In this document: positions 1-64,000 of the stretch, one piece after another | How positions within the stretch are numbered: the stretch's first letter is position 1 | Layout of the letters: every line of letters begins with the position of its first letter | Source: a plasmid | DNA length: 64,000 bases | Direction: 5' to 3' (one strand) | NCBI RefSeq assembly: GCF_056712565.1 | Contig: NZ_JBWXXM010000004.1 | Translations under genes and position numbers: made by a program | The notes under the pieces: model-generated | Told to the model about the DNA's origin: nothing | Databases searched by the model: none | Seen by the model: the letters and a program-made list of their open reading frames with translations, nothing else

Positions 1-1035
1 CTGCGCGATGTCAGGAAGTATGGTTTCGGTGAGATATTTCAGTGTCCGCCAGATAAATATGCGGACCCGCGTCGTGTAATCTCGCTGTATCGCGAGCTGC
101 CAGCACCGGTAGTGCCAGATGATTGGCAACTCGTACCTAAGAAAATAACACTGGAAATGGAATGTGCTCTATCAAAAGCTGATAGCTATGAAATTGGTTG
201 GCTATGGGCATTGGCAGCCGCACCTAAATACGAAGTACAGAACGCTAAACGCGTGCAAAACGCGCTTAACGCCTGCCGCGCCGCCATGCTTCAGTCCGGA
301 AACTTTCGGGAAAACAAGAATTCGTCAACCAATAATTTTCGGGAAATCGCGGAAACGTCAACCAACTATCCGGCAATTCCTAGTGAGGTGTTGTCCGCAA
401 TCCTGAAGGTTGCCAGGATTCGTGCCGATTTCGATGATTTTGACGGTGACAGGCGAGGTATCGGTGATTGTCTGGATGAGGCTGAGCAAGAGCTTATCGT
501 TACCATTAACAAATATGCCAGTCAGTTGGCAGCAGAACCGATAGCGACTAATGACGTTCGAGAGCAGCAGACAGCCGTTCCGCCAGTTCCGGAAATACAG
601 GATGATGTCGCGCAAGCAATTGAAAATCTCAAGCAGAAGTTAGTGGAATGCAATCGCTATAACTACTGCGCAGATGCAGTTAAAGGCGTAGAGGATGCCT
701 GCCACGCTGCCATGCTTCAGGGTAGGGAACGCCTTGTTCTGGATGCCGCTACCAGAACCGCCGCAGGAGGCGAAATGATGGATGTAAAAGAGAAGGTTTT
801 GCAGGTGATGCGTTCCCGGGCTGCCCTGCAAGATAAAGCTCTCGGCGGGGAATATCCATTCAGGATGGCAACCTGGAATCTGCGGTTGGCAATGGAGAAG
901 GAATTTCCTGATGAAGAATGGCGGTCGGCAGATTTGCGCAAAATTCTTATGGAGCTGGCTAAAGATGGAACAGTATCCAAAGATACCCATGCCAGCCGGA
1001 TTGGTCAGGCGGTATGGAGACTGGAGGTGAGGTAA
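1..1035 (+). CDS. hypothetical phage protein, 5' end outside the window
   Basis: Frame 1 is open from nt 1 to the stop at 1033-1035 (ORF track lists the GTG-started part 112-1035); no motif I can name; pmg-region position upstream of hot. Confidence 0.4.
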   Translation: MRDVRKYGFGEIFQCPPDKYADPRRVISLYRELPAPVVPDDWQLVPKKITLEMECALSKADSYEIGWLWALAAAPKYEVQNAKRVQNALNACRAAMLQSGNFRENKNSSTNNFREIAETSTNYPAIPSEVLSAILKVARIRADFDDFDGDRRGIGDCLDEAEQELIVTINKYASQLAAEPIATNDVREQQTAVPPVPEIQDDVAQAIENLKQKLVECNRYNYCADAVKGVEDACHAAMLQGRERLVLDAATRTAAGGEMMDVKEKVLQVMRSRAALQDKALGGEYPFRMATWNLRLAMEKEFPDEEWRSADLRKILMELAKDGTVSKDTHASRIGQAVWRLEVR

Positions 1036-1111
1036 TAAGCTGGCCTGAAGCATTTGCGATTGTAGGCGTAGCTATGGCGATTGCCGCTATTTTTATCTTC
1101 TGGGGGTAACG

Positions 1112-1345
1112 ATGGGAAAATTAACTTTTGTAGTCGAATTTGAGGATGGCAAAGAGCCACCTGTTAGCGCCAATCTTGATGTTGCTGGTGGCAGGCTGGT
1201 TTCGGTTCTATTTGGTGATTACCGCGACGACTTCTTTCAGCCTGAAGAAGTTGATGTAGTGCGAGAAGCATTAAACGAGCTAAGTGTTGATAACGATGAT
1301 GCTCATGCGGAAATCATCAAAAAAATGGAACTGCTAACTCACTAA
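1112..1345 (+). CDS. hypothetical small acidic protein (77 aa)
   Basis: ORF track; ATG start, same strand as neighbours; no motif. Confidence 0.3.
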   Translation: MGKLTFVVEFEDGKEPPVSANLDVAGGRLVSVLFGDYRDDFFQPEEVDVVREALNELSVDNDDAHAEIIKKMELLTH

Positions 1346-1427
1346 ATTATCAATTATGGTGCTATCACCTACGACACCGAGAGAAAATTTATAATGTCAA
1401 AAGTAAATGTTTTGATTTTTTCAGCAA

Positions 1428-1817
1428 TTGTTGGCTTTGGTTTTACTGCCGGAGTGCAGATTTATATTACGTGGGAAAAAATCATCAACTACGCATGGAG
1501 TTGTTTTATTAAGTGAGGTAAGTATGTGGAGAGGTAATAATCATGGCAAAAGCCAGATGATACTTACCGAATATAAGCTAGACCACAAAACCAATAAATC
1601 ACGCTCAGTATATTTGCTCCGGCACAATAGCCGCGTAAGAAATACCGTGCTGGAACAAAATCTGACAGTTGAAATGGATAATTGCGGGGGATTCAAGCCA
1701 ACAATTTCGCTTGATGATTTTCCTCGTGGTTTAAGCGAAAGAGAAGCAATGCTGAAATTAGCAGAATGGCTACAAAGATTAAGCATTGCTATTGAAGATA
1801 ACTGGTCTGAACCTTAA
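1428..1817 (+). CDS. hypothetical protein (129 aa; possible true start at ATG 1524 behind GAGGT)
   Basis: ORF track; internal ATG preceded by gtgaggtaagt. Confidence 0.3.
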   Translation: MLALVLLPECRFILRGKKSSTTHGVVLLSEVSMWRGNNHGKSQMILTEYKLDHKTNKSRSVYLLRHNSRVRNTVLEQNLTVEMDNCGGFKPTISLDDFPRGLSEREAMLKLAEWLQRLSIAIEDNWSEP

Positions 1818-1823
1818 ATTTAT

Positions 1824-2198
1824 ATGATGACACTAAAACATTTTCTTGACCGCCCATTATGGGCGGCAGCCGCAGGCTATGACTTTAATTATATGGATTG
1901 CATGTCTTATACTGCCAATGCATACGACCATTCGTTCATCCTGCTGTTTAATTCTTTAAGAATATTGCCGGAAACAGAAGTTGGAGAGCTTCATTTATGG
2001 CTATTGGGCTTTATCGCGGCTGTCGTTGGTATTGCTGTATGGCCTTTTATTTTCTGGCTGGTGGCTGTTGTAGTGTGGTTTAAGTGCAAGACATACCGGA
2101 AAAAGTATTTCTTAGGTGATGGAATGACTGATATTGCCAAAATGAACATTGAAGAATGGACTAAGGAATGTGAAAAGAAATGGCGCAAAAAGAAATGA
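1824..2198 (+). CDS. small membrane protein (124 aa)
   Basis: Long hydrophobic segment LHLWLLGFIAAVVGIAVWPFIFWLVAVVVWF followed by a Lys-rich tail. Confidence 0.35.
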   Translation: MMTLKHFLDRPLWAAAAGYDFNYMDCMSYTANAYDHSFILLFNSLRILPETEVGELHLWLLGFIAAVVGIAVWPFIFWLVAVVVWFKCKTYRKKYFLGDGMTDIAKMNIEEWTKECEKKWRKKK

Positions 2199-2830
2199 CC
2201 AGAATCACTGAAGAGCGCATATCAGAGATTATTTCCCGTATCGAAATGTATGGTCACGGTGCTGGATATACGGCAGATGAAGTATTGGAAATAGCCCAGC
2301 AGATGCTGGCCTTGAGACAAAAAGAGCAACATGAAAGTAATACGTGTAGATTGAATTTTGAGCATTGGCTGGAACAGCAACGCGGAAAAATCGATGTGGA
2401 CTGTGGTTGTGTGTCCACTGAAACATTCATGCACTGGCTGCGGGTAGCTTACGAGGCTGGCAACTATCCGGATATTCCGGATAGTTCGGTGCCAGCGCCA
2501 GGAAAGGGCGTCACCGGTGAACGTATCCGCATTAAGCCGCATGTTTATCGCGAACTGGTTAACCGTCTCCACGATACAGCGATCAAGTGTGCTGGCACCC
2601 AGCAATTACGAGAAAGAATTAGCCGTGTTTTGGGCGACGTTATTACACCAGATCATCATAAACAAGCCGAGAAAAGTGACCTGGAAAGGTGTCACCTTGA
2701 GGCGGCATTAAACATTAAGCCGGGGCATACGCTTGGCATTATTGATGCACTATTGGTTCATAAGATGGCCAGGGCTTTATTGCCGCTGGTGGCTGAAAAG
2801 CATGAGGTGGACCATGCCAACGAAAGCTGA
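2180..2830 (+). CDS. hypothetical protein (216 aa)
   Basis: ORF track; co-directional tight spacing with neighbours. Confidence 0.4.
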   Translation: MAQKEMTRITEERISEIISRIEMYGHGAGYTADEVLEIAQQMLALRQKEQHESNTCRLNFEHWLEQQRGKIDVDCGCVSTETFMHWLRVAYEAGNYPDIPDSSVPAPGKGVTGERIRIKPHVYRELVNRLHDTAIKCAGTQQLRERISRVLGDVITPDHHKQAEKSDLERCHLEAALNIKPGHTLGIIDALLVHKMARALLPLVAEKHEVDHANES

Positions 2831-3081
2831 ATTACAGGTGCGCGTAGATGAGCTGAAAAAGAGAACGCGAGCCTCAAAAAAATGCTGTCGCGGGCGGAAA
2901 GGGAATTATCAGGCAAATTATTGCCAGAAGAACTGCCACCAGCAGATATACTAGATCGAGTGTCCCAGTGGATGAAGTCTTTTGGTTTACCGTGGGAGGC
3001 TTTTTGGTGCTACGACCATCGCAGATGGTGTGATGAACTTGATAGCAATTTTCCCTACTTTGCGGAAGGGAACACCTGCCC

Positions 3082-3432
3082 TCAATGCAGGGGATAGCAT
3101 TTGACGAAATCGATCACCCTATCCTGAACTTCAGAAAGAAGGTCTTTTTCACGCGCCAGGACGTCAGGATATTGACGTTCTGGCCTTACCAGATGCCGGA
3201 GCTTCCCATTAAGCAGAATGGCCTCAGAAAACACTTTTACGCTGTGCTTTATCCCCTCTGTTTCACTTTTCAGCGTCAAAATAAAGCGCAATTGCTTATT
3301 AGCCTGATTCGGATTCAATACACGAATTTGCAGTTCGTCTATGCTGTTTCGCAATGGGATTGATGCCACCACACTGGTGCAGTCTCTGATTGTCTGAATT
3401 GAACGGCTAACATTGAGAACGTTATTGTGCAT
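3082..3432 (-). CDS. hypothetical protein (116 aa), lxr-position relative to hot/humD
   Basis: ORF track; position only. Confidence 0.3.
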   Translation of the reverse strand: MHNNVLNVSRSIQTIRDCTSVVASIPLRNSIDELQIRVLNPNQANKQLRFILTLKSETEGIKHSVKVFSEAILLNGKLRHLVRPERQYPDVLAREKDLLSEVQDRVIDFVKCYPLH

Positions 3433-3464
3433 GTGCCTGATCCACTAACTCCTGGAGGTTTCTT

Positions 3465-3716
3465 GTGTCAGATCGAAATATAGCAGCTAAAAGCCAGGAA
3501 GAGCGAGACAAGGTGAACGTAGACCTTGCCGCCAGCGGCGTTGCTTACAAAGAACGGCTGAATATACCTGTGATTGCAGAGCAGGTGGCCCGTGAGCAAC
3601 CGGAAAACCTGCGCGCCTATTTCATGGAACGGCTACGGCACTACCGGCAGTTAAGCCTCCAGTTGCCAAAAGGGAGCGATCCGGTGTATCAGAACGAGGA
3701 TGCACCAAAAAAATAA
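3465..3716 (+). CDS. hot: Hot, homologue of DNA polymerase III theta subunit (HolE)
   Basis: 83-aa product with [39 protein letters not shown] resembling theta subunit; P1-like synteny hot-humD-phd-doc. Confidence 0.75.
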
Positions 3717-3802
3717 CGGCAAGATGGGGGAGAAATGTGATTAGCCCCCAGCGTGGCGCGCCTACAAACCCCGCTTTCACAAACTATGCCTTTTCAATGT
3801 AT

Positions 3803-3822
3803 ACTGTATGAATAAACAGTAT
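3803..3822. promoter_or_regulatory. LexA box (SOS operator) upstream of humD
   Basis: tactgtatgaataaacagta = CTGT-N8-ACAG palindrome close to consensus TACTGTATATATATACAGTA, 18 nt upstream of the humD start. Confidence 0.6.
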
Positions 3823-3839
3823 CATTGAGGTAAAACGCT

Positions 3840-4229
3840 ATGGGCTTCCCTTCTCCTGCGGCGGATTATGTTGAAAGCCGAATTTCTCTTGATCAGCAGA
3901 TAATTAGACATCCATCAGCAACCTACTTCATGCGGGCAGCTGATAGCCATCACCGTGAGGGAATATTGCAGGGTGCTTTGCTGGTGGTTGATTCTTCGCT
4001 TACTCCAGTTGATGGTTCGCTGCTTGTGTGCGCTATGGAGGGTGAATATCGCATAAAGAGATACAGGAAGTATCCGCGCCAGCACCTGGAGGATTTAAGC
4101 ACCGGGAAGAAAGAGGCGTTACCAGTAGATGACGATGGATGCACGGGCAGTAATGCTGTTTTTGGTGTGATCACTCATGTCATCAATGATGCCCGAAGTG
4201 GGGAGTTTGATGATTGTCCGGTTATTTAA
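3840..4229 (+). CDS. humD: HumD, UmuD-like S24 peptidase-family SOS mutagenesis protein
   Basis: 129-aa product, LexA/UmuD-like C-terminal domain; LexA box upstream; P1 synteny. Confidence 0.8.
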   Translation: MGFPSPAADYVESRISLDQQIIRHPSATYFMRAADSHHREGILQGALLVVDSSLTPVDGSLLVCAMEGEYRIKRYRKYPRQHLEDLSTGKKEALPVDDDGCTGSNAVFGVITHVINDARSGEFDDCPVI

Positions 4230-4301
4230 GCTGCAAAGGGCTGGTGCTTTATGCCTGTGAGGTTTATAATTGTGTACACATAACGAGTACACGAGGTGTT
4301 T

Positions 4302-4523
4302 ATGCAATCCATTAACTTCCGTACCGCGCGCGGCAACCTTTCTGAAGTGCTCAACAATGTTGAAGCCGGGGAAGAGGTTGAAATCACCCGCAGAGGCCGT
4401 GAGCCAGCAGTAATTGTCAGCAAGGCTACTTTCGAAGCCTACAAAAAAGCGGCGCTGGATGCTGAATTTGCATCCCTGTTTGACACCCTGGACTCCACCA
4501 ACAAGGAACTGGTTAACCGATAA
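4302..4523 (+). CDS. phd: Phd antitoxin (prevents host death)
   Basis: Translation [73 protein letters not shown] matches P1 Phd as I recall it; stop overlaps doc ATG (taATGa). Confidence 0.9.
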
Positions 4524-4903
4524 TGAGGCATATATCACCGGAAGAACTTATTGCGCTTCATGATGCGAATATAAGCCGCTACGGCGGCCTGCCTGGCATG
4601 TCAGATCCGGGCAGGGCAGAGGCCATTATCGGGAGAGTTCAGGCCAGAGTTGCCTACGAAGAGATCACCGACCTTTTCGAAGTCTCCGCCACCTACCTGG
4701 TGGCTACAGCGAGAGGGCATATATTCAATGATGCCAATAAGCGTACCGCGCTAAACAGCGCGCTGCTATTTCTACGCCGTAACGGGGTGCAGGTATTTGA
4801 TTCACCTGAACTGGCAGACCTTACTGTAGGCGCTGCGACTGGCGAGATATCTGTATCTTCTGTCGCCGACACGTTACGTAGATTGTATGGTTCTGCGGAG
4901 TAG
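4523..4903 (+). CDS. doc: Doc toxin (death on curing; Fic-fold kinase)
   Basis: 126-aa product [22 protein letters not shown]...; translationally coupled to phd. Confidence 0.9.
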
Positions 4904-5087
4904 ATTAATGGCACGCAAATACAACAAATTGTCCCTTGAAGCGTTAAAGATGCTTCTTGATGGCGTGAGTCGCCGCAAGGTAAAGCAATACCTGGTTGGT
5001 AAGCAAATTGGAGTCAGGACCGCTATTGCTGTGTTATGCCGTCAGGAAATGGTTGTGCTTAAACAGAGAATGCCGGGCAGCAGATAA
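4887..5087 (+). CDS. hypothetical small protein (66 aa), post-doc position
   Basis: ORF track only. Confidence 0.25.
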
Positions 5088-5114
5088 AGCCCAATCAGTG
5101 ATTAAAGGTGTGAT

Positions 5115-6158
5115 GTGAAAGCCGTAATTACTCCCTTTGTACAGAAAGAGCTTGGCCTCGCCACGTTCAAAGTGGATCAGGAGGTCAGAAAACTGGTGGA
5201 GGCTGGCCGTAAATTTATCATGGAGCCGGTGCCGCGTGAGTTAATCGAGCACATGGAAGACGGCCTCGTTGTTACCGAGCAAACCATGGCAACAAATGAG
5301 GCGTTGCAGCCGTTTTTTAACAGCGATGAACTGTTTCGCCGTATTGGTGGAATTGACGCGCTGGTGGCGTGGTTGCGTAGGAAAGAGGGTCAATGCCAGG
5401 CCGCAGATCGTAGTTGGTGTGACAACCATATTGTCCACGCTGAACGAGACAATAGCGCGGTGTTGTTGTGCTGGCATCACGATAACCATTACCGGATGCG
5501 TGGTTTTAATGAGCTGAAAGAAACGCTGCACAATAATCGCGTTAACTGGATACTGGATGTCGCCCGTCAGGAAATGGGCCTTTCAAATAGCCATGATTTA
5601 AGTATTCAGGAGCTGTGCTGGTGGGCTTTCATGCGCAACATGATGCACCTGATGCCGGAAGAAGTCTGCCGCATATCAATAAATAAGATGAAGGCTACTC
5701 CGCAGGATAGCGGACCTCTGAAAGAGGCGGATATTCGCCCGTATGACGATCGCGCTACAGCATATGTTCAGATGATGGAAGAACGCGCCGCGCCGATGCG
5801 TGCAAAAGTATGCCCTGTGGATGTTGACTCCGACCCAGGTATGGCGCATTTCAAAATACCAAAACTTCAATCGCTAAAATTGCCCGAGTACATGGACTTT
5901 GTGGCTTCCCGTCCATGCTGTGGCTGTGGAGCTGCGGGAGCTGGCGCTCACATTACGCCTTATATCGTTCGTCATAGTCGATTATGCGCGCATGACATTT
6001 ATGCTATTCCTCTGTGCCAGTCATGCCAGCGTGATATTGAGCGTGACCGCGATAATTGGGAGAAGACGCACGGTAGGCTGGCGATGCATCAACGATTGTT
6101 CTTTGATTACGCGCTTGGAGTCGGCGCTATCACAAGTCACTCGTCGAGCGTTAGATAA
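5115..6158 (+). CDS. hypothetical protein with C-terminal Cys cluster (347 aa), post-doc position
   Basis: GTG start; C-terminal CCGCG...CAHD...CQSCQ metal-binding-like cluster. Confidence 0.45.
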
Positions 6159-6159
6159 A

Positions 6160-6176
6160 ATTGCTCTAATGTATTG
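6160..6176 (+). promoter_or_regulatory. C1 operator-like 17-mer upstream of lpa-position gene
   Basis: attgctctaatgtattg, 13/17 to the P1 C1 operator consensus ATTGCTCTAATAAATTT. Confidence 0.4.
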
Positions 6177-6246
6177 CTATTTCTTTAATCGAGGGTATTA
6201 TATTCCACGTTGATTAGTTGACATGGGCTAATCAGTAGGTGACAGG

Positions 6247-6699
6247 ATGTTACTTAACTGGCAGGGACGCCACTTCATGGAAATAAATCACTCACGAATA
6301 ACATCGTACGAGATTGCGGATTACATGATCCGCACTAAATCTCTTCTATCAGCGAAAGAACTCGCAGCAATTCTTGAAAAGGAATACCCGCATCTGGATG
6401 TCGATAAGCGCGATGTTTATCTGCGCTTAAAGGCTATCGCTGTGTCTAAGTATTCGTCTGTTTTGATTGATGACAGTACACGCCCACGTAGATTTCAGAT
6501 CCACTCTCTGAATCCTGAATTCTTTCGCCGCAGCCGCGCTCCGCGCCGGTTTGATGAAAAACTCCAGAACGAACTCTATATGACGCAGGACGAAAAGGAA
6601 CGCCGGGAGCACCAGCCTTGGGTGATGGCGCGTCAACTTTTCAATAAGGTGGTCCGTCAGCACCGTCATTACGGTAATGCCACATCCGCACGTATCTGA
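6247..6699 (+). CDS. late promoter activator (Lpa)-position protein, 150 aa
   Basis: Immediately upstream of pacA with a C1-operator-like site in front, as for P1 lpa; identity by synteny only. Confidence 0.45.
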   Translation: MLLNWQGRHFMEINHSRITSYEIADYMIRTKSLLSAKELAAILEKEYPHLDVDKRDVYLRLKAIAVSKYSSVLIDDSTRPRRFQIHSLNPEFFRRSRAPRRFDEKLQNELYMTQDEKERREHQPWVMARQLFNKVVRQHRHYGNATSARI

Positions 6700-6785
6700 T
6701 TGATTGCTTGCCCGTTCCGGGCCTTTTGACATGTGACTTTCGTTACCCTCGCGTCAAAAAGAGTTTTATACGAAAGGAAGCATAA

Positions 6786-7978
6786 GTGACCTGGGACGAT
6801 CACAAGAAGAATTTTGCTCGCCTGGCGCGAGATGGTGGTTACACCATCGCACAATATGCCGCCGAGTTTAATCTCAACCCAAACACCGCACGTCGTTATC
6901 TCCGTGCATTCAAAGAAGACACCGGAACAGCGGACAGCCGTAAGCCAAATAAGCCTGTCAGAAAACCACTAAAAAGCATGATCATTGATCACGCTAATGA
7001 TCAACGTGCAGGTGATCACATTGTGGCTGAAATGGCTGAAAAACAAAGAGTTAATGCTGTTGTCAGTGCCGCAGTCGAGAACGCGAAGCGCCAGAATAAG
7101 CGCATAAATGATCGTTCTGATGATCATGACGTGATCACCCGCGCCCACCGGACCTTACGTGATCGCCTGGAACGCGACACCCTGGATGATGATGGTGAAC
7201 GCTTTGAATTCGAAGCTGGCGATTACCTGATAGATAACGTTGAAGCGCGGAAGGCCGCGCGCGCTATGTTGCGTCGGTCCGGGGCTGATGTTCTGGAAAC
7301 CACTCTTCTGGAAAAGTCTCTCTCTCATCTCCTTATGCTGGAGAACGCCAGGGATACGTGTATTCGCTTGGTTCAGGAAATGCGCGATCAGCAAAAAGAC
7401 GATGATGAAGGAACTCCGCCTGAATACCGTATCGCGAGCATGCTAAACAGCTGTTCCGCGCAGATAAGCAGCCTGATCAACACCATTTACAGCATCCGGA
7501 ATAACTATCGAAAAGAAAGCCGGGAGGCGGAAAAGCACGCTTTGTCTATGGGGCAAGCTGGCATTGTAAGCTGGCATACGAACGAAAGCGTGAAAACAAC
7601 TGGTCAGTGCTGGAGGCAGCTGAATTCATCGAGGCGCATGGAGGGAAAGTACCGCCCCTGATGCTGGAGCAAATCAAAGCCGATCTGCGTGCTCCTAAGA
7701 CCAATACCGATGATGAGGAAAGGCAAACAGCCGTCGGTGGCCCTTCTCTTGAAGATCTGGACAAAGTTGCGCGAGAACGGGCCGCCAACCGCCGCGCCGA
7801 TGCCGCATTGTGGATTGAGCAGCGTAGGGAAGAAATCGCCGATATCGTTGATACAGGCGGTTATGGAGATGTTGATACTGAAGGTGTATCAAACGACCCA
7901 TGGCTGGAACAAGACCTGGACGAAGACGAGGAGGAAGACGAAGAAGTTACCCGCAAGCTATACGGGGATGATGATTAA
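6786..7978 (+). CDS. pacA: terminase small subunit PacA, reading frame broken in this sequence (ORFs 6786-7661 and 7607-7978)
   Basis: Contains the pac hexamer cluster; directly precedes pacB; total span 1193 nt (one short of a multiple of 3); the second frame reads continuously upstream to about 7580. Confidence 0.65.
6979..7137. other. pac packaging site: 4 + 3 TGATCA/G hexamers flanking the cleavage region
   Basis: TGATCA at 6979, 6986, 6998, 7013 and TGATCG/TGATCA at 7109, 7121, 7132; each contains a Dam GATC; the 4+3 layout is that of P1 pac. Confidence 0.75.
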
Positions 7979-9462
7979 TGGCCAGAAGTTGCGTAACGGA
8001 TCCACGTTGGCGCGAGCTGGTGGCGCTATATCGTTATGACTGGATTGCTGCCGCTGATGTTTTGTTCGGCAAAACACCTACCTGGCAGCAGGATCTGATT
8101 ATTGAGTCTGTGCAGGAACAGGGTAGCAAGACATCTGTTTCGTCTGGTCACGGTACCGGGAAATCAGACATGACTTCTATCATGATCATGTTGTTCATAA
8201 TCATGTATCCAGGTGCCCGTGCCATTATCGTTGCGAACAAAATTCAGCAGGTAATGACCGGTATATTCAAGTACATCAAGATAAACTGGGCTACTGCCAC
8301 CAGCCGTTTCCCATGGCTTGCTGATTATTTTGTTCTGACAGAAACCGCTTTCTATGAGATTACTGGTAAAGGTGTATGGACTGTAGTACCGAAGGGCTTT
8401 CGTCTGGGAAGTGAAGAAGCTCTCGCCGGTGAACACGCAGATCATCTTCTGTATATTATCGATGAAGCCTCCGGTGTCAGTGATAGAGCTTTCGGTATCA
8501 TCACCGGTGCTCTTACCGGACAGGATAACCGCATCTTATTGCTGTCACAGCCTACACGCCCAAGCGGCTATTTCTACGATACACACCATAAACTGGCCAA
8601 GCGTCCTGGTAACCCTGATGGCGTTTATACGGCGATCACGCTTAACAGTGAGGAATCACCGTTGGTAACGCCAGCATTTATCAAAATGAAGCTGGCGGAG
8701 TACGGCGGGCGTGATAACCCTATGTACATGATTAAGGTACGCGGCCTATTCCCTAAATCACAGGATGGCTTCCTTCTTGGACGTGATGAGGTTGAACGTG
8801 CGACGCGGCGGAAAGTCAAGATTGCCAAAGGATGGGGCTGGCTTGCATGTGTGGACGTTGCTGGTGGTACGGGACGGGATAAGTCCGTTATCAATATCAT
8901 GATGGTGTCCGGCCAGAGAAATAAACGCCGTGTAATCAACTATCGAATGCTGGAATACACAGACGTTACAGAAACGCAGCTTGCCGCCAAAATTTTCGCA
9001 GAATGTAATCCTGAGCGATTCCCAAATATCACCATAGCGATAGACGGCGATGGGCTGGGTAAAGCAACGGCGGATCTGATGTACGAGTATTATGGTATTA
9101 CCGTACAGCGTATACGCTGGGGTAAAAAGATGCATAGCCGTGAAGATAAGAGCCTGTACTTTGATAAACGTGCTTATGCCAACGTTCAAGCCGCAGAGGC
9201 CGTAAAATCTGGTCGTATGAGACTGGATAAGGGTAATGAAACTATTGAGGAAGCGTCGAAAATCCCTGTAGGGATTAACTCCGCAGGTCAATGGAAGGTG
9301 ATGAGTAAGGAGGATATGAAGAAAAAACTCAACCTGCACTCACCAGACCATTGGGATACATATTGTTTCGCTATGCTGGCGGATTATGTTCCCCAGGATG
9401 AAGTGCTTAGCGTCGAAGACGAAGCGCAGGTTGATGAAGCTCTGGCATGGCTTAATGAATAA
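7978..9462 (+). CDS. pacB: terminase large subunit PacB
   Basis: 494-aa product; follows pacA; terminase-like ATPase region. Confidence 0.85.
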
Positions 9463-9486
9463 CTCATTGACCATGCCGGATGGAAA

Positions 9487-10338
9487 CTATTGCGCGCTTT
9501 CGGGGTTGTCGTTTACTGGCTGCCCTTTCTTAGTTTTACGGCTGCGCGTAACTGATGCGGCTGATTTGACCTTTTTCTCTTCGCGAGTGATGGCAATTTG
9601 TTTTTTTACATTTTCAATATCTGCCAGGCGATATATTTTTGCCTGCGGCCAGCGGTCGCAGATGATCGGTTCTATAGAGTCATAAAGGCTAAATTTTGCT
9701 TTCTCGAATTCACCGTTGATGATAATTCCATCACGGAGAGTTTCATCGCAGATAAACACACCACATAGCGGCACATGGTAACTAACTGATTTACCATCAT
9801 TGTAGTTAGGGCTACTAGAAATGTAATGGACGCGCAGCATTGTTTCGCTAAAGCCGTGTACGCGCATACGGAATTTTTCATCCTCCGGGTACTGCTTCAT
9901 TAGCTCTTTTGTTGCTTCCAGGTTCTCTATGTATTTCGCACTGTGCTCATTGATCCCTGCGCTTTTCTGGATGCGAATGTCCTTATCAATCAGATGAATA
10001 ATGCGGCCAGCGGTCATGTTGACGCTGTTCACAGCTTCTGTCTGATAAGTCGTAACCTTACGCACACCGCGAAGGATGTTAGGTACTGGATATAAAATAG
10101 TCTTTGGGATATTGAGGTCTGGGTACTGTTCCAGTTCCCGCGCCATTAAAGTCCATTTATCAATTTCAGCCTGAATGCTGTCAGTTTCTTTGAACGGCAG
10201 AACGACAACCGGGCGTACAGGACGACCGTCGCTGGCGGCATCAACGTGTTGGGCGCGTGCAACAGCTTTTTTTAGAAAGAGATCCCTGAAGCTGACGAAC
10301 TCCTGGTACAGTTGTTCGCCGTAGACATAATTTATCAT
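9487..10338 (-). CDS. c1: C1 repressor of lysogeny
   Basis: 283-aa product (length of P1 C1); convergent with pacB, downstream of coi, operators nearby. Confidence 0.85.
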   Translation of the reverse strand: MINYVYGEQLYQEFVSFRDLFLKKAVARAQHVDAASDGRPVRPVVVLPFKETDSIQAEIDKWTLMARELEQYPDLNIPKTILYPVPNILRGVRKVTTYQTEAVNSVNMTAGRIIHLIDKDIRIQKSAGINEHSAKYIENLEATKELMKQYPEDEKFRMRVHGFSETMLRVHYISSSPNYNDGKSVSYHVPLCGVFICDETLRDGIIINGEFEKAKFSLYDSIEPIICDRWPQAKIYRLADIENVKKQIAITREEKKVKSAASVTRSRKTKKGQPVNDNPESAQ

Positions 10339-10360
10339 TGATCCTCCTCCAGAATTGACA

Positions 10361-10403
10361 TGGCCAACAACTCACAGCGGATTACACTGGGAGTTGTTGG
10401 CCA
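10361..10403 (-). promoter_or_regulatory. perfect 13-bp inverted repeat in the coi-c1 intercistronic region
   Basis: tggccaacaactc ...17 nt... gagttgttggcca. Confidence 0.35.
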
Positions 10404-10448
10404 CCATTATAGAAGGATCCAACGAAAATAATAGATTTATTAGTGCAT

Positions 10449-10658
10449 TTATTGTGAGTCTGGCTGGTTAGTGGCCATGAGATATTCGATTGTGTCAGTG
10501 AGATCATCCAGGTCGTCTTGGGTGATGCGGTACTCCTGATTGGATATCTTTGAGTAGTGTTCAGCAATGGCGCGGGCAGCGTCGGTTTCGGCGGGGTCTA
10601 CAGATAAAGCGTTAGAGCAATGTCTAACGTCGTCGATGGTTGGTGGAATGAAAGCCAT
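10449..10658 (-). CDS. coi: Coi, C1 inactivator
   Basis: 69-aa product directly upstream of c1 on the same strand. Confidence 0.75.
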   Translation of the reverse strand: MAFIPPTIDDVRHCSNALSVDPAETDAARAIAEHYSKISNQEYRITQDDLDDLTDTIEYLMATNQPDSQ

Positions 10659-10896
10659 AATTATGCCTCACTGTATTGACAACACAGAGCCTGAAGCTCT
10701 GACCTACTGTTTCACCCATGATCCATGCTGGGGTAATCTAACAACATTGCGCTGTGTGTAAGATGAGCAATGCATAGCTGTAATGCCGTTGTATAAGGTT
10801 TCCCTGTTTGCTCATTTCCTTCTGAGCCGCTCTACAACGCTGAAGACACATTAAATAGTGAATCCAAAGTCGTATTACGAAACGGCGGCAAAACTA

Positions 10897-10913
10897 TAAT
10901 TTATTAGAGCAAT
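10897..10913 (-). promoter_or_regulatory. C1 operator (Op99-type) upstream of coi-c1
   Basis: Plus strand taatttattagagcaat; reverse complement matches ATTGCTCTAATAAATT(A), 16/17. Confidence 0.55.
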
Positions 10914-10979
10914 TGTCAAACAACTATGAAAAACAATCCAGTTTTTGGCTGGTGGAGTGGGATTTTTCTCTCAAAATTT

Positions 10980-10996
10980 ATTGCTCTAATAATTCT
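10980..10996 (+). promoter_or_regulatory. C1 operator-like 17-mer
   Basis: attgctctaataattct, 15/17 to consensus. Confidence 0.5.
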
Positions 10997-11029
10997 TGAT
11001 TTTTATGCACAGCTGGACGTAAACTCCTC

Positions 11030-11063
11030 TTCAGACCTAATAACTTCGTATAGCATACATTAT
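11030..11063. other. loxP site-specific recombination site
   Basis: Exact 34-bp ATAACTTCGTATAGCATACATTATACGAAGTTAT (13-bp inverted repeats plus 8-bp spacer). Confidence 0.97.
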
Positions 11064-11171
11064 ACGAAGTTATCTTAAGGGTTATTGAACATGATCAATT
11101 TACCTGTAAATCCATACAGTTCAATACCTTATCAGGTCAAATAGTGATCACTTGATCATTTGATCAAGGTT

Positions 11172-11230
11172 GCGCTACGTAAAATCTGTGAAATGTTGGC
11201 AGTGTTAGTGCTCCAGATTTCGCGTAGCGC
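11172..11230. promoter_or_regulatory. 17-bp imperfect inverted repeat pair in the cra/cre leader
   Basis: gcgctacgtaaaatctg ...25 nt... cagatttcgcgtagcgc (15/17 complementary); preceded by four GATC within 85 bp. Confidence 0.4.
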
Positions 11231-11262
11231 ACTTAGCACCACCAATCAATCAGAGGTGAAAA

Positions 11263-11484
11263 ATGGGATATTCAGCTGCTAAAGTGTCCACTCATATTGA
11301 GCTTGAGAAAAACCGTGGTTACTGGCGGGCAAAAGGGTTTGATCGTGATAGTTGTCAACTGTCATTATCGCGCGGTGAAGAGAAAATAGAACGCACGCGC
11401 GGTCGCTGGCGTTTCTATGACGAGAACCATAAACAGGTAAAGGCAGAGCCGATCCTGTACACTTTACTTAAAACCATTATCTGA
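11263..11484 (+). CDS. Cra-position small protein (cre-associated function), 73 aa
   Basis: 73-aa ORF ending 8 nt before cre. Confidence 0.5.
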   Translation: MGYSAAKVSTHIELEKNRGYWRAKGFDRDSCQLSLSRGEEKIERTRGRWRFYDENHKQVKAEPILYTLLKTII

Positions 11485-11491
11485 GTGTTAA

Positions 11492-12523
11492 ATGTCCAAT
11501 TTACTGACCGTACACCAAAATTTGCCTGCATTACCGGTCGATGCAACGAGTGATGAGGTTCGCAAGAACCTGATGGACATGTTCAGGGATCGCCAGGCGT
11601 TTTCTGAGCATACCTGGAAAATGCTTCTGTCCGTTTGCCGATCGTGGGCGGCATGGTGCAAGTTGAATAACCGGAAATGGTTTCCCGCAGAACCTGAAGA
11701 TGTTCGCGATTATCTTCTATATCTTCAGGCGCGCGGTCTGGCAGTAAAAACTATCCAGCAACATTTGGGCCAGCTAAACATGCTTCATCGTCGGTCCGGG
11801 CTGCCACGACCAAGTGACAGTAATGCTGTTTCACTGGTCATGCGACGGATCCGAAAAGAAAACGTTGATGCCGGTGAACGTGCAAAACAGGCACTGGCGT
11901 TCGAACGCACTGATTTCGACCAGGTTCGTTCACTCATGGAAAATAGCGATCGCTGCCAGGATATACGTAATCTGGCATTTCTGGGGATTGCTTATAACAC
12001 CCTATTACGTATAGCCGAAATTGCCAGGATCAGGGTTAAAGATATCTCACGTACTGACGGTGGGAGAATGTTAATCCATATTGGCAGAACGAAAACGCTG
12101 GTTAGCACCGCAGGTGTAGAGAAGGCACTTAGCCTGGGGGTAACTAAACTGGTCGAGCGATGGATTTCTGTCTCTGGTGTGGCTGATGATCCGAATAACT
12201 ACTTGTTTTGCCGTGTCAGAAAAAATGGTGTTGCCGCGCCATCTGCCACCAGCCAGCTATCAACTCGCGCCCTGGAAGGGATTTTTGAAGCAACTCATCG
12301 ATTGATTTACGGCGCTAAGGATGACTCTGGTCAGAGATACCTGGCCTGGTCTGGACACAGTGCCCGTGTCGGAGCCGCGCGAGATATGGCCCGCGCCGGA
12401 GTTTCAATACCGGAGATCATGCAAGCTGGTGGCTGGACCAACGTAAATATTGTCATGAACTATATCCGTAACCTGGATAGTGAAACGGGGGCAATGGTGC
12501 GCCTGCTGGAAGATGGCGATTAG
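11492..12523 (+). CDS. cre: Cre tyrosine recombinase
   Basis: 343-aa product MSNLLTVHQNLPALPVDATSDEVRKNLMDMFRDRQAFSEHTWKMLLSVCRSWAAWCKL... with catalytic Tyr context NVNIVMNYIR; adjacent loxP. Confidence 0.97.
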   Translation: MSNLLTVHQNLPALPVDATSDEVRKNLMDMFRDRQAFSEHTWKMLLSVCRSWAAWCKLNNRKWFPAEPEDVRDYLLYLQARGLAVKTIQQHLGQLNMLHRRSGLPRPSDSNAVSLVMRRIRKENVDAGERAKQALAFERTDFDQVRSLMENSDRCQDIRNLAFLGIAYNTLLRIAEIARIRVKDISRTDGGRMLIHIGRTKTLVSTAGVEKALSLGVTKLVERWISVSGVADDPNNYLFCRVRKNGVAAPSATSQLSTRALEGIFEATHRLIYGAKDDSGQRYLAWSGHSARVGAARDMARAGVSIPEIMQAGGWTNVNIVMNYIRNLDSETGAMVRLLEDGD

Positions 12524-12540
12524 CCGTTCATTTGCGCTTG

Positions 12541-12557
12541 ATTGCTCTAATTATTTG
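12541..12557 (+). promoter_or_regulatory. C1 operator-like 17-mer downstream of cre
   Basis: attgctctaattatttg, 14/17. Confidence 0.45.
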
Positions 12558-12573
12558 ATATTTATGGTGACGC

Positions 12574-12885
12574 ATGCGGAAGGATTTCAAAATAGACGGA
12601 AAATATGTGGTGCTGTCTGTAAGCTCTCAAATTCAGTCACCATCTGTCATTGTCACCGTAAAGTTGAGCGATAGGATGCCTGATATCGACTCGATATCTG
12701 TTGCGTTCCCCGTTAAAAGCATGCGGAGTGCTGAACATTTTGTGATGAATGCAACGGAGGAGGAAGCGCGGCGCGGGCTTACTAGAGTGATGGTGGAATT
12801 TGGCGAACTCCTGGGTAAGGTAAACAATGCCCTTTCAATCAGTTCAGCAAGATCCAAAGCGTTAACAGCTTCCATGATGAAATAA
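12574..12885 (+). CDS. hypothetical protein (103 aa), c8-position
   Basis: ORF track; operator-like site upstream; position only. Confidence 0.35.
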   Translation: MRKDFKIDGKYVVLSVSSQIQSPSVIVTVKLSDRMPDIDSISVAFPVKSMRSAEHFVMNATEEEARRGLTRVMVEFGELLGKVNNALSISSARSKALTASMMK

Positions 12886-12909
12886 AAAAAGCCTGGCAAG
12901 GAGCCAGGC
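12884..12909 (-). terminator. hairpin with A7/T7 tract, intrinsic-terminator-like for leftward transcripts
   Basis: aaaaaaa gcctggc aagga gccaggc; the U-tract is on the minus-strand side. Confidence 0.35.
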
Positions 12910-13016
12910 TGCACAAAAGAGCGGGTTTGTATTCCGCATCCAATCAATCAAGAAGGAGTATAGCACACAGGTACTGAAGTGAAAAAATGTGATTCGCGAT
13001 TAACAAAATATCTGCC

Positions 13017-13046
13017 ATTGCTCTAATTGATTGCTATAATTAAGCC
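13017..13046 (+). promoter_or_regulatory. overlapping pair of C1 operator-like sites upstream of ref
   Basis: attgctctaattgattg (14/17) overlapping attgctataattaagcc (11/17). Confidence 0.45.
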
Positions 13047-13100
13047 GCAGTTTTTGTCAACTACGAAGACGTTGCCATTACTTAACTCCTTGACATCATT

Positions 13101-13127
13101 GGCGGCCATTAGGCCGCCTTTTTTTTT
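13101..13127 (+). terminator. intrinsic terminator-like hairpin 6 nt upstream of the ref start codon
   Basis: ggcggcc atta ggccgcc followed by T9. Confidence 0.55.
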
Positions 13128-13132
13128 GCCAT

Positions 13133-13693
13133 ATGAAAACAATCGAACAAAAACTTGAACAGCGCCGCGAGTGGCAGAAGGCAGCCAGAGAACGAGCGAT
13201 CGCTCGGCAACGGGAAAAGTTGGCTGACCCCGCCTGGCGAGAATCGCAATATCAGAAAATGCGGGATTCTATCGACCGCCGTATCGCTAAACAGAAAGAG
13301 CGCCCACCAGCCAGCAAAACGCGGAAAAGTGCGGTAAAGATAAAATCTCGTGGCTTGAAGGGGCGAACATCGACAGCGGAGGAACGGAGCATCGCCAATG
13401 CTCTTGGCGCTCTCCCCTGCATTGCCTGCTACATGCATGGAGTAATATCTGAAGAGGTATCTCTGCACCATATCTCCGGTCGTACCGCGCCGGGTTGTCA
13501 CAAAAAGCAATTGCCCCTTTGTAGATGGCACCACCAGCATGCAGCACCGGCTGAAGTAAGAGAAAAATACCCCTGGCTGGTCCCTGTTCATGCCGATGGT
13601 GTGGTTGGAGGCAAGAAAGAATTCACCTTGCTGAACAAGTCAGAGATGGAGTTGCTGGCTGACGCCTATGAGATGGCAAACATCATGCACTAA
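13133..13693 (+). CDS. ref: Ref, HNH-family recombination enhancement endonuclease
   Basis: 186-aa product; HNH-like CYMHGVISEEVSLHHISG...CRWHH; P1 position after cre/c8. Confidence 0.85.
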   Translation: MKTIEQKLEQRREWQKAARERAIARQREKLADPAWRESQYQKMRDSIDRRIAKQKERPPASKTRKSAVKIKSRGLKGRTSTAEERSIANALGALPCIACYMHGVISEEVSLHHISGRTAPGCHKKQLPLCRWHHQHAAPAEVREKYPWLVPVHADGVVGGKKEFTLLNKSEMELLADAYEMANIMH

Positions 13694-13735
13694 TAAATAT
13701 ATTATTTTTAATCTGAAATAATTGACAACTGACAA

Positions 13736-14524
13736 GTGACTTCAGTCAGAATCATCACATGCCCGGTACGGATGGATCCCTTTTCAAATATTCCATGGAC
13801 GGCACAGTCTGAGTACCGGGCGCTACCTTCAGTTGTATTGCTAAGCCGCCGCTGGTGGCTTTTCTTTTTTGTAGGGGGCGCTATGGATAAGAAAATATGC
13901 GTTGTTTCGATGAGCGTCGGCAAACCGGCGTCAATGACTGCTGCATGGATCAACAATGAGCTAATAATGGCTGAGCGGACCAGCTACCCTGAACGCCGCC
14001 GCGATATGGAACTCCAGCTGCTGCGCGAATTGCGAGAAAAAGAGGAAAAGGGTTTTATCGTGCTGGTGGAAGAGGAAAACAGCTTTATTACTGGTCGAGT
14101 TGGCCAGCGTGTAAGGTTGCGCGATCCCTTCATGAACGGCAGGCCGGTACTAATTGAGGCAATGCAGATTTATAAGGAGCTGGAACGCCAGAAAGCAATC
14201 AAGTTACCGCGCAAGGAATCCGGCAAATACATTCTCCACCAAAGCATCTTCGATTCCGAACACGATAAAAAAGGCGATGAGTTTTTCAACATCAACTGGA
14301 GCGAAATAACGACAGAGCATGTTCTGACGTTGTTATGCTGCTTCGCAACAGAATACAACAACGTGGTAAGCGCAGACTACATCAGGGCAATGGCTGGAGA
14401 AGTTGAGGCCCGCCAAGAACCATCGTTACTAAGTCCACTGATTAACATAATTCTGGGCACCCAGATACTGGAACAAAAAAAAGTGCCGAAAGGGGTATTA
14501 ACAGGCAAGCATAATTATTTTTAA
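13736..14524 (+). CDS. hypothetical protein, mat-position (likely true start ATG 13883 behind GGGGG)
   Basis: ORF track; internal Met MDKKICVV preceded by gtagggggcgct. Confidence 0.4.
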   Translation: MTSVRIITCPVRMDPFSNIPWTAQSEYRALPSVVLLSRRWWLFFFVGGAMDKKICVVSMSVGKPASMTAAWINNELIMAERTSYPERRRDMELQLLRELREKEEKGFIVLVEEENSFITGRVGQRVRLRDPFMNGRPVLIEAMQIYKELERQKAIKLPRKESGKYILHQSIFDSEHDKKGDEFFNINWSEITTEHVLTLLCCFATEYNNVVSADYIRAMAGEVEARQEPSLLSPLINIILGTQILEQKKVPKGVLTGKHNYF

Positions 14525-14617
14525 CAATTACATACAGTAATTTTGTGGTTACATTCTCCATTGATTTTCTAACCGCTTTATCATTAGATGTAACAGCATG
14601 TAAATCATTTAAAATGG

Positions 14618-15754
14618 ATGAAAGCAATGGGGAATGAAGTTTATCAAAGTCAAAAATGCAAGTTGAAATATTCAAAATCTCAAATTGATAGGGCTGCTCA
14701 ATTGATAAGGCACGGGTGTAGTGACGAAGAAAGGCAGCAATCTATTGAAATGATACAAAATTTCCGTGAGCTGCATCTTTATCCATTAATGCTCATGAAA
14801 AATCATTTAGCAAGAGCAGCTGCTAAGGTTGACAAGGACAAAAAGATTCTCGTTGCAAGAAGACTTAAGCGACTTTCTACCATAATAGATAAACTAGAGC
14901 GTCCTAGTCTTGATGGAGGCAGAACTAGCAATGCAATTAAATTAACACGGATGCAGGACGTTGGCGGATGTAGGGCCATTGTCAGAAACTTAGACCAGTT
15001 GATACAGCTAAAGGAACGTCTTTTAAAAAGCAAATCTGTTCATAGGATTGTTAAAGAGTATGATTATCTTACTCCCAAAGACAGCGGCTATAGTGGAATC
15101 CACCTTGCATACAGTTGCTTCGATCAGAAAGAGGATCAATATCCGTGGCGAAAAACAAAGATTGAGATACAGTTAAGAACTCAATTGCAGCATGCTTGGG
15201 CTACCAGCCTTGAAATAATTGATACCCTTGAAGGTATCAAGCTGAAAACTTCAAGTGAAGGGCATCCAGAATGGAGACGATTTTTCTATCTAGCCGGATG
15301 TCTTGTAGCGCACGACGAAAAAGCCTGCACTCTTGATGAGCTAGTTGTATCTCAGTATGAAGGCGAGCTTAAAGAGCTGGAACGGACTTTATCTGTACGG
15401 AGGAAACTAAGCACATACACCATCGCCTTAAATTTAACTTCTGACGCGAATTTGATTAAGAAGTTGCCAAAAAATCATAAGGGGCATTACTTAGTAACAA
15501 TGAGAAATGCAGAAAACAAGCCCAATACAAAAAACAAAAAAATGTTCCTAGTGTCTGTTCGCGCATTTAAAACAAAAGAAGCAGATGAAGCCCTTGAGGC
15601 CTTAAATAAAGACGATTCTAATCCTAATGTATTGATATCTGTTCTCGTTGCTACAGATAACATTAAGTCACTAAAAAAAGCCTACCCCAACTATTTTGGC
15701 TCAACAAACCAGTTTACAAAATTCTTAGATAAGCATCTTCGTAACGAAGGATAG
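14618..15754 (+). CDS. RelA/SpoT-domain nucleotidyltransferase (toxSAS-like), candidate fused toxin-antitoxin of the CapRel type
   Basis: 378-aa product with RLKRLSTIIDKLER, DVGGCRAIV (DxxGxR), DYLTPKDSGYSGIH and EIQLRTQLQHAWA (ExQxRT..HxW) motifs; no neighbouring antitoxin ORF; AT-rich flanks; Cys-poor Lys/Asn-rich C-terminal third. Confidence 0.7.
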   Translation: MKAMGNEVYQSQKCKLKYSKSQIDRAAQLIRHGCSDEERQQSIEMIQNFRELHLYPLMLMKNHLARAAAKVDKDKKILVARRLKRLSTIIDKLERPSLDGGRTSNAIKLTRMQDVGGCRAIVRNLDQLIQLKERLLKSKSVHRIVKEYDYLTPKDSGYSGIHLAYSCFDQKEDQYPWRKTKIEIQLRTQLQHAWATSLEIIDTLEGIKLKTSSEGHPEWRRFFYLAGCLVAHDEKACTLDELVVSQYEGELKELERTLSVRRKLSTYTIALNLTSDANLIKKLPKNHKGHYLVTMRNAENKPNTKNKKMFLVSVRAFKTKEADEALEALNKDDSNPNVLISVLVATDNIKSLKKAYPNYFGSTNQFTKFLDKHLRNEG

Positions 15755-15760
15755 TTGCTT

Positions 15761-15790
15761 AATTTTGCCCGGTAATTCCGGGCAAAATTG
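15761..15790. terminator. bidirectional intrinsic terminator between the toxSAS gene and the lxc-position gene
   Basis: aa ttttgcccgg taatt ccgggcaaaa tt (10-bp stem) between convergent stops. Confidence 0.6.
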
Positions 15791-16039
15791 TCAATCTGCA
15801 TTCAGGAGCAATGCGTTATCTATGATGATCTGCTCCCATTCTTCGAATGCCCGATCGCGGACGCCCTGGGGAACACTGTTAGTTTTGAAATCGACCACCG
15901 TCCGCCATTTCCCGTCCGGGCGGTACATGCGCAGAGCTTTACTTCCCCCTTCCCTGCGCACCTCAACGTTATGCTTATCAGCAAACTCTTGTAATGCTCG
16001 TAGCGTCCCATGCTTTACTGTGTAGTATCGCTTTTTCAA
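15791..16039 (-). CDS. small protein (82 aa), lxc-position (modulator of C1 repression in P1)
   Basis: 82-aa ORF immediately downstream of the ulx-position gene and darB on the same strand; identity by synteny only. Confidence 0.4.
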   Translation of the reverse strand: MKKRYYTVKHGTLRALQEFADKHNVEVRREGGSKALRMYRPDGKWRTVVDFKTNSVPQGVRDRAFEEWEQIIIDNALLLNAD

Positions 16040-16476
16040 GTTTTCTCTCCAGCCTGTGCCAAGGCTTCAACTTCCAAATCGTAAGACTCAAACTCATAGT
16101 CCTGGTCGTCAACTTCTTCAGGCACTGGCAGTAAATGCCAGGCTGAGTATATCTGACCATTATCAAAACGCTCCTGGCTGTAGAGCGTCGCGGCTATGAG
16201 TGTTAGCGCCGGGCGGTCATAACGGTAAATTTTGCGAACGTCACGGTCAACGAGACGACCGAAATTACCATAACCGCGCTCCAGTAATAATTTTTTAATT
16301 TCCGGCCAGTATGGACCATAGCTGCGGTACAGGCGGGGATTTTTCAGTAATCGCCCGCGTAGCCCTGACAGGAAGAAATCAACGTATTCGTCTTCTGTCT
16401 TTCCTAACAACGCTGTACGGAGTACCGCCTCAAGATATGTTTTATTCGGTTTTATTGTATCAGATAGTGTGGCCAT
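16036..16476 (-). CDS. hypothetical protein (146 aa), ulx-position
   Basis: ORF track; overlaps the next gene start by 4 nt (coupled). Confidence 0.4.
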   Translation of the reverse strand: MATLSDTIKPNKTYLEAVLRTALLGKTEDEYVDFFLSGLRGRLLKNPRLYRSYGPYWPEIKKLLLERGYGNFGRLVDRDVRKIYRYDRPALTLIAATLYSQERFDNGQIYSAWHLLPVPEEVDDQDYEFESYDLEVEALAQAGEKT

Positions 16477-16509
16477 ATTATGCGACGCCCGGCGAACCGG
16501 GCGCTCCTG

Positions 16510-19500
16510 TTATGCGTATTGTTGGATGACGGCCAGAACGTCCGCCACGTTGTGTTTTGTCTCGATAATCCACCAGTTACCCGGGAAATCGCTGTTCTTC
16601 GCCTTCGCTGGCAGCCAGCGAGCGCCGAATTTCGCCTTGATTGCGTCTTTCGCACGGAAAAGAACGCCTTTCATGCCTGAGGCTTCCTGAAGCCCAAATA
16701 CCTCGCCAGCGGCGAATTTTGGTGCGTACATCATCTTCAGGTCGGCGGTGGATACGCGATAATTCAGACCAAGAGACTGAGCTATGCTGGTGGCATCACC
16801 CTGTGTTGATGATAACTCTTCTTGTTTCTCGTTTCTGGCGGCAATCTCTTCCTCCGTGATGTTGCCAAGGGCTAGGTTTATCCGATCAGCGTCGGCCTGT
16901 TTCTCTTCATCGGTGCGCCCGGCAAGAACCGTGTTAATTCTCTGCAATATCTCCACATGATTCTTGCGCATGCTGAGCAATTCCGGCGTAACCTCGTTAA
17001 GATCCACCAGCCCAAGGATGGCAAGGTCGGAAAACATTGATACCAGGTTGTAGGTCATGCGATAGCTGAGTTGACCATAGGCTGATGGCAACTTCACAGC
17101 ATCCATTTGATAGGCATCCATAAATTTAGAGCCGTCGTTTACGACATCCGCTATTGCAGGTGTGATTTTCCCTGTGGTGGCGGCCTCCCTGATTGCTGTT
17201 ACCCACGATTGAGTCAGCGCGGCGACTGCATGATTCAGATTGGCTTCCCGTTCTGCTACGATGCGCGCGCTTGCTGCGTCCATTGCCTGCTTGATCTCGG
17301 CTTTATTGCTGTAAATGCCAATGGTGCCAAACTGTGCTGTGGTGATCTCATAATCTGACCCCCGGAACTCATTGGTACCGAAAATGGCATTGGTGACTTC
17401 AAGTTCAGAATCCCCGTTACGAGTAGCCCCCTGGCTTGTTTTTTCCGGCATTCTGGCGATCGCATCCGCTATTTTCTCCTGAATTGCTTCAGGGGATAGC
17501 GTATCTCCGTATGACGCGATTACATCGCCATAATTGGAGCCAAACAATTCAACCAGGAATGTTTCTGCCGAACGGATCTGGCGGTTATTCCCTTCCGACA
17601 TCATACCAAGCACCCATTTTGCAATTGACGACTTCAGCGCGTCGTCACGGCGATCCGGGTAAACCGCATGCTTCAGTGGGTCCGTATAGGTACCAACAAA
17701 ATCAATGCTATAGCCTGACTCTGTAGTCTGAACGCCGTACGAGTCAGTTATTTTGATCATGCCGCGCTGCTGGAAACGGTAGAAATCGTCACAGGAAATG
17801 ATGTCGTTAATCCCGGCGATGGAGACGCCACCACTGATTTTCTGCATAACAGCATCTTCATCGGGAGTTACATCCACCTGTTTATCCAGCGTCTTCACAT
17901 CCCAGTTACCCGATTTGGTGCCTTTGAAGGTAAAGATGATCTCCACGTCTGCGCGCTGGCTGTCGAAGTCCAGCGACTTAATGCGAACGATATCACCGGC
18001 ACAATCGTAGTATTGGCCTACACGCCATGAGCGATCGCCGATAACAAGGAACTCACTCGCATGGTTAACCAGGTCAGGATCAACATCCAGAATGCCTTTA
18101 TTTATTGCATCCTCCACCAGCGGGCGCAGGCGTTTGATATCCGTCGCGGCCTTCTGAGTACGGTTCAATAATTTCTCATAGCGGGAGATGGCTTGAGAGA
18201 TATTAGCCTTGCGCTGAATGGCGTTTTTCAACGACGCGCGATACTGTGCTAACAACATACGGTCTGTGTGATGGACGCTCCCCCAGCGGGCCTTCCAGTC
18301 TGCGTTATCAGCTGCTTTGGCCATTACCGCCTGTTTGAATTTGGCGACGTCGGCGGTGGTCTTTTCAAGTTCCGCTTTGCTTCGCTCTAATTCAGCGGTA
18401 AGTACCTCCACATCCTCGCCAGCTGCGTGCTGCGCCTTGATGTAGTTCTGAAGGTCGATAGTAGCCTGTTCTTTCTGGCGAGCGCGTTGCGCGGCTTTCG
18501 CCTTATCCATTTGAACCTGCATCATTGCCAGACGTTCGCCATCATCCTTAGCGGTATACATCTGCATTTCGATCATATCGTTGGCGTCGGCGTTCTCCAT
18601 TTCTGACTTATCTGAACGGAGGATATCGGAGATCCAGCCTGCTTTACGCTTCAGCGTCTTCAGTCGGTATTCATCGAAAGAACCCTTGCCGCAGTAGTAG
18701 TGAACGCGAACGCTTGCACGGTTGGAGCCAACTCGGGCACCGCGACCGTTACGCTGTGCGATACTGGCTGGTGTCCATGGCAACGTCAGATGATGGATGT
18801 CAGTCGTTCCTCGATGCAGGTTGATACCCACCTCTGCCTTTTTGTTGCAGATGATGATCGGAGTCCGGCCCTCCTGGAAGTCGGCAGCAATCTTTTCCAG
18901 CCCACCCAGCGACATTTCATTTTGCTGCGCGATATAGGCGTCATACAGAGCCATTTGCTCGTTGTATTTCGCTATCTGTGCATCTGTTGGTTCATCCGGT
19001 AGCTCTTTCGGCGGTTTAACCGCTTTCAGTTTCTTACCGGTTTTACCTGCCTCGGCAACCGTCTGAGCATTCAGGATCCCCACCTTTGAAGGTTCAAGGT
19101 TAAGAGCATTGCAGATAATGCGCTTGAGCTTCTGGTGTTGCGTTTTTTCATCGGTGAAGATGATTTGCTTACCTTCCGGGAAAAACTCCTTCAGCGTGGC
19201 AATCAGCTTCGCGTATTTGGGCGTAACGGGGTGAGTTACGGTCTGTTCGTCAATGCCAAACTTGGCCAGGCGCTTATTCACTTCCTGCTCGAACGCTTCC
19301 GGAACCTGCAACTGAATAAACTCGCCCTTATCTATCAGGGAGTATTGCGATTGCTGCGTGATTGAATCATCACTGTCGTCGTCTTCGCTGGTGGCTTGTT
19401 TAGGCAAACTGTCCGCCAGCTGCTGCACCGCATCGGCGTACTCCGGCAGGAAACGATAGGTGATCCGGCGATAGTACAGGTCCATGTCAGTACATACGCG

Positions 19501-22500
19501 GTCCATATCCCTGATTATTGAGAAGATCGGACGGGCTTTCTCGTGCTCAATCACGCCGTCTTCATTGACCGAGGTCGTTACGCCATTGTTGGCTTTGGCC
19601 GCCGCTTCCGCCTGCTGACGCAATTCTTCATACGCCGCCAGTTGTTCTTCAGTAAGTGGTGCATCCTGCTGGTGTTCGTCCAGCTCCGGGATCTCCACGG
19701 TATCCTTAACGTCTTCCGCCGTTTTAAGCGTTACCCAGCGATGGAATATACCGCGCAGCGCATCAAGGTTTTCAAAGCCCACCAGCGCCATTTTTTCTTC
19801 AACTTCACCGCTAATTTTCTGTACCGTTTCCAGCCTGGTCTTGCCGAAGAATTTAACGAAGTCATCAGGACCGTAGATCCCCATGTTCTGCCAGTATTCC
19901 TTCGGCAGAACATGAGAAAGCATGTTGTATGCATCGATCGGGGTGTTAACGACTGGCGTTGCAGTCAGGAGAACCGGCCCGCGCCCGCCATTCTTTTTCA
20001 TCAGGTACGCGTTTTTAATTGCCATATCTCGCGCCGATTGCGCCACCGCGCTGGTGGGCAGATAGGCCAGTTGTGACGCTTCGCGACCATTTTTATAGCT
20101 ATTGCGGTAGTTGTGACCTTCGTCGGCGATCACACTATCGAAGCCCATATCCTCAAAGTACGGATACTTCTCTGCTTTTTCGGTGCCGGTATCTGAATAC
20201 TCCGACAATACCCGGCGACGCGCGGCCTCTTTGCGGTGGGAGTCGGAGTCCATTGCGCTGGCTACGCGCCCGGCTGCAACGAAGTCATAAAGCATATCCT
20301 GTGCATGCTCATCTACGGTGTCATCACGTAGCGGAATGCGGGCGTATTGTTCTTTGGTAAACACGACTGCACGGTAATTTGAGTGCGGGATCGCGTTCAT
20401 CCGCGCCGTGATAGTGGCTTCATCTGCCAGTTTTAGGGCATCGCGCATAACTGGAGTGCCATCAGTACCAAGAACAGGTTTACCGTTCTCATCGAGCACC
20501 GGCACCTGGCGAATCTGATCGCCATCCATCAGCACATCAAGACCGACGAACAGGTAGTTACTGAATGCCTCTTCACTCAGGAATTCTTTTGCTTCGTAAT
20601 ACCAGTTTTCCAGCACTGATTTAGGCACTACATACGCAGTACGGGTGGAGCGACCGTTCTCATAGTTGAACGCCTCAAGCGCCAGCGCGGTCGTAGTTTT
20701 ACCCAGCCCGGTGCCGAAGCCCAGGATGCCGCGCCCATCTTCGGACAGTCGGCGCACTTCGCTATTCTGGTAATCAAATGGCTGGCGCTTACCGCTTAAT
20801 CCCTTCAACCCAAGCGGATCGCCAGAGTGTTCATACGGGATATTGCTATTGAACACATCGTTGTATTTGGCAACCAGTTCATCGTAGCGATCGTGCGTCT
20901 TGATCCACTTATTGAACTGGTCCTCAAGCAGTGCCATCTGCTCGCGGTAGCCGTTCGCCGTCGCGCTATCTTTGCCACCGATACGCGCACCATTGAGATA
21001 CTTTTCCAGCTGTGCCGGGAACCCGGTCGCGTTTTCACCTGATTTACGGTCCCACTCGTAGCGGATCTCGCCTGTTTCTTTATCCTTGCGCTGGACGACA
21101 CCGTATCGGTGCCCGACGAACAGACCATCACCACCGTGATAGGTGTCAGAAACCATTTCGTCGCCTTCCAGCTGCACTGACTGCACATAGCGAAGATCCG
21201 GATAGCCGTTTTCCTGCAAAAATTCCAGAATGACGGAACGGTCGAACCAACGGCTATTGAGCTTAAAGCGGATATTCTCTGCTGGCGTCTTGATGCGCTT
21301 CTCTTCGATCGCTGCCAGCTGATTAAGGACGTTGTTCTTTACTGGACCGTCGGGGAGTGTGGCAAGGAATTCCTGTTTTGGTGCCACTATCTCGTTAATG
21401 TCGCCGCTGGTGGCGCGGGCGAACGGAACAATCCCGCCATACGGTGAAACCGCAATGCCAGGGGTGCTGGCCAATAAATTAAGCAACTCGTCATCACTGG
21501 CTGGCAGTTCGCCGGTAAACGCAAGGCGGAAATCATCGAGCTGGATTGGATCGCGAGTGAGATCACTGTAGAGATAACGCAGGGTGTCCTGATAGCTGGT
21601 GGAGTCATAACTGGCGCTGGAATCATGCGTAACCAGTTTTCCTGTCAGCTCGTCAGAAATAGTGCCATCCAGCTTAATTGCACCACGGAAAGCAAACCAG
21701 GCGCGCGCACCGCTCCCCGATAATTTCGCTATCGGACCGCGACCGGGGTTACCAAAACGGTCAATCTCTGCCTGCAAACGGGATACCAGAGAAAGGCGCT
21801 GCTGTTCGATTTGTTCAGCACTATGCCCGGCGGCCTTCATGTCCTGATATTCAATTAACATCCGGCCAATCATCGCCCCGCGATACAAGCGTTCACGGTA
21901 TTTTTCAGGCTGGCTGTTAATCCAGTCCACCAGCTGCACCATATCGTCGCTGATTGATGTGGTGTACTTATCGCGGACATTTGCCATCTGGGTAAATGTC
22001 ATGCCGAGACGGCCTTCTGTTGTAGTCAGGTTACGCTGAAGAGCCTCCCAGCTATCCGCGCCATAACTGGCAGCATCGATCTTAAGTTCCTTCCCTGCAT
22101 CAGCTTCAATCCAGCGACCACCAGCATATTTTTGCCATACGCCATTAATCAGGCGCATTTCCCCTTCACCAACAACGTCTGCGGTCGGTGACGGTTCAGC
22201 CATATCGAGCAAAGACCAGTCGATACGGCTTTCGAAACGATGAATCAGCTTCGCTTTAAGAGCCTGGTTATCAATCTGACCGTCGGCACGAACCTCAATA
22301 CGCCCCTGGAAGCCCTTTTCCTGGGTGCCATGAACAAACCGGCGGCCATCCTTTTCAAACCACTTGCCAGAAATAAACGTTGACCAAAGCACATTTGCCG
22401 ATTCGAGAGTGCTTTCATCCACCAGGGGGATTTTCTCAGCCATCTCTGCCGGATGTTTGCGCATCAGCACCACATCTACGACCGTACTGGTCCCGTTAGC

Positions 22501-23277
22501 GTCAAAAGTACCGGTAGGCAAGCGGTGAGCGCCAAGAAATTCAGCTTTACGGGATAGGCGCAGGCGTAACCGCTTCATGTTTGAACCTGAAACAATGGAC
22601 GGCGGCACAATCACGCACATGAATCCGCCTGGCTTTATCTTGTCCAGCATGCGGAGCATGAAGTAAGAACCCATGTCCGTTTCTTCTGCGTAAGGCTTAT
22701 CGATGTTGCGTGTGTTATCACGACCACCGAACGGAACGTTACCCACAACATGGTCGAATGAATCGTTAGGCGTGCTTACAGCCAGCTGTTCGAACGGGGA
22801 AATCTGTACGCTGTCTTCCGGGTGTAACAGCTGGTTTATACGACCGGAAACACTGCTGATCTCAGTCGCAGTCATCACCGTACCAACCGGTTTTGTCTCA
22901 TTAAAAACGCCGGTGCCCGCCGATGGTTCCAGAGTGTTACCTACGTCCGCGCCGTAGAGCTTCATGATCTCCCAGACACCTTCAGCGATCGGCTTTGGTG
23001 TGTAATATTCGGAGACGGACCCGCCAATGCCGCCTTCACCGGTGTACCCAGCCAGGATCTGGCGCTGTTCATCTGTCAGTGTCGCGCCGTCCACCAGCGA
23101 ATTAAGCAAATCTATCGCCTTCTGATTCGCCTCCCGGCGCAGTCGGTCATAGCTTTTGCCTTCCACCTTTTCCACGCCGTATTTAATCGGCGCTCGGTGA
23201 GATGTTATTGCCCTAATGTATTTCAATATTTCGCTGACACTTGAACAGCGAAACACCCCCATAGATAGCTTGTTCAT
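16510..23277 (-). CDS. darB: DarB, antirestriction protein packaged in virions (N6-adenine methyltransferase plus DExH helicase domains)
   Basis: 2255-aa product (length of P1 DarB); MTase motif-IV-like HVVGNVPFGG; Walker A GFGTGLGKTTTALA; DExH VIADEGHNYRN. Confidence 0.9.
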   Translation of the reverse strand: MNKLSMGVFRCSSVSEILKYIRAITSHRAPIKYGVEKVEGKSYDRLRREANQKAIDLLNSLVDGATLTDEQRQILAGYTGEGGIGGSVSEYYTPKPIAEGVWEIMKLYGADVGNTLEPSAGTGVFNETKPVGTVMTATEISSVSGRINQLLHPEDSVQISPFEQLAVSTPNDSFDHVVGNVPFGGRDNTRNIDKPYAEETDMGSYFMLRMLDKIKPGGFMCVIVPPSIVSGSNMKRLRLRLSRKAEFLGAHRLPTGTFDANGTSTVVDVVLMRKHPAEMAEKIPLVDESTLESANVLWSTFISGKWFEKDGRRFVHGTQEKGFQGRIEVRADGQIDNQALKAKLIHRFESRIDWSLLDMAEPSPTADVVGEGEMRLINGVWQKYAGGRWIEADAGKELKIDAASYGADSWEALQRNLTTTEGRLGMTFTQMANVRDKYTTSISDDMVQLVDWINSQPEKYRERLYRGAMIGRMLIEYQDMKAAGHSAEQIEQQRLSLVSRLQAEIDRFGNPGRGPIAKLSGSGARAWFAFRGAIKLDGTISDELTGKLVTHDSSASYDSTSYQDTLRYLYSDLTRDPIQLDDFRLAFTGELPASDDELLNLLASTPGIAVSPYGGIVPFARATSGDINEIVAPKQEFLATLPDGPVKNNVLNQLAAIEEKRIKTPAENIRFKLNSRWFDRSVILEFLQENGYPDLRYVQSVQLEGDEMVSDTYHGGDGLFVGHRYGVVQRKDKETGEIRYEWDRKSGENATGFPAQLEKYLNGARIGGKDSATANGYREQMALLEDQFNKWIKTHDRYDELVAKYNDVFNSNIPYEHSGDPLGLKGLSGKRQPFDYQNSEVRRLSEDGRGILGFGTGLGKTTTALALEAFNYENGRSTRTAYVVPKSVLENWYYEAKEFLSEEAFSNYLFVGLDVLMDGDQIRQVPVLDENGKPVLGTDGTPVMRDALKLADEATITARMNAIPHSNYRAVVFTKEQYARIPLRDDTVDEHAQDMLYDFVAAGRVASAMDSDSHRKEAARRRVLSEYSDTGTEKAEKYPYFEDMGFDSVIADEGHNYRNSYKNGREASQLAYLPTSAVAQSARDMAIKNAYLMKKNGGRGPVLLTATPVVNTPIDAYNMLSHVLPKEYWQNMGIYGPDDFVKFFGKTRLETVQKISGEVEEKMALVGFENLDALRGIFHRWVTLKTAEDVKDTVEIPELDEHQQDAPLTEEQLAAYEELRQQAEAAAKANNGVTTSVNEDGVIEHEKARPIFSIIRDMDRVCTDMDLYYRRITYRFLPEYADAVQQLADSLPKQATSEDDDSDDSITQQSQYSLIDKGEFIQLQVPEAFEQEVNKRLAKFGIDEQTVTHPVTPKYAKLIATLKEFFPEGKQIIFTDEKTQHQKLKRIICNALNLEPSKVGILNAQTVAEAGKTGKKLKAVKPPKELPDEPTDAQIAKYNEQMALYDAYIAQQNEMSLGGLEKIAADFQEGRTPIIICNKKAEVGINLHRGTTDIHHLTLPWTPASIAQRNGRGARVGSNRASVRVHYYCGKGSFDEYRLKTLKRKAGWISDILRSDKSEMENADANDMIEMQMYTAKDDGERLAMMQVQMDKAKAAQRARQKEQATIDLQNYIKAQHAAGEDVEVLTAELERSKAELEKTTADVAKFKQAVMAKAADNADWKARWGSVHHTDRMLLAQYRASLKNAIQRKANISQAISRYEKLLNRTQKAATDIKRLRPLVEDAINKGILDVDPDLVNHASEFLVIGDRSWRVGQYYDCAGDIVRIKSLDFDSQRADVEIIFTFKGTKSGNWDVKTLDKQVDVTPDEDAVMQKISGGVSIAGINDIISCDDFYRFQQRGMIKITDSYGVQTTESGYSIDFVGTYTDPLKHAVYPDRRDDALKSSIAKWVLGMMSEGNNRQIRSAETFLVELFGSNYGDVIASYGDTLSPEAIQEKIADAIARMPEKTSQGATRNGDSELEVTNAIFGTNEFRGSDYEITTAQFGTIGIYSNKAEIKQAMDAASARIVAEREANLNHAVAALTQSWVTAIREAATTGKITPAIADVVNDGSKFMDAYQMDAVKLPSAYGQLSYRMTYNLVSMFSDLAILGLVDLNEVTPELLSMRKNHVEILQRINTVLAGRTDEEKQADADRINLALGNITEEEIAARNEKQEELSSTQGDATSIAQSLGLNYRVSTADLKMMYAPKFAAGEVFGLQEASGMKGVLFRAKDAIKAKFGARWLPAKAKNSDFPGNWWIIETKHNVADVLAVIQQYA

Positions 23278-23343
23278 TGGTAATCCTTAACAAGTGACTA
23301 GTGTTAAATTCCGTTCAAACACGATGTGAATTATTCTAATTAA

Positions 23344-26074
<2,731 letters not shown>

Positions 26075-26087
26075 CCATCAAAAATAA

Positions 26088-26113
26088 CCCCGGCGGCTGC
26101 CGGGGTTCTCGTT
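26088..26113 (+). terminator. intrinsic terminator after pro-position gene
   Basis: ccccggc ggct gccgggg followed by ttctcgtt. Confidence 0.55.
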
Positions 26114-26365
26114 AACTATTATCGCCTTCGTCTGCGTGCCATATATTTTCGCACCGCGCGACGTGGGCAATCTGAAGCGGTTTCTTTCTGCTGCATCAAT
26201 CTTGCAGCCATGCTCAAAAATGTCAGGCACAGCCGAAGCCCGGCATATAATAGCGGTTCCAGTGGCCACGTCTCATTGATCACATATACCGCCATGAAAA
26301 TCGAGTCGAAAACTATCGCCGCCAGCGATAACTTCATTGTCGAAAGTCGGCGGAGCTGCCGGAGT

Positions 26366-26923
26366 TTATTCATTGACCAGTCCCGTCAGGCAAAGCTGAC
26401 GTTCTTTTTCACGGCGAATCTTTAAGCCTCGCAGTGGCACGCCGTTACTGTTCACGAAATCAGGGAGATGGTTACACATATTCACCCATTCCCCTTTCTG
26501 CGCCCACTTGTGGATGGACGTTTCTACTCGCATGCCTCGCGCTTTGCTGTAGTAGGTCCGTAAACTATTGCATCCCATATTGAATGCCGCGCTTGTCATT
26601 GCACTGAAGGCATTATCGGGCATGTCTTTGCCCCGGAAGTGCTGATTAATACAGCGTTCAGCGATCAGGATATTCTTTTCCCAATCAGCGGCGATTTGCT
26701 GGTCGGTTTTTCGCACGCCTGGCGTTACCCCGTGTGTATTACCAATCCCGTCAGTCCATACACCCGCCGGGCACATGTATGGGTCACGTCGGCAACCTTC
26801 AGCGTTTCCGATAAGCTCAAGCCCCGCCTGGTTGGTTCGCACATTGCCATTACCCATCACGATGGTAATCATCACCGCGATAGCGCAAATTGCACCGCCT
26901 CCTGCGGCTGTTTTTCCCTTCAT
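26366..26923 (-). CDS. lyz: Lyz, SAR (signal-anchor-release) endolysin, T4-lysozyme fold
   Basis: Start MKGKTAAGGGAICAIAVMITIVMGNGNVRTNQAGLELIGNAEGCRRDPY: N-terminal weakly hydrophobic Gly/Ala-rich SAR segment followed by a catalytic Glu context; the ORF track starts 15 codons earlier. Confidence 0.85.
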   Translation of the reverse strand: MKGKTAAGGGAICAIAVMITIVMGNGNVRTNQAGLELIGNAEGCRRDPYMCPAGVWTDGIGNTHGVTPGVRKTDQQIAADWEKNILIAERCINQHFRGKDMPDNAFSAMTSAAFNMGCNSLRTYYSKARGMRVETSIHKWAQKGEWVNMCNHLPDFVNSNGVPLRGLKIRREKERQLCLTGLVNE

Positions 26924-27055
26924 AAAGACCTCATAAGCGAATTTTTTACGCTCCAGGACAACACCCATTCACAGCCAATACCGACTGACTCGATCCCTTT
27001 AGAAGGCACAGGATAATGCAAATCACTTGTTAGCTACGTTTCAAAGATATACATT

Positions 27056-27072
27056 ATTGCTCTAATTAATTT
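27056..27072 (+). promoter_or_regulatory. C1 operator upstream of ssb
   Basis: attgctctaattaattt, 16/17 to consensus, 20 nt before the ssb GTG. Confidence 0.5.
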
Positions 27073-27091
27073 ATTTTATTAGGTAAGATAA

Positions 27092-27580
27092 GTGGCACAA
27101 CGCGGTGTAAACAAAGTCATCCTGATTGGTACCCTGGGGCAAGACCCGGAGATCAGGTATATACCAAATGGCGGAGCGGTCGGAAGACTCAGCATCGCAA
27201 CGAATGAATCATGGCGCGACAAGCAAACGGGCCAACAGAAAGAGCAAACAGAATGGCATAAAGTCGTTTTGTTCGGAAAACTTGCTGAAATTGCGAGTGA
27301 GTATTTACGAAAAGGTTCTCAGGTCTACATCGAAGGGAAACTTAAAACCCGTAAGTGGACAGATGACGCCGGTGTAGAACGTTACACGACGGAAATTATC
27401 GTCAGCCAGGGCGGCACCATGCAAATGATCGGCGCTCGCCGTGACGATTCACAGTCCTCAAATGGCTGGGGGCAATCAAACCAACCTCAAAACCACCAGC
27501 AATACAGTGGTGGCGGTAAACCTCAGAGCAACGCCAATAACGAACCTCCAATGGACTTTGACGACGATATTCCGTTTTGA
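27092..27580 (+). CDS. ssb: single-stranded DNA-binding protein
   Basis: 162-aa product; OB-fold N-terminus [23 protein letters not shown], Gly/Gln-rich linker and acidic tail DFDDDIPF. Confidence 0.9.
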
Positions 27581-27657
27581 ATGTGTAAAAAACGACTGAA
27601 AGAAAAGCGGTGGTCCAGACGCCAACAAAAGCACGAACTCGCTAAAAAACGCCAAAG

Positions 27658-28566
27658 TTGGCAATGGCACGCGTTTTTAACGAACAGAACACCACGAGAT
27701 ATTGCTTTCGCTGGTGGGAAAACATTCCTAACCCACCTGAAGACGCAATACATCAGTTTTTAAGCAGAGAAAAGACTATGACAGCACAAAAAACTAAAAC
27801 CATTCAATACCGCCTACGTAATGGCCAGAGTGTCGAAGTGACCATCAATAATGATGGAGTACCTGGCGAAAAAGTTTCTATCTCTGATCTGGCTATCGAA
27901 AAAACCATCATGTGCCACCTTGGCTTTACTGAAGAAGTGAGCAAAAAGCATGGTGTAGCAATCTGGAGCGCAATGGATACTGGTATGCGCAAGTTCATTA
28001 CTGCTCGTACCCCAGGGATGACCATGATGGACCTCATGCAGATTGCGCCGCTGTTTGAATGTGAGCCTTTAGATGTATTCAGCAATCCAGCTATCTGCCA
28101 GCAGTTATATGGTGAGATGAAACTCGCGGTTACCCCCATTGTGCTGCATGAAGGATCGCTTGCTGGCGTGTGGAAAGTAGAGCGTATTTCAAGCTACATG
28201 CCTTTCCATGTCAACGGCGTAATCACTGGTGAAAATCAACCTGTTTCCGTTATAAAGTCAGACCTCAAGCGCGCAATTCTTGAAGCAAGTTGTCGAGTTG
28301 TCGGGCTGGGCAAACAGTCTTATGTTTCCTTCCCGGCTGGCCCTGAAGGCCCGGCAGAAATTCTGATTATGGATGCCGATCTGCTCTGGCAAATACAGTT
28401 TCTGATTGGCAAAAGCATCATCCGCGCTGAAGAACTCGATCAGTACATTACCTGCACGATGACGGATGAAGTCAAAAGTGTGGCTATAGCCAATGCCCGG
28501 AACCTATGTCGTGCTGCATTAACAGAACTGCAAGAAAACACCACGGAAGAAGTGGAAAGCGATTAA
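27658..28566 (+). CDS. hypothetical protein (isaA-position; probable true start ATG 27775, MTAQKTK...)
   Basis: ORF track; no motif. Confidence 0.35.
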   Translation: MAMARVFNEQNTTRYCFRWWENIPNPPEDAIHQFLSREKTMTAQKTKTIQYRLRNGQSVEVTINNDGVPGEKVSISDLAIEKTIMCHLGFTEEVSKKHGVAIWSAMDTGMRKFITARTPGMTMMDLMQIAPLFECEPLDVFSNPAICQQLYGEMKLAVTPIVLHEGSLAGVWKVERISSYMPFHVNGVITGENQPVSVIKSDLKRAILEASCRVVGLGKQSYVSFPAGPEGPAEILIMDADLLWQIQFLIGKSIIRAEELDQYITCTMTDEVKSVAIANARNLCRAALTELQENTTEEVESD

Positions 28567-28597
28567 AAAAAATCCCGCCGATTGGCGGGATTTCTTC
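28564..28597. terminator. bidirectional intrinsic terminator
   Basis: A8 atcccgcc gatt ggcgggat ttcttc between convergent genes. Confidence 0.65.
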
Positions 28598-28904
28598 AAT
28601 ATACGATCTGGTCTACATGATCACCAAAATCATCGTCGTCGTCCTCATCGCCACCATCTACTGCTGGCCAATCAACAAACCAGCCAGCGTAAAGATGCAG
28701 CGTTCGGAGAACATCACTTGCGGGAGCATCAAGGGTGTTAACGAATCCCATATAGCTATTGGGATTTGCTCCAGCTATGGCTTCAGCGATCATGTCCTCG
28801 GTAATGTCACCGGAGATAATGCTTAAACGCCCGGAAACTTCTTCATTATCATCAAATTCGATAATGGCATCTCCGCCTAATGGCGCTGCGATTTTAATCT
28901 GCAT
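28596..28904 (-). CDS. hypothetical acidic protein (102 aa), last gene of the dar operon
   Basis: ORF track; C-terminal DGGDEDDDDDFGD. Confidence 0.35.
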   Translation of the reverse strand: MQIKIAAPLGGDAIIEFDDNEEVSGRLSIISGDITEDMIAEAIAGANPNSYMGFVNTLDAPASDVLRTLHLYAGWFVDWPAVDGGDEDDDDDFGDHVDQIVY

Positions 28905-31881
28905 TATTTAGCTCCTTTGCCACACCTAATAACAGTTCCAGCAATCCGTCACCATTCATCAGTGATGCGGCAGCGGCCTCTTTGTCATGATACAACTGAA
29001 GAGCCATAGAGAATACTTCCGTTGCTGACGTTTTGGAAATAGTCGGTGATTTCTGCCGAATTTTCCCGGAATTACTCACTGAGGCTGGCGGGTATACCTT
29101 CGCCATATAAATATTACTCAATCGAGATCTGAAGCACCATTCAGGCTTGCCACGCCCACCGATATTAACGAAAGATGGCTTATCCCCTTCAACATTGGCC
29201 TTCAGGAATGACCGGGCTTTCTCTAACAAACCAGGGTTACTGTACTCAAGATGATGACCCAGCTCGTGCCACAGTGCACTTGCATTTTCATCGTTCAAAT
29301 TGACAGCAACAACACCATTAAGATTTGCATATGCCCTTCCCTGGTGGTGAACCACCTTTGTTAAGGTCGAAATTTTACCGCCGGTCAGGCGATAAATATC
29401 AGCAAGTTCCTTGCGCAGGTCTATCCCACCATTCTGTCCAGCGCGGGCTTCTTCCACTTCTTCCGTGATAAAAGAGTCGGCCCACTCAAGAGCTTTTTCT
29501 TCAGATACGGATGAGTTGGCGATCGCACTGTTCATGGCAGATAACACTTTCTCGTGGACCGAACCCATACTTCGCTGATTCATTTGCCAGCGTGTCTGCG
29601 GGTTATATGAGAATCGCTTAAGTAGTTGGTCAAGCTGCTCAAGTTCTTCTTCACTGACATACTTTTTAGCCTCACCAATAATGCCAGGGAGAATATTGCC
29701 GTTAGGATTAAACGCTCGCGAAAGGAAGAGTTTCAGCGCCCCCATGCCCTCCGATGCTTCAATATCACCAATAACCCGGTTAACAATGGCCGCACTCTTC
29801 GGATTAGCATCCGCCAACGCTCTGGCTACGATTTGCAGGGACGATACGACCTCACGCTGCATATCCGTCCTGATCTCATCAATAAACTCTGGCGTTATGC
29901 CGTGCTCTTTAAGGATATCCCGGCCTTCCGCCGTTACCCCATCGATATCACCGACATGTTTATTAACACGACTTTGCAATGCCTTAAATGCCTTCAGAAT
30001 TCCACGGGCATCATCCGCTTTACTAACGGCCTTCCTGAATGCTGGCAAGAAGTCAGAGTTAACCTCATTTTGTTGATCGGCCCACTGAATGGAGGCTTCT
30101 TTCATCTCGTCCAGAGTCAGATCACCCAACGCGGTATGGTCTGTGAATATGAGCGACAACCTCTGAACCATTTCTGCCAATGGTGATGCCGAATGCGCCG
30201 CGCTAAGGAATGCTTTCACCCTGGTTGGGCGAATGGAAAACCAGTCAATAGCTGGTGGCATATCTCCGTTTTTTATCGCCTGCGCTATCTCATCAAAGCC
30301 GTCGCGCCCAAGGGAGGATGCGTGATTTAACAATCCGCGAAGTAACGAATTGCTGATACCGAATAATCGGCACCATTTATTCACGTCGGCAACAGGCATT
30401 CGAACAAAATGCGCAAGCACTTGTACAAGCTGTTCATCCTGGGGATCTGTACGGGAAAGCAGCCTGATCAGATGAATAATGTCTTTGATGCCGGATGCCC
30501 GATGTAATAGCAAGCTGGTATATGGAGCAACACCGTTGTAACTACCGCCGGAAACGGACTCGAAAAGACCGCCGGATATCCCTTGCATGCCTTCGTTTTC
30601 CAGTTCCTGAGACACCTGGCGAAGGATATCCTGTAACGACACATCACCACCGCCAAACATATCCCCCAGCGCCTGGCCCTGGTGCTGTAACTCATCATTG
30701 ATACGTTGAGCCATCAATTTAAAGGCGGTGGCCATACGCTTCGCGCTACGGTTATTCGCGACGATGAACAACGCGAGAGCTTTCACTTCCGGGGCTGTTT
30801 CGCTGAACATATCCCCCTGAGCAATAACATCGGTAATATGTTGGCCTGACTCCTTCGATTGCCTTACCAGGTCTACCGCATCTTTCAATGCCGCCAGCGC
30901 CTTTTTATCGAGACTATCCGCTGTCTCAATACCATCAACAATAGTTGTCACAGCCTGCTTGTGCGCTTCTCCTGATAAAGCCTGCATCTGGACAAAATCA
31001 TTGGCTGCCGCATTAAGCGCCGTCAGAACATTACGCATATCCGGATCAGGTTCTTCTGCAACCATCCTTACCAGGCGCGCATCCTTATATGCCTTGGCAA
31101 AGATCGCGTTTTGTATACGGTCAACAAGTTGCCGCGTTGGTCGCCCATCTTCCGTTACAAGGCCAGCCGCCTGTGTGGCACCAACTTGCGTCATAAATCC
31201 GCGAATAAACGCGTCATTACTGCGGCTAAGCAGATCTCCGCTTTCTGACGGGTTAAAAAGCGCCATCATCGCCGGTGTTATGCTGTCGGCATCAACAAAA
31301 GCCTTTTCACTGGCTGCCATTTCCTGAAGATCAGAAATATTTGAGTCCTTGGCAAACTGAACGCGGTCAACCTTGGTTAACCGGCGGCGCACCAGTACCG
31401 GAGCCGTCATTGATTCAACCTTTTCAGGTCGTATGCCGAATTCGGTCGCATGATCAATCAGGTACTCACGATACCGATCCGCATTGCCGTCCTGATAGGC
31501 TTTGATGATCCCCATGGTCCGTCCATTACCTGACTCAACGGCATTGTCCTCACCAATTATCGGCGCACCATGGCTGGATAAACCGGAATCAGTAAGCTGA
31601 GCAGGCCGCAAATCTTTGGATATCTGGTTAACCTGAAGAAGGCTGGATGCGCGGGTCCGGTCGCGCGGCTGAAGTTCCTGGGGATAGTCAGGATTAATTT
31701 TCCCATCCAGAGTATTGGATACCAAAAGAGCTGAGGCATCGACGATATCAAACGCTGTTTTTACCTCGTCTCCCTTCGCTGTCACCACATACGAAACCCG
31801 CCCATAACCGGGCAGGTTCTTTAGCAGCTCGATCAGCGTTTCTATGCTGGTGGCCATTACCACCTGATCGCTTAAGCTCAT
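28894..31881 (-). CDS. DdrB-position protein (995 aa), dar operon
   Basis: Large ORF downstream of darA/ddrA on the same strand; identity by synteny. Confidence 0.45.
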   Translation of the reverse strand: MSLSDQVVMATSIETLIELLKNLPGYGRVSYVVTAKGDEVKTAFDIVDASALLVSNTLDGKINPDYPQELQPRDRTRASSLLQVNQISKDLRPAQLTDSGLSSHGAPIIGEDNAVESGNGRTMGIIKAYQDGNADRYREYLIDHATEFGIRPEKVESMTAPVLVRRRLTKVDRVQFAKDSNISDLQEMAASEKAFVDADSITPAMMALFNPSESGDLLSRSNDAFIRGFMTQVGATQAAGLVTEDGRPTRQLVDRIQNAIFAKAYKDARLVRMVAEEPDPDMRNVLTALNAAANDFVQMQALSGEAHKQAVTTIVDGIETADSLDKKALAALKDAVDLVRQSKESGQHITDVIAQGDMFSETAPEVKALALFIVANNRSAKRMATAFKLMAQRINDELQHQGQALGDMFGGGDVSLQDILRQVSQELENEGMQGISGGLFESVSGGSYNGVAPYTSLLLHRASGIKDIIHLIRLLSRTDPQDEQLVQVLAHFVRMPVADVNKWCRLFGISNSLLRGLLNHASSLGRDGFDEIAQAIKNGDMPPAIDWFSIRPTRVKAFLSAAHSASPLAEMVQRLSLIFTDHTALGDLTLDEMKEASIQWADQQNEVNSDFLPAFRKAVSKADDARGILKAFKALQSRVNKHVGDIDGVTAEGRDILKEHGITPEFIDEIRTDMQREVVSSLQIVARALADANPKSAAIVNRVIGDIEASEGMGALKLFLSRAFNPNGNILPGIIGEAKKYVSEEELEQLDQLLKRFSYNPQTRWQMNQRSMGSVHEKVLSAMNSAIANSSVSEEKALEWADSFITEEVEEARAGQNGGIDLRKELADIYRLTGGKISTLTKVVHHQGRAYANLNGVVAVNLNDENASALWHELGHHLEYSNPGLLEKARSFLKANVEGDKPSFVNIGGRGKPEWCFRSRLSNIYMAKVYPPASVSNSGKIRQKSPTISKTSATEVFSMALQLYHDKEAAAASLMNGDGLLELLLGVAKELNNAD

Positions 31882-31893
31882 CCCTGTTACGCC

Positions 31894-32259
31894 TTATGCT
31901 GCCTCTTTAATGTTGGCGGCTATCCATGCCGCCGTGTGCTGTTTAACCTGGTCCAGGTCGATGTATGTGCCAACATATTGACTCAAATCCTGCAAGGTAC
32001 CGATAAATGCATCGGTGCTCTGATCGACGAATTTATCAGCCAGGAAATCAGCAACCAGTTTTGGCACACCATCATGTACCGAAGGTTGTTTTTCCTCGCC
32101 ACTACTGCCGCCGGACACACCGTACCCCATCTGTTGCATGATCTGGTCAATTTCATCGCTGATATCCAGCAACTCCATGCCACTCGCGGTAGCCGCTTTG
32201 GACATCAAAGCATCCAACTTATCGCTGAGATCCATTAACTCAATAGCTGATAGTGTCAT
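31894..32259 (-). CDS. DdrA-position protein (121 aa)
   Basis: ORF track; overlaps darA stop; synteny. Confidence 0.4.
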   Translation of the reverse strand: MTLSAIELMDLSDKLDALMSKAATASGMELLDISDEIDQIMQQMGYGVSGGSSGEEKQPSVHDGVPKLVADFLADKFVDQSTDAFIGTLQDLSQYVGTYIDLDQVKQHTAAWIAANIKEAA

Positions 32260-34175
32260 GCCGCTACCCCCGCTTTCTGGATTGCTACCAGCAGATCAGC
32301 CAAGTGGCGAGCAGCGCCATTAACCAGCTCTTCGTTTTCCTCAAAACGCCCGGCAGCCTGAAGGGCTGCAATCGCTTCCCGGACATTACCCCGGGCGTTA
32401 CGGATCTCCGCCATGTCAGTGCTTTGCATATCCATCACGTTATTGAGATATTCAATGGCTTTATTAGCCTCTGCATCTGCTTCGCTAACCGTTTCATCAG
32501 GCTGTGCCGGGGCAGGTTCTGGCTGAGTAATCTCACCGACTTCGGCCTGCAATGCATTGATCATGCTCTGCACCATTTTCTCGGTGCCAGCGCCCCCCGG
32601 AAACGCAATATTGGGGAAAGTTTTTTGAAACTGAGTTTTCAGCATTACGCGGAACTCGTCTGGTGAGCTGGTGGCCAGCTCCAGAGCTTTTTGTGCATAT
32701 TTGCCAAACGGACCATTAGTAAGTGTCTTCGCCAGGAAGTCGAAAGAATCCTCGCGAGGCAATAACTTCAGGTCGTACTCACTCATTTGCTGATCAGAAA
32801 GCGGGGTATCGTAAGTAGCAATGCCGTAGCGTGCATATTCATAATACGGGTCACCTTCATCAGGGCGCGGCAGAATTGCTTTGTTACCTTCAGGTATTGC
32901 GCCAGGGGCCGCCGGACGCATTTGCAGGGCATATCGATATGCACCTACAGAGACTTCTGGTTCAGGCGAAGAGCTACCGGTATCCTCCGCTGGTTCAGGT
33001 TCGACGTTTTCCGGTTTATGTTCTTCTGGTTGGACCAGGTATTCCGATACATTACCCGCTTTATAGGCTTTAAACAGCTTGCCGATCGCATCTGCCATGT
33101 CCACACCCTGTATGGATTTAGCCTTGATCATGTACACGCTGCCATCCGAATCGGTTAACTGGATATACCCTTCGCCGTCCTCAATGAATTGCTTCATTGA
33201 TGCACCATTACTGAGCGTCACTTCCCCGTTCATATGCATACGATTTTTGATACTGGCAAGGCGATCCGTCATCGCGCGAGAGTGTCCACCAGTCATCCCC
33301 GCAGGAGCAATGGTATCGCGCCCACCAGTGCGATTGAGCTGATCAATCTCCGTCTGCAAACGCTCATTCTCTTCATAAAGAGAATCCGCTTCCGATGCAA
33401 CAGCGTTAATTTTCTGCTCCAGATCTACCTTCTGCCCTTCTACCGCTGCCACCTGATCCACGAGGTCGCTCATGGCATCCTCTTTCTGGTCACTGTCAGC
33501 CTGTAGTTGGGTTATTTCATCAACAAGGGCTTTTTTCTTCTTCTGCGCACGCTGAAATTTTGCCGAGTTTTTCTCTGCAAGGTTGGCAAGTTTCATGGTG
33601 ACCTGCGCCAGCGTCATATCACGTCCACTCATCGGAGCAACGGTGTGAGTAACGTCTTTTTTATTCAGTAAGAACTGGAAAGCAACCAGCGTATCGCTAT
33701 TGGTGATCCGGTTTTCCGCTGTCGGGCTATGAAACAGAATGCTGATAGTCTGACCATCACTGAGCGGAATAATGGCTGGCAGGACCGGCAGCCCGTTAAC
33801 GTTACGTGCCCGGCCAATTTCAGCACCGCCGATCGCGCGCGCGCCGCTCTGGGCCACATCCCCCGTTTTATCACTCCCCGCAGAGATTCCGGTACCATTC
33901 AGCTTCTGGTTCAATGCCCGGACAAATGCCTGCATGGTCCGGTGTAACTGCAAACGAGTAGAACTAATCGCCTCCAGTAAATCCGTAGCACACCAGTGGA
34001 TCGGCGTGTCATAGAAGAACGTAGCCTCGATTTCCTCCAGGGTGTTGGATTCCGTCATCAGATAGCGGTCCTCACCGGCCATTAATGCGCGATATTCATC
34101 ATCAGTCACTGGCGGGGGAAGCACGTCAAGCCCAGGCTTGATCGTCACCCCTTTATTGATATTGAACTGTTCCAT
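32256..34175 (-). CDS. darA: DarA, antirestriction/virion internal protein precursor
   Basis: 639-aa product; shares the KNSAKFQ segment with the adjacent 203-aa Hdf; operon context with lyd genes. Confidence 0.6.
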   Translation of the reverse strand: MEQFNINKGVTIKPGLDVLPPPVTDDEYRALMAGEDRYLMTESNTLEEIEATFFYDTPIHWCATDLLEAISSTRLQLHRTMQAFVRALNQKLNGTGISAGSDKTGDVAQSGARAIGGAEIGRARNVNGLPVLPAIIPLSDGQTISILFHSPTAENRITNSDTLVAFQFLLNKKDVTHTVAPMSGRDMTLAQVTMKLANLAEKNSAKFQRAQKKKKALVDEITQLQADSDQKEDAMSDLVDQVAAVEGQKVDLEQKINAVASEADSLYEENERLQTEIDQLNRTGGRDTIAPAGMTGGHSRAMTDRLASIKNRMHMNGEVTLSNGASMKQFIEDGEGYIQLTDSDGSVYMIKAKSIQGVDMADAIGKLFKAYKAGNVSEYLVQPEEHKPENVEPEPAEDTGSSSPEPEVSVGAYRYALQMRPAAPGAIPEGNKAILPRPDEGDPYYEYARYGIATYDTPLSDQQMSEYDLKLLPREDSFDFLAKTLTNGPFGKYAQKALELATSSPDEFRVMLKTQFQKTFPNIAFPGGAGTEKMVQSMINALQAEVGEITQPEPAPAQPDETVSEADAEANKAIEYLNNVMDMQSTDMAEIRNARGNVREAIAALQAAGRFEENEELVNGAARHLADLLVAIQKAGVAA

Positions 34176-34176
34176 G

Positions 34177-34788
34177 TTAATTTCCTGCTTTCAGTTGCTT
34201 AAGACGGCGTTTGAGTTCGCCATTTCGGGCCTTTTCGTTATTGAGTCGGCCTGTCTCCTTATCCAGCTTCGCCCGCAAATCAGTGATCTGCTGTTGATTG
34301 AAAGACACCGAGTTCTGCGCTGATTTATAAGCGGCAACCACCTGAGCATTCCGCTGTTTTGCCTCTTGCAGGCGCTGAAAGTTGGATTTTACTGCCGGTT
34401 TCTTGTCTACCGGATTGGCAACACGTTTCGCTTTGGCGATCAGTGATTTCTGGAATTTTGCGGAGTTTTTGCGGGCCGCTTGCCCCATGACGGTACCAAG
34501 CGTCTTGATATCCGGCGACTGAGCGTTAGGAATAGCTTTTCCATTCAGCCTCACAGACGATATATCGCCAGTATCGTTTACCTGTATGGCAAGAATTTGT
34601 CCGTCGTTAAGAACCAGCTTTGCGGTTTTAACTTTAACGCCATCTTTCGTTGTTGCGCGGTTGCTGGAGTCAACCTCAATTACCGTAACACCGGTTTTAT
34701 TGATCGCCGCGATAAGGGATTTCAGCCCCTTTTCATTAACCTGGTCAAAATCGACCGTTGCATACTTATTTTTCGTCATCTGACACAT
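34177..34788 (-). CDS. hdf: Hdf (homologue of DarA fragment)
   Basis: 203-aa product containing ARKNSAKFQKSLIAKAK, paralogous to DarA AEKNSAKFQRAQKKKK. Confidence 0.5.
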   Translation of the reverse strand: MCQMTKNKYATVDFDQVNEKGLKSLIAAINKTGVTVIEVDSSNRATTKDGVKVKTAKLVLNDGQILAIQVNDTGDISSVRLNGKAIPNAQSPDIKTLGTVMGQAARKNSAKFQKSLIAKAKRVANPVDKKPAVKSNFQRLQEAKQRNAQVVAAYKSAQNSVSFNQQQITDLRAKLDKETGRLNNEKARNGELKRRLKQLKAGN

Positions 34789-35209
34789 CCTGTGCGAGAT
34801 TTATTACGTAACTTCTGCGGATTTGCTGAGTAACAGGGAAAATCCGATACAACGGGTTAATGAACGAGTCGCCATGCGTAACCATGACGTTGAAATGCCA
34901 CAGTCGCTCTCCTTTACCCATATATTCAGTGGGTATGTACAACCATTCACTGTTTTCGCCCTGTTCAGCCGACGTCAAACAACGTTGTTCGCCTTCAATC
35001 ACTGTCGTCGGCTTCTGAACATCGCGGATCCAATATCTGACCGTTGCGCCGCGCAAAAACGGGAATTTAGACCGGTATTTGAACGGCACCCGGATGAAAC
35101 CCGGTTTAATTTCCACATCACCAAGTTCTAAATGCGTGATGTCCTTGCGTTTTAGCAAATAGCGATCGGCTAAGGCTAACGCAAGAACGCATACACCCCA
35201 GCCAATCAT
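34766..35209 (-). CDS. lysis-region protein with N-terminal hydrophobic segment (lyd position)
   Basis: N-terminus MIGWGVCVLALALADRYLL; overlaps neighbours by 4 nt. Confidence 0.35.
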   Translation of the reverse strand: MIGWGVCVLALALADRYLLKRKDITHLELGDVEIKPGFIRVPFKYRSKFPFLRGATVRYWIRDVQKPTTVIEGEQRCLTSAEQGENSEWLYIPTEYMGKGERLWHFNVMVTHGDSFINPLYRIFPVTQQIRRSYVINLAQDVSDDEK

Positions 35210-35535
35210 TTCCCGCCTCCCTTTTTCACCAAACTTGTAAGAACATTCAGAATGCTATCGATATTCACTCGTTTCATCCCTGAAATCACCTCATGACCGT
35301 TATTGCTGGCTATCGTTACCATTAAGTACGTAATTGATAACTCCCAGCCCTCGTGTTGCCCCAATAGGTACGCCACCGCGCCAGCTGTCACTGCAACAAA
35401 GATCTCCGTAACCAATCCCAACAAATTGCCAGACTGGCGACCGTCTCGGACATCCATCAGGAACGTGCCTATCCCACCAATTACTGAAAGCAGGAGCGCA
35501 ATAGCAACTGGAGCTAATTCCTGTGTGTCAAGCAC
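35206..35535 (-). CDS. holin-like membrane protein (lydA-like)
   Basis: 109-aa product with two or three hydrophobic helices (LAPVAIALLLSVIGGIGTFLM, IFVAVTAGAVAYLLG) and charged C-terminus. Confidence 0.5.
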   Translation of the reverse strand: MLDTQELAPVAIALLLSVIGGIGTFLMDVRDGRQSGNLLGLVTEIFVAVTAGAVAYLLGQHEGWELSITYLMVTIASNNGHEVISGMKRVNIDSILNVLTSLVKKGGGK

Positions 35536-35609
35536 AAGTTCCCTCCTACGTTGTCAGGAGGTAATGGTATGCAAAGTAACTTCTCAACCGGTTATGTTGC
35601 ATAAGAGAC

Positions 35610-35873
35610 TTACCTATTCAACCGACTTTTGGAACCTTCAATAATAAGCCTGCTATTGGCGCTGAAAATAAGAACCATGCAGCTCTGAAGGCTTTCATTC
35701 ATGTCCTTATATTCCGCGAGATACATGCCAATAAAGCCAGCAAGTACGGCGGAAATACATTCGGCCAGCAATTTCTTGCATGAAGACTCGTAACGGTTTT
35801 CACATAGCCCACTCAAATACGAATACACCCCACCAAGAAGGGATAACATCACGATATGTACATAAAATGTCAT
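35610..35873 (-). CDS. small membrane protein (87 aa), first gene of the lyd/dar operon
   Basis: Two hydrophobic segments (VHIVMLSLLGGVYSYLSGL, ISAVLAGFIGMYLA). Confidence 0.35.
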   Translation of the reverse strand: MTFYVHIVMLSLLGGVYSYLSGLCENRYESSCKKLLAECISAVLAGFIGMYLAEYKDMNESLQSCMVLIFSANSRLIIEGSKSRLNR

Positions 35874-36000
35874 TTTTTACCTATACAACAGTAAGTTGAA
35901 CAACATTTGAGAACGGTATGCACTTTGTGATTTCCACACACACTGGTTTTGTTAATTAAAACCTGTAGCTTGCAATAAATAACGATAGTGGGCAGAAAAT

Positions 36001-36185
36001 ATGCTAATAGGCTATGTACGCATATAGACAAATGAACAAAACACAGCTATGCAGTGAAAAGCACTTGAAAGCGCAGGATGTGAGCTAATTTTTGCGAATA
36101 AGGCGAGCAGCAAAAAAGCTGGGCACCCTGGGTTAAAAAAGGTTCTGCGTATGCTTTCCAGAGGTGATACCCTAGTCTCGGACTA
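36001..36185 (+). pseudogene. degenerate 5' fragment of a Cin/Gin/Hin-family serine invertase gene, inverted relative to the adjacent invertase
   Basis: Translation MLIGYVRI*TNEQNTAMQ*KALESAGCELIFANKASSKKAGHPGLKKVLRMLSRGDTLVSD* aligns to invertase residues 1-61 with two in-frame stops. Confidence 0.6.
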
Positions 36186-36212
36186 GGGACAACATTTCGA
36201 GAACAGTTTTCA

Positions 36213-36641
36213 TTAGCGGTCAGCAGGCGCTAGATACATCGAATTGATGTGCCGCGCGATAAATGTACCTATTCTATCAAGATAAATTACACCGACGCGG
36301 CAAGCACCCATGACATGAAAAAAGAAACGCCCCATGGGTGTTGATGTGTCAATACTGTCTGTCAGACTACGGAAATTAACACCTTTTTCCCGCAACTCCT
36401 CTATAAGCGTGATAAGGTGTTTCATACTTCTGCCAAGCCTATCCAGCTTCCAGACAACCAGCGTATCTCCTTCTGATAACGTTCTGAGCAGCTTTTTCAA
36501 GCCTGGTCTGGCTGACTTTGTTCCGCTTATTTTATCTTCAAAAATCAGTTCACATCCTGCGCAGTTCAGTGCATTTCTTTGTAAATCTGTGTTTTGGTCA
36601 TTTGTTGACACACGAATGTAGCCAATTTGCATGAAAAACAA
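36213..36641 (-). CDS. cin: Cin/Min-family serine DNA invertase, C-terminally truncated (homology ends after about residue 113 at about nt 36301)
   Basis: MQIGYIRVSTNDQNTDLQRNALNCAGCELIFEDKISGTKSARPGLKKLLRTLSEGDTLVVWKLDRLGRSMKHLITLIEELREKGVNFRSLTDSIDTSTPMGRFFFHVMGA matches the Gin/Hin/Cin catalytic domain; the next 29 residues are unrelated and the HTH domain is absent. Confidence 0.75.
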   Translation of the reverse strand: MFFMQIGYIRVSTNDQNTDLQRNALNCAGCELIFEDKISGTKSARPGLKKLLRTLSEGDTLVVWKLDRLGRSMKHLITLIEELREKGVNFRSLTDSIDTSTPMGRFFFHVMGACRVGVIYLDRIGTFIARHINSMYLAPADR

Positions 36642-36692
36642 CCTCTTTGTTTAGTTAAAAATACATCGTTGGTATAGGTAGGGATTAAGACT

Positions 36693-36717
36693 AAAACGTT
36701 GGTTTGGGGGAAGGCTC
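36693..36717 (+). other. invertase crossover site xs-1 (cix/mix-like), starts cassette tfc-1
   Basis: aaaacgTTggtttgggggaaggctc; core AACGTTGGTTT resembles the Hin/Gin/Cin family core AAACC-NN-GGTTT; 62 bp from the divergent invertase start. Confidence 0.55.
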
Positions 36718-37171
36718 GGCACTGCCCGTTGGTGTACCTGTTCCATGGCCCTCAGCCACACCACCAACGGGGTGGCTGAAATGCAATGGTGCAGCATTTT
36801 CTTCTGAAAAGTACCCAAATCTGGCAAAGGTTTACCCTACTAATAAATTGCCGGATCTACGGGGCGAATTTATTCGCGGCTGGGATGACGGGCGGGGGAT
36901 TGACTCTGGCCGTAATTTATTATCTGCACAGAATGATGCAATTCAGAATATTGTTGGTTCTTTCGGGCGTACTCAGCTTTTTAGAGATGTACTTAGTTCA
37001 GGGCCATTTAGTCAACATGGTCAAGTATTATCTACAGGCCTAAAGGAAACGGAAATTATTGAGGGTTATGGCTCTTATAACTGGACATTCGACGCCTCTC
37101 GCTCAGTTCGTACAGCATCTGAAACCCGCCCCCGTAATATTGCATTTAATTACATCGTAAGGGCGGCATAA
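36704..37171 (+). CDS. silent tail-fibre C-terminal cassette tfc-1 (TTG start, no promoter)
   Basis: Begins (M/L)GEGSALPVGVPVPWPSATPPTGWLKCNGAAFSSEKYPNLAKVYPTNKLPDLRGEFIRGWDDGRG, same as the junction of S, then a unique 80-aa core, ends ETRPRNIAFNYIVRAA. Confidence 0.65.
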   Translation: MGEGSALPVGVPVPWPSATPPTGWLKCNGAAFSSEKYPNLAKVYPTNKLPDLRGEFIRGWDDGRGIDSGRNLLSAQNDAIQNIVGSFGRTQLFRDVLSSGPFSQHGQVLSTGLKETEIIEGYGSYNWTFDASRSVRTASETRPRNIAFNYIVRAA

Positions 37172-37195
37172 AAACGTTGGTTTGGGGGAAGGCTC
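37171..37195 (+). other. crossover site xs-2
   Basis: aaaacgttggtttgggggaaggctc directly after the tfc-1 stop. Confidence 0.55.
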
Positions 37196-37658
37196 AGCAT
37201 TGCCCGTTGGCGTGCCCGTTCCGTGGCCCTTAGAAACACCGCCAACGGGGTGGCTGAAATGTAACGGAGCAGCATTTTCTTCTGAAATGTATCCCAAACT
37301 GGCAAAGGCCTACCCCACCAATAAATTACCGGATTTACGGGGAGAATTTATTCGCGGCTGGGATGATGGGCGCGGGGTGGATGCGGGACGTGCTTTATTG
37401 AGCATTCAGACAGGAATGCTGGAAAAGCACCGACATATTGTTGTAGCCAATGATGGTTACGACACAAAAGATGAATGGGAGCTGGCGACAATTTTCAAAA
37501 AAACATACACACAAGGACGGGGGCTTGATGCCTCAAATACAGGAGGGAATTTGATTCCATCACCGACACTTCATTCTCGAGGGAGTATTGGTAATACTGG
37601 CGGGAGTGAAACCCGTCCACGAAATATCGCATTTAATTACATCGTAAGGGCGGCATAA
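37182..37658 (+). CDS. silent tail-fibre C-terminal cassette tfc-2
   Basis: Same conserved head (PLETPP/SSEMYPKLAKAYPT allele) and tail ETRPRNIAFNYIVRAA, distinct core. Confidence 0.65.
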   Translation: MGEGSALPVGVPVPWPLETPPTGWLKCNGAAFSSEMYPKLAKAYPTNKLPDLRGEFIRGWDDGRGVDAGRALLSIQTGMLEKHRHIVVANDGYDTKDEWELATIFKKTYTQGRGLDASNTGGNLIPSPTLHSRGSIGNTGGSETRPRNIAFNYIVRAA

Positions 37659-37682
37659 AAACGTTGGTTTGGGGGAAGGCTC
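37658..37682 (+). other. crossover site xs-3
   Basis: aaaacgttggtttgggggaaggctc. Confidence 0.55.
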
Positions 37683-38133
37683 TGCACTGCCTGTTGGTGT
37701 GCCCGTTCCGTGGCCCTTAGAAACACCACCAACGGGCTGGCTAAAATGCAATGGTGCAGCATTTTCTTCTGAAATGTATCCCAAACTGGCAAAGGCCTAC
37801 CCCACCAATAAATTACCGGATTTACGCGGTGAGTTTATCCGTGGTTGGGATGATGGGCGAGGTGTGGATGCGGGAAGGGTCATCTTAAGCATACAGGGGT
37901 GGTTACAGGAAGTCATTATCATAATATTCGGTCATGGGACGCGTGGATAACACGGTATTGGTGCCATTAATTGACATGAGGGGGGGATAGTCTGTTGTCG
38001 ACAGATAACGCCGTCAGGCATTTTCAGCGATTAATGGTAAATTTCACCAGTCAACTCTGTAGGTGATGGTATAAATTTTGTTGCTGTCAGGCCGCGAAAT
38101 ATCGCATTTAATTACATCGTAAGGGCGGCATAA
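37669..38133 (+). pseudogene. degenerate duplicate of cassette tfc-4 (frameshifted cassette tfc-3)
   Basis: Near-identical to 38144-38602 at DNA level but with indels (ggttacagg vs ggttaacagg); ORF stops after 93 codons although the terminal RPRNIAFNYIVRAA coding block is present at 38090-38133. Confidence 0.55.
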
Positions 38134-38157
38134 AAACGTTGGTTTGGGGGAAGGCTC
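38133..38157 (+). other. crossover site xs-4
   Basis: aaaacgttggtttgggggaaggctc. Confidence 0.55.
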
Positions 38158-38602
38158 TGCACTGCCTGTTGGTGTGCCCGTTCCGTGGCCCTTAGAAACA
38201 CCACCAACGGGCTGGCTAAAATGCAATGGTGCAGCATTTTCTTCTGAAATGTATCCCAAACTGGCAAAGGCCTACCCCACCAATAAATTACCGGATTTAC
38301 GCGGTGAGTTTATCCGTGGTTGGGATGATGGGCGAGGTGTGGATGCGGGAAGGGTCATCTTAAGCATACAGGGGTGGTTAACAGGAAGTCATTATCATAA
38401 TATTCGGTCATGGGACGCGTGGGATAACACGGTATTGGTGCCAAATGACAGAGGGGGGGATAGTCTGTTGTCGACAGATAACGCCGTCCGGCAAGGAGCG
38501 ATTAATGGTAAATTTACCAGTCAATACAGAACGGAGTTATCTGGGGGGAATGAAACCCGCCCACGTAACATTGCCTTCAATTATATTGTGAGAGCAGCAT
38601 AA
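38144..38602 (+). CDS. silent tail-fibre C-terminal cassette tfc-4, coupled to a tail fibre assembly gene
   Basis: 152-aa cassette; stop overlaps the ATG of the following tfa gene (taATGg). Confidence 0.65.
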   Translation: MGEGSALPVGVPVPWPLETPPTGWLKCNGAAFSSEMYPKLAKAYPTNKLPDLRGEFIRGWDDGRGVDAGRVILSIQGWLTGSHYHNIRSWDAWDNTVLVPNDRGGDSLLSTDNAVRQGAINGKFTSQYRTELSGGNETRPRNIAFNYIVRAA

Positions 38603-39213
38603 TGGATAATGCGATATTAAATAGCGAACTTATAGCCATACAGGCAGGAAACATTATCGTTTATAACTATGATGGTGGTAATCGGGAATATATTTCTGCA
38701 TCAACTGAATATCTTGCTGTTGGCGTTGGTATTCCGGCAAATTCTTGTTTGGATGCTCCAGGCTCACATAAAGCAGGTTATGCGATTCTCCGTTCAGAGG
38801 ATTTAAGTTCATGGGAGTATGTGCCAGATCATCGTGGCGAAACTGTCTATAGCATTGACACTGGGAATCCCGAAGAAATCACGGTGTTGGGTGACTATCC
38901 GGAAAATACAACCACTATCGCCCCGCTAACACCATACGACAAATGGGATGGAGAGAAATGGGTGGTTGATACTGAGGCTCAACATAGTGCAGCTGTAGAG
39001 GCAGCAGAAACAAAACGTCAGTCATTGATTGATACTGCGATGGATTCCATTAGTCTGATTCAGTTGAAATTACGGGCTGGACGGAAGTTGACGCAGGCAG
39101 AAACCACGCAGCTTAACTCCGTGCTAGATTATATAGACGAGCTGAACGCGATGGATTTAACCACGGCACCAGATCTCAACTGGCCTGAAAAACAACTTTC
39201 TACAGCCAGTTGA
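38602..39213 (+). CDS. tail fibre assembly chaperone (Tfa / U-like)
   Basis: 203-aa product; Tfa-like C-terminal region DYIDELNAMD...WPE; translationally coupled to tfc-4, as U follows Sv in Mu/P1. Confidence 0.65.
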   Translation: MDNAILNSELIAIQAGNIIVYNYDGGNREYISASTEYLAVGVGIPANSCLDAPGSHKAGYAILRSEDLSSWEYVPDHRGETVYSIDTGNPEEITVLGDYPENTTTIAPLTPYDKWDGEKWVVDTEAQHSAAVEAAETKRQSLIDTAMDSISLIQLKLRAGRKLTQAETTQLNSVLDYIDELNAMDLTTAPDLNWPEKQLSTAS

Positions 39214-39218
39214 TATAA

Positions 39219-39716
39219 TTAATCCGCCCTCACAATATAATTAAATGCAATATTACGAGGGCGGGTTTCTAAGCCAGCAGTACCTAAATTAGCTACGGAC
39301 TGTTTATATGTTTTAAAAGTTCCATAATTAGGGGCTGGCAATCCTGCATCGCTTGTGTTCCCCCATCTGATAACTCCCGTATTACCACTAGTAGCCCATG
39401 CCTCGTCAAAGTAGAAATTAATTGAGCGGTCAGTTGCTACGGTTGATTTTGACGGTAATCCGTGAGCATGATCCTCCGTTGCATATCCTTGCTCGCTTAA
39501 AATAGAGCGACCAGAGTCAATCCCTCGCCCATCATCCCAGCCACGGATAAACTCACCGCGTAAATCAGGTAATTTTAACGTTGGGTAAACCTTTGCCAGA
39601 TTTGGGTACTTTTCAGAAGAAAATGCTGCACCATTGCATTTCAGCCACCCCGTTGGCGGTGTGGCTGAGGGCCATGGAATAGGTACACCAACGGGCAGCG
39701 CCGAGCCTTCCCCTAA
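39219..39716 (-). CDS. silent tail-fibre C-terminal cassette tfc-5 (no start codon: TTA at the crossover site)
   Basis: Open frame LGEGSALPVGVPIPWPSATPP...ETRPRNIAFNYIVRAD; missing from the ORF track because it begins TTA-GGG instead of TTG-GGG. Confidence 0.55.
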   Translation of the reverse strand, partial: LGEGSALPVGVPIPWPSATPPTGWLKCNGAAFSSEKYPNLAKVYPTLKLPDLRGEFIRGWDDGRGIDSGRSILSEQGYATEDHAHGLPSKSTVATDRSINFYFDEAWATSGNTGVIRWGNTSDAGLPAPNYGTFKTYKQSVANLGTAGLETRPRNIAFNYIVRAD

Positions 39717-39727
39717 ACCAACGTTTT
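39703..39727 (-). other. crossover site xs-5 (TTA variant, like the site in S)
   Basis: Plus strand gagccttcccctaaaccaacgtttt. Confidence 0.55.
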
Positions 39728-40155
39728 CATGCCGCCCTTACGATATAATTAAACGCAATGTTACGAGGACGAATGGTTACATAATTAACCCCATCACCTC
39801 GTGAAGGCCCTGCAAATGAAAAACGGGAAAATCCTGGTTGGTTAGAAACAATTTGGTCATAGTTATTGATTGAATGACCAGACCCAATGTCGAAATTACC
39901 TCCGTAATGAGAAAAACTTGTACCATCCTGCCCTGAAAGCAGGGTACGTCCCGCATCAATCCCGCGCCCATCATCCCAGCCACGGATAAATTCACCGCGT
40001 AAATCCGGTAATTTATTGGTGGGGTAGGCTTTTGCCAGTTTGGGATACATTTCAGAAGAAAATGCTGCACCATTGCATTTTAGCCAGCCCGTTGGTGGTG
40101 TTTCTAAGGGCCACGGAACGGGCACACCAACAGGCAATGCTGAGCCTTCCCCCAA
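39727..40155 (-). CDS. silent tail-fibre C-terminal cassette tfc-6
   Basis: 142-aa; conserved head and tail, unique core. Confidence 0.65.
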   Translation of the reverse strand: MGEGSALPVGVPVPWPLETPPTGWLKCNGAAFSSEMYPKLAKAYPTNKLPDLRGEFIRGWDDGRGIDAGRTLLSGQDGTSFSHYGGNFDIGSGHSINNYDQIVSNQPGFSRFSFAGPSRGDGVNYVTIRPRNIAFNYIVRAA

Positions 40156-40166
40156 ACCAACGTTTT
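40142..40166 (-). other. crossover site xs-6
   Basis: Plus strand gagccttcccccaaaccaacgtttt. Confidence 0.55.
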
Positions 40167-40669
40167 TATGCCGCCCTTACGATGTAATTAAATGCAACGT
40201 TGCGAGGGCGAGTTTCTGTACCTACATTTCCACTAATTTCACCATAACGTTTAACACTACGAGAGCTAATAGCTCGTAGTGAGGAAGGCACCTTATGACC
40301 GGGTTCGTCCGTTTTAACTATTCCCCCGTCACCGTATGTAGCTAGTATTCCTGGATTTACGCCTTCCCGTGCACTTCCTGCGGCGAGTCCGTCCCCTGTC
40401 CATAATTCCATATAGTGTGCATGGTCCAAAATTGTGTGTGGCTGCCAATTAAGCAAAGCGCGGCCAGCATCCACCCCGCGCCCATCATCCCAGCCACGGA
40501 TAAATTCACCGCGTAAATCAGGTAATTTTAACGTTGGGTAAACCTTTGCCAGATTTGGGTACTTTTCAGAAGAAAATGCTGCACCATTGCATTTCAGCCA
40601 CCCCGTTGGCGGTGTGGCTGAGGGCCATGGAATAGGTACACCAACGGGCAGCGCCGAGCCTTCCCCTAA
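40166..40669 (-). CDS. silent tail-fibre C-terminal cassette tfc-7 (no start codon; ORF track shows only its GTG-started distal 102 aa)
   Basis: Continuous frame LGEGSALPVGVPIPWPSATPP...GRGVDAGRALLNWQ...ETRPRNVAFNYIVRAA. Confidence 0.55.
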   Translation of the reverse strand, partial: LGEGSALPVGVPIPWPSATPPTGWLKCNGAAFSSEKYPNLAKVYPTLKLPDLRGEFIRGWDDGRGVDAGRALLNWQPHTILDHAHYMELWTGDGLAAGSAREGVNPGILATYGDGGIVKTDEPGHKVPSSLRAISSRSVKRYGEISGNVGTETRPRNVAFNYIVRAA

Positions 40670-40680
40670 ACCAACGTTTT
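40656..40680 (-). other. crossover site xs-7 (TTA variant)
   Basis: Plus strand gagccttcccctaaaccaacgtttt. Confidence 0.55.
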
Positions 40681-41141
40681 TATGCCGCCCTTACGATATA
40701 ATTAAAGGCAATATTACGAGGACGGTTTTCATTAGCTGTTGGCACGACACGAGAGGCGTCGAATCCAAGGTCATCGGTTTTGCCTATATCAGTTGTGTTA
40801 TTCGGCATTCTCGCAGATCGTGTTCCTGCATCATAAAAAGCCCCTCTGATTGCATCAAAAGACATGCCAATCCCGCCATCTGCGAACCCCTCAATATTTC
40901 TTATTGCATCCCCCTGTGAAGATAATAATTGTCGCCCGGCATCCACACCACGTCCGTCATCCCAGCCACGAATAAATTCACCGCGTAAATCCGGCAATTT
41001 ATTAGTAGGGTAAACCTTTGCCAGATTTGGGTACTTTTCAGAAGAAAATGCTGCTCCGTTACATTTCAGCCACCCCGTTGGCGGAGTGGCTGAGGGCCAC
41101 GGAACAGGTACGCCAACAGGCAATGCTGAGCCTTCCCCCAA
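40680..41141 (-). CDS. silent tail-fibre C-terminal cassette tfc-8
   Basis: 153-aa; conserved head and tail, unique core. Confidence 0.65.
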   Translation of the reverse strand: MGEGSALPVGVPVPWPSATPPTGWLKCNGAAFSSEKYPNLAKVYPTNKLPDLRGEFIRGWDDGRGVDAGRQLLSSQGDAIRNIEGFADGGIGMSFDAIRGAFYDAGTRSARMPNNTTDIGKTDDLGFDASRVVPTANENRPRNIAFNYIVRAA

Positions 41142-41152
41142 ACCAACGTTTT
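41128..41152 (-). other. crossover site xs-8
   Basis: Plus strand gagccttcccccaaaccaacgtttt. Confidence 0.55.
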
Positions 41153-41505
41153 TATGTGGCCCTTACAATGTAATTAAAAGCAACGTTGCGGGGGCGCATT
41201 GATATCCATGCCCCGGTAAAATTATCCTCTGCCGTCCTTTGAGTGCCTGTTATGGAGTTATCTGATGATGCTGGAACATAATCGCTATTATCTCCTGCTT
41301 TAGGATTAGCAGGGTTTCCAACAGTTATAACAGAATCAGCAGCGATACCTACTTTGACATTAGTAGTCAGATCGACACCGTAATAATCCTGCAAAGCTGT
41401 ACGAATAAATGTTGCAGTCTGACCACTTAGCAATGAACGCCCTGTATCAATCCCTCTCGAATCATCCCAACCACGGATAAACTCACCGCGTAAATCAGGT
41501 AATTT
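41152..41505 (-). CDS. distal part of the tail-fibre cassette now in expression position (tfc-9), in frame with S but separated from it by a TAA at 41506-41508
   Basis: Frame continues from the S stop: *KLPDLRGEFIRGWDDSRGIDTGRSLLSGQTATFIR...SMRPRNVAFNYIVRAT. Confidence 0.55.
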   Translation of the reverse strand, partial: KLPDLRGEFIRGWDDSRGIDTGRSLLSGQTATFIRTALQDYYGVDLTTNVKVGIAADSVITVGNPANPKAGDNSDYVPASSDNSITGTQRTAEDNFTGAWISMRPRNVAFNYIVRAT

Positions 41506-43155
41506 TTACGTGGGGTAAACCTTTGCCAGATTTGGGTACTTTTCAGAAGAAAATGCTGCTCCGTTACATTTCAGCCACCCCGTTGGTGGTGTGGCGGAGG
41601 GCCATGGAACAGGTACACCAACGGGCAGCGCCGAGCCTTCCCCTAAACCAAGGTAATCAAGAACGCTATGAATACTGGTCTTACCAAGAATGGCGCGTCC
41701 AACACTTGTCAATGCAGTTAACGCGGCACGATCAACACCTGTGAAATAAGGGAGTTTATCTGCTGCTGTAGCTAGTGCCGCTAGAGCAGTGAGCGTAGCG
41801 TCTGCCGCTTGCTTTCCATTAGCCAAATCATATGCAGCCTTGACAGCTTTCGGTGTGGCGGCCAGCACTTCAGACGTGCTGTTAGTGGCACTACTGAGCT
41901 GAGTGATGCCTTTCGCTGTCAATGAAGCTGTTGGCACACCAGTGATCTGATTCCAGGGATGTGTATGACTGGATGGTGCCTTTCCGGCTGCTAGATCGTA
42001 TGCAGCTTTAACCGCTTTTGGAGTTGCAGCTAATGTTTCAGAAGTGCTGTTGGTGTCGCTACTGAGCTGAACTATCCCTTTTTGTGTCGTGGTTGCATCC
42101 TGGGCTGTATACTTCCCGTTAGCCAAATCATATGCAGCCTTGACAGCTTTCGGTGTGGCGGCCAGCACTTCGGACGTACTGTTAGTGGCACTACTGAGCT
42201 GAGTGATGCCTTTCGCTGTCAATGAAGCTGTTGGCACACCAGTGATCTGATTCCAGGGATGTGTATGACTGGATGGTGCCTTTCCGGCTGCTAGATCGTA
42301 TGCAGCTTTAACCGCTTTTGGAGTTGCAGCTAATCTGTTGGTGTCGCTACTGAGCTGAACTATCCCTTTTTGTGTCGTGGTTGCATCCTGGGCTGTATAC
42401 TTCCCGTTAGCCAAATCATATGCAGCCTTGACAGCTTTCGGTGTGGCGGCCAGCACTTCGGACGTACTGTTAGTGGCACTACTGAGCTGAACTAATCCCT
42501 TTTGCGTTGTGCTTGCATCCTGCGCCGTATACTTGCTTTTCGCCAGATCGTAGGCTTTTTTAACTGCCAGCGAACTCGCAGCAACATCACTTCTGGTACT
42601 GGTTACAGAGTCTGAAATATCAATGCCGATCGTGCGGTTGATACGCTCGGATGTATCAATCATCTCTTGAGTAATGGTAGATACGCCAGCAGGGATATTC
42701 ACCGTACAAACCAGCAGTTCCCCATCACCTAACTGATATGAATCGGTATAGGTTCTGGCAACAAATTCAGCTGCATGAATATGTGACGCGGTATTAACCT
42801 GATAGGTATCTTCTCCAAGAAGGTATCTTCCCTTCAGCACAATTGCATATTTCTTGCCTGCGTTAAGTGCAAGAGAGATATCCTTACGATGCTGAATAGT
42901 TACCTGGTAGAATTCACCAATATCCACTGACGCCGCGCCAGCGGTTTTATCTCCATCCACTGAGGTGATTAACAGGTTCATCCCACCGCCAGGCTTAGGC
43001 AAGAAACCAGCATAAAATCCCGGGTCAACAATTCCCCTGAATTTTCGGTTTAGAGCGGCTGACAGATATGGTTCGTGGTATTGCACATCAGCCACCAGAG
43101 CCAACGACTCGGGTGATGGGTAAGTAACCGATGTAACAACTGTAACGTCATTCAT
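41506..43155 (-). CDS. tail fibre protein S (constant N-terminal part plus start of the expressed cassette), ends at an in-frame ochre codon inside the conserved cassette head
   Basis: Start MNDVTVV behind AAGGA; internal repeats of the phage tail-fibre repeat motif (SSATNSTSEVLAATPKAVKAAYDLA); ends ...LGEGSALPVGVPVPWPSATPPTGWLKCNGAAFSSEKYPNLAKVYPT*. Confidence 0.7.
   Translation of the reverse strand: MNDVTVVTSVTYPSPESLALVADVQYHEPYLSAALNRKFRGIVDPGFYAGFLPKPGGGMNLLITSVDGDKTAGAASVDIGEFYQVTIQHRKDISLALNAGKKYAIVLKGRYLLGEDTYQVNTASHIHAAEFVARTYTDSYQLGDGELLVCTVNIPAGVSTITQEMIDTSERINRTIGIDISDSVTSTRSDVAASSLAVKKAYDLAKSKYTAQDASTTQKGLVQLSSATNSTSEVLAATPKAVKAAYDLANGKYTAQDATTTQKGIVQLSSDTNRLAATPKAVKAAYDLAAGKAPSSHTHPWNQITGVPTASLTAKGITQLSSATNSTSEVLAATPKAVKAAYDLANGKYTAQDATTTQKGIVQLSSDTNSTSETLAATPKAVKAAYDLAAGKAPSSHTHPWNQITGVPTASLTAKGITQLSSATNSTSEVLAATPKAVKAAYDLANGKQAADATLTALAALATAADKLPYFTGVDRAALTALTSVGRAILGKTSIHSVLDYLGLGEGSALPVGVPVPWPSATPPTGWLKCNGAAFSSEKYPNLAKVYPT
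41633..41658 (-). other. crossover site xs-9 inside S (constant/variable junction)
   Basis: Plus strand gagccttcccctaaaccaaggtaatc; core ACCTTGGTTTAGG, reverse-complement-symmetric around TT like Hin/Gin/Cin-family sites. Confidence 0.55.
41815..42530. repeat. about 300-bp tandem direct repeats (2.4 copies) inside S
   Basis: 41821-42120 and 42121-42405 nearly identical (second copy lacks 15 bp near 42336), third partial copy to about 42530. Confidence 0.7.
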
Positions 43156-43166
43156 CAAGCATATCC

Positions 43167-43601
43167 TTATGCTGTAGTCGAGTTTATGGCCATAACTGCG
43201 GTATATGTTTTGCCCACATACAGCGAGTCTTCCTGGACACAAATAATGGCGATTGGCTTATTCTCGTTATCCAGAACAACCAGAGTGTTGAATGGGTAGT
43301 TTTTCCCTTCCTGCAACTGACTTTGATCAAGGTCCATTCGGACAGTAATTATCCCGCCTGAGTAGGTTGGGACGAGGTTGATGGTGCAAAATTGACTGGT
43401 CAGTTCTGCCAGATCGAAAGCCTTTGGCAGTTCTCCAATCTCATAAGTGCCATCTCCTTTCTTAGTAACCAGTGAACTGGTACCGAAAACGGCCTTGCTG
43501 ATTAAAAATCGAGAGCCTTTGTTAATGGACGATTCAGCGCGCCGCTGATAGTAATAGTCCAACAACTGACTCTTATAGAGGTTTGTTGAGACGTCAGACA
43601 T
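43167..43601 (-). CDS. tail fibre-associated protein (R-position), 144 aa
   Basis: Immediately upstream of S on the same strand; synteny. Confidence 0.45.
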   Translation of the reverse strand: MSDVSTNLYKSQLLDYYYQRRAESSINKGSRFLISKAVFGTSSLVTKKGDGTYEIGELPKAFDLAELTSQFCTINLVPTYSGGIITVRMDLDQSQLQEGKNYPFNTLVVLDNENKPIAIICVQEDSLYVGKTYTAVMAINSTTA

Positions 43602-43679
43602 GATTTTCCCTAATCAATGTTGTGAAGCCTCATTGTAAGATAAGTAACTTGTCACCCCGCCCTGCGGACGGGGTGATTG

Positions 43680-44519
43680 TCACGCATCGCTATCCAACAG
43701 CAAATCATCTGCGCGGGTGCGATCAAACGTAGGCGTTGCTTTCACAATAGTGCCGCCCGGCGTTGCAGTGATCGGGGCGTTAATCGACGTAACTTCAGTA
43801 AGCGAAGTTGTATCCGAAGTTTCAAACCAGCAGAATGCTTTTTCGGTATCAGAAATCTCATTCAAAGTGATCATGTCGGCCTGTTCATTTACAACAACCG
43901 ACAAATAGAGCGTAAGCCCATCAAACACTATATGCAGTGGCAGTAGAGGCTTTACGAACTGATTAAACTTTCTGAGAATTTCTTCTGTAATTGCGGACTG
44001 ATCTATCGTTCCAGTAATACCCATTGTCCGGGCCAGGTCGTTTATGGGAATACTGATCATTCCTCTGGAAGTCAGAAACATCTCGCCGAATGTGCCGCCG
44101 GTGGTTTCCAGTGTGCTTTCTGGAATCAGGACCGTGCCATAGGGATGACGTTCAAAGTCCACCGGAGCATATATGGGATCCCATAAAACCGATATACCGT
44201 TAAATTCGCGATAAATTGTCTGGTTTATAGGGCGTTCAGTACCCTTAAAATGGATCTCATCAAACCGCTGTTGTAACAACATCGGAACGGAAGATGAATT
44301 CGACGTTCTGATAGTAAAAAACTGGCCAAGTTCATTTGTCCTAGTCTCCAGATCCTCCTTGCTCATGGAGAAAATAGACTTCCGGTTGGTAATTCGCTCC
44401 AACCATGGGTCAACAAAGGTGTCCATCATTGACTGAACCAAATCAGCCAATGATTTATAAAGTAATGACTTTTGCTTAGCTGATGTAAGCCGGTTATTAA
44501 ACCAGGAACGCTGCATCAC
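43680..44519 (-). CDS. baseplate/tail structural protein (gene 16-position), 279 aa
   Basis: ORF track; synteny within tail gene block. Confidence 0.4.
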   Translation of the reverse strand: MMQRSWFNNRLTSAKQKSLLYKSLADLVQSMMDTFVDPWLERITNRKSIFSMSKEDLETRTNELGQFFTIRTSNSSSVPMLLQQRFDEIHFKGTERPINQTIYREFNGISVLWDPIYAPVDFERHPYGTVLIPESTLETTGGTFGEMFLTSRGMISIPINDLARTMGITGTIDQSAITEEILRKFNQFVKPLLPLHIVFDGLTLYLSVVVNEQADMITLNEISDTEKAFCWFETSDTTSLTEVTSINAPITATPGGTIVKATPTFDRTRADDLLLDSDA

Positions 44520-45949
44520 TCCTCCTCATACGAAATATTAAAGGTGGAGTTTTCTGTATCCAGATAAACGAAATCGTAAAAGCCGTTGGACTCATTCCAC
44601 TCGACAAATTCCAGATAAAAGTCGCGGAAATAACCCAGCGTTTCGATAAATGCCCAAGCGTCTTTTTTCTTGATTAGGATGTACTTGCCGACACGGTTCG
44701 GATCAAAGAAAGTTGAGTCACGCCCAAATTTTGTTTCCAGTGCCGACTTCAGCTCATCAGTCACGTTCTCAATGGTCAGGCTTGCCGATATCCGCCCAGT
44801 GATGGTGATCTTAAAGGGGAGTTTTCTGACCTCTTTATACGAGAATTTCTTGTTCAACTCATTCGGCACCTTCTTAAAGGCAGCCAGGATCATTTCTTCA
44901 AGCTCTGACTGGCTTTTGTTTGGATGCCATCCTGAAATAAATATCTTATTGATATTCCGAACATTATAAGCACCATCTAATTTCTCTTGCTGGCCTTCGC
45001 CCCATGCCTTTACCCAGGACAGTCCCGGGATGTTACGCACCAGAAAATACGTATAGTCCCCGCCCCATACGACCTGATCATCATAGGCAAGGTAATATTG
45101 TGCACGGTTACGTGTGATCTCCGTTGTTTCGGCATCGGTACCTGCGGTTATAGGTGTCGTTGTCTTAACTGAAATCAAATTAGCTAAATTAGCCGCAGAA
45201 TCGACAGGCGTCAGGTTTTGGCCAGCAACCAGGGTTATATCGCCGTTGGTGCACCATACCTTAAGCGTAATGGTCGAGCCTTCTGGCGGTATTTGCCCAA
45301 TTAGCCCATCACCGAATCGAACCCCCAACTGCTCGGATGGTTTATAAAACTCAACGTAGACCTGGCTTTTACTACCGGCTAACCGGAACATAGTGCTGGA
45401 AGACCACTGCGTGGTCTTACCATCGGTCGTCACGAATACTTCCAGCTTATAGCAGACAGCAGTGAGAGCCTTTGATAACACGACTTCCAGAAATTCTTTG
45501 GCTGCCGTAACGGTATATGTCACCTCCTGGATTTCCAACTGTGCCACTTCTACCGTACCGGTGCCGTCAACCAACCTGCATACATCCATAGTCATGTAAG
45601 GATACTGGTCGTCAGATATTAAAGGCATGTTTTTGGGGATTACCGCTGGGGCATCTTCACTTGTGGCGGTGATCTCAATCATCCCCGATGACGGTGTTGG
45701 CTTGGTACCAACGTAACTATTCGTTTCTGCCGCTGCCAGGATAGAAGAACGCCGCGTCGCGGTCGATATAAAGCCTTCAGCCAGCGCCGCATCGGCATAC
45801 TGAAAGCACCTGTAGACAATCTGGGTAATAAACAATGTCAGCATCGAGACAAATTGAGAGCCGACAAACTTCGACCAGAATGAATCTTTCTCGACAAGCT
45901 CTTCAAACTCTGCACGAATACTGTCTTTAGTAGGTGTTGTTTTACTCAT
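44516..45949 (-). CDS. baseplate protein (bplA-position), 477 aa
   Basis: ORF track; 4-nt overlap coupling with neighbours. Confidence 0.4.
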   Translation of the reverse strand: MSKTTPTKDSIRAEFEELVEKDSFWSKFVGSQFVSMLTLFITQIVYRCFQYADAALAEGFISTATRRSSILAAAETNSYVGTKPTPSSGMIEITATSEDAPAVIPKNMPLISDDQYPYMTMDVCRLVDGTGTVEVAQLEIQEVTYTVTAAKEFLEVVLSKALTAVCYKLEVFVTTDGKTTQWSSSTMFRLAGSKSQVYVEFYKPSEQLGVRFGDGLIGQIPPEGSTITLKVWCTNGDITLVAGQNLTPVDSAANLANLISVKTTTPITAGTDAETTEITRNRAQYYLAYDDQVVWGGDYTYFLVRNIPGLSWVKAWGEGQQEKLDGAYNVRNINKIFISGWHPNKSQSELEEMILAAFKKVPNELNKKFSYKEVRKLPFKITITGRISASLTIENVTDELKSALETKFGRDSTFFDPNRVGKYILIKKKDAWAFIETLGYFRDFYLEFVEWNESNGFYDFVYLDTENSTFNISYEEE

Positions 45950-46305
45950 AGCACCACGTCCTGTGTGATAGTTATATCCCTGATACGAATGGATATTTTC
46001 AACTTATCAAAAGCATCTCCCTCGGCTACTGACAAGCCAGAAATCGGTATGTCGGGTAAATCTACCGTCAGTTTTTGCAAAAGCATTGCCTCAACCGCAA
46101 TTTGAACATGCGACAAGTTGGTCGGTTCGTGTTTAAACTGCGGTAAAACATTGCCCCATGACGGATCTCCGTATACCTCACCCTGATAAGTGTTTAGCCA
46201 CTCATATAAACGAGCGCCCCAGGCCTCCTCCTGGGACTCATACGTTTTTACGCCGGATAACTCCAGCGTCAGCAAAGGATCAATTTCGTTATTGTTGGCC
46301 ATCAA
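45946..46305 (-). CDS. putative morphogenetic protein (pmgA-position), 119 aa
   Basis: ORF track; coupled to sit. Confidence 0.35.
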   Translation of the reverse strand: MMANNNEIDPLLTLELSGVKTYESQEEAWGARLYEWLNTYQGEVYGDPSWGNVLPQFKHEPTNLSHVQIAVEAMLLQKLTVDLPDIPISGLSVAEGDAFDKLKISIRIRDITITQDVVL

Positions 46306-49300
46306 TCAACTCTCGCGTAGTCATTCATCAACGGATCATCAATTGACAGTGGCACCGTGCGCATAACGCCCGGTTGAGGCGTGCTGACCTTTACGACAGT
46401 TCCCTGGCCTTTCGCCGAGTCTTTAGTGTGCTCTTCAATCCTGGCAAGCAATGAGGTCATCTGCGCAAACAGCCGCTTCGTTTCACCATCAAGTGAAACG
46501 GTATTATCAGCCAACTGCATTGTCGGCTTGGCACCGGAGCCGCCAAGGTCACTAATAACCTGTCCGTCTATCTGCATACGACCGGTTGGTTGCTGCAAAT
46601 CGTTGGCGGCAGTCGTCACCTGGGACGTGGAGGCTGGTTCAGGCGCATTATTTTTCCGCATCCCCGGCGAGTTGCGGAGTTTATCAAATAGTCCATCAAT
46701 CCCCATTTGTGCGCCGAGTTGGTCAAAGTAACTTGAGTTGCTGGCCACCGGACGCGCCTCTTCAACTGGCATCTGAGTATCAACATACACATTGCCAGCT
46801 GCTGTTGCGGTCCCCTTCCCTCGTGCACGTTCTTCGAGCGTTCCCTGAACGACTTCCCGACGCATACCCCGGCCATTCATGAATTTGTTGACCAGATCGT
46901 TAACGCCAACAGCATTGCCAATTTTGTCTACCAGACCGCCTTTCTCAAACGGGCTATCACCAGGGGTAAACGCCAGGCCAGTAGACTGATCGATAACAGC
47001 GTTATCAGGCAGTGGTCCCCTCACTCCATATTGCGCCCCACCCTGTGCTCCTGCTCCAGGTGTATAGATTTCACCACCTAAATAGCGAGCACGATGAGTA
47101 TTGACCTTGATCGCGTACTCACGGTTTTCTTTCGATAAGTCACCTGTGCCTTTTTTCCACTTATTAATAGTGCCAAACCCAGCGTTATATGCAGTGATGG
47201 CCTCGTTTAAGTCTCCATTGGCTTGCTTCAGATACTTGCTCATGAGAAGAGCCGCAGCTTCTGCCGATTTTTCCGGATTAAAAGAATCTTCCCGGGATAA
47301 TCCAGTTTCCTCACGAGCAACGCGCGTAAACTGGAACATCCCGAGTGCGCCACCACTTAACTTTCCATCTGGTGATCTTGTAAGCGGAGACTTTGCGTTA
47401 GGATCCCCTCCTGATTCAGTTGCAGCAATCGCGTAAAGAGTGCCTTCAGGAAGACCATATTTATTCTCTAGTTCAGCAAAATACGGAGCTAACTTATCGA
47501 GATTTGCCTTACCTTCAGCGCCAAGGCTTCCGACTTTTACATCTAAGTTGCCATTATTGTAGGTATCAGCAGCTTTCTGAATGTCATTCCCAGTGCCGGT
47601 GGTATTACGCGACGATGATGACGAGCTATTTTGTCCAATAGCTGAATCAATTTTCCGCACCGCGCTATTGCCCATTTCTACGGCATTTGCATTGATAATC
47701 TGATTGGCAGTTTCTTTAACTGTTTTATTGCTATCTTTCGCCGTGTCCAGTGCCGCATTTATCACGCGGGTAGCAATATTAGTCTGTTTAGCATCGGATT
47801 CAGTTTTAGAATCAGATGTCTCCTGGTGGCTATTAACCGGAGCTTTTAACTCTGGAGTGATTTCTTTTGCATTAGCCTCGCCGATCGGATTGGGTATTTT
47901 TGATACAATCATTGCCGCAGGGGTATTTTTAACGGCATCAACCGCTGCATCTAATGCTTTACCGGGTAAATTTTTAACCCCATCCCAAATATTACCAGCC
48001 GCCTCTTTAATGTGTTTCCCTGGGTTCTTAATGAAGTCAATTGCACTATCAATTGCATCACTGAAAACCTGTTTCAGGTTATCGACAGTAAAGAAGTCTT
48101 TGATGGCATCCAGCTTTTCAAGCAACTTATTAGATGTATCGCTAAACCATGCTGAAACAGCATCACCAATCTTTGCTGTGTAATCATCGAACTTGGTAGA
48201 AATGGTGTCGCCAAGGTTAGAAATATATGTTTCTAAGTTGGTAACCCCGCTATCAATGGCCTGGGCAATACTTTCCGTCGAAAATGATTGCAACATATTG
48301 CCGATATCCTCAAATCCAAGTGATTTGAGAACATCACCAATAGCACTGCTAATACCAGATACCAGTCCCCCCAAATCAAGAACATTGGCTAACGTATAAG
48401 CGGCTTTTTGCTGGAATGATGGATCTTGTCCTGATTTAAGCCCAAACGCTCGACGTTGCGCTTCTGTATCATTCCAACCGGTTACCGCATCATAAATACC
48501 TCCAGCCACTGTGCCGACTAGGGGAATTGCGCGTAACGCCCCTTTACCAACTGCCTTTAATCCAAGTTTACCTGCTGCCCGGGCAGCCAAATCTCCGCCT
48601 TCATGGGCGAGAGTCTTCTTGCCCCCACCGCGTAGCATTCCTACGAGTCTCTTTGCCCCCAGAGCGCCAAAAGCGAGTGCTCCAGCTTTTTTCAGCATGC
48701 CACGCCCCATTAACAACGACGCGACGCCACCGGCCCCCTTCCCTAACAGGCTAAATAGTTTAGACAGCAAGCCGCCCTTCTTTTTCCCGGTGTTTTTGGC
48801 TATCTGATCAAGGGCGCTGAGAATCTTGTCATTGCCCTCTTTAATTTCGCTGGTCTGCTCCTGAAGTTCCTGAACCGTCCGTTTTTGGGTGTTAACCTGA
48901 ACGACATCGGCACTATTTTGCGATTTACGCCTAAAAAAACCTTTTCTACGGCTGTTATCGTCATTGCCACGAATCACATCGGCAATAGACTTTCTGGCAC
49001 CATTAAGCGATCCACCAACTTCTTTTGATATCCCGCCAAGCTCCTTCCCTGCTGCCCACAATGGACCAGCAACAGCATAACCTAACGCATCGACGGCACG
49101 AGTCTCTGAAGGGTTACCTATGCCTTCAGCTACTTTTGACAGTTTTTTTAATAAACCTGATTCAGCATTTAGACGCTCATCATCCTCTTTGCGCCTGGCC
49201 TTTTCAGCACGTTCAGCACGGGCATCTTCCGCTGCGGCCTTACTCCCTGACTTTCCAATAAAACGACCACGCGCATCGCGTTGGTTTTGGCTTTTTTGCG

Positions 49301-49724
49301 CACCGCCTTTTTGACCGAACATTTCGCGAGCGTGTTCGGCTGCTTCGGTCCGTTGCGCCTTTACATCTTCTGTTATAGCCTTCTTGCGTCGTTTTTTACC
49401 CTTTCGCGTAGTTGATTTGGCCTGCGGTTCCTGTAGAGCAACATCCTCCTGAACTACACGAGAAACGTCCCCTAAATTAAGCCGTTTCATTGCCTCAACA
49501 ATAGGGTCCACTGATGGCGCATTGGCCACAAAGTCTGGCCGGGAATTTTCGATTGTGCGATTTAATGCCGACACACTGCGAGAGACAGGATCAACAGTTG
49601 CAACGCGTCCCCCTTTCAAATCTTCAACAGCTTCCCGGATACCTGCAAGCTCTTCCAGCTCTTTTGCGCTGGCGGTTTCAACCGTCCTTATCACATCGTC
49701 AATGTTGGCGTTTTTTCTTTCCAT
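46302..49724 (-). CDS. sit: Sit, tape-measure-like structural injection transglycosylase
   Basis: 1140-aa product (length of P1 Sit); soluble lytic transglycosylase motif AIAATESGGDPNAKSPLTRSPDGKLSGGALGMFQF; Ala/Gly/Lys-rich repetitive N-terminal half. Confidence 0.75.
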   Translation of the reverse strand: MERKNANIDDVIRTVETASAKELEELAGIREAVEDLKGGRVATVDPVSRSVSALNRTIENSRPDFVANAPSVDPIVEAMKRLNLGDVSRVVQEDVALQEPQAKSTTRKGKKRRKKAITEDVKAQRTEAAEHAREMFGQKGGAQKSQNQRDARGRFIGKSGSKAAAEDARAERAEKARRKEDDERLNAESGLLKKLSKVAEGIGNPSETRAVDALGYAVAGPLWAAGKELGGISKEVGGSLNGARKSIADVIRGNDDNSRRKGFFRRKSQNSADVVQVNTQKRTVQELQEQTSEIKEGNDKILSALDQIAKNTGKKKGGLLSKLFSLLGKGAGGVASLLMGRGMLKKAGALAFGALGAKRLVGMLRGGGKKTLAHEGGDLAARAAGKLGLKAVGKGALRAIPLVGTVAGGIYDAVTGWNDTEAQRRAFGLKSGQDPSFQQKAAYTLANVLDLGGLVSGISSAIGDVLKSLGFEDIGNMLQSFSTESIAQAIDSGVTNLETYISNLGDTISTKFDDYTAKIGDAVSAWFSDTSNKLLEKLDAIKDFFTVDNLKQVFSDAIDSAIDFIKNPGKHIKEAAGNIWDGVKNLPGKALDAAVDAVKNTPAAMIVSKIPNPIGEANAKEITPELKAPVNSHQETSDSKTESDAKQTNIATRVINAALDTAKDSNKTVKETANQIINANAVEMGNSAVRKIDSAIGQNSSSSSSRNTTGTGNDIQKAADTYNNGNLDVKVGSLGAEGKANLDKLAPYFAELENKYGLPEGTLYAIAATESGGDPNAKSPLTRSPDGKLSGGALGMFQFTRVAREETGLSREDSFNPEKSAEAAALLMSKYLKQANGDLNEAITAYNAGFGTINKWKKGTGDLSKENREYAIKVNTHRARYLGGEIYTPGAGAQGGAQYGVRGPLPDNAVIDQSTGLAFTPGDSPFEKGGLVDKIGNAVGVNDLVNKFMNGRGMRREVVQGTLEERARGKGTATAAGNVYVDTQMPVEEARPVASNSSYFDQLGAQMGIDGLFDKLRNSPGMRKNNAPEPASTSQVTTAANDLQQPTGRMQIDGQVISDLGGSGAKPTMQLADNTVSLDGETKRLFAQMTSLLARIEEHTKDSAKGQGTVVKVSTPQPGVMRTVPLSIDDPLMNDYARVD

Positions 49725-49805
49725 GATCTTATCGCCTACCGCTTCGGTTTAAGTTTTTCTTCCAGTTTCTCCAACAGGAAAAACGCATAGGATTCAGTGA
49801 GCCTT

Positions 49806-50687
49806 TCAGCGTCCTGAATCGGTATACCCCCATACAAAACCAGGTTGGACACTAAGGTCTGATAGCTTTTCAATCCCCACCTGTGGAATGAAGTCGGTAG
49901 CCCGAAAGGGCACCCACAGACGGGTATACGCACCCTCTGTGGACTCCTTTGTATCCTGGTTTGGGCATTTGTGCGGCGGGAGACGAAGACGCATTTCGCC
50001 TTTATCGATGTAGCACGGTAAACCATGTTCGAGCTTTTCATGAGCCACCCGGATGTGTGCCGCCAGCTTCATAAATTCAGTATCAATGGCCATCCGTTTG
50101 ATCGTTTCATAACGACGCTCAGCCTGCTCTTCACGAGTACCGCTAACATCGTTATAAAGTTCACACTGATAAGCGAATTCCCAAAAACGCAAATCAACGA
50201 TCGCTTCTTTGAATTCCGCGTCGTCTTCAGGTGGCAATGCTGCACGGCGCATCTCCAGCATTTCCATTGCCCAACCATCAAGCGGCACGATACGCCATTG
50301 ATAAGGCACGCCCTCTACAGACACCTCAATATCGTCAATGAACGGTTCCACTTCCAGGACCTGGATATCTTCAGCCAGAGCATTCATATCGCAATCGTAA
50401 TAATGCTCTTTACCGCAATGTTTACAGGTGTAGGTGAATGTCTCGACCGGTGTTTCACGGGAGCCAGTAAATATCCACCATAACGCGGTAATCCGGTCCT
50501 GCGCCGTCCATGTCAGGGGATCATATTTCGCGGGTTCAGCCAGCAAGGCTTTTAAATACGCCGTTGTCTGTTGTTCTTGTTCCTCCGGTGTTATCGAGTT
50601 GAAACGCATCGCATCAGCAATATTTGGCTGACGGAACTGGATCAATTCAGTTGGCCGCGATGGTAGCGGGAAAAGAGGTAAAAGCAT
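49806..50687 (-). CDS. putative morphogenetic protein (pmgB-position), 293 aa
   Basis: ORF track; synteny. Confidence 0.35.
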   Translation of the reverse strand: MLLPLFPLPSRPTELIQFRQPNIADAMRFNSITPEEQEQQTTAYLKALLAEPAKYDPLTWTAQDRITALWWIFTGSRETPVETFTYTCKHCGKEHYYDCDMNALAEDIQVLEVEPFIDDIEVSVEGVPYQWRIVPLDGWAMEMLEMRRAALPPEDDAEFKEAIVDLRFWEFAYQCELYNDVSGTREEQAERRYETIKRMAIDTEFMKLAAHIRVAHEKLEHGLPCYIDKGEMRLRLPPHKCPNQDTKESTEGAYTRLWVPFRATDFIPQVGIEKLSDLSVQPGFVWGYTDSGR

Positions 50688-50701
50688 CCTTGCTCCTTAA
50701 T

Positions 50702-51313
50702 TTAAAGCGAAAAACTAAAGCCCAGAAGGGAAGCTAAAGAACTTGAGGATTGGTTAAACGTGCTGTGCAATGCGAAGGTCATTGGGAATGACTTAAATTC
50801 CGTAACCTGATCCCGCGCATAGGTGACATCGCCGGTAGTGACCGGGAATACCGTCATCTCATTTTCCAGTTTGGTTAAACCGGAGGACAGCAACCGATAA
50901 ATACGCACATTGAGCAAATATTTAGACGGTATATTCCCGGTACCGTCCGGATTGATCACCCGACTTTTTGCCGTCTTAAACCAGTCCAAAACGAGGCCAT
51001 CAACGGTATCCCTGACCATCATTGTTATCTGCCCAGGCGAACGCTCCGTTGGCTGAAGGATATTCCCTCCGCCGATTTTAATCGTTTCATATTCGATGCT
51101 GTAATCGTGGTAGGTAATGTCTTTAGCAAAGAAGTCTGCCCCCTCCAGACCATCAACTTCGACAGAGAACTGCCATCCTTGCGCGAACAGCATTTTGTTC
51201 ATGATGATTGACGTCAGCTTACCAACTTCCCGCTCACCAACGCCGGAGCCAAATAATGTCGTCGTTAATGCCGAAGATACATAAGACTTTACTGAAGCAA
51301 CATTAAGCCCCAT
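50702..51313 (-). CDS. tail tube protein (tub-position), 203 aa
   Basis: ORF track; synteny. Confidence 0.4.
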   Translation of the reverse strand: MGLNVASVKSYVSSALTTTLFGSGVGEREVGKLTSIIMNKMLFAQGWQFSVEVDGLEGADFFAKDITYHDYSIEYETIKIGGGNILQPTERSPGQITMMVRDTVDGLVLDWFKTAKSRVINPDGTGNIPSKYLLNVRIYRLLSSGLTKLENEMTVFPVTTGDVTYARDQVTEFKSFPMTFALHSTFNQSSSSLASLLGFSFSL

Positions 51314-51323
51314 ATCAGCCCCC

Positions 51324-51914
<591 letters not shown>

Positions 51915-52043
51915 TTACCCGATTCTACGAGTTGTCATTTGTTACCGGTCAGTCTACACATTTCAGATGCTGCGTTAAAAAACCCAAGTACTTCAAGTAG
52001 CACATCGTCATCAACACCCAGCCCCAAGATACGGTGATAAAAT

Positions 52044-53078
52044 TCAAGCCTTAAGAGGCTTTGTGTATGTTCGTGTAATCCATCCAGTAATAAACTCGTC
52101 CCCTGATTTAACCTGCACGAAAAGCCATTGGCGATCTTTTTTATCTAAAACAGCCACTATAGTATTTTTGCCAATGCATTCAATCACCTCACTATTTATA
52201 GAAGGACTGACGTGTAATCTTACGTTCTCACCAGTTATAAAACGAAAACCATTGAGATCTTCCCAACTAATTTCTTTGTTTTCTTTAATTAATTGTTGTT
52301 TTGATATTGGTTTATCCTCAAACAGAGATATAAAATATGATTCTGCCTTGTGTATTCCCAGCAAGGTTTTCTCTTTTCCGTAATCAATAAAAGCACCAAA
52401 CACAACTTGAGAAAATATAACCATTAGTAACCATTGCAGTGGATAAGGAAGCTCTTTAAATGAATCAACAAACTTTGAGCTAGGTTTATTTAATCCTTTA
52501 TTTTGAACATTACTTTTGGTGTGTGATGTTTCAGTAGCACCTTCAGCATAAGCCTGCGCAATAGATGAAATCCCCTGCTCTATTATTTGATGTAATGAAG
52601 CATTTCTTGTTCTAGCATAGTGATCTAGTACTTTCTTTATGTCTTGGCTTACATCTATTTTATAACTTGCACTTTGTTGTAATTCTTTAAGTATCGCTTG
52701 CATGTTATTTAAACCAGCTTGCTTATTAAGCACCTCAAGCTGTTTTCGTAATGGCATAGCTATTTCGGCCTGTTTCCTTAGCATTTGAATATATCTATTT
52801 GCATCATGAGGGAAAAGAGCCTGAGTCTGTTTCTGTAAAATCGCGATATGTTCACGATACTTGCTGCCTATTCCAGCCAAGTTCGGTATACTAGCCAATT
52901 GTTTTCGAAGAGAGTTACTAATTACAGCTTGTCTATTCAATCTTGGCATATTTTGAAAAGAATGTTTTTCTATTCCTAATTGTTTTTGCAAGATCGCTAC
53001 GTGATCTTTGTATGATGGAATGAGCACTGACTGTTTATACAGCAACTTCAACTCATTAGAATTAGTAATTTTTGTCAT
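52044..53078 (-). CDS. membrane-anchored protein with N-terminal ILQKQ-type repeats and C-terminal SH3-like domain (sim-position cluster)
   Basis: 344-aa; repeats HVAILQKQ / HIAILQKQ / LRKQ; TM segment LPYPLQWLLMVIFSQVVFGAFIDYG; C-terminal GENVRLHVSPSINSEVIECIGKNTIVAVLDKKDRQWLFVQVKSGDEFITGWITRTY; AT-rich codon usage. Confidence 0.5.
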   Translation of the reverse strand: MTKITNSNELKLLYKQSVLIPSYKDHVAILQKQLGIEKHSFQNMPRLNRQAVISNSLRKQLASIPNLAGIGSKYREHIAILQKQTQALFPHDANRYIQMLRKQAEIAMPLRKQLEVLNKQAGLNNMQAILKELQQSASYKIDVSQDIKKVLDHYARTRNASLHQIIEQGISSIAQAYAEGATETSHTKSNVQNKGLNKPSSKFVDSFKELPYPLQWLLMVIFSQVVFGAFIDYGKEKTLLGIHKAESYFISLFEDKPISKQQLIKENKEISWEDLNGFRFITGENVRLHVSPSINSEVIECIGKNTIVAVLDKKDRQWLFVQVKSGDEFITGWITRTYTKPLKA

Positions 53079-53152
53079 ATTATTCCATTTCTATAATAGA
53101 ATATTACGCAACCAATGTTTTATTGATTGCGTTAATCTTTAACACAGAAAGA

Positions 53153-53629
53153 TCATTTGCCTCGTTTAATACATCCATCCATTTTGGCTTGTTGATACAA
53201 CTTACTTAGCCCAGAAAGAGGGAATGTAGCAATTTTTTCATTATCAACATAAGCATCAATCATATTAGCATTTGAATCTGCTGCATCTTGCCAAAAGGCA
53301 TACCACCAAGAATCTCCAACCATTGATCCAAGATTGCTAAAAGGATATTGATCACCATCTATAGTTAATACTATTTTATTCTTGTCAGCATTATACTCTT
53401 TTTTATTATTCGACGAACTTAGCAACAAGCCTAAACTACCTGCACTATCTGGTGAACCATACATGAATCCCATATCACATAAAAAACTTATCTTATCACC
53501 ATTATGATTATGGATTGTATATTCTCTCCCCCCTCTCTCTTCAATTACATTCCATTGTAGAGGATCAATTTTTGCAAATGTTCCTGCTGAAACTAACGAT
53601 ACAAATAATAAAAACCATCTCATATTCAT
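53153..53629 (-). CDS. secreted/periplasmic protein with signal peptide (sim-position cluster)
   Basis: N-terminus MNMRWFLLFVSLVSAGTFAKIDP (n-h-c signal peptide with AxA-like cleavage context). Confidence 0.5.
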   Translation of the reverse strand: MNMRWFLLFVSLVSAGTFAKIDPLQWNVIEERGGREYTIHNHNGDKISFLCDMGFMYGSPDSAGSLGLLLSSSNNKKEYNADKNKIVLTIDGDQYPFSNLGSMVGDSWWYAFWQDAADSNANMIDAYVDNEKIATFPLSGLSKLYQQAKMDGCIKRGK

Positions 53630-53651
53630 TCTTTTCGCTTCTTATCTGTAA

Positions 53652-54002
53652 TTATTCTGCAATATCATTTGCCCATTGCACGGCAGCAAAATGAGTACCC
53701 AAACCACTCAGGAAAGCAATTACCCCCAAAACAATACTTGCTGCTGTTGATTCAAACAAAGTACCAATACTATAGCCAATAGCTCCCCATACTAAGCTAA
53801 ATACAATCATCAATGGTATTGCTAGAAATTTTATTCTTAAACTAAAAATCAGTCCAAGAAAAGAACCGCCAAAGGCCCACCATGATTTAGACATTAAACC
53901 TATCAGTATTGACAGAATTCCTATTTCAATAAAGAGAATATTAGATTGCTCTTCATTGAATTTCGCATTTGTTACACCTTTACGAACATGTTCAGATGAC
54001 AT
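53652..54002 (-). CDS. small polytopic membrane protein (sim-position cluster)
   Basis: 116-aa, three hydrophobic helices (ILFIEIGILSILIGLM, FLGLIFSLRIKFLAIPLMIVFSLVWGAIGY, AASIVLGVIAFLSGLG). Confidence 0.45.
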   Translation of the reverse strand: MSSEHVRKGVTNAKFNEEQSNILFIEIGILSILIGLMSKSWWAFGGSFLGLIFSLRIKFLAIPLMIVFSLVWGAIGYSIGTLFESTAASIVLGVIAFLSGLGTHFAAVQWANDIAE

Positions 54003-54148
54003 GATTAACTATCTCCTGCCACAGATAAAACGCCTTAAAATAACATTTTGTAGCATAAAGTTTCACCATGCAATGGTCAAAATCTTTGACCCATATCAAT
54101 TAAACTCATACATTTTAGTTACCAGAGAAATAATTTACATGGTTGCAA

Positions 54149-54165
54149 GTTGCTCTAATTATTTT
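54149..54165 (+). promoter_or_regulatory. C1 operator-like 17-mer in the promoter region of the sim-position cluster
   Basis: gttgctctaattatttt, 14/17. Confidence 0.4.
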
Positions 54166-54292
54166 ATTTTTTTAGCTTCATATGCTACATTAACTTGCTT
54201 GCGTGCTAATGCATTTTCGGTTTATCCTAAACAGGCATCTTAGTAAAACGGATGCCGGGATTGGAACCCCGGATAATGCAAAAGGCGACATA

Positions 54293-54314
54293 GACGCCAA
54301 AAGCGTCTTTTTTT
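54293..54314 (+). terminator. intrinsic terminator on the plus strand with no protein gene upstream
   Basis: gacgc caaaa gcgtc followed by T7. Confidence 0.5.
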
Positions 54315-54717
54315 GTGTCATGCCATCGCACAACCATACGTAGCACATAGCTCCGAGATCAATGGTAGTGCTGGCTGGGCTGCCGAAAGGCAGGCCGGTT
54401 CCCTTTTGCGCCGGTAGTTCCAACCCAGTCAGTGCTACCGCCATTGAGATTGGAACCTCACGCGGTAGCTCCTTAAATTAGCAAAAGGAGGCTGCCATTG
54501 TGGCTACTATCCCTACCCCTACTCATCCTGAATTTATCTGGCGCTTTTACTCCTGCCAAAAACACCACTATCACTTCGTTATCGCAGCAACAGAAGACGA
54601 AGCACGCTCTCAATTGCCTGATGGCCCCTGCATTTTTACTGCCCGTTTTTCAACTAACTCGCGCAATTCACTTAGTTACTGGAGCCTCCCCTTCTCTGCC
54701 GACGTTCAGGGGGGTTT

Positions 54718-55755
54718 ATGAAAACACCTCTCGTCACCCGTAATGAAATAGCCGAAGCGATCGCCTTGCATACTGCCTGTATGCCGACACGGGAGATCCC
54801 CGGCGCAATTGCTAACTATTTCATGATAACCAGACGTTTTTATACCCGAACAGATAAGGCTGTGATCAACAGGCTACTGATAGCCGAGATCAGGGATTAT
54901 TTGATTGAACAAGGACGTCTACGTTACGCAACAGTGGCAGCAGAAATGAGAAAGGAGGCACATAGAATGACCGGTAATAATTTAAATGTTGAAAAAACAG
55001 CACCTGTTGCTTCAGCTACGCCATCACCAGCTGTGAATGTTATCTCCAACACTGGAGACACAATCGACAGCCAGACACTGTTAAAGATGGTCAATGAAGC
55101 GCGTAAGTTATGTGGGGAACCAGAGGTTCGGAACAACAAATTCATCGAAAAAATACTCGATGAGCTTGATGGTGAGCACTACACAAAAAGTGTAGTGGAA
55201 AAAATGAACAAAACATCAATGCTTGTCATAACCATGACTTTCAAACAAGCCCTGCGAGTCGCCGCGCGCGAGTCAAAAGCGGTCCGCCGTTCGCTGATCG
55301 ACAAACTGGAAGAATTACAGCAGGCAAACTCCCCTACCCCATCGATCCCCCAGACATTACCAGAAGCCCTACGCCTGGCTGCCGAGTTAGCAGAACAGAA
55401 AATGCAGTTGGAACAACAGCTGGTGGCCGCAGCCCCTAAAGTCGATTTTGCCGACCGGGTATCAGTGGCCAATGGAATCCTGATCGGGAACTTTGCAAAG
55501 GTCGTTGGACTTAAGCAAAACGCCCTTTTCTCATGGTTGCGCCAGAACGGCATTCTCATGGCTTTTGGTGCGCGCAAAAACGTACCGCGCCAGCAGTACA
55601 TTAACGCCGGGTATTTCACGGTGAAAGAAGTGGTGCTGGATGATGAAAATGGCTACCAGATACGGCTGACGCCCCAATTAACGGGTAAAGGCCAGCAGTG
55701 GTTAACTCGCAAGCTACTTGATGCTGGTTTGTTAAAACCAGTAGCAATAGGTTAA
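54718..55755 (+). CDS. KilAC-domain antirepressor-like protein (rlfA-position)
   Basis: 345-aa; C-terminal 130 aa (PQTLPEALRLAAELAEQK...GKGQQWLTRKLLDAGLL) paralogous to the C-terminus of the next gene; GGGG-ATG start context. Confidence 0.55.
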   Translation: MKTPLVTRNEIAEAIALHTACMPTREIPGAIANYFMITRRFYTRTDKAVINRLLIAEIRDYLIEQGRLRYATVAAEMRKEAHRMTGNNLNVEKTAPVASATPSPAVNVISNTGDTIDSQTLLKMVNEARKLCGEPEVRNNKFIEKILDELDGEHYTKSVVEKMNKTSMLVITMTFKQALRVAARESKAVRRSLIDKLEELQQANSPTPSIPQTLPEALRLAAELAEQKMQLEQQLVAAAPKVDFADRVSVANGILIGNFAKVVGLKQNALFSWLRQNGILMAFGARKNVPRQQYINAGYFTVKEVVLDDENGYQIRLTPQLTGKGQQWLTRKLLDAGLLKPVAIG

Positions 55756-55776
55756 CAAAAGAAAAAACCTGCCAGC

Positions 55777-55800
55777 AAACTGGCAGGTTTCTGAGCAGAT
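55777..55800 (+). terminator. intrinsic terminator after rlfA-position gene
   Basis: A6 cctgccag caaa ctggcagg tttctg. Confidence 0.65.
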
Positions 55801-55832
55801 CGTCCAACCCGATCTGGATCGGGTCAGAAAAA

Positions 55833-55849
55833 TTTGCTCTAATAAATTT
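55833..55849 (+). promoter_or_regulatory. C1 operator upstream of rlfB-position gene
   Basis: tttgctctaataaattt, 16/17 to consensus. Confidence 0.55.
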
Positions 55850-55918
55850 CGTTTTCTAAGTGCAAAGAATCACCTTTTCGAGCTGGTGATTGAAGGTTGA
55901 TGCAAATTTGGAGAAAAA

Positions 55919-56719
55919 ATGCAACAAACATTCAATGCGGATATGAATATATCAAACCTTCATCAAAATGTCGATCCTTCAACCACTCTGCCTGTTATTT
56001 GTGGTGTTGAAATTACGACCGACCGCGCTGGCCGTTACAACCTTAATGCTCTACACAGAGCGAGCGGACTCGGTGCCCATAAAGCGCCAGCTCAATGGCT
56101 AAGAACGCTGTCAGCCAAACAGCTTATCGAAGAGCTTGAAAAAGAAACTATGCAGAATTGCATAGTTTCGTTCGAAGGCCGTGGCGGCGGTACGTTTGCC
56201 CATGAATTGCTCGCTGTGGAGTACGCAGGCTGGATTTCTCCCGCGTTTCGGCTGAAGGTAAACCAGACATTTATCGACTATCGAGCCGGAAGATTACAAC
56301 CTGCTATTCCGCAGAGTCTCCCTGAAGCTCTCCGTTTGGCTGCCGACCTGGCAGAGCAAAAGCAACGGCTGGAGCAAAAAATGCTTATGGATGCGCCTAA
56401 AGTCGAATTCGCCGAACGCGTTGCTACCGCCAGCGGGGTTCTAATCGGCAACTATGCCAAAGTGCTCGGCCTGGGCCAAAACTATCTCTTCACCTGGTTG
56501 CGTGATAACGGAATTCTGATCGCAACCGGTGAACGCAGGAACGTCCCCAAACAAGAATACATATCCCGTGGGTATTTCACCCTTAAAGAAACCGTGATCG
56601 ATACAAGCAATGGAAGCAGGATTTCTTTCACGACTCGTATAACCGGCAAAGGTCAGCAGTGGCTGATGAAGCGATTGCTTGATGCTGGTGTGCTGGTACC
56701 TGTCGCGGCAACGCGCTAA
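55919..56719 (+). CDS. KilA-N / KilAC antirepressor-like protein (rlfB-position)
   Basis: 266-aa; N-terminal KilA-N-like region (GRYNLNALHRASGLGAHKAPAQWLRT) plus KilAC-like C-terminus shared with the preceding gene. Confidence 0.55.
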   Translation: MQQTFNADMNISNLHQNVDPSTTLPVICGVEITTDRAGRYNLNALHRASGLGAHKAPAQWLRTLSAKQLIEELEKETMQNCIVSFEGRGGGTFAHELLAVEYAGWISPAFRLKVNQTFIDYRAGRLQPAIPQSLPEALRLAADLAEQKQRLEQKMLMDAPKVEFAERVATASGVLIGNYAKVLGLGQNYLFTWLRDNGILIATGERRNVPKQEYISRGYFTLKETVIDTSNGSRISFTTRITGKGQQWLMKRLLDAGVLVPVAATR

Positions 56720-56748
56720 CAGACGTAGTAAGAACCACCAGCATTGTA

Positions 56749-57594
56749 ATGCTGGCTAAAGTCACTTTCCTGAGCTGTATAACGATGAGCGATTTTACTT
56801 TTTCTGGCTATGAATTGGCCTGCTTTGTAACACACTCCGGTCTATCTCGTAGCGCCGGGCATATCCTGTCGCAATGTGCAAATCTAGCGGCAACAACCAG
56901 TGAATACTTCATTCACAAGCCTCACCGCCTGATCGCGGCAGAAACTGGTTATAGCCAATCAACCGTCGTTCGTGCATTCCGTGAAGCTGTAAACAAAGGA
57001 ATTCTGTCTGTAGAGATTGTTATCGGCGATCACCATGAACGTCGTGCTAACCTGTACCGGTTTACACCATCCTTTTTGGCCTTCGCACAACAAGCCAAAA
57101 ATGCGCTGATTGAAAGCAAATTAAAGATCTCTTCAGCGGCAACCAAGGTTAAAGCTGTTCTCGCTAAGACATTGGCTTTATTTAATTTTTTATCCACACC
57201 CCCATGTCAAAATGATACCCCCTCCCCCTGTCAGGATGACGTGGCAATAAAGAATAAGAAGTCACAAGTTAAAAAAACAAAAAGATCAGTTTCCGGCGGT
57301 GCCGGAACGACCAGACTCAAAAAATTGACTTCATGGATCGCTGAGGTAAAAGCAAAGGCTGACAATCTGCGGTTATCCAAAAAACGCGCTCAAAAACATG
57401 AGTTCAAGCAGAAAGTAGAGGCGGCAGCGCGGAAATATGCTTACCTGAAGAACAAGCGTTCTCCTGATATTGGCGGGGTATCAAACTTCGATAATCTGCC
57501 GCATTGCATGACGGTAAACGAAGCTCTTAATGCGGTTTTAGCCAAAAATAAAGATAACGAACAATGGGGTATACCGGCAGGATTCAGAGGGTGA
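56749..57594 (+). CDS. putative DNA-binding protein with N-terminal winged-helix/HTH (pmgF-position)
   Basis: 281-aa; HTH-like GYSQSTVVRAFREAVNKGIL; Lys-rich C-terminal half. Confidence 0.4.
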   Translation: MLAKVTFLSCITMSDFTFSGYELACFVTHSGLSRSAGHILSQCANLAATTSEYFIHKPHRLIAAETGYSQSTVVRAFREAVNKGILSVEIVIGDHHERRANLYRFTPSFLAFAQQAKNALIESKLKISSAATKVKAVLAKTLALFNFLSTPPCQNDTPSPCQDDVAIKNKKSQVKKTKRSVSGGAGTTRLKKLTSWIAEVKAKADNLRLSKKRAQKHEFKQKVEAAARKYAYLKNKRSPDIGGVSNFDNLPHCMTVNEALNAVLAKNKDNEQWGIPAGFRG

Positions 57595-57890
57595 TAGATT
57601 GCTCTAATCTGGAGTCACCTGGCGTTTTCAGTTTGAGGTCGGAGATGCAATCTGATTTTTTACAGTTAGCGATCGCTTTTGCAGGATATGTTTGTATTGG
57701 CTTCTGTGTATACATGATCAGCCGAAAAATGCTTGTCGATATCGACCGCAAAGAACGAGCAGAGGAGATCTTAGTATGGATTTTCTTTGGCGCGGTCTGG
57801 CCATTAGGGATCATGTTTGCTGCTACATTTCTTCTGATGTGGATATTCACCCTTCCAGGTGATTTCTATAGAAAAAAAGCCAGACATTGA
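57564..57890 (+). CDS. small membrane protein (probable true start ATG 57645), preceded by an ATTGCTCTAAT operator half-match at 57598
   Basis: MQSDFLQLAIAFAGYVCIGFCVYMI...WIFFGAVWPLGIMFAATFLLMWIF: two or three TM helices. Confidence 0.4.
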   Translation: MGYTGRIQRVIDCSNLESPGVFSLRSEMQSDFLQLAIAFAGYVCIGFCVYMISRKMLVDIDRKERAEEILVWIFFGAVWPLGIMFAATFLLMWIFTLPGDFYRKKARH

Positions 57891-58072
57891 TACAATCGTT
57901 GCGGGTGCTTGAGGCTATCTGCTTCAGGCATTACCCGAAAAGCAGATAGAAGAAAGCCCCAGATAACATTACGCGTCCTGCAAGACGCTTAACATTAATC
58001 TGAGGCCATATCTATGCTTAGCATACGTAGATTAACCCTCTCCCATTTTAAGGAGCAAGGAATTTTTTACTG

Positions 58073-58705
58073 CTATGCCGCATTTCCAATTATGGATTCA
58101 GCGACCAGAACAACCCCATGCTTACTTCGATCTGGGTGTTCACTCCATATCTCGGATTCAGGAATACTTACCCCGTCATAGCAAACACGTTCGCCGTCAA
58201 ACGGGTAATACTGAGCGGCATCGGTGTCGAGGATAAACACTTTTAGCTCGGAAGAGCGACGGGCGATATGTTGCCAAAGAGCTTTTCCACCTTCGTATTG
58301 CTCATTATCACTGAGCAAAACAACACCAGCTTTTGAGGCTACGGTTTCGTAAACAAAAGTAGCTAAACCGACATCCCGGACAGTTCCATCAACCACGATA
58401 CCTTCAATCTGGGCAACATCGCTATCCTCCCAGAACTTCCTTACCAGTACGCCTTCAAGCTGCGGGCGACGTTGAAGTTCAAGAGTAGCGACAACCTTAT
58501 GCCGCATATCACCATCGATAACAGAAGGCGCAGCCTCTATTACAGCTGCAAATGGGGTTTTGGAATCCCATATAACCTGGTAAAGCACACCCTGGATGGT
58601 AACTCCGTCCAGGATCGAAAATCGACGAGCGACAGTACCCGGGGAGTACGACATTGGAATCACAGCCATTTTAGAGTCCCCCTTTAACAGTACAGGCACA
58701 AACAT
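58073..58705 (-). CDS. hypothetical structural-block protein (210 aa)
   Basis: ORF track; AT-rich promoter-like region upstream. Confidence 0.35.
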   Translation of the reverse strand: MFVPVLLKGDSKMAVIPMSYSPGTVARRFSILDGVTIQGVLYQVIWDSKTPFAAVIEAAPSVIDGDMRHKVVATLELQRRPQLEGVLVRKFWEDSDVAQIEGIVVDGTVRDVGLATFVYETVASKAGVVLLSDNEQYEGGKALWQHIARRSSELKVFILDTDAAQYYPFDGERVCYDGVSIPESEIWSEHPDRSKHGVVLVAESIIGNAA

Positions 58706-58800
58706 CTACCTCAATAATTGTAGTTTATTAGAACATTAATAATCTAACATAAAACTCCAGACAATGTTATCGATGCATGTTTATATAAAATAGTTATAAA

Positions 58801-58822
58801 AAAAGCTCCCGAAGGAGCTTTA
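58801..58822 (-). terminator. bidirectional intrinsic terminator
   Basis: A7 agctcc cgaa ggagct ttaaaa; on the minus strand the hairpin is followed by T7. Confidence 0.65.
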
Positions 58823-58840
58823 AAATACAAGGGATGACTC

Positions 58841-59350
58841 TTAATCCCACTCAATCCAGTTGTAGACGATACGAAGTGACGGGCGCACAGCGGCAGTCAC
58901 ATCTTCGGTACTAAAGTCGATTGCATCACTGTAGATTTTGCAGTCCAACATTTCAATTGTTGTAGCAGCTTTTGTTACAGCGTTAACCCCGGAAGATTTG
59001 GATTCAGGGGTAGCAGCCATCGTGATATCAACATAGTCCTTCGCCGCAATGCGATCCTTGATGAACTGAAGAATATCGCCTTCGATAGTCTCCACGCACT
59101 GGACCTGGATTTCCCCAGAGTTTCGAATTGGTCCGTGCTGGTTGAACTTCACACCATTCGGACCATAGTCCTCCACATCCTCGCGGGTCATTTCAGGAAT
59201 TTGCGACGTGCGAACCAGTACGCTGATATCTTCATGGCCTGCAAAAGTGAGCTGGAATTCAGAAGATACCAGTCGTTCGCCTTTGGCCGCGTTGGCAGTA
59301 TAGCGGCCCTTAATAAATTTACGGTTTCCCTTAGTGTTATTGTGCCCCAT
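58841..59350 (-). CDS. tail/baseplate structural protein (169 aa)
   Basis: ORF track; synteny with P1 bplB/pmgG/21 block. Confidence 0.35.
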   Translation of the reverse strand: MGHNNTKGNRKFIKGRYTANAAKGERLVSSEFQLTFAGHEDISVLVRTSQIPEMTREDVEDYGPNGVKFNQHGPIRNSGEIQVQCVETIEGDILQFIKDRIAAKDYVDITMAATPESKSSGVNAVTKAATTIEMLDCKIYSDAIDFSTEDVTAAVRPSLRIVYNWIEWD

Positions 59351-59361
59351 ATAAAATCCTT

Positions 59362-59943
59362 TTACTGGAACGCCCGAACAATATCGGAGCTGTTATATAT
59401 CGAAGAACCGGTCAACTGGAGGTTGACGGTGTTTTTCAGGAAATATCCATTACTGTCCCTTGGCGCATCGAGATCAAAACTTAAGTCCTGGATAGCGACA
59501 TCGGTGATGTTGATCCGGCGACCAATGTTTAGCGTCACACGTTCCGGGATTCGACCACCAACATTGGCCGCTTTTAGTTCCGGGCTAATCATGGCTGTCA
59601 ACGCGGCGATAGCGCCTGAAACTTCAATGAATGGATTGTTCAAAGCAATGAAAGTTACGGGCAGCGTGAACGTCGGCGGTGTCCCCCCTTCCCAAACCAT
59701 TAAGCTGTTCCAACGGGCAACCGACGTTGTTTCAGTACCTACTTGCACAAACCCCCCCAGAGCGCCAGAAACAGACCCCATGGACATACCAGTAAACGGT
59801 GCTTCCCAATTCTGGGCCATGTTCATTGCCGCCCCCTGGCTGATATATCCGGTAACCTGATACTGAGAGTTCGTTAAAGTAACTTTCAGAAATGGCGATA
59901 CACCGTCAGCCTGGCTGTAAACCCCATAAGGTATAGGTGCCAT
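59362..59943 (-). CDS. tail/baseplate structural protein (193 aa)
   Basis: ORF track; synteny. Confidence 0.35.
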   Translation of the reverse strand: MAPIPYGVYSQADGVSPFLKVTLTNSQYQVTGYISQGAAMNMAQNWEAPFTGMSMGSVSGALGGFVQVGTETTSVARWNSLMVWEGGTPPTFTLPVTFIALNNPFIEVSGAIAALTAMISPELKAANVGGRIPERVTLNIGRRINITDVAIQDLSFDLDAPRDSNGYFLKNTVNLQLTGSSIYNSSDIVRAFQ

Positions 59944-59978
59944 TCAAGTTAAAGGCCGGAGTTCTCCGGCCTCCTCCT

Positions 59979-60794
59979 TTAGCCAAGGCGCTTACGGCGC
60001 AGTTTCATTGACTTTTTGCGGGCAAGTTTTGCCGCGCCGGTCTGGGCTTTTCGACGCGCTTTTTTCAGCGCCGATTTTTGAGCCGCAGTCAGACGTTTTT
60101 TACGCAGGCGTTTACGGATGAGTTTGATCTCACCATTACGAACAACCTTCTTAAATGCTTCAGTCAGCATTTCATCAGAAGTGCCAGCAACAACAAACGC
60201 CGCTTCCAGTTCGTCGCGGTCGTCGCTATCTAAACCAGCGATAGAGGCACCAACATCAGCAGCTGCGTCGTCGTCTTCATCGTCAGCCAGTGCTTCGATC
60301 AGGTCATCATCTACACCGCATGCTGCGAGGAAGTCAGCAACATTTGCCCATGCTTCGTTATAGGCATCGTCCTGTTCTTCTGTAACTTCGGAGTCGTCGT
60401 CATCAGAGATACCAGCGATAGCCTGAACGAAACCATCAAGGGAGTCGAAAGTCAGATCACCGCTATCAGCCCAGGCGAAAACGGCGTCGGCCGCATCACT
60501 CAACGCATTCTGCATAGCACTTCGATTTGCAGCTTCCAGAATCATCTGGTGCGCCTGTTCGACGGTCCATTCTTTACCGTCTTTCCCTTCCAGGATTTGC
60601 TCAGGAGCCGGGGCAGATGGAACGTTATCGTTAGTCTGTGCCGCCGGTTCCGGATTATTATTAATAACCGGATCTGTTGGCGGTTCAGCGCTTGCTCGGG
60701 CAGACTCCATCAGCTGCACAGGATCAGAGTTCAAAGCGAAACGAGACAGTCCATTCCCCAAAAATGCCCCGGATTGAAAAAAGTTTTTGCTCAT
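59979..60794 (-). CDS. structural-module protein with acidic centre and Lys/Arg-rich C-terminus (271 aa)
   Basis: DDDSEVTEEQDD...; C-terminal RKRLRKKRLTAAQKSALKKARRKAQ. Confidence 0.35.
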   Translation of the reverse strand: MSKNFFQSGAFLGNGLSRFALNSDPVQLMESARASAEPPTDPVINNNPEPAAQTNDNVPSAPAPEQILEGKDGKEWTVEQAHQMILEAANRSAMQNALSDAADAVFAWADSGDLTFDSLDGFVQAIAGISDDDDSEVTEEQDDAYNEAWANVADFLAACGVDDDLIEALADDEDDDAAADVGASIAGLDSDDRDELEAAFVVAGTSDEMLTEAFKKVVRNGEIKLIRKRLRKKRLTAAQKSALKKARRKAQTGAAKLARKKSMKLRRKRLG

Positions 60795-60803
60795 TGTATT
60801 CCC

Positions 60804-62393
60804 TTACTTAATAAGCAGCGGTACGCCCTGGATACGACGGGCTACGCCAGTCGGGCAGCAGGCCCAGACTACTTCCCATTTATCGAATTCCGCCTGCGTA
60901 ACTTTCAGCACATACGGTTCTGTACCGTCAGCATCAGGATCACGAGGAGCCACCAGAGCGCCGGAGGCGACAAAGCGATCTAAAAGTTTGGTCATCCCTT
61001 TAGTCAGGCCAGCCGCAGTAATACCGTCCGGGTTATGCTTCATCTGTCGGGCTAACTGGACAAAGAAACGGCTGATTGCGTTCATCAGGGATGGGACGTG
61101 CTGGAAGTGCAGATAGTTGTCCTGCGTGCAGCAAGTTAAAGCATCATCGATGATCATCTGGCCCGAAGTACCTACAGATACTTTATTGAGTCGGCCCTTG
61201 ACCATAGCTTCTTCGTCCGGGGTGTCTTCAGGATACAGCGGCTGAAGTGATGCACGAGCTATGACGGCACGTTCTTCACCAGCCGGTGAGTAATGCCAAC
61301 CGCCGACATCGGAGTTTTTCTTGACGCCACGAGCTTTCGCCGCATACGCCGCGCCAGACAGACCGAAGACCACGCGGGATTGGGTCCATTTGTCTTTGCA
61401 GGAGAACGGGAAATGATAGACAGCACAGCTTACATAATCGGTACCAAGTAAACCGGTATCTTCAACAGCAGAGATCGCTTCCGTGTACGTCAATGTCGGT
61501 TTGACATCAAAGAAGCCATCAATCAGGCGATCAGAACAGATATTACCTAACGCAGTGATCGCCGCATTGTCATAGCACCCCAGGCCGAGAACAGCGGTGT
61601 ACATGTACGGCGCATTGTTCAGCACTTTCACCGCACGCAGGTACGCAGCGGTTGAGATTTTCGACTGATCGCCGTTGGTACCGCCAGTGAACGCCAACGA
61701 TTTTTTGTTTGTTACTTTCGCTGTCGAAATCAGCTCTTCATTAACAACCGCGCGCAGATATTTAGAACGGGCTTCCAGAGCCGTAGGCAGATAACACAAG
61801 CGGCCCATGTCATCTTTCGCTTCTTCCGCCAAAGACACAGTGTGTGTCTCCAGGGTCGTTACCACGCCGAGCGAAGTCGTCTGGGTCAGTTTTAAGAGGA
61901 AGCGTTCATTACCCGCGCTGTCCGCTGTTGCCGTTTCGATGGTTAACTCACGGGTAGGTGAAATACACGGATCACCATCATCAACGTAGATAGCAAAGGC
62001 TTCGCCACTATCAAGTTCAATTTCAGAACCGTATGGCAACGCACTGTAAGCCGGTTCGCCTGATTCATCGAACATAATAATCGGGAACTTCGCATCATCC
62101 GGAACAGCGCGAACAACATAACCAGATGTTTGCTGAATAGCTTCGTATACATGGCGAATTGGTTCGAACTGTGAGCCGGAAGACGGCTTCAGCGGTTCGC
62201 CGAGAACATCTTCGTAATTGGACTCAGTAACCGCAAGAACAGTAAACGGCTTGCCACGCGCAAATACGCCAATACCAGCCCACAAGCTGCTATTTAATGC
62301 AACACCGGTAGATAACGTCGCATCGGCATTGATCGGGCTAACCGCGACGCCGGATGCATTACCTAATGACTGTTGAATTGAATATTGAGACAT
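60804..62393 (-). CDS. tail sheath protein (gene 22-position), 529 aa
   Basis: Size and position upstream of the tube/baseplate genes; identity by synteny. Confidence 0.45.
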   Translation of the reverse strand: MSQYSIQQSLGNASGVAVSPINADATLSTGVALNSSLWAGIGVFARGKPFTVLAVTESNYEDVLGEPLKPSSGSQFEPIRHVYEAIQQTSGYVVRAVPDDAKFPIIMFDESGEPAYSALPYGSEIELDSGEAFAIYVDDGDPCISPTRELTIETATADSAGNERFLLKLTQTTSLGVVTTLETHTVSLAEEAKDDMGRLCYLPTALEARSKYLRAVVNEELISTAKVTNKKSLAFTGGTNGDQSKISTAAYLRAVKVLNNAPYMYTAVLGLGCYDNAAITALGNICSDRLIDGFFDVKPTLTYTEAISAVEDTGLLGTDYVSCAVYHFPFSCKDKWTQSRVVFGLSGAAYAAKARGVKKNSDVGGWHYSPAGEERAVIARASLQPLYPEDTPDEEAMVKGRLNKVSVGTSGQMIIDDALTCCTQDNYLHFQHVPSLMNAISRFFVQLARQMKHNPDGITAAGLTKGMTKLLDRFVASGALVAPRDPDADGTEPYVLKVTQAEFDKWEVVWACCPTGVARRIQGVPLLIK

Positions 62394-62453
62394 AACTTTC
62401 CCTGTTATGCGCCCCGCACGGGGGCGCTATGTTAAACGGAGAACTTCCCCTGA

Positions 62454-64000
62454 TTACTCAGAGTCACCGGCATCAATCGTGTCGCCGCTAATGAAGTTAA
62501 GCCCGCCTTTTTTGGCCATTGTCAGCGTTACACGAGTGAAGTAATCAGCGCCGTTGCGTGGGTGCATATCGTTGATAGCCGAACCCCACAGTGTGGTACG
62601 GTTGACCAGCGCCGGAGTGGTCGGATGCTGGAACGGGATAGCCGGGACAGCATCACCAGTCACGAAGCCTGCTTTACCCGGATTTTCATCACGGACGTAG
62701 CACAGCACATCCATCGAGCTGAACTGAATGTTCTCTGTCGTTAAGTTCTTACAAATACCAGCAGGTACTTCGTACACTTTCACGTTACCGAACAGGGTAC
62801 CGATGTAGTGAACATACGGAGTCTGGATATAGTCTTCGGCTGGCTGGAAGAAATCCTTCGGCAACTGTTTGAAGAAAGATGCTGCATCAGCACCAGCAAA
62901 CATCCCCATCGCACCAGAAGATTTAACGCGCTCAATAATGTCGCGATATACAGTCTGGAATTTGCCACGAATGATGGTTGCCCATACATCAAAGGACTGG
63001 TTAACCGGCAGAGCGATGTCAAAGGTGTCGGTCGCAAGAGTACGCCAGATCATGATGCGAAGACGCAGCATATCCTGTTCATGAGACAGGTATTCCTTCA
63101 GGGTGCGGAACTGTAGGGAACCCAGGTCCAGACCAAATTCACGCTGTGCTTCATACGCCGCCTGTACCGTGTGCTCAGCCGCGATAACGAACTGGCTTGG
63201 GAACAGGGTGTATTTCTTCATTTCGTGGTTGATCAGCGGGATCAGCTCAGGAGCGGCTTCAATATTGATTTCCGTCTCAATTGCGATCTCAGTGCCTTTA
63301 TCCGGCGCTTTGGAGAACGACAGGGCAATCTGACCAATGTTGTAGTTCAGAGAGCAGGTAACAGTGATTTGCTCACCAGCAGCATTAGTAAACGAGTGAA
63401 GTAGGCTGCCGGAACCGTTATCAACAACAGACTTAATACGGTTAACGTAGATATTAGTGCGACCTTTTCGGATTGGTACATTCTGGCCTTCGAAGTCTTC
63501 CATCTTGAAGGTTGCGGTTTTGCTGGTGCCATCGGAGCTTGCCACCAGCACATAGCGGCGGCGTAACTGGCTGTACACACCGACGGATTGCATGTCCAGA
63601 ACATCACCAGCAGCATAAGAACCAAAAGAGGAACCTGCCACGTTAAAGACTTCATAGATGTCGGACTGGTCACGCGTAACCGGAATGAAGGTACACGCAT
63701 CAGCGGTAGCTGCCCCCAACTGAACAGGCAGGATCATCGCGAGGAATAAAGGCAGACGCATAACACCGTCAGAAACGCTCATCATCTCTGCTGCGACGGA
63801 TTCCAGCATCGCTTTATTAGTGGCATCCATGCTATTGCGGGTGGACTCAATCAGGCAGTTTTCCAGCGTCTGGTGGCAGGAGGCCAGAATTTCCGGACGC
63901 GGCATAGATTTATGTGCTGCGGCGTAGTCAGCCAGTGCACTTGCCCACGCTGTAGCGATTTGAGCGGTGGCATTATCAGAGATACCCGCAAAAACCGGGT
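62454..64000 (-). CDS. major head protein (gene 23-position), N-terminus outside the window
   Basis: ORF track lists 62454-63905, but the frame stays open upstream of the ATG to the window edge (...PVFAGISDNATAQIATAWASALADYAAAHKSM...). Confidence 0.4.
   Translation of the reverse strand, partial: PVFAGISDNATAQIATAWASALADYAAAHKSMPRPEILASCHQTLENCLIESTRNSMDATNKAMLESVAAEMMSVSDGVMRLPLFLAMILPVQLGAATADACTFIPVTRDQSDIYEVFNVAGSSFGSYAAGDVLDMQSVGVYSQLRRRYVLVASSDGTSKTATFKMEDFEGQNVPIRKGRTNIYVNRIKSVVDNGSGSLLHSFTNAAGEQITVTCSLNYNIGQIALSFSKAPDKGTEIAIETEINIEAAPELIPLINHEMKKYTLFPSQFVIAAEHTVQAAYEAQREFGLDLGSLQFRTLKEYLSHEQDMLRLRIMIWRTLATDTFDIALPVNQSFDVWATIIRGKFQTVYRDIIERVKSSGAMGMFAGADAASFFKQLPKDFFQPAEDYIQTPYVHYIGTLFGNVKVYEVPAGICKNLTTENIQFSSMDVLCYVRDENPGKAGFVTGDAVPAIPFQHPTTPALVNRTTLWGSAINDMHPRNGADYFTRVTLTMAKKGGLNFISGDTIDAGDSE

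What the first reader, a model, noticed from the sequence alone, without database searches (positions are those of the whole stretch)
3803..4229. SOS-controlled humD next to hot
A near-consensus LexA box sits 18 nt upstream of humD, so the phage couples its mutagenesis-protein homologue to host DNA damage; hot (theta-subunit homologue) lies immediately upstream without an obvious box.
Basis: partly seen in the sequence, partly recalled or inferred. Interest (0 to 1): 0.25.

Follow-up and report, generated by a model that had tools for sequence, protein, structure and literature searches.

The report
Known LexA box before P1-type humD
A P1-like phage-plasmid carries a strong binding site for the host DNA-damage repressor LexA just before its humD gene, so humD is very probably switched on by DNA damage; the same site is already annotated in phages P1 and P7, so this is ordinary.

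Summary
TACTGTATGAATAAACAGTA lies at 3802-3821, 18 nt before the humD ATG at 3840. It is the only site in 64 kb within 3 mismatches of the 20-mer E. coli LexA consensus (0 of 100 shuffles). A sigma-70-like promoter (TTCACA-18-TATACT, 3776-3805) overlaps it.

humD (3840-4229) is 98% identical to P1 HumD and starts at the residue matching Gly25 of UmuD, so it resembles pre-cleaved UmuD'. No umuC homologue is in the window. hot (3465-3716, Pol III theta family) ends 85 nt upstream of the box and has no LexA-like site.

The window is a P1-like phage-plasmid (100% to E. coli plasmid CP098993.1, 99% to phage RCS47). GenBank records for P1 and P7 already annotate this LexA site for humD. In 90 related loci the positions T1, CTGTA and ACAGT never change, while the spacer and every flanking column vary.

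The one local difference is that the divergent gene lxr, which separates hot from the box in P1, is absent. That arrangement is common (32 of 80 IMG/VR loci).

Verdict: already known, low interest. As far as I could find, LexA binding and damage induction have not been shown directly.

The parts
3465..3716 (+). hot, a homologue of the DNA polymerase III theta subunit (83 aa, GTG start, GGAGG 8 nt upstream)
   Evidence: ORF. Pfam DNA_pol3_theta 2.8e-33; phrog_1105 9e-42. Annotated hot in RCS47 at the same coordinates. No LexA-like site upstream.
3776..3781 (+). Candidate -35 hexamer TTCACA of the proximal humD promoter
   Evidence: Consensus scan, 10 of 12 matches with an 18-nt spacer; the only promoter-like hit in 3000-5200. 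P1/P7-type loci have TTGCAC at the equivalent place. Predicted, not mapped.
3800..3805 (+). Candidate -10 hexamer TATACT; its last 4 bases are the first 4 of the LexA box
   Evidence: TATACT in 75 of 80 IMG/VR loci and TATGCT in 5. Laboratory P1 alone has TGTACT.
3802..3821 (.). LexA operator (SOS box) TACTGTATGAATAAACAGTA
   Evidence: 17 of 20 to consensus, unique in the window, 0 of 100 shuffles. Approximate heterology index 3.0, between umuDC 2.4 and recA 4.95 on the same matrix. Homologous to the annotated LexA sites of P1 and P7. Half-sites invariant in 90 loci.
3827..3830 (+). Shine-Dalgarno GAGG, 9 nt before the humD ATG
   Evidence: Read directly from the sequence. Largely conserved as tGAGGt across the relatives.
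3840..4229 (+). humD, a UmuD'-like protein (129 aa) with no N-terminal arm or cleavage site
   Evidence: Peptidase_S24 6.7e-9; phrog_811 UmuD-like 1e-54. PDB UmuD' 1umu 4e-23, with query residue 2 aligned to UmuD' residue 1 and to UmuD residue 25. 126 of 129 identical to P1 HumD. In-frame stops just upstream.
4302..4903 (+). phd-doc toxin-antitoxin operon, co-linear 72 nt downstream, with no terminator in between
   Evidence: Pfam PhdYeFM_antitox and Fic/DOC. phd lies exactly 72 nt after humD in 74 of 76 related loci. No terminator-like hairpin. Its link to the SOS promoter is inferred only.

Best explanation
This is the P1-family humD SOS operator. In an undamaged lysogen, an E. coli LexA dimer binds the 20-bp palindrome at 3802-3821. 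The palindrome overlaps the -10 hexamer and probable start point of a sigma-70 promoter (TTCACA-18-TATACT), so RNA polymerase is excluded and humD stays off. DNA damage produces RecA filaments, LexA cleaves itself, the promoter opens and HumD is made. HumD begins where RecA-cleaved UmuD' begins. It therefore needs no activation step and can pair with the host's own SOS-induced UmuC to form a Pol V-like lesion-bypass polymerase. hot is a separate, non-SOS gene that sits directly upstream only because this variant lacks lxr. What is shown here is the sequence, position, statistical rarity and conservation of the box, and the identity of the proteins. LexA occupancy, the promoter assignment, induction and the HumD-UmuC partnership are inferred; the partnership rests on published P1 work recalled from McLenigan et al. 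1999, which is not in the held library.
For: The site is unique and near-consensus. Its approximate heterology index of 3.0 ranks it with the tightest E. coli operators. It overlaps the only promoter-like site in 3000-5200. The 18-nt distance to the ATG matches tightly LexA-controlled genes in Salmonella (umuD 15, dinI 19, sulA 21; PMC8072944). All 80 IMG/VR loci encoding close HumD relatives have CTGT-N8-ACAG 16-19 nt before the ATG. In 32 distinct sequences from 90 loci, T1, CTGTA and ACAGT are invariant while the spacer and all 44 flanking columns vary. The box persists upstream of distant humD homologues in N15, phiKO2, HK639 and Cyrano, where the flanks cannot be aligned. BLAST homology to N15 begins at the first base of the box. 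P1, P7 and phiKO2 records annotate the equivalent LexA sites. HumD matches UmuD' as described above, and no umuC is present.
Against: No binding or expression data exist for this sequence, and I found none for P1 in the papers I could read. The -35 element is weak and the spacer is 18-19 nt. The P1 record places its predicted PhumD about 440 bp further upstream, inside lxr, so the promoter assignment is not settled. No terminator separates hot from humD, so some LexA-independent read-through from hot is possible. My heterology matrix was rebuilt from remembered operator sequences, so its values are approximate.
Confidence: 0.85

Rival explanations
1. The box is a relic. In P1 it mainly serves the divergent gene lxr ('LexA-regulated function'). 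In this lxr-less variant it has been left behind and does not control humD in any meaningful way.
For: P1 annotates the site as lying in the regulatory region of both lxr and humD. phiKO2 likewise shares its site between a divergent dinI-like gene and the umuD-like gene. lxr is absent from the window.
Against: The box keeps a fixed 16-19 nt distance to the humD ATG in all 80 loci, whether or not lxr is present. It is intact in 32 lxr-less, hot-adjacent loci. It is also intact in N15, HK639 and Cyrano, which have no divergent partner annotated. Sequence homology between phage families covers exactly the box plus humD.
Confidence: 0.05
2. humD is mainly transcribed by read-through from hot or further upstream. 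LexA at the box acts at most as a weak roadblock, so humD expression follows hot (lysogenic and lytic) rather than SOS.
For: hot and humD are on the same strand, 123 nt apart, with no terminator-like structure between them. The title of Chikova and Schaaper 2007, cited in PMC4713147, says hot is expressed in both lysogenic and lytic growth.
Against: A promoter-like site with a good -10 sits right at the box and is conserved in loci with quite different upstream DNA (lxr, hot or neither). Strict conservation of the LexA half-sites implies selection for LexA binding. No promoter-like site for hot itself was detected.
Confidence: 0.08
3. The palindrome is a chance or structural feature with no regulatory role.
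For: The bare CTGT-N8-ACAG pattern occurs about 0.5 times per 64 kb by chance, and 10 of 100 shuffles had 2 or more matches.
Against: The full 20-mer match never occurs in shuffles. Its position relative to the promoter and ATG, and the half-site-specific conservation across 90 loci and several phage families, are not expected by chance.
Confidence: 0.02

Closest known systems
LexA binding site upstream of humD in phage P1 (AF234172.1, 87545-87564) and P7 (AF503408.1, 94404-94423)
   Same: Orthologous locus. It has the same half-sites, the same position (18 versus 19 nt before the ATG), the same downstream humD-phd-doc block, and a HumD protein 98% identical.
   Different: There are two spacer substitutions (TATGAATAAACA here, TATAAATGAACA in P1). 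The divergent gene lxr is absent, so hot ends 85 nt upstream of the box. The 30 nt upstream of the box, including the -35, are only about 65% identical to P1. Laboratory P1 has TGTACT where this window and 75 of 80 relatives have TATACT.
E. coli umuDC operator (TACTGTATATAAAAACAGTA) and the UmuD/UmuD' system
   Same: Both have a strong 20-bp LexA box close to the start codon of a umuD-family gene. The protein is an S24-fold UmuD' homologue that retains the Ser and Lys aligned with UmuD Ser60 and Lys97.
   Different: There is no umuC partner in the operon or the window. The protein is made already 'cleaved', starting at the Gly25 equivalent, so the RecA-mediated activation step is bypassed. It also has a C-terminal extension of about 13 residues.
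Orphan umuD'-like genes with LexA boxes in the linear plasmid-prophages N15 (gp26) and phiKO2 (gp23), and in lambdoid HK639
   Same: Each has an orphan UmuD'-like gene preceded by CTGT-N8-ACAG. phiKO2 carries an annotated lexA binding site.
   Different: DNA identity is only about 66-68% and the genomic context differs (after tail genes, next to sopAB or integrase). A terminator follows the gene there, rather than phd-doc.

Membership tests
E. coli-type (gammaproteobacterial) LexA operator / SOS box | 16-bp palindrome CTGT-N8-ACAG | tested here: met
   Exact match at 3804-3819.
E. coli-type (gammaproteobacterial) LexA operator / SOS box | Close to the 20-mer consensus TACTGTATATATATACAGTA, with a heterology index in the range of proven operators (published working limit about 12-13, recalled from Lewis 1994 and Fernandez de Henestrosa 2000) | tested here: met
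   17 of 20 matches, unique in 64 kb, 0 of 100 shuffles. Approximate index 3.0 on a matrix rebuilt from 22 recalled E. coli operators. That matrix gives umuDC 2.4, recA 4.95, sulA 5.0 and polB 12.0, close to the published values as I recall them.
E. coli-type (gammaproteobacterial) LexA operator / SOS box | Overlaps or adjoins the promoter of the regulated gene | tested here: met
   Overlaps the predicted -10 TATACT (3800-3805) and lies 18 nt before the ATG. The promoter is predicted only.
E. coli-type (gammaproteobacterial) LexA operator / SOS box | Recognition bases conserved in orthologous loci | tested here: met
   T1, CTGTA and ACAGT invariant in 32 distinct sequences from 90 loci, while the spacer and flanks vary.
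E. coli-type (gammaproteobacterial) LexA operator / SOS box | LexA binds, and the gene is induced by DNA damage in a recA/lexA-dependent way | not testable with these tools
   This needs EMSA or footprinting and expression assays. No such data were found in the accessible papers.
HumD / UmuD'-like orphan mutagenesis protein | S24 (LexA/UmuD) peptidase-fold C-terminal domain | tested here: met
   Pfam PF00717 at 35.9 bits against a 23.3 cutoff. PDB UmuD' 1umu at 4e-23.
HumD / UmuD'-like orphan mutagenesis protein | Begins at the position of the UmuD Cys24/Gly25 cleavage site, with no N-terminal arm | tested here: met
   Query residue 2 aligns with UmuD' residue 1 and with residue 25 of full-length UmuD (8gmt_B). 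Stop codons lie in frame just upstream of the ATG.
HumD / UmuD'-like orphan mutagenesis protein | Not in an operon with a umuC homologue | tested here: met
   The downstream genes are phd and doc. tblastn with a recalled UmuC sequence finds nothing better than E = 0.26 in the window.
HumD / UmuD'-like orphan mutagenesis protein | Complements UmuD' and binds UmuC and RecA filaments | not testable with these tools
   Reported for P1 HumD by McLenigan et al. 1999 (recalled; paper not held). The protein here is 126 of 129 identical to P1 HumD.
Hot / DNA polymerase III theta subunit family | Match to the DNA_pol3_theta profile over most of its length | tested here: met
   PF06440 at 113.9 bits against a 34.6 cutoff, profile positions 3-67 of 70.

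The most novel reading that the evidence does not exclude
Two readings remain open. First, no terminator separates humD from phd-doc, and phd sits exactly 72 nt downstream in 74 of 76 relatives. The LexA-controlled promoter may therefore drive a humD-phd-doc read-through transcript, so DNA damage would also raise transcription of the plasmid-addiction module. Second, natural P1-like phage-plasmids, many of which carry resistance genes, have a better -10 (TATACT) than laboratory P1 (TGTACT). They may therefore make considerably more pre-activated UmuD' during SOS than the weak expression I recall being reported for laboratory P1 would suggest.
Probability: 0.2. Interest if true: 0.35.

Novelty: already known. 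Interest (0 to 1): 0.1.

Why it matters
It matters little as a discovery, because the LexA site before humD is in the P1 and P7 GenBank annotations and in the P1 literature. It is useful as confirmation in three ways. The operator and humD behave as a single conserved cassette across P1-like phage-plasmids and other temperate phages. The lxr-less arrangement here shows that the promoter next to the box is sufficient, rather than the distant PhumD predicted inside lxr in the P1 record. And direct LexA binding and induction data still appear to be missing. P1-like phage-plasmids spread resistance genes in E. coli and Salmonella, so a damage-induced, pre-activated mutagenesis factor on them has some practical relevance.

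Tried and rejected
1. I tried to read McLenigan 1999 (PMC94175), Lobocka 2004 (PMC523184) and Chikova and Schaaper 2007 (PMC2072811). None is held, so what I say about them is from memory or from citing papers.

2. I looked for a published table of LexA operator sequences to compute the exact Lewis heterology index. Only index values were found, not sequences, so I rebuilt an approximate matrix from recalled operators.

3. I looked for a terminator or stable hairpin between hot and humD and between humD and phd. There is none; z-scores were +0.39 and -0.19.

4. I looked for the P1 late promoter LPhot upstream of hot. It is absent, because homology to P1 starts only inside hot at about 3471, and no (A/T)GT(G/T)ACTT -22 element is present.

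5. I looked for a umuC homologue in the window and found none.

6. I considered that the box at 11102 might be a new site. It is the LexA site already annotated in P1 over P2coi.

7. Pfam gives no family for Lxr or for the 116-aa ORF upstream of hot. PHROGs places both in families of unknown function.

Full report
**What the window is.** Region 3400-4950 is 99% identical to phage RCS47 and 95% identical to phage P1, apart from a gap. Region 3440-4300 is 100% identical to the 95.7-kb E. coli plasmid CP098993.1. The window is therefore a P1-like phage-plasmid. Gene order on the + strand is:
- hot (3465-3716)
- humD (3840-4229)
- phd (4302-4523)
- doc (4523-4903)
- pdcA, pdcB and lpa

A 116-aa ORF of unknown function (3082-3432) runs divergently upstream of hot.

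**Checking the observation.**
- TACTGTATGAATAAACAGTA occupies 3802-3821.
- It contains a perfect CTGT-N8-ACAG core and matches 17 of 20 positions of the E. coli LexA consensus.
- It is the only site in 64 kb within three mismatches of that consensus, and none of 100 dinucleotide-preserving shuffles produced one.
- Exactly 18 nt separate it from the humD ATG.
- I rebuilt a heterology-index matrix from 22 E. coli operators recalled from the literature. It gives umuDC 2.4, recA 4.95, sulA 5.0 and polB 12.0, close to the published values as I recall them. On that matrix this box scores about 3.0, among the tightest class of operators.
- Nothing with an index below about 16 lies upstream of hot.

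**Anatomy.**
- The only sigma-70-like site in 3000-5200 is TTCACA-18 nt-TATACT at 3776-3805. Its -10 shares four bases with the box, so bound LexA would occlude the -10 and the likely start site.
- GAGG sits 9 nt before the ATG.
- HumD matches Peptidase_S24 and PHROG 'UmuD-like'.
- HumD aligns with crystallised UmuD' from its first residue, and with full-length UmuD from residue 25.
- The residues aligned with UmuD Ser60 and Lys97 are retained.
- Stop codons lie in frame directly upstream.
- HumD is 126 of 129 identical to P1 HumD.
- The downstream genes are phd and doc, not umuC. A tblastn search with UmuC finds nothing in the window.
- Hot is a clear theta-subunit homologue.

**Comparison with known records.**
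- The P1 record AF234172 annotates 87545-87564 as a 'LexA binding site in the regulatory region of lxr and humD'.
- The P7 record annotates the equivalent site as 'regulation of humD expression'.
- phiKO2 annotates a lexA site between a dinI-like gene and its umuD-like gene.
- PMC9603915 states that humD is LexA-regulated and lists pmgT-hot-lxr-humD as a hypervariable region of P1-like phage-plasmids.

The finding is therefore already known.

The local difference is structural. In P1 the 573-nt gene lxr lies on the opposite strand between hot and the box. Here, as in RCS47, 813R1 and D6, it is absent. The P1 record's predicted PhumD (87080-87106) lies inside lxr and so does not exist in this window. 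That argues that the conserved promoter adjoining the box is the working one.

**Conservation.**
- Among 12 phage records, 11 have a perfect CTGT-N8-ACAG core 8-44 nt before the humD homologue. These include N15, phiKO2, HK639, Cyrano and PhiR41_1, whose flanks are unrelated.
- The exception is HK140, where another ORF precedes the gene.
- BLAST homology to other phage families starts 9-15 nt before the box, or at its first base in N15, and ends at or just before the humD stop. Box and gene therefore travel as one cassette.
- All 80 IMG/VR loci encoding close HumD relatives have the box 16-19 nt before the ATG, in 13 sequence variants.
- In 32 distinct 64-nt segments from 90 loci, T1, CTGTA (positions 3-7) and ACAGT (15-19) are invariant. 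Positions 2, 8-14 and 20, and all 44 flanking columns, vary. This is the footprint expected of selection for LexA recognition.
- Within 1.5 kb upstream of humD in those 80 loci, 32 have hot alone, 30 have lxr alone, 11 have both and 7 have neither.
- 255 PLSDB plasmids cover at least 80% of the hot-humD query, so the arrangement here is common.

**Mechanism.** The most likely mechanism is LexA repression of a box-overlapping promoter, released by RecA-stimulated LexA self-cleavage after DNA damage. HumD would then act as a ready-made UmuD' for host UmuC. The operator properties are shown here. Binding, induction and the promoter assignment are inferred. The biochemical role of HumD rests on the P1 work of McLenigan et al. 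1999, which I could not open. CRISPRi data show that hot, lxr and humD are dispensable for P1 lytic growth (PMC10695390).

**Rivals.** I considered three rivals: a relic of lxr control, read-through from hot, and chance. Each is disfavoured by the fixed box-to-ATG spacing irrespective of upstream context and by the half-site-specific conservation. Read-through from hot cannot be excluded as a minor contribution, because no terminator is present.

**Open points.** No terminator separates humD from phd, and phd lies exactly 72 nt downstream in 74 of 76 loci. SOS-driven read-through into phd-doc is therefore possible but untested. Laboratory P1 is the only one of 90 loci with G at the second position of the putative -10 (TGTACT against TATACT). 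This might relate to the poor HumD expression that I recall being reported for P1.

**Verdict.** The feature is already known and of low interest.

Noticed in passing
window 11102-11121 (loxP at 11040-11073; cra 11263-11484; cre 11492-12523): A second LexA-like box, ACCTGTAAATCCATACAGTT (approximate heterology index 7.5), lies just after loxP among GATC sites. It corresponds to the 'LexA binding site' annotated in P1 at 46..65, overlapping promoter P2coi, which links SOS to the C1 anti-repressor Coi.
   Followed up: yes
window 53025-53044: A third, weaker LexA-like site, CACTGACTGTTTATACAGCA (approximate index 9.6), lies inside the first 20 codons of a 344-aa minus-strand ORF (52044-53078). 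That ORF has a weak C-terminal bacterial SH3 match and sits in an AT-rich stretch. The site may be chance.
   Followed up: partly
L001 (P1 AF234172) 2459-2464 versus window 3800-3805: Laboratory P1 has TGTACT at the putative humD -10. The window, P7, SJ46 and 75 of 80 IMG/VR relatives have TATACT, and the other 5 have TATGCT. P1 is the only one of 90 loci with this G, which may be a promoter-down change specific to the laboratory strain.
   Followed up: partly
window 3717-3801 versus L001 1747-2460: The gene lxr (190 aa, function unknown, PHROG 6164, no Pfam match) lies between hot and the LexA box in P1 but is absent here. The box spacer variant tracks the architecture: TATGAATAAACA goes with hot-adjacent loci and TATAAATGAACA with lxr-containing loci.
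   Followed up: yes
L004 (phage D6) 1138-1296 versus window 3544-3769: D6 has a truncated hot (147 nt). The cause appears to be a deletion of about 220 bp between two TACAAA repeats (window 3544-3549 and 3764-3769), which fuses mid-hot to the humD promoter region.
   Followed up: partly
window 3082-3470: The DNA upstream of hot is unrelated to P1. P1's upfM/N/O genes and late promoter LPhot are replaced by a divergent 116-aa ORF (PHROG 2594, function unknown). No promoter-like site for hot was detected, and hot uses a GTG start with a different N-terminus.
   Followed up: partly
window 4230-4301 and 76 related loci: The humD stop and the phd start are separated by exactly 72 nt in 74 of 76 relatives, with no terminator. 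LexA box, humD, phd and doc form one rigid co-linear block.
   Followed up: partly
L009 (phiKO2) 1154-1200: In phiKO2 the region between the LexA box and the umuD-like gene contains a second TACTGTAT half-site directly after the first box. This could be a tandem or overlapping operator shared with the divergent dinI-like gene.
   Followed up: no

Follow-up and report, generated by a model that had tools for sequence, protein, structure and literature searches.

The nearest relative of the protein described here for which experiments have been reported is Gp16 of Staphylococcus phage PhiNM1, a member of Pfam family PF16784 (HNHc_6) reported in 2026 to be a RecA-dependent nickase (PMC12817073). 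Alanine substitution of its zinc-finger residues (C148A, C181A and H184A) abolished the in vivo effects of the protein, substitution in its nuclease centre (H185A and H189A) relieved them only partly, and growth inhibition by the H157A mutant was unchanged (PMC12817073). Ref of phage P1 (PF16786, 186 residues, PDB code 3PLW) is an active RecA-dependent HNH nuclease; its gene also lies in the DNA analysed here (13133-13693, + strand), where it is considered solely as a comparison partner. YbcO of prophage DLP12 (DUF1364, PDB code 3G27) is a single-domain protein of about 96 residues. Jablonska et al. (2017) placed DUF1364, together with DUF968, in group 7 of the His-Me finger superfamily, and a lambda Orf/NinB-like domain has been claimed for Gram-positive DUF968 proteins (Curtis et al. 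2014). No experimental report of nuclease activity was found in the literature for the YdfU-type DUF968 proteins, among which we count PdcB, the subject of this report.

The window, that is the whole stretch of plasmid DNA analysed (positions 1-64000), is overall nearest to Salmonella phage SJ46, a P1-like phage-plasmid, with P1 itself less near. The open reading frame at 5115-6158 on its + strand (stop codon included), which has a GTG start and encodes 347 amino acids, as many as the earlier note had given, is pdcB ('post-doc' gene B) of a P1-type phage-plasmid. A Shine-Dalgarno-like AAGGTG (5104-5109, + strand), read directly from the sequence, lies 5 nt 5' of the start codon; homologues keep the N-terminus MKAVITPF, the start codon of some of them being ATG. 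The product is 100% identical to that of SJ46 and matches P1 PdcB (YP_006573) at 343 of 347 positions, the substitutions V4I, A225S, D313Y and A338V leaving the Cys/His motifs untouched, while identity over the surrounding region (4200-6900) amounts to 99.6% with SJ46 and 98.6% with P1. This near-identity and the shared order doc-pdcA-pdcB-Olpa-lpa-pacA place the gene in the P1 orthologue group: the neighbours phd-doc-pdcA-pdcB-lpa-pacAB are common to both, and what the window carries is a sister phage's copy of the P1 gene. The P1 record gives "unknown protein function" for pdcB and 25 pct identity to P76162, the accession of YdfU. Gene, Pfam family and superfamily assignment alike were already published.

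The Pfam search that the earlier note had proposed assigns PdcB to DUF968 (PF06147) with a score of 170.4 bits against a curated gathering threshold of 27.8 (E 4.6e-50), the match covering residues 161-337 and model positions 1-171. At E <= 1 no other Pfam family, PF16786 and PF16784 included, matched the protein. PHROG 96 ("HNH endonuclease") matches PdcB over its full length and PHROG 11007 covers residues 2-134 alone. NCBIfam profiles gave no relevant match to PdcB, PADLOC models matched neither PdcB nor its upstream neighbour PdcA at E <= 1, and sequence searches of the PDB with the protein, the family profile (A2) and an N-terminal profile (A3) returned nothing meaningful.

Homologues fall into a P1 lineage and a lambdoid group. 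A word-indexed search yielded close P1-like relatives only, and the lambdoid family emerged when 1.84 billion representatives were searched exhaustively with HMMER, a search that found 133 relatives, around 36 of them full-length at 24-39% identity. By tblastn, relatives are present in 175 phage records, 20 of them P1-like and 155 from lambdoid or other temperate phages at less than 60% identity, the latter often named "YdfU family". P1-like elements of E. coli, Salmonella, Klebsiella and Cronobacter carry homologues that are 65-82% identical and have intact frames; those at 65-70% identity also preserve the Cys pattern, and remoter ones (37-39%) occur on other contigs. The family alignment (A2) used below holds 39 sequences, namely 31 non-P1 sequences of the lambdoid YdfU type and eight of the P1 lineage (the window protein, P0004, P0007, P0010, P0014, P0018, P0020 and P0022).

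PdcB has the YdfU-type architecture of an N-terminal zinc module followed by DUF968, and approximately 30 homologues align over residues 1-340. The YdfU-type proteins, such as YdfU of the Qin prophage, gp49 of mEp460 and a Stx2-phage 'ydfU' product, are collinear with PdcB over the full length at 24-31% identity, and share with it the N-terminal module, P-K and W-E...H-G motifs and a position at the end of the early operon beside a late regulator. They differ from the P1 lineage in keeping a D-P-H-H ... C-H-x-E-L-H centre and a G-x-G-G-M-G-T-K loop, both absent from the latter. In several database entries (P0049, P0052, P0079, P0080, P0134, P0037, P0058 and P0081) the N-terminal 160-220 residues are fused to tail-tip protein J or to tail fibre/collar, portal or capsid fragments. 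These look like chimeric assemblies or deletion products of decaying prophages, not real architectures, and were discarded as a functional clue. The idea that DUF968 proteins stand in for the RusA resolvase was also ruled out, both genes being found together in mEp460 and Serratia phage BZS1.

AlphaFold2, supplied with the 39-sequence alignment, gave a model with pLDDT 86.2 and pTM 0.57 (pLDDT 90.5 for the N-terminal 160 residues modelled alone). Short strands and helices make up an N-terminal subdomain (residues 1-90; 5115-5384, + strand) with no recognisable fold relative. It is followed by the N-terminal zinc module (residues 94-129; 5394-5501, +), a predicted beta-beta-alpha unit with strands at 106-111 and 114-119 and a helix at 120-129, whose putative ligands are C94, C102, C119 and H122. 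Residues 94-125 are rich in His, Trp and Cys, and are the His/Trp-rich region that had been described as preceding the Cys cluster. Conservation here extends to the P1 lineage: C94 is found in 38/39 sequences, C119 in 39/39, W120 in 38/39 and D123 in 35/39. Cys and His interchange at two of the four putative ligand positions (at 102, 26 Cys and 11 His; at 122, 32 His and seven Cys), a pattern that we infer to be the signature of a metal ligand. The first strand has no conserved histidine at its end, so the module looks non-catalytic in every member of the family. The N-terminal model, taken alone, yields weak structural matches (IscB 5.0, ScoMcrA 4.8, Ref 3.8, Cap5 3.7 and YbcO 3.6), and at best the module may be a remote HNH-like zinc knuckle. 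With hhalign the two zinc modules of PdcB fall into register (the first Cys, then L-C-x-x-H/C) at an E-value of 0.032, suggestive of a possible internal duplication.

The middle helical region (residues 161-255; 5595-5879, +), delimited by secondary structure and conservation, is the first half of the DUF968 model. It contains the invariant P249-K250 and D238, and can be placed with low confidence in hhalign register with the N-terminal domain of Gp16. The C-terminal His-Me (HNH) finger domain (residues 256-340; 5880-6134, +) is predicted to contain a second beta-beta-alpha unit, with strands at 281-284 and 297-300 and a helix at 302-310, and the predicted structure thereby displays the beta-beta-alpha-metal fold of the His-Me fingers. 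The best structural neighbours of the PdcB model are real or putative nucleases, and the nearest solved structure to the C-terminal domain is Ref. Given that the N-terminal model matches only weakly, the strong Ref and YbcO signal belongs to the C-terminal domain. Similarity to metal-binding nuclease folds, the lack of which the earlier note had named as grounds for abandoning its suggestion of a nuclease or zinc-binding regulator, was present. A structure search of BFVD returned nothing significant. The protein as a whole is slightly acidic, with a pI of 6.46 and no segment of net positive charge, and neither property lends support to generic DNA binding.

Within the C-terminal domain the residues of the putative zinc site and those of the nuclease centre have had different fates. 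The first zinc knuckle, C268-C-G-C271, is encoded at 5916-5927 (+) and the second, C301-Q-S-C304, followed by Q305 and E309, at 6015-6041 (+). A Cys-cluster peptide with which the earlier note had the protein end is indeed present, as residues 268-320, with 27 further residues after it, so that 'ends' was loose. All four cysteines are kept in each of the eight P1-lineage sequences, C268 being found in 39/39 and C271 in 30/39 across the family, so PdcB has the CxxC...CxxC pattern of the putative structural zinc site that is present in many, not all, His-Me finger subfamilies. The lambdoid motif reads Q-P-C-x-x-C-G-x-x-A-D-D-P-H-H-I-I-G-H-G-x-G-G-M-G-T-K-A-H-D-L-F-x-I-P-L-C-R-x-C/H-H-x-E-L-H, and 30/31 non-P1 sequences retain H283-H284, H305 and H309; in the remaining one columns 283/284 hold Q-H. 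The P1-lineage motif (n=8) includes x-x-A-x-I-T/S-P-Y/F-I/L-V-...-L-C-A-H-D-x-Y-A-V/I-P-L-C-x-x-C-Q-x-x-I-A/E. Here the H-H pair is absent from all eight sequences, which have Y, F or H and then I, L, M or R, so that in PdcB the end of strand 1, where the catalytic (general-base) His is expected, is Y283-I284 (5961-5966, +, located by the family alignment). The acidic D/E281 that precedes the catalytic His is replaced by T or S. The metal-ligating His, Asn or Asp of the helix is likewise missing: H305 and H309, each found in 30/39 sequences and in 0/8 of the P1 lineage, give way to Q305 and E309 (A309 in most of the lineage). The glycine-rich G-x-G-G-M-G-T-K loop has been deleted. Loss of the catalytic residues in the P1 lineage is well supported by the alignment. 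The suggestion of a nuclease or zinc-binding regulator is partly upheld. As to other candidate residues, H293-D294 is invariant in the P1 lineage and the window protein also has H279 and H287 nearby; H279, present in the window protein and in P1, is replaced elsewhere in the lineage by R, N, Q or Y.

The converse loss is also seen. Eight lambdoid relatives (P0045, P0059, P0062, P0072, P0085, P0104 and P0117 are examples) have lost two or three of the zinc cysteines, leaving sequences such as CTHE or CTSA, yet retain every catalytic histidine. Since the losses in these proteins and in the P1 lineage are reciprocal, the zinc site and the nuclease centre are separable in the DUF968 family. The two groups, one with cysteines and no histidines and the other the reverse, amount to a natural experiment in which the contribution of the HNH zinc finger to structure can be told apart from its contribution to catalysis. 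That the P1 lineage in particular has lost the nuclease centre is the sole new point here, a modest refinement that, like the doubt it casts on the label "HNH endonuclease", is absent from the papers retrieved. In P0069 the histidine set has been degraded as well, independently of the P1 lineage.

These residues can be placed on the experimentally characterised relatives, to which the profile similarity is distant. Gp16 aligns with the family profile over 153 columns (hhalign, E 3.6e-7), and its HNH core lies just above the DUF968 threshold at 29.1 bits. In this alignment the zinc-finger positions C148, C181 and H184 of Gp16 fall on C271, C301 and C304, kept in PdcB. Its nuclease-centre histidines H157, H185 and H189 fall on I284, Q305 and E309, where PdcB has lost them. 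The N-terminal domain of Gp16 is NinB-like, and the protein lacks the N-terminal zinc module of PdcB. Ref aligns over the HNH core (hhalign, E 2.4e-5) in a register that agrees with that of Gp16, its H112/H113 falling on columns 283/284; unlike PdcB it retains this pair and H133/H134 (SLHHISG...LPLCRWHHQH). Where Ref has an unstructured, basic N-terminus, PdcB has 255 N-terminal residues. YbcO gave no match to the family profile at the sequence level. The comparison points to Gp16 and Ref as the right templates for experiments on the YdfU family.

Substitution rates show that pdcB is a real gene under purifying selection, with dN/dS of about 0.1-0.16. By the Nei-Gojobori method, the pair from two P1-like elements (L010 and L011) is unsaturated (dS 0.65), and its dN/dS is 0.14 across the whole gene, with 0.18 in the N-terminal part, 0.03 in the middle and 0.16 in the C-terminal domain; for the window gene against either of these the value is around 0.10, with dS saturated. 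Across P1-like elements the protein is 329-347 residues long with its frame intact, and the cysteines, D294, P299 and G320 are invariant. The homologous frames and the overall value of 0.14 exclude a chance open reading frame. In P1, both a CRISPRi screen and a cited deletion survey scored pdcB as non-essential (PMC10695390), and phages with insertions in the gene, chosen as a neutral site, still give stable lysogens (PMC10067587, PMC10999674).

The gene lies, as the earlier note described, between doc and lpa. Upstream are a humD-like gene (3840-4229), phd (4296-4523), doc (4523-4903) and pdcA (4887-5087, +), whose 66-residue product belongs to PHROG 3345, of unknown function. The first 17 nt of pdcA (4887-4903) overlap the end of doc, which suggests translational coupling. 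Two bases past the pdcB stop codon begins the C1 operator Olpa (ATTGCTCTAATGTATTG; 6160-6176, +), located by transferring the P1 annotation through a coordinate offset and read in the sequence. Beyond it lies lpa (6247-6699; PF25716, E 2.3e-57), which is preceded by Plpa and followed by pacA, pacB, c1 and cre. The P1 annotation has no promoter between Pphd and Plpa, and a + strand terminator scan from doc to lpa found none that was convincing, so transcription of pdcB is likely to be by read-through from the upstream operon, in P1 phd-doc-pdcA. As no + strand terminator was detected ahead of lpa, such read-through from phd-doc would meet C1 bound at Olpa.

The 'post-doc' position is incidental and the stable linkage is that of pdcB with lpa, since in L002, L010, L011 and Cronobacter phage JK004 the P1-lineage gene immediately precedes lpa-pacA-pacB, and this adjacency persists in elements that lack phd/doc and pdcA. 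In diverged P1-like elements the genes that precede pdcB show no relationship to PdcA, by which a conserved PdcA-PdcB pair was ruled out. The remote homologue P0022 lies away from lpa, in an accessory region of a 94.8-kb P1-like contig (L003 3886-5671, L004 5211-6996). It directly follows a NinI-like metallophosphatase gene (PF00149) and is surrounded by genes of the kind usual in the early regions of lambdoid phages (Ead/Ea22, DUF551 and DUF4752), in effect a nin-like cassette inside a P1-type element.

Canonical YdfU-type genes close the early (nin-like) region, and the late regulator follows either immediately or after one intervening gene. Among these regulators are Q of PF06323 in both L005 and L007, the Q of mEp460 and of Serratia phage BZS1, and the PF03589 antiterminator of L009. 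Loci at which a DUF968 gene adjoins a late regulator or lies one gene from it comprise L005 6001-7694, L007 2981-4665, L009 81-2101, L012 3501-5256, L015 2501-4529, L010 and L011 4001-5582, and the window at 5115-6699. These regulators and Lpa of the P1-like elements are mutually unrelated, and the linkage outlasts replacement of everything upstream; it may reflect only a conserved modular order.

On balance we favour the reading that PdcB, the P1-lineage version of the YdfU-type DUF968 proteins, is a non-cleaving, zinc-stabilised binding module, a zinc finger left over from a recombination-type nuclease. Its C-terminal finger, which in the lambdoid relatives carries a complete nuclease centre, has had that centre replaced (H-H by Y-I, H305 by Q and H309 by E or A) and the glycine-rich loop deleted, purifying selection maintaining the putative zinc site (C268, C271, C301 and C304) and the rest of the domain. 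PdcB would then no longer cut DNA at the canonical site and might bind DNA, or a DNA-protein complex such as the RecA filament, and so play an accessory part in recombination or DNA metabolism that would be dispensable for laboratory lytic growth and lysogeny. That it is instead an active HNH endonuclease which, like Ref, would cleave such targets as recombination intermediates or DNA bound by RecA is in line with the RefSeq and PHROG 96 labels, with DUF968 and His-Me finger membership, with the real or putative nucleases among its structural neighbours and with the intact zinc cysteines. The invariant H293-D294, with H279 (in the window protein and P1) and H287 nearby, could form an unconventional active site, and motif-based 'dead' calls are not infallible, to judge from Gp16, whose H157A mutant kept its in vivo phenotype. 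We nevertheless consider cleavage unlikely: the H-H pair at the general-base position and both helix histidines are missing from all eight P1-lineage sequences, which have also lost the glycine-rich loop and do not agree at position 279, and the labels are transferred from the family. With the catalytic histidines gone, the label "HNH endonuclease" is probably wrong about the activity of PdcB. A pseudo-nuclease, the dead descendant of a RecA-dependent Ref/Gp16-like finger, retained by selection in the P1 lineage, that would bind DNA or RecA-DNA uncut via its two zinc modules and so modulate or antagonise recombination nucleases, is a more specific proposal that we hold to be doubtful. If true, the nucleases affected could include Ref of P1 itself or the YdfU-type enzymes of lambdoid prophages in the same cell.

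The loss of catalytic residues and the dispensability of the gene in the laboratory might also be expected of a decaying, functionless relic of a nuclease gene. This is hard to credit in view of dN/dS values of about 0.1-0.16 that include the degenerate domain, and of an intact frame of 329-347 residues with invariant cysteines, D294, P299 and G320 across four host genera at 37-70% identity. A zinc-finger regulator tied to late gene control would accord with the position of pdcB homologues next to lpa in L002, L010, L011 and JK004 even without phd/doc, and of canonical relatives next to Q or one gene from it; one DUF968 family member is, moreover, annotated 'phage transcriptional regulator'. 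Yet lpa is essential and pdcB non-essential (PMC10695390), the Pfam scan reveals no helix-turn-helix or other regulator domain in PdcB, and P0022 has its place in an accessory region instead. Conserved modular order, with nin-type DNA-metabolism genes ending the early operon, accounts for the adjacency just as well, and a regulatory role seems to us improbable.

The favoured reading, a non-cleaving binding module, bears on no long-standing open question. Its practical value lies in annotation correction, the RefSeq and PHROG label being at odds with the lost nuclease-centre residues of the P1 lineage. An accurate inventory of parts is of some use for a workhorse phage such as P1, whose phage-plasmid relatives spread resistance genes. 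In Ref and PdcB, one phage genome appears to encode armed and disarmed versions of similar folds.

Follow-up and report, generated by a model that had tools for sequence, protein, structure and literature searches.

C1 repressor operators of a P1-like phage-plasmid in their canonical positions, and a candidate operator upstream of c8

Introduction

As a monomer, the C1 repressor of phage P1 occupies an asymmetric 17-bp site, to which the co-repressor Lxc makes it bind more tightly. Similar 17-mers recur along a stretch of plasmid DNA from NCBI RefSeq assembly GCF_056712565.1 (contig NZ_JBWXXM010000004.1; 64,000 nucleotides, hereafter the window). Are they C1 operators, and can the state of the cargo genes in the lysogen be read from them? 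An earlier note on this DNA had answered yes to both. Here, we find that the 17-mers are very probably the C1 master repressor operators of a P1-like plasmid prophage, inherited by descent in canonical positions. The basis for this is identity and positional homology to P1 operators, enrichment, intergenic location, co-orientation and conservation among relatives; by transfer from P1, C1 would bind these sites and repress from them. The dispersed C1 regulon is known P1 biology in its usual places, real but ordinary. The rest of the set being already known, the candidate site upstream of c8 is its one addition to the P1 operator catalogue. By analogy with P1, the presence of the regulon would confirm that the plasmid is an intact prophage of the P1 type whose immunity circuitry works.

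The element and its repressor

The window belongs to a P1-like (Punavirus) phage-plasmid; it is 94-98% identical to P1 and colinear with it. It encodes the cognate C1 repressor on the same element as the candidate operators (Table 1), together with lxc (bof; 9750-9998 in P1), the antirepressors coi and ant1/2, and the C4 RNA. It also holds the late promoters LPpac, LPmat, LPpro, LPdar and LPs. The C1 consensus and a dispersed set of 22 operators have been published (PMC8546580). As reference for the known operators we used the protein_bind features "phage repressor C1" of the curated GenBank P1 record AF234172, and a position weight matrix (PWM) was made from 20 annotated P1 operators. The closest complete relative, ON470615, served as proxy for an operator scan of the whole replicon.

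Table 1. Operators, look-alikes and associated genes in the window. Matches are to the consensus ATTGCTCTAATAAATTT.
Feature	Coordinates	Strand	Match	PWM score (bits)	Remarks
Olpa (former Op94), ATTGCTCTAATGTATTG	6160..6176	+	14/17	19.5	identical to P1 89904-89920
c1 repressor gene	9487..10338	-			product 282/283 (99.6%) identical to P1 C1.100
Oc1ab (Op99a/b), bivalent	10422..10449	-/+			Oc1a 10433-10449 (-), Oc1b 10422-10438 (+); identical to P1 94166-94193
Oc1c (Op99c), inside coi	10605..10621	-		14.6	identical to P1 94349-94365
Oc1d (Op99d)	10897..10913	-	16/17	26.2	identical to P1 94641-94657
Oc1e (Op99e)	10980..10996	+	15/17	25.2	adjoins P4cre; identical to P1 94724-94740
Candidate operator, ATTGCTCTAATTATTTG	12541..12557	+	14/17	22.4	17 nt 5' of c8
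Oref (former Op1/Op2a)	13017..13033	+	14/17		controls ref; identical to P1 1962-1978
Operator look-alike, ATTGCTATAAT	13030..13046	+	12/17		extended -10 (TGnTATAAT) of P2ref
Omat (former Op2/Op2b)	13684..13700	+		20.8	identical to P1 2628-2644
toxSAS gene	14618..15754	+			cargo in res/mod hotspot; CapRel-SJ46-like fused toxin-antitoxin; RelA_SpoT domain, PF04607 E=3e-12
lxc (bof), C1 co-repressor gene	15791..16039	-			inside segment 98% identical to P1 9752-22531
Candidate in 5' end of darB	23207..23223	+	14/17	16.2	unannotated; oriented towards prt
Ossb (Op21)	27056..27072	+	16/17	26.4	controls ssb; identical to P1 21015-21031
Oc4 (Op51), diverged immI variant, GTTGCTCTAATTATTTT	54149..54165	+	14/17	18.8	faces c4-icd-ant operon
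OrepL (Op53)	55833..55849	+	16/17	24.4	identical to P1 49810-49826
Orlf (Op55) remnant, ATTGCTCTAATCTGGAG	57598..57614	+	11/17	2.7	before small membrane protein

Operators in the positions of P1

Eleven sites in the window are positional homologues of AF234172 operators: Olpa, Oc1a, Oc1b, Oc1c, Oc1d, Oc1e, Oref, Omat, Ossb, OrepL and Oc4. All of these stand at the same positions as in P1 and P7, most (all but Oc4) with identical sequences. The sites upstream of c8 and inside darB are without annotated P1 counterpart. Together with a C1 that is 99.6% identical to that of P1, the eleven bear out the dispersed P1 regulon that the earlier note proposed. Every position listed there holds a match of 11-16/17, and all nine sites lie outside genes, as claimed. 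Eight of the positions are Olpa, Oc1d, Oc1e, Oref, Ossb, Oc4, OrepL and Orlf; Oc1a/b, Oc1c, Omat and the darB site were missed.

The targets would be those of P1. Olpa belongs to lpa, which encodes the late-promoter activator; the P1 copy of the site overlaps the -35 of Plpa. Oc1ab is the site of c1 autoregulation, and Oc1d acts on P1coi, the promoter of the imcA/imcB-coi-c1 transcript. The Oref core is invariant in 80/83 relatives. Omat overlaps the ref stop codon and lies upstream of mat and the co-oriented toxSAS gene. The site at 55833 had been assigned to rlfB, a gene absent from the window; it is OrepL, and its target is kilA-repL, the lytic replicon. In ON470615 the remaining P1 operators are present and syntenic (Odmt, Oban a/b, O26, Oppp, OpmgRa/b and OpmgT). 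A set of 196 related IMG/VR loci (1.74 Mb) contains 716 sites scoring 14 bits or more, and 682 of them belong to the same positional classes.

Olpa, Oc1ab, Oc1d, Oc1e, Oref, Ossb, Oc4 and OrepL would overlap or adjoin promoters, by transfer from the P1 annotation, where many promoters are only predicted; Omat, Orlf and the c8 site overlap no predicted promoter. By established P1 biology, in which the sites overlap or abut sigma-70 promoters, C1 would shut its targets off. It would silence lpa and kilA-repL, one of the two c4-icd-ant promoters, as well as ref, mat, ssb, P4cre and its own coi-c1 operon. The late structural genes, including the tail-fibre cassettes, have no operator and would be silent indirectly, since Lpa is required. 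As with CI of lambda at OR and OL, lysogeny is kept by one master repressor that also regulates its own production. In lambda the repressor acts as a dimer on palindromic operators clustered at two loci, whereas the P1-type system uses monomers on asymmetric 17-bp sites genome-wide and holds its late genes off indirectly via C1-controlled Lpa.

Cargo genes and the operator map

In the toxSAS product, a RelA/SpoT synthetase domain at the N terminus is fused to a C-terminal antitoxin/sensor domain that has its homologue in CapRel-SJ46. The product aligns with the CapRel-SJ46 chain of PDB 7ZTB over residues 4-374 (E=5e-185), and PADLOC matches it to PDC-S33. The mat-capRel-lxc slot is the same in the window and in Salmonella phage SJ46, but the DNA identity of the slot is only 85.7% and the upstream spacer has a 10-nt indel.

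In an extended form of the earlier note's reading, the operator map alone sorts the cargo, such that the toxSAS gene and the cassettes (no operator) are expressed in the lysogen while the sim-position cluster and the small membrane protein are repressed. We consider this unlikely. It is in its favour that operators adjoin the two last-named modules (54149 and 57598), and that both the cassette array and the 93-nt spacer between mat and the toxSAS gene are free of PWM-quality sites. For the toxSAS gene, the absence that the note had reported holds for sites of this quality; Omat lies upstream of mat-toxSAS, and a 13/17 match at 14612 (-) overlaps the toxSAS start codon. The latter was rejected as an operator, its core being broken. 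The toxSAS gene follows mat on the same strand, mat has both Omat and LPmat, which the note had overlooked, and a scan of the spacer between the two genes returned no terminator-like site; this counts against the sorting by operators. No clear sigma-70 promoter was found in the spacer either. On the other side, 100-200 bp of native upstream DNA gave functional CapRel-SJ46 expression in phage-free E. coli (PMC9712102). By analogy, constitutive toxSAS expression in the lysogen is plausible; it would rest on that result and not on the operator map.

Upstream of the cassette array stands LPs (43632-43650, -), a late promoter that depends on Lpa. The array would be silenced without any operator of its own, because it needs Lpa via LPs and lpa is under Olpa.

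The site at 54149, which had been placed before the sim-position cluster, faces the c4-icd-ant operon instead. The C4 RNA lies downstream of it at 54358-54445 (+), the sim-position cluster is transcribed away from it, and the P1 annotation has Op51 controlling c4. A consensus scan of this region, which is not alignable with P1, placed a rightward promoter-like site at 54134-54162, overlapping Oc4, and the only leftward one ~70 nt away. Oc4 departs from P1 at 4/17 positions because the immI and sim region has been replaced; the same variant is common to 8 relatives. Among the best PLSDB plasmids the sim-position cluster is shared, and the other cargo and the cassette arrangement are different.

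At 57598, the match is of the background class and scores 2.7 bits; it counts as a site only because the 11-nt core ATTGCTCTAAT is retained exactly where P1 has Orlf. The core alone is kept because the rlfA/rlfB module has been replaced from immediately after it; homology to P1 stops at 57608, and the window holds no rlfA/rlfB homologues. The same variant is present in 46/46 repL-anchored relatives. In P1 itself, PrlfA is predicted ~94 nt downstream of Orlf. The remnant may be dead, and its function is doubtful. It is also the single coincidence of an operator with a mosaic breakpoint, and a general placement of breakpoints at operators was rejected. PADLOC and PHROGs returned no function for the sim-position and rlf-position cargo. 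Weak sites next to cargo at 53087 (10.1 bits), at 54099 (9.9 bits) and at 58721 (-; 11.9 bits, 16 nt upstream of a 210-aa ORF) were rejected, as they have broken cores and are within the number expected by chance.

In P1-like phage-plasmids, then, presence or absence of an operator is not directly readable as cargo repressed or expressed: a second tier, the Lpa late promoters, comes in between, as does transcription running on from adjacent operons.

The site upstream of c8 and the extended -10 promoter element

The operator core TGCTCTAAT resembles an extended -10 (TGnTATAAT), so that some or all of the matches could be promoter elements rather than repressor sites. The match at 13030, listed among the operator-like 17-mers in the earlier note, is exactly such a case. 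In the P1 annotation TATAAT at 1980-1985 is the P2ref -10, and relatives keep TG and TATAAT unchanged but differ at the operator-critical C5 (c, t or a). It was therefore rejected as an operator. The site upstream of c8 lends the promoter reading further support, since P1 and P7 have TGCTATAAT there. As an account of the set, it is nevertheless improbable: true operators have a C at the -11 equivalent, which is incompatible with a good -10, they conserve an ATTGC that an extended -10 does not need, and the curated P1 record lists 11 of the sites as C1 operators.

The score of the c8 site exceeds those of 8 of the 20 annotated P1 operators, and it differs from annotated Oref at 2 positions only, both in the right half. 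The window has the full operator core, in contrast to P1 and P7, which carry ATTGCTATAAT at this position without an annotated operator. The full core is present in 62 of 70 cre-anchored natural relatives and is conserved amid a variable spacer, the 15 nt upstream being highly variable. Position 7 is either C or A. The C gives the operator core in the 62 relatives, and a perfect extended -10 is found in 7/70, including the lab phages P1 and P7, on at least 2 flanking haplotypes.

From these patterns we tentatively suggest, at somewhat less than even probability, that the site is a real C1 operator, "Oc8", which places c8 under shut-off in most natural P1-like plasmids. The C/A difference would toggle it between an operator core and an extended -10 promoter, P1 would be atypical and C1-blind, and the tandem Oref/P2ref would represent the same duality of operator and promoter. 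Control by C1 would then fall on c8, a lysogeny-establishment gene. Against it stands that the sole predicted c8 promoter lies ~60 nt upstream of the site; repression from the site may work by roadblock or through an unrecognised promoter. The site is the majority state in natural relatives and is missing from the P1 annotation; if C1 is confirmed to bind it, it would be worth including in catalogues of operators.

Frequency and location of the motif

The earlier note had named matches at background frequency in scrambled sequence as grounds for giving up the regulon. Matches with at most 3 mismatches (at least 14/17) number 10 vs 0.21-0.34 expected, a count reached by 0/100 shuffles, and matches of at least 13/17 number 14 vs 3.0 expected. 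With the PWM, 11 sites score at least 16 bits vs 0.2 expected and 13 score at least 12 bits vs 1.7 expected. At looser thresholds the motif is not enriched (at least 12/17, 30 vs 22 expected; at least 11/17, 109 vs 126), so the shuffled-sequence check upholds matches of at least 13/17 or 12 bits and leaves those of 11-12/17 at background. That the matches are a chance AT-rich word in AT-rich intergenic DNA has next to no probability, since this describes the 11-12/17 matches and the weak cargo-side sites of 10-12 bits but is refuted for the strong sites by the shuffles and by exact positional homology with P1 operators.

The candidate inside darB is uncertain. At its score ~0.2 chance matches are expected, and the match is also found in P1, at 17166, and is conserved in a comparison of 61 relatives; the whole flanking coding DNA is equally conserved, which makes the conservation uninformative. 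As judged from sequence, it is indistinguishable from chance combined with coding-sequence conservation.

Non-coding DNA, 9.5% of the window by a crude greedy ORF call, holds 9 of the 13 sites (binomial P ~3e-7). When two wrong ORF calls are mended (c8 and a small ORF after repL), ~11/13 sites are intergenic. Every strong site has the orientation of the gene directly downstream.

C1 operators of a P1-like phage-plasmid

The window is a P1-like (Punavirus) phage-plasmid. Its neighbours by megablast are P1, P7, SJ46, RCS47 and vB_EcoM-673R5, with identities of 94-99%. Comparison with the curated P1 record AF234172 by blastn resolves it into colinear blocks and segments without P1 homology, which are cargo or variant modules (see table). 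The product of the repressor gene c1 (9487-10338, minus strand) is identical to P1 C1.100 at 282/283 positions, so its binding specificity may be taken to be that of P1. The window also has the co-repressor gene lxc, the genes coi and ant1, and the C4 antisense RNA (54358-54445).

An earlier note had listed C1 operator-like 17-mers at nine positions and read them as the dispersed P1 C1 regulon. This reading is borne out: coordinate mapping and sequence identity to P1 identify them as the established C1 operators of a P1-type prophage. Each listed coordinate holds a match of the kind described, but the list is incomplete and two of its gene labels are wrong. The operator finding is a rediscovery of textbook biology, since 22 dispersed operators with the same consensus are already cited (PMC8546580). 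OpmgT, the next P1 operator leftward, is expected about 90 nt before the window start, and in ON470615, the closest relative with a complete sequence, the rest of the P1 operator set is present in full and in syntenic order (Odmt, Oban a/b, O26, Oppp, OpmgRa/b, OpmgT).

Features of the window, with P1 (AF234172) coordinates where available
Feature	Window position	P1 position	Remark
Colinear block	3787-11056	87530-94800	blastn
Colinear block	11057-14525	1-3469	blastn
Colinear block	15793-28566	9752-22531	blastn
Colinear block	28598-36177	24246-31836	blastn
Colinear block	42409-51943	37095-46629	blastn
Colinear block	54527-57608	48497-51585	blastn
Colinear block	58799-64000	53412-58613	blastn
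Non-P1 segment	1-3786		mostly without P1 homology, short P1-like stretches only
Non-P1 segment	14526-15792		378-aa RelA/SpoT protein (toxSAS)
Non-P1 segment	36178-42408		resolvase-family invertase and tail-fibre C-terminal cassettes (cassette array)
Non-P1 segment	51944-54526		three function-unassigned minus-strand genes at the sim position, and diverged c4 leader
Non-P1 segment	57609-58798		81-aa membrane protein and 210-aa ORF replacing rlfA/rlfB
Olpa (Op94)	6160
Bivalent Oc1ab	10422-10449		absent from earlier list
Oc1c	10605		within coi; absent from earlier list
Oc1d	10897
Oc1e	10980
Candidate operator ATTGCTCTAATTATTTG	12541-12557	1485-1501	17 nt upstream of c8 start codon
Oref	13017
Omat	13684		overlaps ref stop codon; absent from earlier list
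Unannotated 14/17 site ATTGCCCTAATGTATTT	23207-23223 (+)	17166	within first 25 codons of darB; absent from earlier list
Ossb (Op21)	27056
Oc4 (Op51)	54149
OrepL (Op53)	55833
Orlf (Op55)	57598
LPpac	6731		late promoter
LPmat	13734		late promoter
LPpro	23292		late promoter
LPdar	35564 (-)		late promoter
LPs	43632 (-)		late promoter

Matches at the upper end of the similarity range lie far above chance. With up to three mismatches to the consensus, 10 sites were found against 0.21 expected from dinucleotide shuffles, and at 14/17 or better 10 against 0.34. A position-weight matrix (PWM) derived from the 20 annotated operators of AF234172 gave 11 sites at 16 bits or more (0.2 expected) and 13 at 12 bits or more (1.7 expected). 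The scrambled-sequence test favours the stronger matches only: the lower end of the 11-16/17 range used in the earlier note carries no signal, with 30 matches against 22 expected at 12/17 or better and 109 against 126 at 11/17 or better. Nine of the 13 sites fall in the 9.5% of the window left intergenic by a crude greedy ORF call (P about 3e-7), and about 11 of 13 once two wrong ORF calls are corrected. The strong sites are each co-directional with the gene immediately downstream. The operator-like site inside darB faces prt and precedes LPpro by 85 nt. P1 and relatives conserve it, and five relatives carry the operator-compatible ATTGCACTAAT.

The two mislabelled sites are those at 55833 and 54149. 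The former had been assigned to rlfB and instead fronts kilA-repL; no rlfA or rlfB homologue was found within the window. The latter, assigned to the cluster that replaces simABC, has the orientation of c4-icd-ant and coincides in part with a rightward promoter-like site (54134-54162), and its P1 homologue Op51 is annotated as controlling c4. The sole promoter-like site in the leftward direction, as the sim-position cluster would need, is at 54080-54052, about 70 nt from 54149. The site at 57598 (ATTGCTCTAATCTGGAG) scores 11/17 and 2.7 bits and is meaningful only because the exact 11-nt core ATTGCTCTAAT is kept at the homologous place. It is a truncated operator, in which P1 homology ends exactly after the core and the right half reads CTGGAG, not TATAAC; all 46 relatives chosen through a repL anchor have this variant. 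P1-like DNA gives way to the module replacing rlfA/rlfB exactly at the end of this core (57598-57608), the sole breakpoint in the window that coincides with an operator.

A candidate operator upstream of c8

What is new is limited to one modest candidate at the level of annotation: an operator upstream of c8 and its C/A promoter-operator polymorphism. None of the annotated P1 or P7 operators corresponds to the site, and a literature search found no published description of it. It scores 22.4 bits, more than 8 of the 20 annotated P1 operators, and differs from annotated Oref at two positions only, both in the right half. P1 and P7 read ATTGCTATAAT here, with A at position 7 where C is otherwise near-invariant. 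Among 70 IMG/VR contigs picked by an independent anchor in the cre 3' end, the full core was found in 62, the A variant in 7 and ATTGTTCTAAT in 1. The core stands out as a clear footprint, being conserved next to a highly variable 15-nt stretch that separates the site from the cre stop codon. The A variant, TGCTATAAT, is a perfect extended -10 and was seen on two or more different flanking haplotypes. Position 7 separates a C1 operator core (C, TGCTCTAAT) from an extended -10 (A, the form in 7 of the 70 relatives, P1 and P7 included). From these sequence comparisons we infer that C1 would control c8 in the majority of natural P1-like elements, laboratory P1 and P7 carrying a minority allele. 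C1 control of c8, a lysogeny-establishment gene, would be biologically sensible.

The element at 13030, proposed as an operator twin of 13017, was rejected, as it is the -10 of P2ref in the P1 annotation. In 83 relatives its TG and TATAAT are invariant and the intervening base is c, t or a, which identifies an extended -10 (TGnTATAAT); an operator would need ATTGC. Oref and the P2ref -10 (13017-13046) are tandem, near-identical 13-mers, ATTGCTCTAATTG and ATTGCTATAATTA, distinguished at the same C/A position, which suggests a duplication as the origin of operator and promoter.

Operators and cargo expression

The earlier note also held that the operator map predicts which cargo genes are expressed in the lysogen. 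As stated, this is unsupported, given the Lpa tier of regulation, possible read-through from mat into toxSAS, and operators that face the wrong way or are truncated. P1 regulation has two tiers. Late genes are operator-free and are silent because they require Lpa, the late-promoter activator, and lpa is itself under Olpa. Five late promoters are present in the window, and one of them, LPs, drives the R-S tail-fibre operon, of which the cassette array forms the distal end. The sites at 54149 and 57598 were the basis for calling cargo repressed; the former faces away from the sim-position cluster and the latter is the truncated one.

The toxSAS product matches the CapRel-SJ46 structure 7ZTB (E=5e-185). 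Its gene (14618-15754) is co-directional with mat and starts 93 nt beyond it, and no terminator-like site was found in this gap. Because mat has both Omat and LPmat, lytic-phase read-through into toxSAS is possible. CapRel-SJ46 occupies the same mat-capRel-lxc slot in SJ46, and in phage-free E. coli the 100-200 bp upstream of it were enough for it to function (PMC9712102). Constitutive expression of toxSAS in the lysogen is plausible, with support from this literature and not from operator distribution. The gene, a fused toxSAS defence gene of CapRel-SJ46 type, fills a hotspot that holds res/mod in P1 and a SIR2-family gene in the close plasmid relative pSBF22b.

In related elements (IMG/VR loci and ON470615), cargo can bring its own operator. 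T/CTTGCTCTAATAAATTG fronts a second icd/roi-type module in the pacB-c1 interval of 22 IMG/VR loci (e.g., position 4740 of locus L078), and a perfect consensus operator lies divergent from Omat in three related loci. The extra module, common among P1-like elements and preceded by this strong operator and a c4/ant-like leader, is also found in ON470615.2 (32967-34291) and is absent from the window. The cargo-operator idea is reasonable in general and needs case-by-case testing.

Other cargo and RNA elements

The tail-fibre array (36213-41700) is large and shufflon-like and adjoins the resolvase-family invertase gene (36213-36641, minus strand). Its cassettes, four on the plus strand and five on the minus strand, lie at a spacing of about 440-515 nt and share conserved ends of 50-60 nt. 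P1, with its single C-segment, is far simpler. The genes replacing simABC (52044-54002, minus strand) encode proteins of 116, 158 and 344 aa, the last with a C-terminal SH3 domain; a PADLOC search gave no match for any of the three. The segment is low in GC (34.5% over 52001-54000). Most of it is held by 27 E. coli plasmids, and in at least 10 of these it is 100% identical. In the immI leader, which cannot be aligned with P1, an isrK-like RNA element (RF01394, 58 bits; 54235-54313, plus strand) is placed after Oc4 and before the C4 antisense RNA. The rlf-position cargo contains a strong Rfam hit to sok/CssrC (RF01794, 97 bits; 57903-58077, plus strand), flanked by the gene for the 81-aa membrane protein and by the 210-aa ORF.

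Follow-up and report, generated by a model that had tools for sequence, protein, structure and literature searches.

The packaging site (pac) of bacteriophage P1 consists of four plus three hexamers arranged around an IHF site, and it lies within the pacA gene (PMC10028697). PacA carries out pac cleavage and packaging jointly with PacB, IHF, and HU. Its gene is essential in P1. Its repression by CRISPRi gives an efficiency of plating below 1.2e-7 (PMC10695390), and a pacA knockout makes proheads and tails only, with no complete virions (PMC9024508). PacA resembles the TerS-type small terminases of pac-type tailed phages in a presumed N-terminal HTH recognition region followed by long helices. 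It also shares with them a large terminase encoded directly downstream and a packaging site within its own gene (PMC10028697). It differs in being much longer (397 aa) and in having no Pfam terminase domain above threshold, and it matches phrog_370 ('terminase small subunit') only weakly (E 5e-4). Loss of phage functions is known to turn P1-like phage-plasmids into plasmids (Pfeifer and Rocha 2024, PMC10879196), and pJIE250-3 is a defective or plasmid-only P1-like derivative (Venturini et al. 2019, PMC6906374).

The stretch of plasmid DNA analysed here (the window, 64,000 nt in all) contains a region that matches P1-type pacA and pacB in 20 phage records, 612 PLSDB plasmid records, and 604 complete E. 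coli genome records. Judged by its sequence, the element is a P1-like plasmid prophage, and its pacA gene encodes the pac-recognising subunit of the pacase (terminase). This is the same gene at the same locus as P1 PacA (YP_006575.1) and the phiW39 allele (AY751748, AAV84925.1; WP_000219604.1 in plasmids). The features that surround or lie within it are as follows.

6247-6699: lpa, upstream of LPpac
6731-6749, plus strand: late promoter LPpac, intact and identical to the annotated P1 LPpac (NC_005856 90475-90493)
6979-7137, plus strand: pac packaging site inside pacA, intact, with seven hexamers TGATCA/G
7978-9462, plus strand: pacB, encoding the large subunit of the pacase in an unbroken ORF of 494 aa that a census of the ORFs did not flag
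9487-10338, minus strand: c1, downstream of pacB

The order lpa, LPpac, pacA, overlapping pacB, and c1 is the P1 arrangement, and the pacA stop codon and the pacB ATG have one A in common (TAATG). The likeness to P1 and phiW39 includes the late promoter and all seven pac hexamers, which are conserved in the window. The hexamers start at 6979, 6986, 6998, and 7013 and again at 7109, 7121, and 7132 (P1 equivalents 90722-90880). Projection from P1 places the IHF site at approximately 7041-7053 and the pac cleavage positions at approximately 7061-7070.

The window differs from both phages in its pacA reading frame, which lacks one T at nucleotide 782. Intact pacA is 1194 nt long and encodes 397 aa in P1 (NC_005856 90529-91722), in phiW39, and in the plasmids compared. 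Here, this single frame is replaced by two overlapping ORFs in different frames, 6786-7661 (291 aa) and 7607-7978 (123 aa), both of which open with GTG. Their joint span is 1193 nt, one short of the 1194 nt that pacA occupies in P1, in phiW39, and in every intact relative. The initial annotation had proposed that these two ORFs are the pacA gene of a P1-like element that is one base short and would encode about 397 aa if repaired. Comparison with P1 and phiW39 agrees on both counts, since P1 PacA has 397 aa and the repaired protein matches phrog_1711 (PacA) with an E value of 1.4e-204. The first ORF corresponds to PacA residues 1-261 at 100% identity and the second to residues 275-397. The broken gene can be divided into the following parts.

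6786-7661, plus strand: 5' ORF of pacA, with 261 native and 30 out-of-frame residues and a TGA stop at 7659-7661
7566-7568, plus strand: lesion codon GTA (Val261), with one T of TT lost between 7567 and 7568
7568-7978, plus strand: native-frame 3' part of pacA (PacA 262-397), containing the 262-293 block and the acidic tail, with its ORF listed from GTG 7607
7555-7564 and 7568-7577, plus strand: direct repeats, two 10-bp copies of AAGCTGGCAT, with the spacer TGT here and TGTT in every relative

The lost base is one T of the TT in GCATTGTTAAGC (GCATTG[T]TAAGC), at window position 7567/7568 and codon 261/262. Codon 261 still specifies valine (GTT becomes GTA, as AAG came next), and the frame is shifted from residue 262 on. 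In a global alignment, this T is the sole difference from phiW39 pacA over 1194 nt. The pacA gene of pE2-2 likewise differs from that of the window by the lost T only, and identity to P1 pacA is 94.5% at the DNA level. The phiW39 allele is the commonest pacA allele, and at least 1000 contigs carry its 397-aa product. Chance plays no part in this comparison because the window equals phiW39 (immC record) across 2.25 kb (6529-8780) save for this one gap, with normal divergence beyond. Aligning the gene to pacA, a check that the initial annotation had suggested, does recover a one-base loss, but it places the loss at TT 7567/7568 and not in the A-rich run at 7581-7600 where it was thought to lie. 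That run is identical to all references, and the true site is 14-33 nt upstream of it. The end of the first frame had also been described as low-complexity sequence, but the 30-residue out-of-frame tail is instead non-homologous to PacA. Lesions of this kind are better located by alignment than by eye.

The part of PacA that follows the break is well conserved in its homologues. Full-length proteins with 73% to 28% identity to PacA, which come from Salmonella, Enterobacter, Klebsiella, Xenorhabdus, and others, each consist of one polypeptide of approximately 350-410 aa. In the homologue alignment, no other part of the C-terminal half is as conserved as residues 262-293, directly past the lesion, with A264, Y265, A279, I282, E283, G286, and P290 invariant and W273, T278, G287, K288, V289, and L293 nearly so. 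The N-terminus has a weak Pfam match to HTH_23 (residues 10-48, 23.6 bits versus a cut-off of 24.6). An AlphaFold model of PacA made from the homologue alignment predicts three short helices at residues 3-45 (pLDDT 81-88), which could form an HTH-like unit. The model is poor overall (pLDDT 64.5, pTM 0.22), with its best C-terminal confidence (85-88) at residues 261-300, and it puts the break within a long helix (212-271). A PDB sequence search with PacA returned no relatives. PacA residues 293-397 (window 7661-7975) coincide exactly with the 105 positions of a further protein family, phrog_23417 ('unknown function'), which appears to have been built from fragments of broken pacA genes.

The product of the first ORF keeps the presumed N-terminal HTH region and 261 native residues, and it loses the 262-293 block together with the acidic C-terminal third. 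In total, the C-terminal 136 residues of PacA are out of frame in the window allele. Members of the PacA family are encoded by a single uninterrupted ORF of approximately 390-400 aa, and the window gene is split at codon 261/262. As written, it is a pseudogene or null allele of this family rather than a functional member. In P1, both the cleavage of pac and the filling of heads depend on PacA, and from this, the conservation pattern, and the P1 knockouts we infer that such an allele would be packaging-null.

A different possibility is that the split gene still works, either by a -1 slip at the heptamer G GGA AAG or as two pieces that function jointly. In the latter case, the C-terminal piece could be re-initiated at a TGATG overlap or at GTG 7607. 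Two sites near the end of the first ORF are relevant to these proposals.

7643-7649, plus strand: heptamer G GGA AAG, read in phase by the mutant first ORF; after a -1 slip at this point, translation would return to the native frame
7659-7663, plus strand: TGATG overlap, in which the stop of the first ORF (7659-7661) overlaps the native-frame ATG of Met293 (7661-7663)

In phage lambda, G/GT frameshifting takes place at a heptamer of the same sequence. In pacA, it conforms to the canonical X XXY YYZ pattern 12 nt before the stop of the first ORF, and a slip there would give a 397-aa product. However, the heptamer is out of phase in intact pacA, so it cannot be a selected signal, and we regard it as coincidental. 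The TGATG sequence joins the first stop to a native-frame ATG and is a possible re-initiation point by inspection, and the C-terminal part of PacA has been predicted as a gene of its own so frequently that it makes up a family, phrog_23417. Against this, there is no good Shine-Dalgarno sequence ahead of either GTG 7607 or ATG 7661. The 397-aa slip hybrid or a re-initiated product would also garble or lack residues 262-288/292, with the loss of the invariant positions A264, Y265, A279, I282, E283, and G286, and the break falls inside a predicted helix and not in a linker.

The two-frame arrangement is also unconserved. The pacA gene is one intact ORF in hundreds of plasmids, in at least 120 viral contigs, and in 63 of the 66 IMG/VR loci, the other three of which have undergone larger rearrangements, and every homologue down to 28% identity is a single protein. 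Functional relatives that share the two ORFs would have spoken against a lesion according to the initial annotation, and these IMG/VR loci and plasmids are undivided. Two phages that were considered as sharing the split, vB_EcoM-813R1 and vB_EcoM-673R5 (ON470617.2 and ON470615.2), have pacA broken elsewhere, at nucleotides 395, 566, and 1133. All three positions are CCWGG sites, and we treat these breaks as artefacts. Other split pacA alleles are annotated pseudogenes in visibly decayed plasmids. We therefore consider it highly improbable that the split gene retains its function.

The deleted allele is confined to the window in every collection searched. With 80 nt around the lesion as the query, a 100% match is found in none of 568 plasmid records and none of 555 E. 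coli records, and the T deletion was not found in 20 phage records. PLSDB, the complete E. coli genomes of RefSeq, and the INPHARED phages contain no sequence identical to the window allele. A search for the 30-nt junction created by the deletion finds no copy in IMG/VR, the JGI metagenome contigs, or the GTDB genomes, and at least 120 viral contigs have the intact version of this junction. A collection of approximately 15 billion proteins lacks the exact 291-aa product, and no recorded contig encodes it. By these comparisons, the one-T deletion is private to the window. The plasmids pE2-2 and pMTY1887 were considered as carriers of the lesion (1401-nt matches), but pacA is intact in both and their differences lie upstream.

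A private lesion of this type could be a sequencing or assembly error, in which case the real element has the TGTT spacer and an unbroken pacA of 397 aa, and only the record is frameshifted. The lone single-base deletion, which is found in no other assembly searched and has zero accompanying substitutions in an otherwise very common allele, is what an error would look like. A pacA pseudogene without further change also fits an error, although it is equally expected of a very recent mutation. In addition, other public records have lone 1-nt deletions in pacA. Several of them lie at CCWGG or within a run of five A residues (A5), as is typical of long-read artefacts, and some clearly are artefacts. 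Apart from the two phages with breaks at CCWGG, pM71903 (NZ_AP023436.1) has 1-nt deletions in an A5 run (nucleotide 254) and at CCTGG (nucleotide 383), and p853EC1 (NZ_CP040920.1) lacks a G at nucleotide 1118. The 'Pac1/Pac2'-type annotations in public records with split pacA are probably artefacts.

The sequence around the lesion and the rest of the window are less compatible with an error. The initial annotation had left the choice between a homopolymer error and a genuine packaging-defective allele. Both options stand, but the homopolymer basis does not, and that form of error is weakened because the lost base is a T from a TT dinucleotide rather than from a homopolymer run. The run is only 2 nt long, and no Dam or Dcm motif (GATC or CCWGG) occurs in 7520-7615 (within approximately 40 nt of the lesion). 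Indels are also not scattered over the 64 kb. Comparison with P1 and with pS159-2, the closest relative (98.8% identity), reveals no other private 1-nt indel in the window, no other frameshift among its ORFs of at least 100 aa, and no other uncompensated coding indel. This suggests that the assembly is accurate, so a single chance error that happens to hit an essential gene is unlikely.

One other 1-nt deletion does separate the window from both pS159-2 and P1. It changes AAA to AA at 26961 in the lyz-ssb intergenic region and is matched exactly in the plasmids NZ_CP012491.1 and NZ_CP122941.1, which indicates a rare natural polymorphism and not an error. Two in-frame length polymorphisms relative to pS159-2 are also present. 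One is the loss of a single GTC unit from a (GTC)n run at 28643, and the other is a 12-nt deletion at 42334 in the repeat-rich constant part of S.

The frameshift in pacA had originally been listed beside a truncated invertase and an ochre codon in S, and both of these companion lesions prove to be real. The cin gene (a cin/min-type invertase at 36213-36641 on the minus strand) retains nucleotides 1-331 of 573. The 3' 40% of the gene and 6 nt beyond it are lost in a deletion of 249 bp whose junction lies at 36302, and cin is full-length in all top-listed E. coli relatives. Because cin is truncated, the multi-cassette invertible tail-fibre region is probably locked; cassette shuffling makes long-query comparison of this region uninformative. 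The second lesion is an in-frame TAA at 41506-41508, codon 550 of the expressed tail-fibre gene S (minus strand, start 43155), where relatives have TTA. Relatives read CCA ACG TTA at this site and the window reads CCC ACG TAA, which amounts to two private substitutions. A query for the ochre site reaches a best identity of 97.5% in 309 E. coli records.

Base-calling cannot produce these two further private inactivating lesions, and their presence in cin and S makes relaxed selection on the lytic genes plausible. A recent, genuine, and private pacA mutation in a P1-like phage-plasmid that is losing its lytic functions is therefore the explanation that we consider probable. An error in the record is a serious but less likely alternative. 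The derivatives described previously (PMC10879196, PMC6906374) are like the window in that a P1 backbone without lytic functions is maintained. They differ in that most of these cases involve gene loss or insertions, whereas the backbone in the window is nearly complete and has three small lesions.

Broken pacA genes in other elements show where such a change can occur. The exact 123-aa product of the second ORF is recorded on 80 contigs, ten of which were compared (L010-L019). Seven of the ten (L010, L011, L012, L014, L015, L017, and L018) have lost one copy of the repeat in AAGCTGGCAT-TGTT-AAGCTGGCAT through a 14-nt deletion at pacA nucleotides 770-783 (window-equivalent 7555-7577). Another (L019) has an 8-nt deletion at nucleotides 799-806 (CGAAAGCG). 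The last two (L013 and L016) have a large deletion that extends from inside lpa into pacA, with its junction near pacA nucleotide 795. This deletion takes out LPpac and the pac site, and transposase genes are nearby. The clustering of these lesions near nucleotides 770-800 is in part due to ascertainment, since only lesions between Met254 and GTG 7607 yield the 123-aa call, and any claim of recurrence is limited to the identical 14-nt deletion.

Six pacA haplotypes carry the 14-nt deletion. Leaving aside L010 and L018, which are identical, each deleted allele is more similar to an intact allele than to any of the remaining deleted alleles, so the deletion events appear to be recurrent and independent. 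A 39-nt query across the deletion junction, for which intact alleles offer no seed match, detects this allele in five complete RefSeq E. coli plasmids, all of 126-231 kb. PGAP labels the gene in these plasmids 'terminase, frameshifted', and it occurs alongside an IS1 in pdcB. The frameshifted pacA genes of p1-H9 (NZ_CP029181.1) and pLR-46_1 (NZ_AP027538.1) are inactivated within the same 30-nt stretch as that of the window, and they lie in otherwise decayed elements; pLR-46_1 also has a truncated pacB. They differ from the window in the type of lesion, which in them is the recurrent 14-nt deletion between AAGCTGGCAT repeats and in the window is a unique 1-nt deletion in the repeat spacer.

The AAGCTGGCAT-TGTT-AAGCTGGCAT stretch (approximately 30 nt; pacA nucleotides 770-797) may be a natural hot spot at which P1-like phage-plasmids switch off packaging time and again. 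In that case, conversion of such a phage to a plain plasmid would commonly begin, or pass at an early stage, through the repeated loss of pacA, and this loss would not be a product of random decay. The 14-nt deletion on at least five pacA backgrounds, the adjacent 8-nt deletion, and the 1-nt deletion in the spacer of the window all point in this direction. We regard this proposal, in both its parts, as speculative and rather unlikely. If it is true, the converted plasmids would include ones that are too large for packaging.

The reading that we prefer, a recent genuine mutation of the window pacA, has consequences for the element. Translation from the normal GTG gives 261 native residues followed by 30 unrelated ones, with termination at 7661. 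The cis elements LPpac and the seven pac hexamers are intact, as is pacB. After induction, proheads and tails would form, and there would be no filled, infectious, or transducing particles, so the element would persist only vertically, as a plasmid. Taken together with the private lesions of cin (deletion) and S (ochre), the loss of pacA would mark a phage-plasmid that is shedding its lytic functions. The gene, the consequence of its loss, and the general process of decay are all already known, and in this respect the case is nothing new in kind. Because several public records have artefact-type deletions in pacA, a lone pacA frameshift in a database record needs read-level confirmation before the element is called defective. 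If the deletion in the window is real, then this element is unable to package DNA and could neither transduce nor lysogenise, and its spread would be vertical only. This would bear on how one judges whether such elements mobilise accessory genes.

Follow-up and report, generated by a model that had tools for sequence, protein, structure and literature searches.

The segment at 6979-7137 is very probably the pac site of a P1-like (Punavirus, SJ46-type) phage-plasmid, i.e. the point at which headful packaging starts on replicated concatemers. It lies in a stretch of 64,000 nucleotides of plasmid DNA (contig NZ_JBWXXM010000004.1), the whole of which is referred to here as the window. What is observed directly is its layout, its identity to P1, its conservation and a density of hexamers that exceeds both chance and coding constraint. 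The pac site itself is already known and belongs to textbook P1 biology, reportedly described by Sternberg and Coulby between 1987 and 1990 and by Skorupski et al. in 1992 and 1994, with the annotation in AF234172/NC_005856; what is present here is a new copy in a common phage-plasmid. Its presence confirms the window as a P1-type phage-plasmid with a headful packaging origin. The additions beyond the known P1 pac are modest, namely a frameshifted pacA and a two-part Dam-site architecture in very distant PacA homologues.

Layout of the pac site and comparison with P1

The site is composed of two groups of plus-strand hexamers. The left recognition element, HEX4 (6979-7018), contains four TGATCA in 40 bp, at 6979-6984, 6986-6991, 6998-7003 and 7013-7018. 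The right recognition element, HEX3 (7109-7137), contains three hexamers in 29 bp, TGATCG at 7109-7114 and TGATCA at 7121-7126 and 7132-7137. The spacer from 7018 to 7109 is exactly 90 bp, and the 4 + 3 arrangement spans 159 bp, as against ~161-162 bp for a P1-type site. All seven hexamers (7/7) have the GATC core recognised by Dam, and together they occupy nt 194-352 of the ORF starting at 6786, in the 5' third of the pacA coding sequence. The initial annotation had placed four TGATCA within 40 bp and three TGATCG/TGATCA within 29 bp, 90 bp apart, and both groups are exactly where it put them. It overlooked an eighth hexamer, a plus-strand TGATCG at 7160-7165, which begins 23 bp past 7137, the end that it had given. 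This eighth hexamer is just outside the 161-162 bp minimal pac and is also found in P1.

The P1 pac is a 161-bp segment of pacA in which seven TGATCA/G Dam hexamers, grouped as HEX4 and HEX3, are accompanied by an IHF site and cleavage takes place centrally (PMC10028697). The likeness to this layout, which had been claimed from the hexamers, is borne out by alignment: positions 6940-7200 (261 bp) align to P1 (AF234172) without a single gap, and the seven hexamers and the IHF site are identical. The comparison with the P1 pac sequence, suggested as a check, gives nine substitutions inside 6979-7137 (5.7%), all of them between the hexamers. Because the alignment is free of gaps, the features in the GenBank feature table of AF234172 could be projected directly onto the window. 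The P1 protein_bind feature at 90784-90796 falls on the plus strand at 7041-7053, between the hexamer groups, where the putative IHF site AAACAAAGAGTTA is identical to that of P1 in all 13 bases. It has one mismatch to the consensus WATCAANNNNTTR; matches of equal quality number 78 in the window as against 71 expected, so that the sequence is not distinctive alone and the IHF assignment rests on homology to P1. The 'primary pac cleavage site' of P1 (90804-90813) projects to 7061-7070; its staggered termini would fall at 7061/62 and 7067/68 (lower strand) and at 7063/64 and 7069/70 (upper strand), approximately midway between the hexamer groups. The difference from P1 nearest to this inferred cut zone is a C to T change at 7058, 3-4 bp from the closest projected terminus.

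The window thus shares with P1 the place of pac in pacA (nt 194-352), the seven hexamers and their spacings, the IHF site and the 90-bp spacer, as well as the flanking lpa, LPpac, pacB, c1, loxP and cre. It differs in the nine point substitutions and in a -1 frameshift at 7567, which is absent from P1 pacA. Over positions 6500-7500, where the match covers lpa and pacA, identity is 99.9% with Salmonella phage SJ46 and 96-97% with P1 and P7; the pac site of SJ46 (Punavirus SJ46) is identical to that of the window base for base.

Upstream of the site are lpa (6247-6699, plus strand; Pfam PF25716 BPP1_LPA, E 2.3e-57; lpa in P1 and SJ46), the activator that switches on the late promoter LPpac, and LPpac itself (6731-6749, plus strand), projected from P1 regulatory features 90475-90493 and identical to P1 in sequence. 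The plus-strand pacA (6786-7978), which contains pac, encodes the recognition subunit of the pacase (PHROG 1711, terminase) and is disrupted. It is followed by pacB (7978-9462, plus strand), an intact gene of 494 aa for the large, terminase-type subunit (PHROG_2, terminase large subunit, E 2.5e-40; the pacase B subunit of P1). Further on are an ORF for c1 on the minus strand, an exact 34-bp match to loxP at 11040-11073, 4 kb downstream of pac, and an ORF for cre at 11492-12523. This context, from lpa to cre, is 96-99.9% identical to P1, P7 and SJ46. The first 261 aa of PacA share 97% identity with P1, and a weak N-terminal helix-turn-helix is given by profile match at residues 10-48. The first 25 kb of the window are 98.8% identical to plasmid pS159-2, and the rest also aligns, with 36-42 kb being more divergent and rearranged. 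The same module is carried by hundreds of E. coli and Salmonella plasmids; with the gene neighbourhood, this marks the window, on sequence grounds, as a P1-like (Punavirus) phage-plasmid closest to Salmonella phage SJ46.

The region between loxP and cra/cre (11092-11166) has hexamers of its own, with four TGATCA, three of them at 8-bp spacing (11145, 11153 and 11161). P1 has three annotated Dam sites in this cre-upstream region and the window four, TGACCA in P1 being TGATCA at 11145-11150.

Taken over from P1 by orthology, binding, bending, methylation dependence and cut positions at the window's site would be as follows. PacA with PacB (the pacase) would bind both HEX4, the left hexamer group, and HEX3, the right one, and IHF, with HU, would bend the 90-bp spacer at 7041-7053. 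The cuts made by the pacase would be staggered across 7061-7070, roughly one turn of the helix. Cutting would need methylation of the GATC adenine on both strands, with freshly replicated, hemimethylated pac being bound and left uncut. Since cutting would require methylation of both strands, the starts of packaging series would be limited, and Dam methylation would set their timing and frequency. One end would then enter the prohead, followed by successive headfuls of ~112% of genome length (PMC10999674). For the known P1 pac, the initial annotation had stated that Dam methylation controls cleavage, and this agrees with the published work, in which the P1 pacase binds hemimethylated pac and cleavage requires further methylation; it is for P1 only that this dependence is known (PMC10028697).

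A close relative has a Dam-family methylase gene, dmt, whose position falls outside the window, past its end. Host Dam would be available in E. coli in any case. A literature search for the direction of packaging relative to lox returned nothing citable. Packaging presumably runs towards pacB, c1 and loxP, and if it does run towards loxP, the first headful would carry loxP in its terminal redundancy.

Headful phages such as P22 and SPP1 have a packaging site inside or beside the gene of the recognition subunit (TerS). TerS subunits have an N-terminal helix-turn-helix, and processive headfuls follow from one cut. The P1-type site differs from those of P22 and SPP1 in being two-part, in being composed of Dam-methylatable hexamers, in its need for IHF/HU and in its methylation-gated cleavage, and PacA (397 aa) far exceeds a typical TerS in size.

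Chance, coding constraint and conservation of the hexamers

There are 63 plus-strand TGATCR in the 64-kb window. When 63 sites were placed uniformly in 200,000 trials, the fullest 187-bp stretch held 6 (frequency 3e-5), and 7 or 8 were never reached. The window-wide maximum of GATC or of TGATCR per 40, 160 or 190 bp is the pac locus. The clusters of GATC at 54759 and 57671 lack the hexamer character and appear unremarkable.

An excess of this kind could also arise from the protein, the hexamers being a by-product of a low-complexity PacA linker in which the dipeptides Asp-His, Asp-Gln and Met-Ile/Val-Ile recur, and having no function as DNA. All eight GATC (8/8) do arise from D-H, D-Q, D-R, M-I or V-I codon pairs, and the peptide alone raises the GATC expected in the pac stretch to 4.8, versus a background of ~0.8, owing to its many Asp-His, Asp-Gln, Met-Ile and Val-Ile pairs. 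Synonymous resampling, with the peptide kept the same and local codon usage applied, nevertheless gave a mean of 2.5 TGATCR and reached 8 in only 6e-5 of 100,000 trials. Variation among close relatives (53 sequences, 38 distinct, from IMG/VR and GenBank) also stands against the protein as the source: third codon positions are invariant inside the hexamers (0/14 variable) while 14/39 outside them vary (p=0.011). Across all positions of pac, 3/42 within hexamers are variable versus 29/117 of the others (Fisher p=0.014), and the fourth hexamer accounts for all three variable hexamer positions, each of them altered in one or two of the 53 sequences. With the hexamers set aside, variability in the pac-coding stretch is 25%, compared with 12% in the remainder of the gene's first 450 nt. 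As judged from these comparisons, conservation is higher in the hexamers than in the surrounding coding sequence.

The same is seen at greater distance in Cronobacter phage JK004, whose PacA is 70% identical overall and essentially unalignable at residues 60-112. TGATCR are present in the JK004 gene at offsets 201, 213, 228, 324, 336 and 347, i.e. six hexamers at the exact P1 offsets, and hexamers likewise stay in place in Serratia, Pantoea and others despite the unalignable peptide. The eighth TGATCG (offset 375) is present in 51 of the 57 loci tallied, and the JK004/D6-like lineage has a counterpart at offset 390. In P1, synonymous recoding that destroyed the hexamers cut phage-genome packaging and left the titre ~9-fold lower (PMC10028697). 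Resampling, third codon positions and distant relatives effectively refute a protein-driven origin of the hexamers, and the by-product reading is left with next to no probability. The PacA protein seems to be adapted to the DNA signal and not the DNA to the protein.

Alternatively, the GATC cluster could be a Dam/SeqA-dependent regulatory or replication element, similar to the cre promoters or to an origin-type cluster, and unrelated to packaging. Such an arrangement has a parallel on the same element, where TGATCA at 11092, 11145, 11153 and 11161 lie upstream of cre and three matching positions are annotated Dam sites in the cre regulatory region of P1. The pac cluster is, however, inside a coding region, no promoter is annotated here in P1, and the experimentally mapped packaging termini of P1 are between the two hexamer groups. 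A regulatory or replicative role in place of packaging is therefore very improbable, and a pac site is the preferred explanation of the cluster.

The frameshift in pacA and self-packaging

Compared with P1, with SJ46 and with 13 E. coli records that are otherwise identical over 1195 bp, pacA of the window is without one T of a TT doublet at 7567. SJ46 and the 13 E. coli plasmids have an intact PacA of 397 aa, whereas that of the window is not intact: the ORF at 6786-7661 gives 291 aa, of which ~261 are native, and the C-terminal 136 codons are out of frame. The initial annotation took the site as the anchor for both pacA and a P1-type headful packaging origin. The first part stands, as the site does identify pacA; with pacA frameshifted, however, an intact site is no proof of self-packaging. 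The pac site looks functional in cis from its sequence, but the element may be unable to package itself. If the deletion at 7567 is real, the cis site would be intact, and cutting and packaging of the element's own DNA would need PacA supplied in trans by a helper.

Whether pac here is an intact relic in a packaging-defective plasmid-prophage, working only if a co-resident P1-like helper supplies PacA, is evenly balanced; this is a refinement of the main explanation and does not contradict it. The gene is essential for packaging: knocking it out leaves only empty proheads and tails (PMC9024508). In an audit of indels against the closest plasmid, pS159-2, over ~58 kb, the deletion at 7567 was the only frame-breaking indel inside an annotated CDS, the remaining indels being intergenic, multiples of three, or compensating within a divergent segment, which argues that the assembly is not generally error-prone. 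The deletion is also not at a Dam or Dcm motif, unlike the CCWGG frameshifts of vB_EcoM-673R5 and vB_EcoM-813R1. On the other hand, a single 1-bp deletion private to one record could be an error of sequencing or assembly, and because the rest of the packaging module is intact, any inactivation of pacA would be very recent. The chances that the deletion at 7567 is a real mutation are about even.

The pacA genes of vB_EcoM-673R5 (ON470615.2) and vB_EcoM-813R1 (ON470617.2) are themselves split by 1-bp deletions at CCAGG/CCTGG (CCWGG, Dcm). These look like nanopore basecalling errors at methylated sites, and the 'Pac1/Pac2' annotation of the two phages is probably an artefact.

The combination of an intact pac with a possibly broken pacA bears on the element's ability to spread as a virus, as opposed to spreading only by vertical inheritance or with the aid of a helper, which matters because P1-like plasmids often carry resistance genes.

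Distant PacA homologues and other features of the window

Two divergent PacA sequences served as tblastn queries for gathering distant pacA genes; JK004 pacA gave no match in a megablast search of plasmids. Nine lineages were obtained, from Serratia, Pantoea (two), Xenorhabdus, Leclercia, Enterobacter kobei, Citrobacter portucalensis, C. freundii and a metagenomic virus, with PacA proteins 25-36% identical to P1 and mostly <55% identical to one another. A left GATC cluster followed 84-158 bp later by a smaller right cluster is present in every one of these distant lineages. The left clusters contain 2-7 GATC, often at an exact 12-bp spacing, as in Pantoea agglomerans, which has six TGATCA spaced by exactly 12 bp.

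Enrichment was measured in a zone set from P1 coordinates (gene nt 144-431). This zone holds 57 of the 94 GATC of the nine distant genes, versus 22.3 expected (binomial p=2.6e-14), and is enriched at least 2.1-fold in each lineage. Six lineages are individually significant at p<0.02, and Leclercia, Xenorhabdus and C. portucalensis give a weak signal (p = 0.07-0.2 individually). The zone test replaced a per-locus 'densest 110-bp window' test, which was underpowered and gave a strong signal in P. agglomerans and C. freundii and none in C. portucalensis. An Acinetobacter venetianus record, near-identical to a Pantoea PSNIH1 plasmid, was left out as non-independent.

Distant P1-related phage-plasmids (Cronobacter JK004, D6-like Salmonella and others) thus resemble P1 in having two GATC clusters in the variable, linker-coding part of pacA. 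The candidate clusters lie just after the conserved N-terminal helix-turn-helix region, with the denser one on the left, as in P1; they differ from P1 in the number, spacing and flanking bases of the sites. No statement of a wider conservation of GATC clusters in pacA was found in the searchable literature, the coverage of which is incomplete. The two-part Dam-hexamer cluster could be the ancestral packaging signal of an order-wide family of P1-related phage-plasmids (with PacA down to 25% identity), with methylation-gated initiation as a family trait and linker and site co-evolving, and the element in the window could be pacA-null with a working pac, mobilisable by a helper; taken together, this reading has an equal chance of being right or wrong. 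Persistence of the hexamer clusters in distant PacA homologues offers a simple sequence rule for predicting pac sites in Enterobacterales phage-plasmids. Predicted pac sites could in turn point to transduction start points and serve for phagemid cassettes in uncharacterised phage-plasmids.

The gene before pacA in most of the distant relatives is not lpa but a parM/stbA partition gene transcribed divergently, so that their packaging module is in a different genomic context from that of P1. The pacA regions of CP060164.1 (Acinetobacter venetianus plasmid) and CP009882.1 (Pantoea sp. PSNIH1 pPSP-26e) are near-identical and both records belong to rep_cluster_1392, which suggests a misassigned host, contamination or a very recent transfer. 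A frameshift is present in the Acinetobacter venetianus record, CP060164.1.

Elsewhere in the window, GATC is scarce in two segments. The first 2.58 kb (1-2580) contain zero GATC, as against ~7.5 expected per 2 kb, and positions 36000-40000 contain only 4, as against ~15 expected. The low counts in these segments suggest GATC avoidance or a different origin. The second segment belongs to the region at 36-42 kb, whose match to the pS159-2 tail-fibre segment is confined to divergent pieces in a rearranged order. An AT-rich segment at 52001-54000 (GC 0.345, vs ~0.48 elsewhere) is near the immunity (c4/icd/ant) region, as placed by collinearity with pS159-2. In P1, the EcoP1 res/mod genes are downstream of cre, ref and mat. 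The counterpart of ~13000-16500 in the pS159-2 record (22427-25048) encodes a RelA/SpoT-domain protein and hypothetical proteins, and this region of the close relative may be swapped defence cargo.
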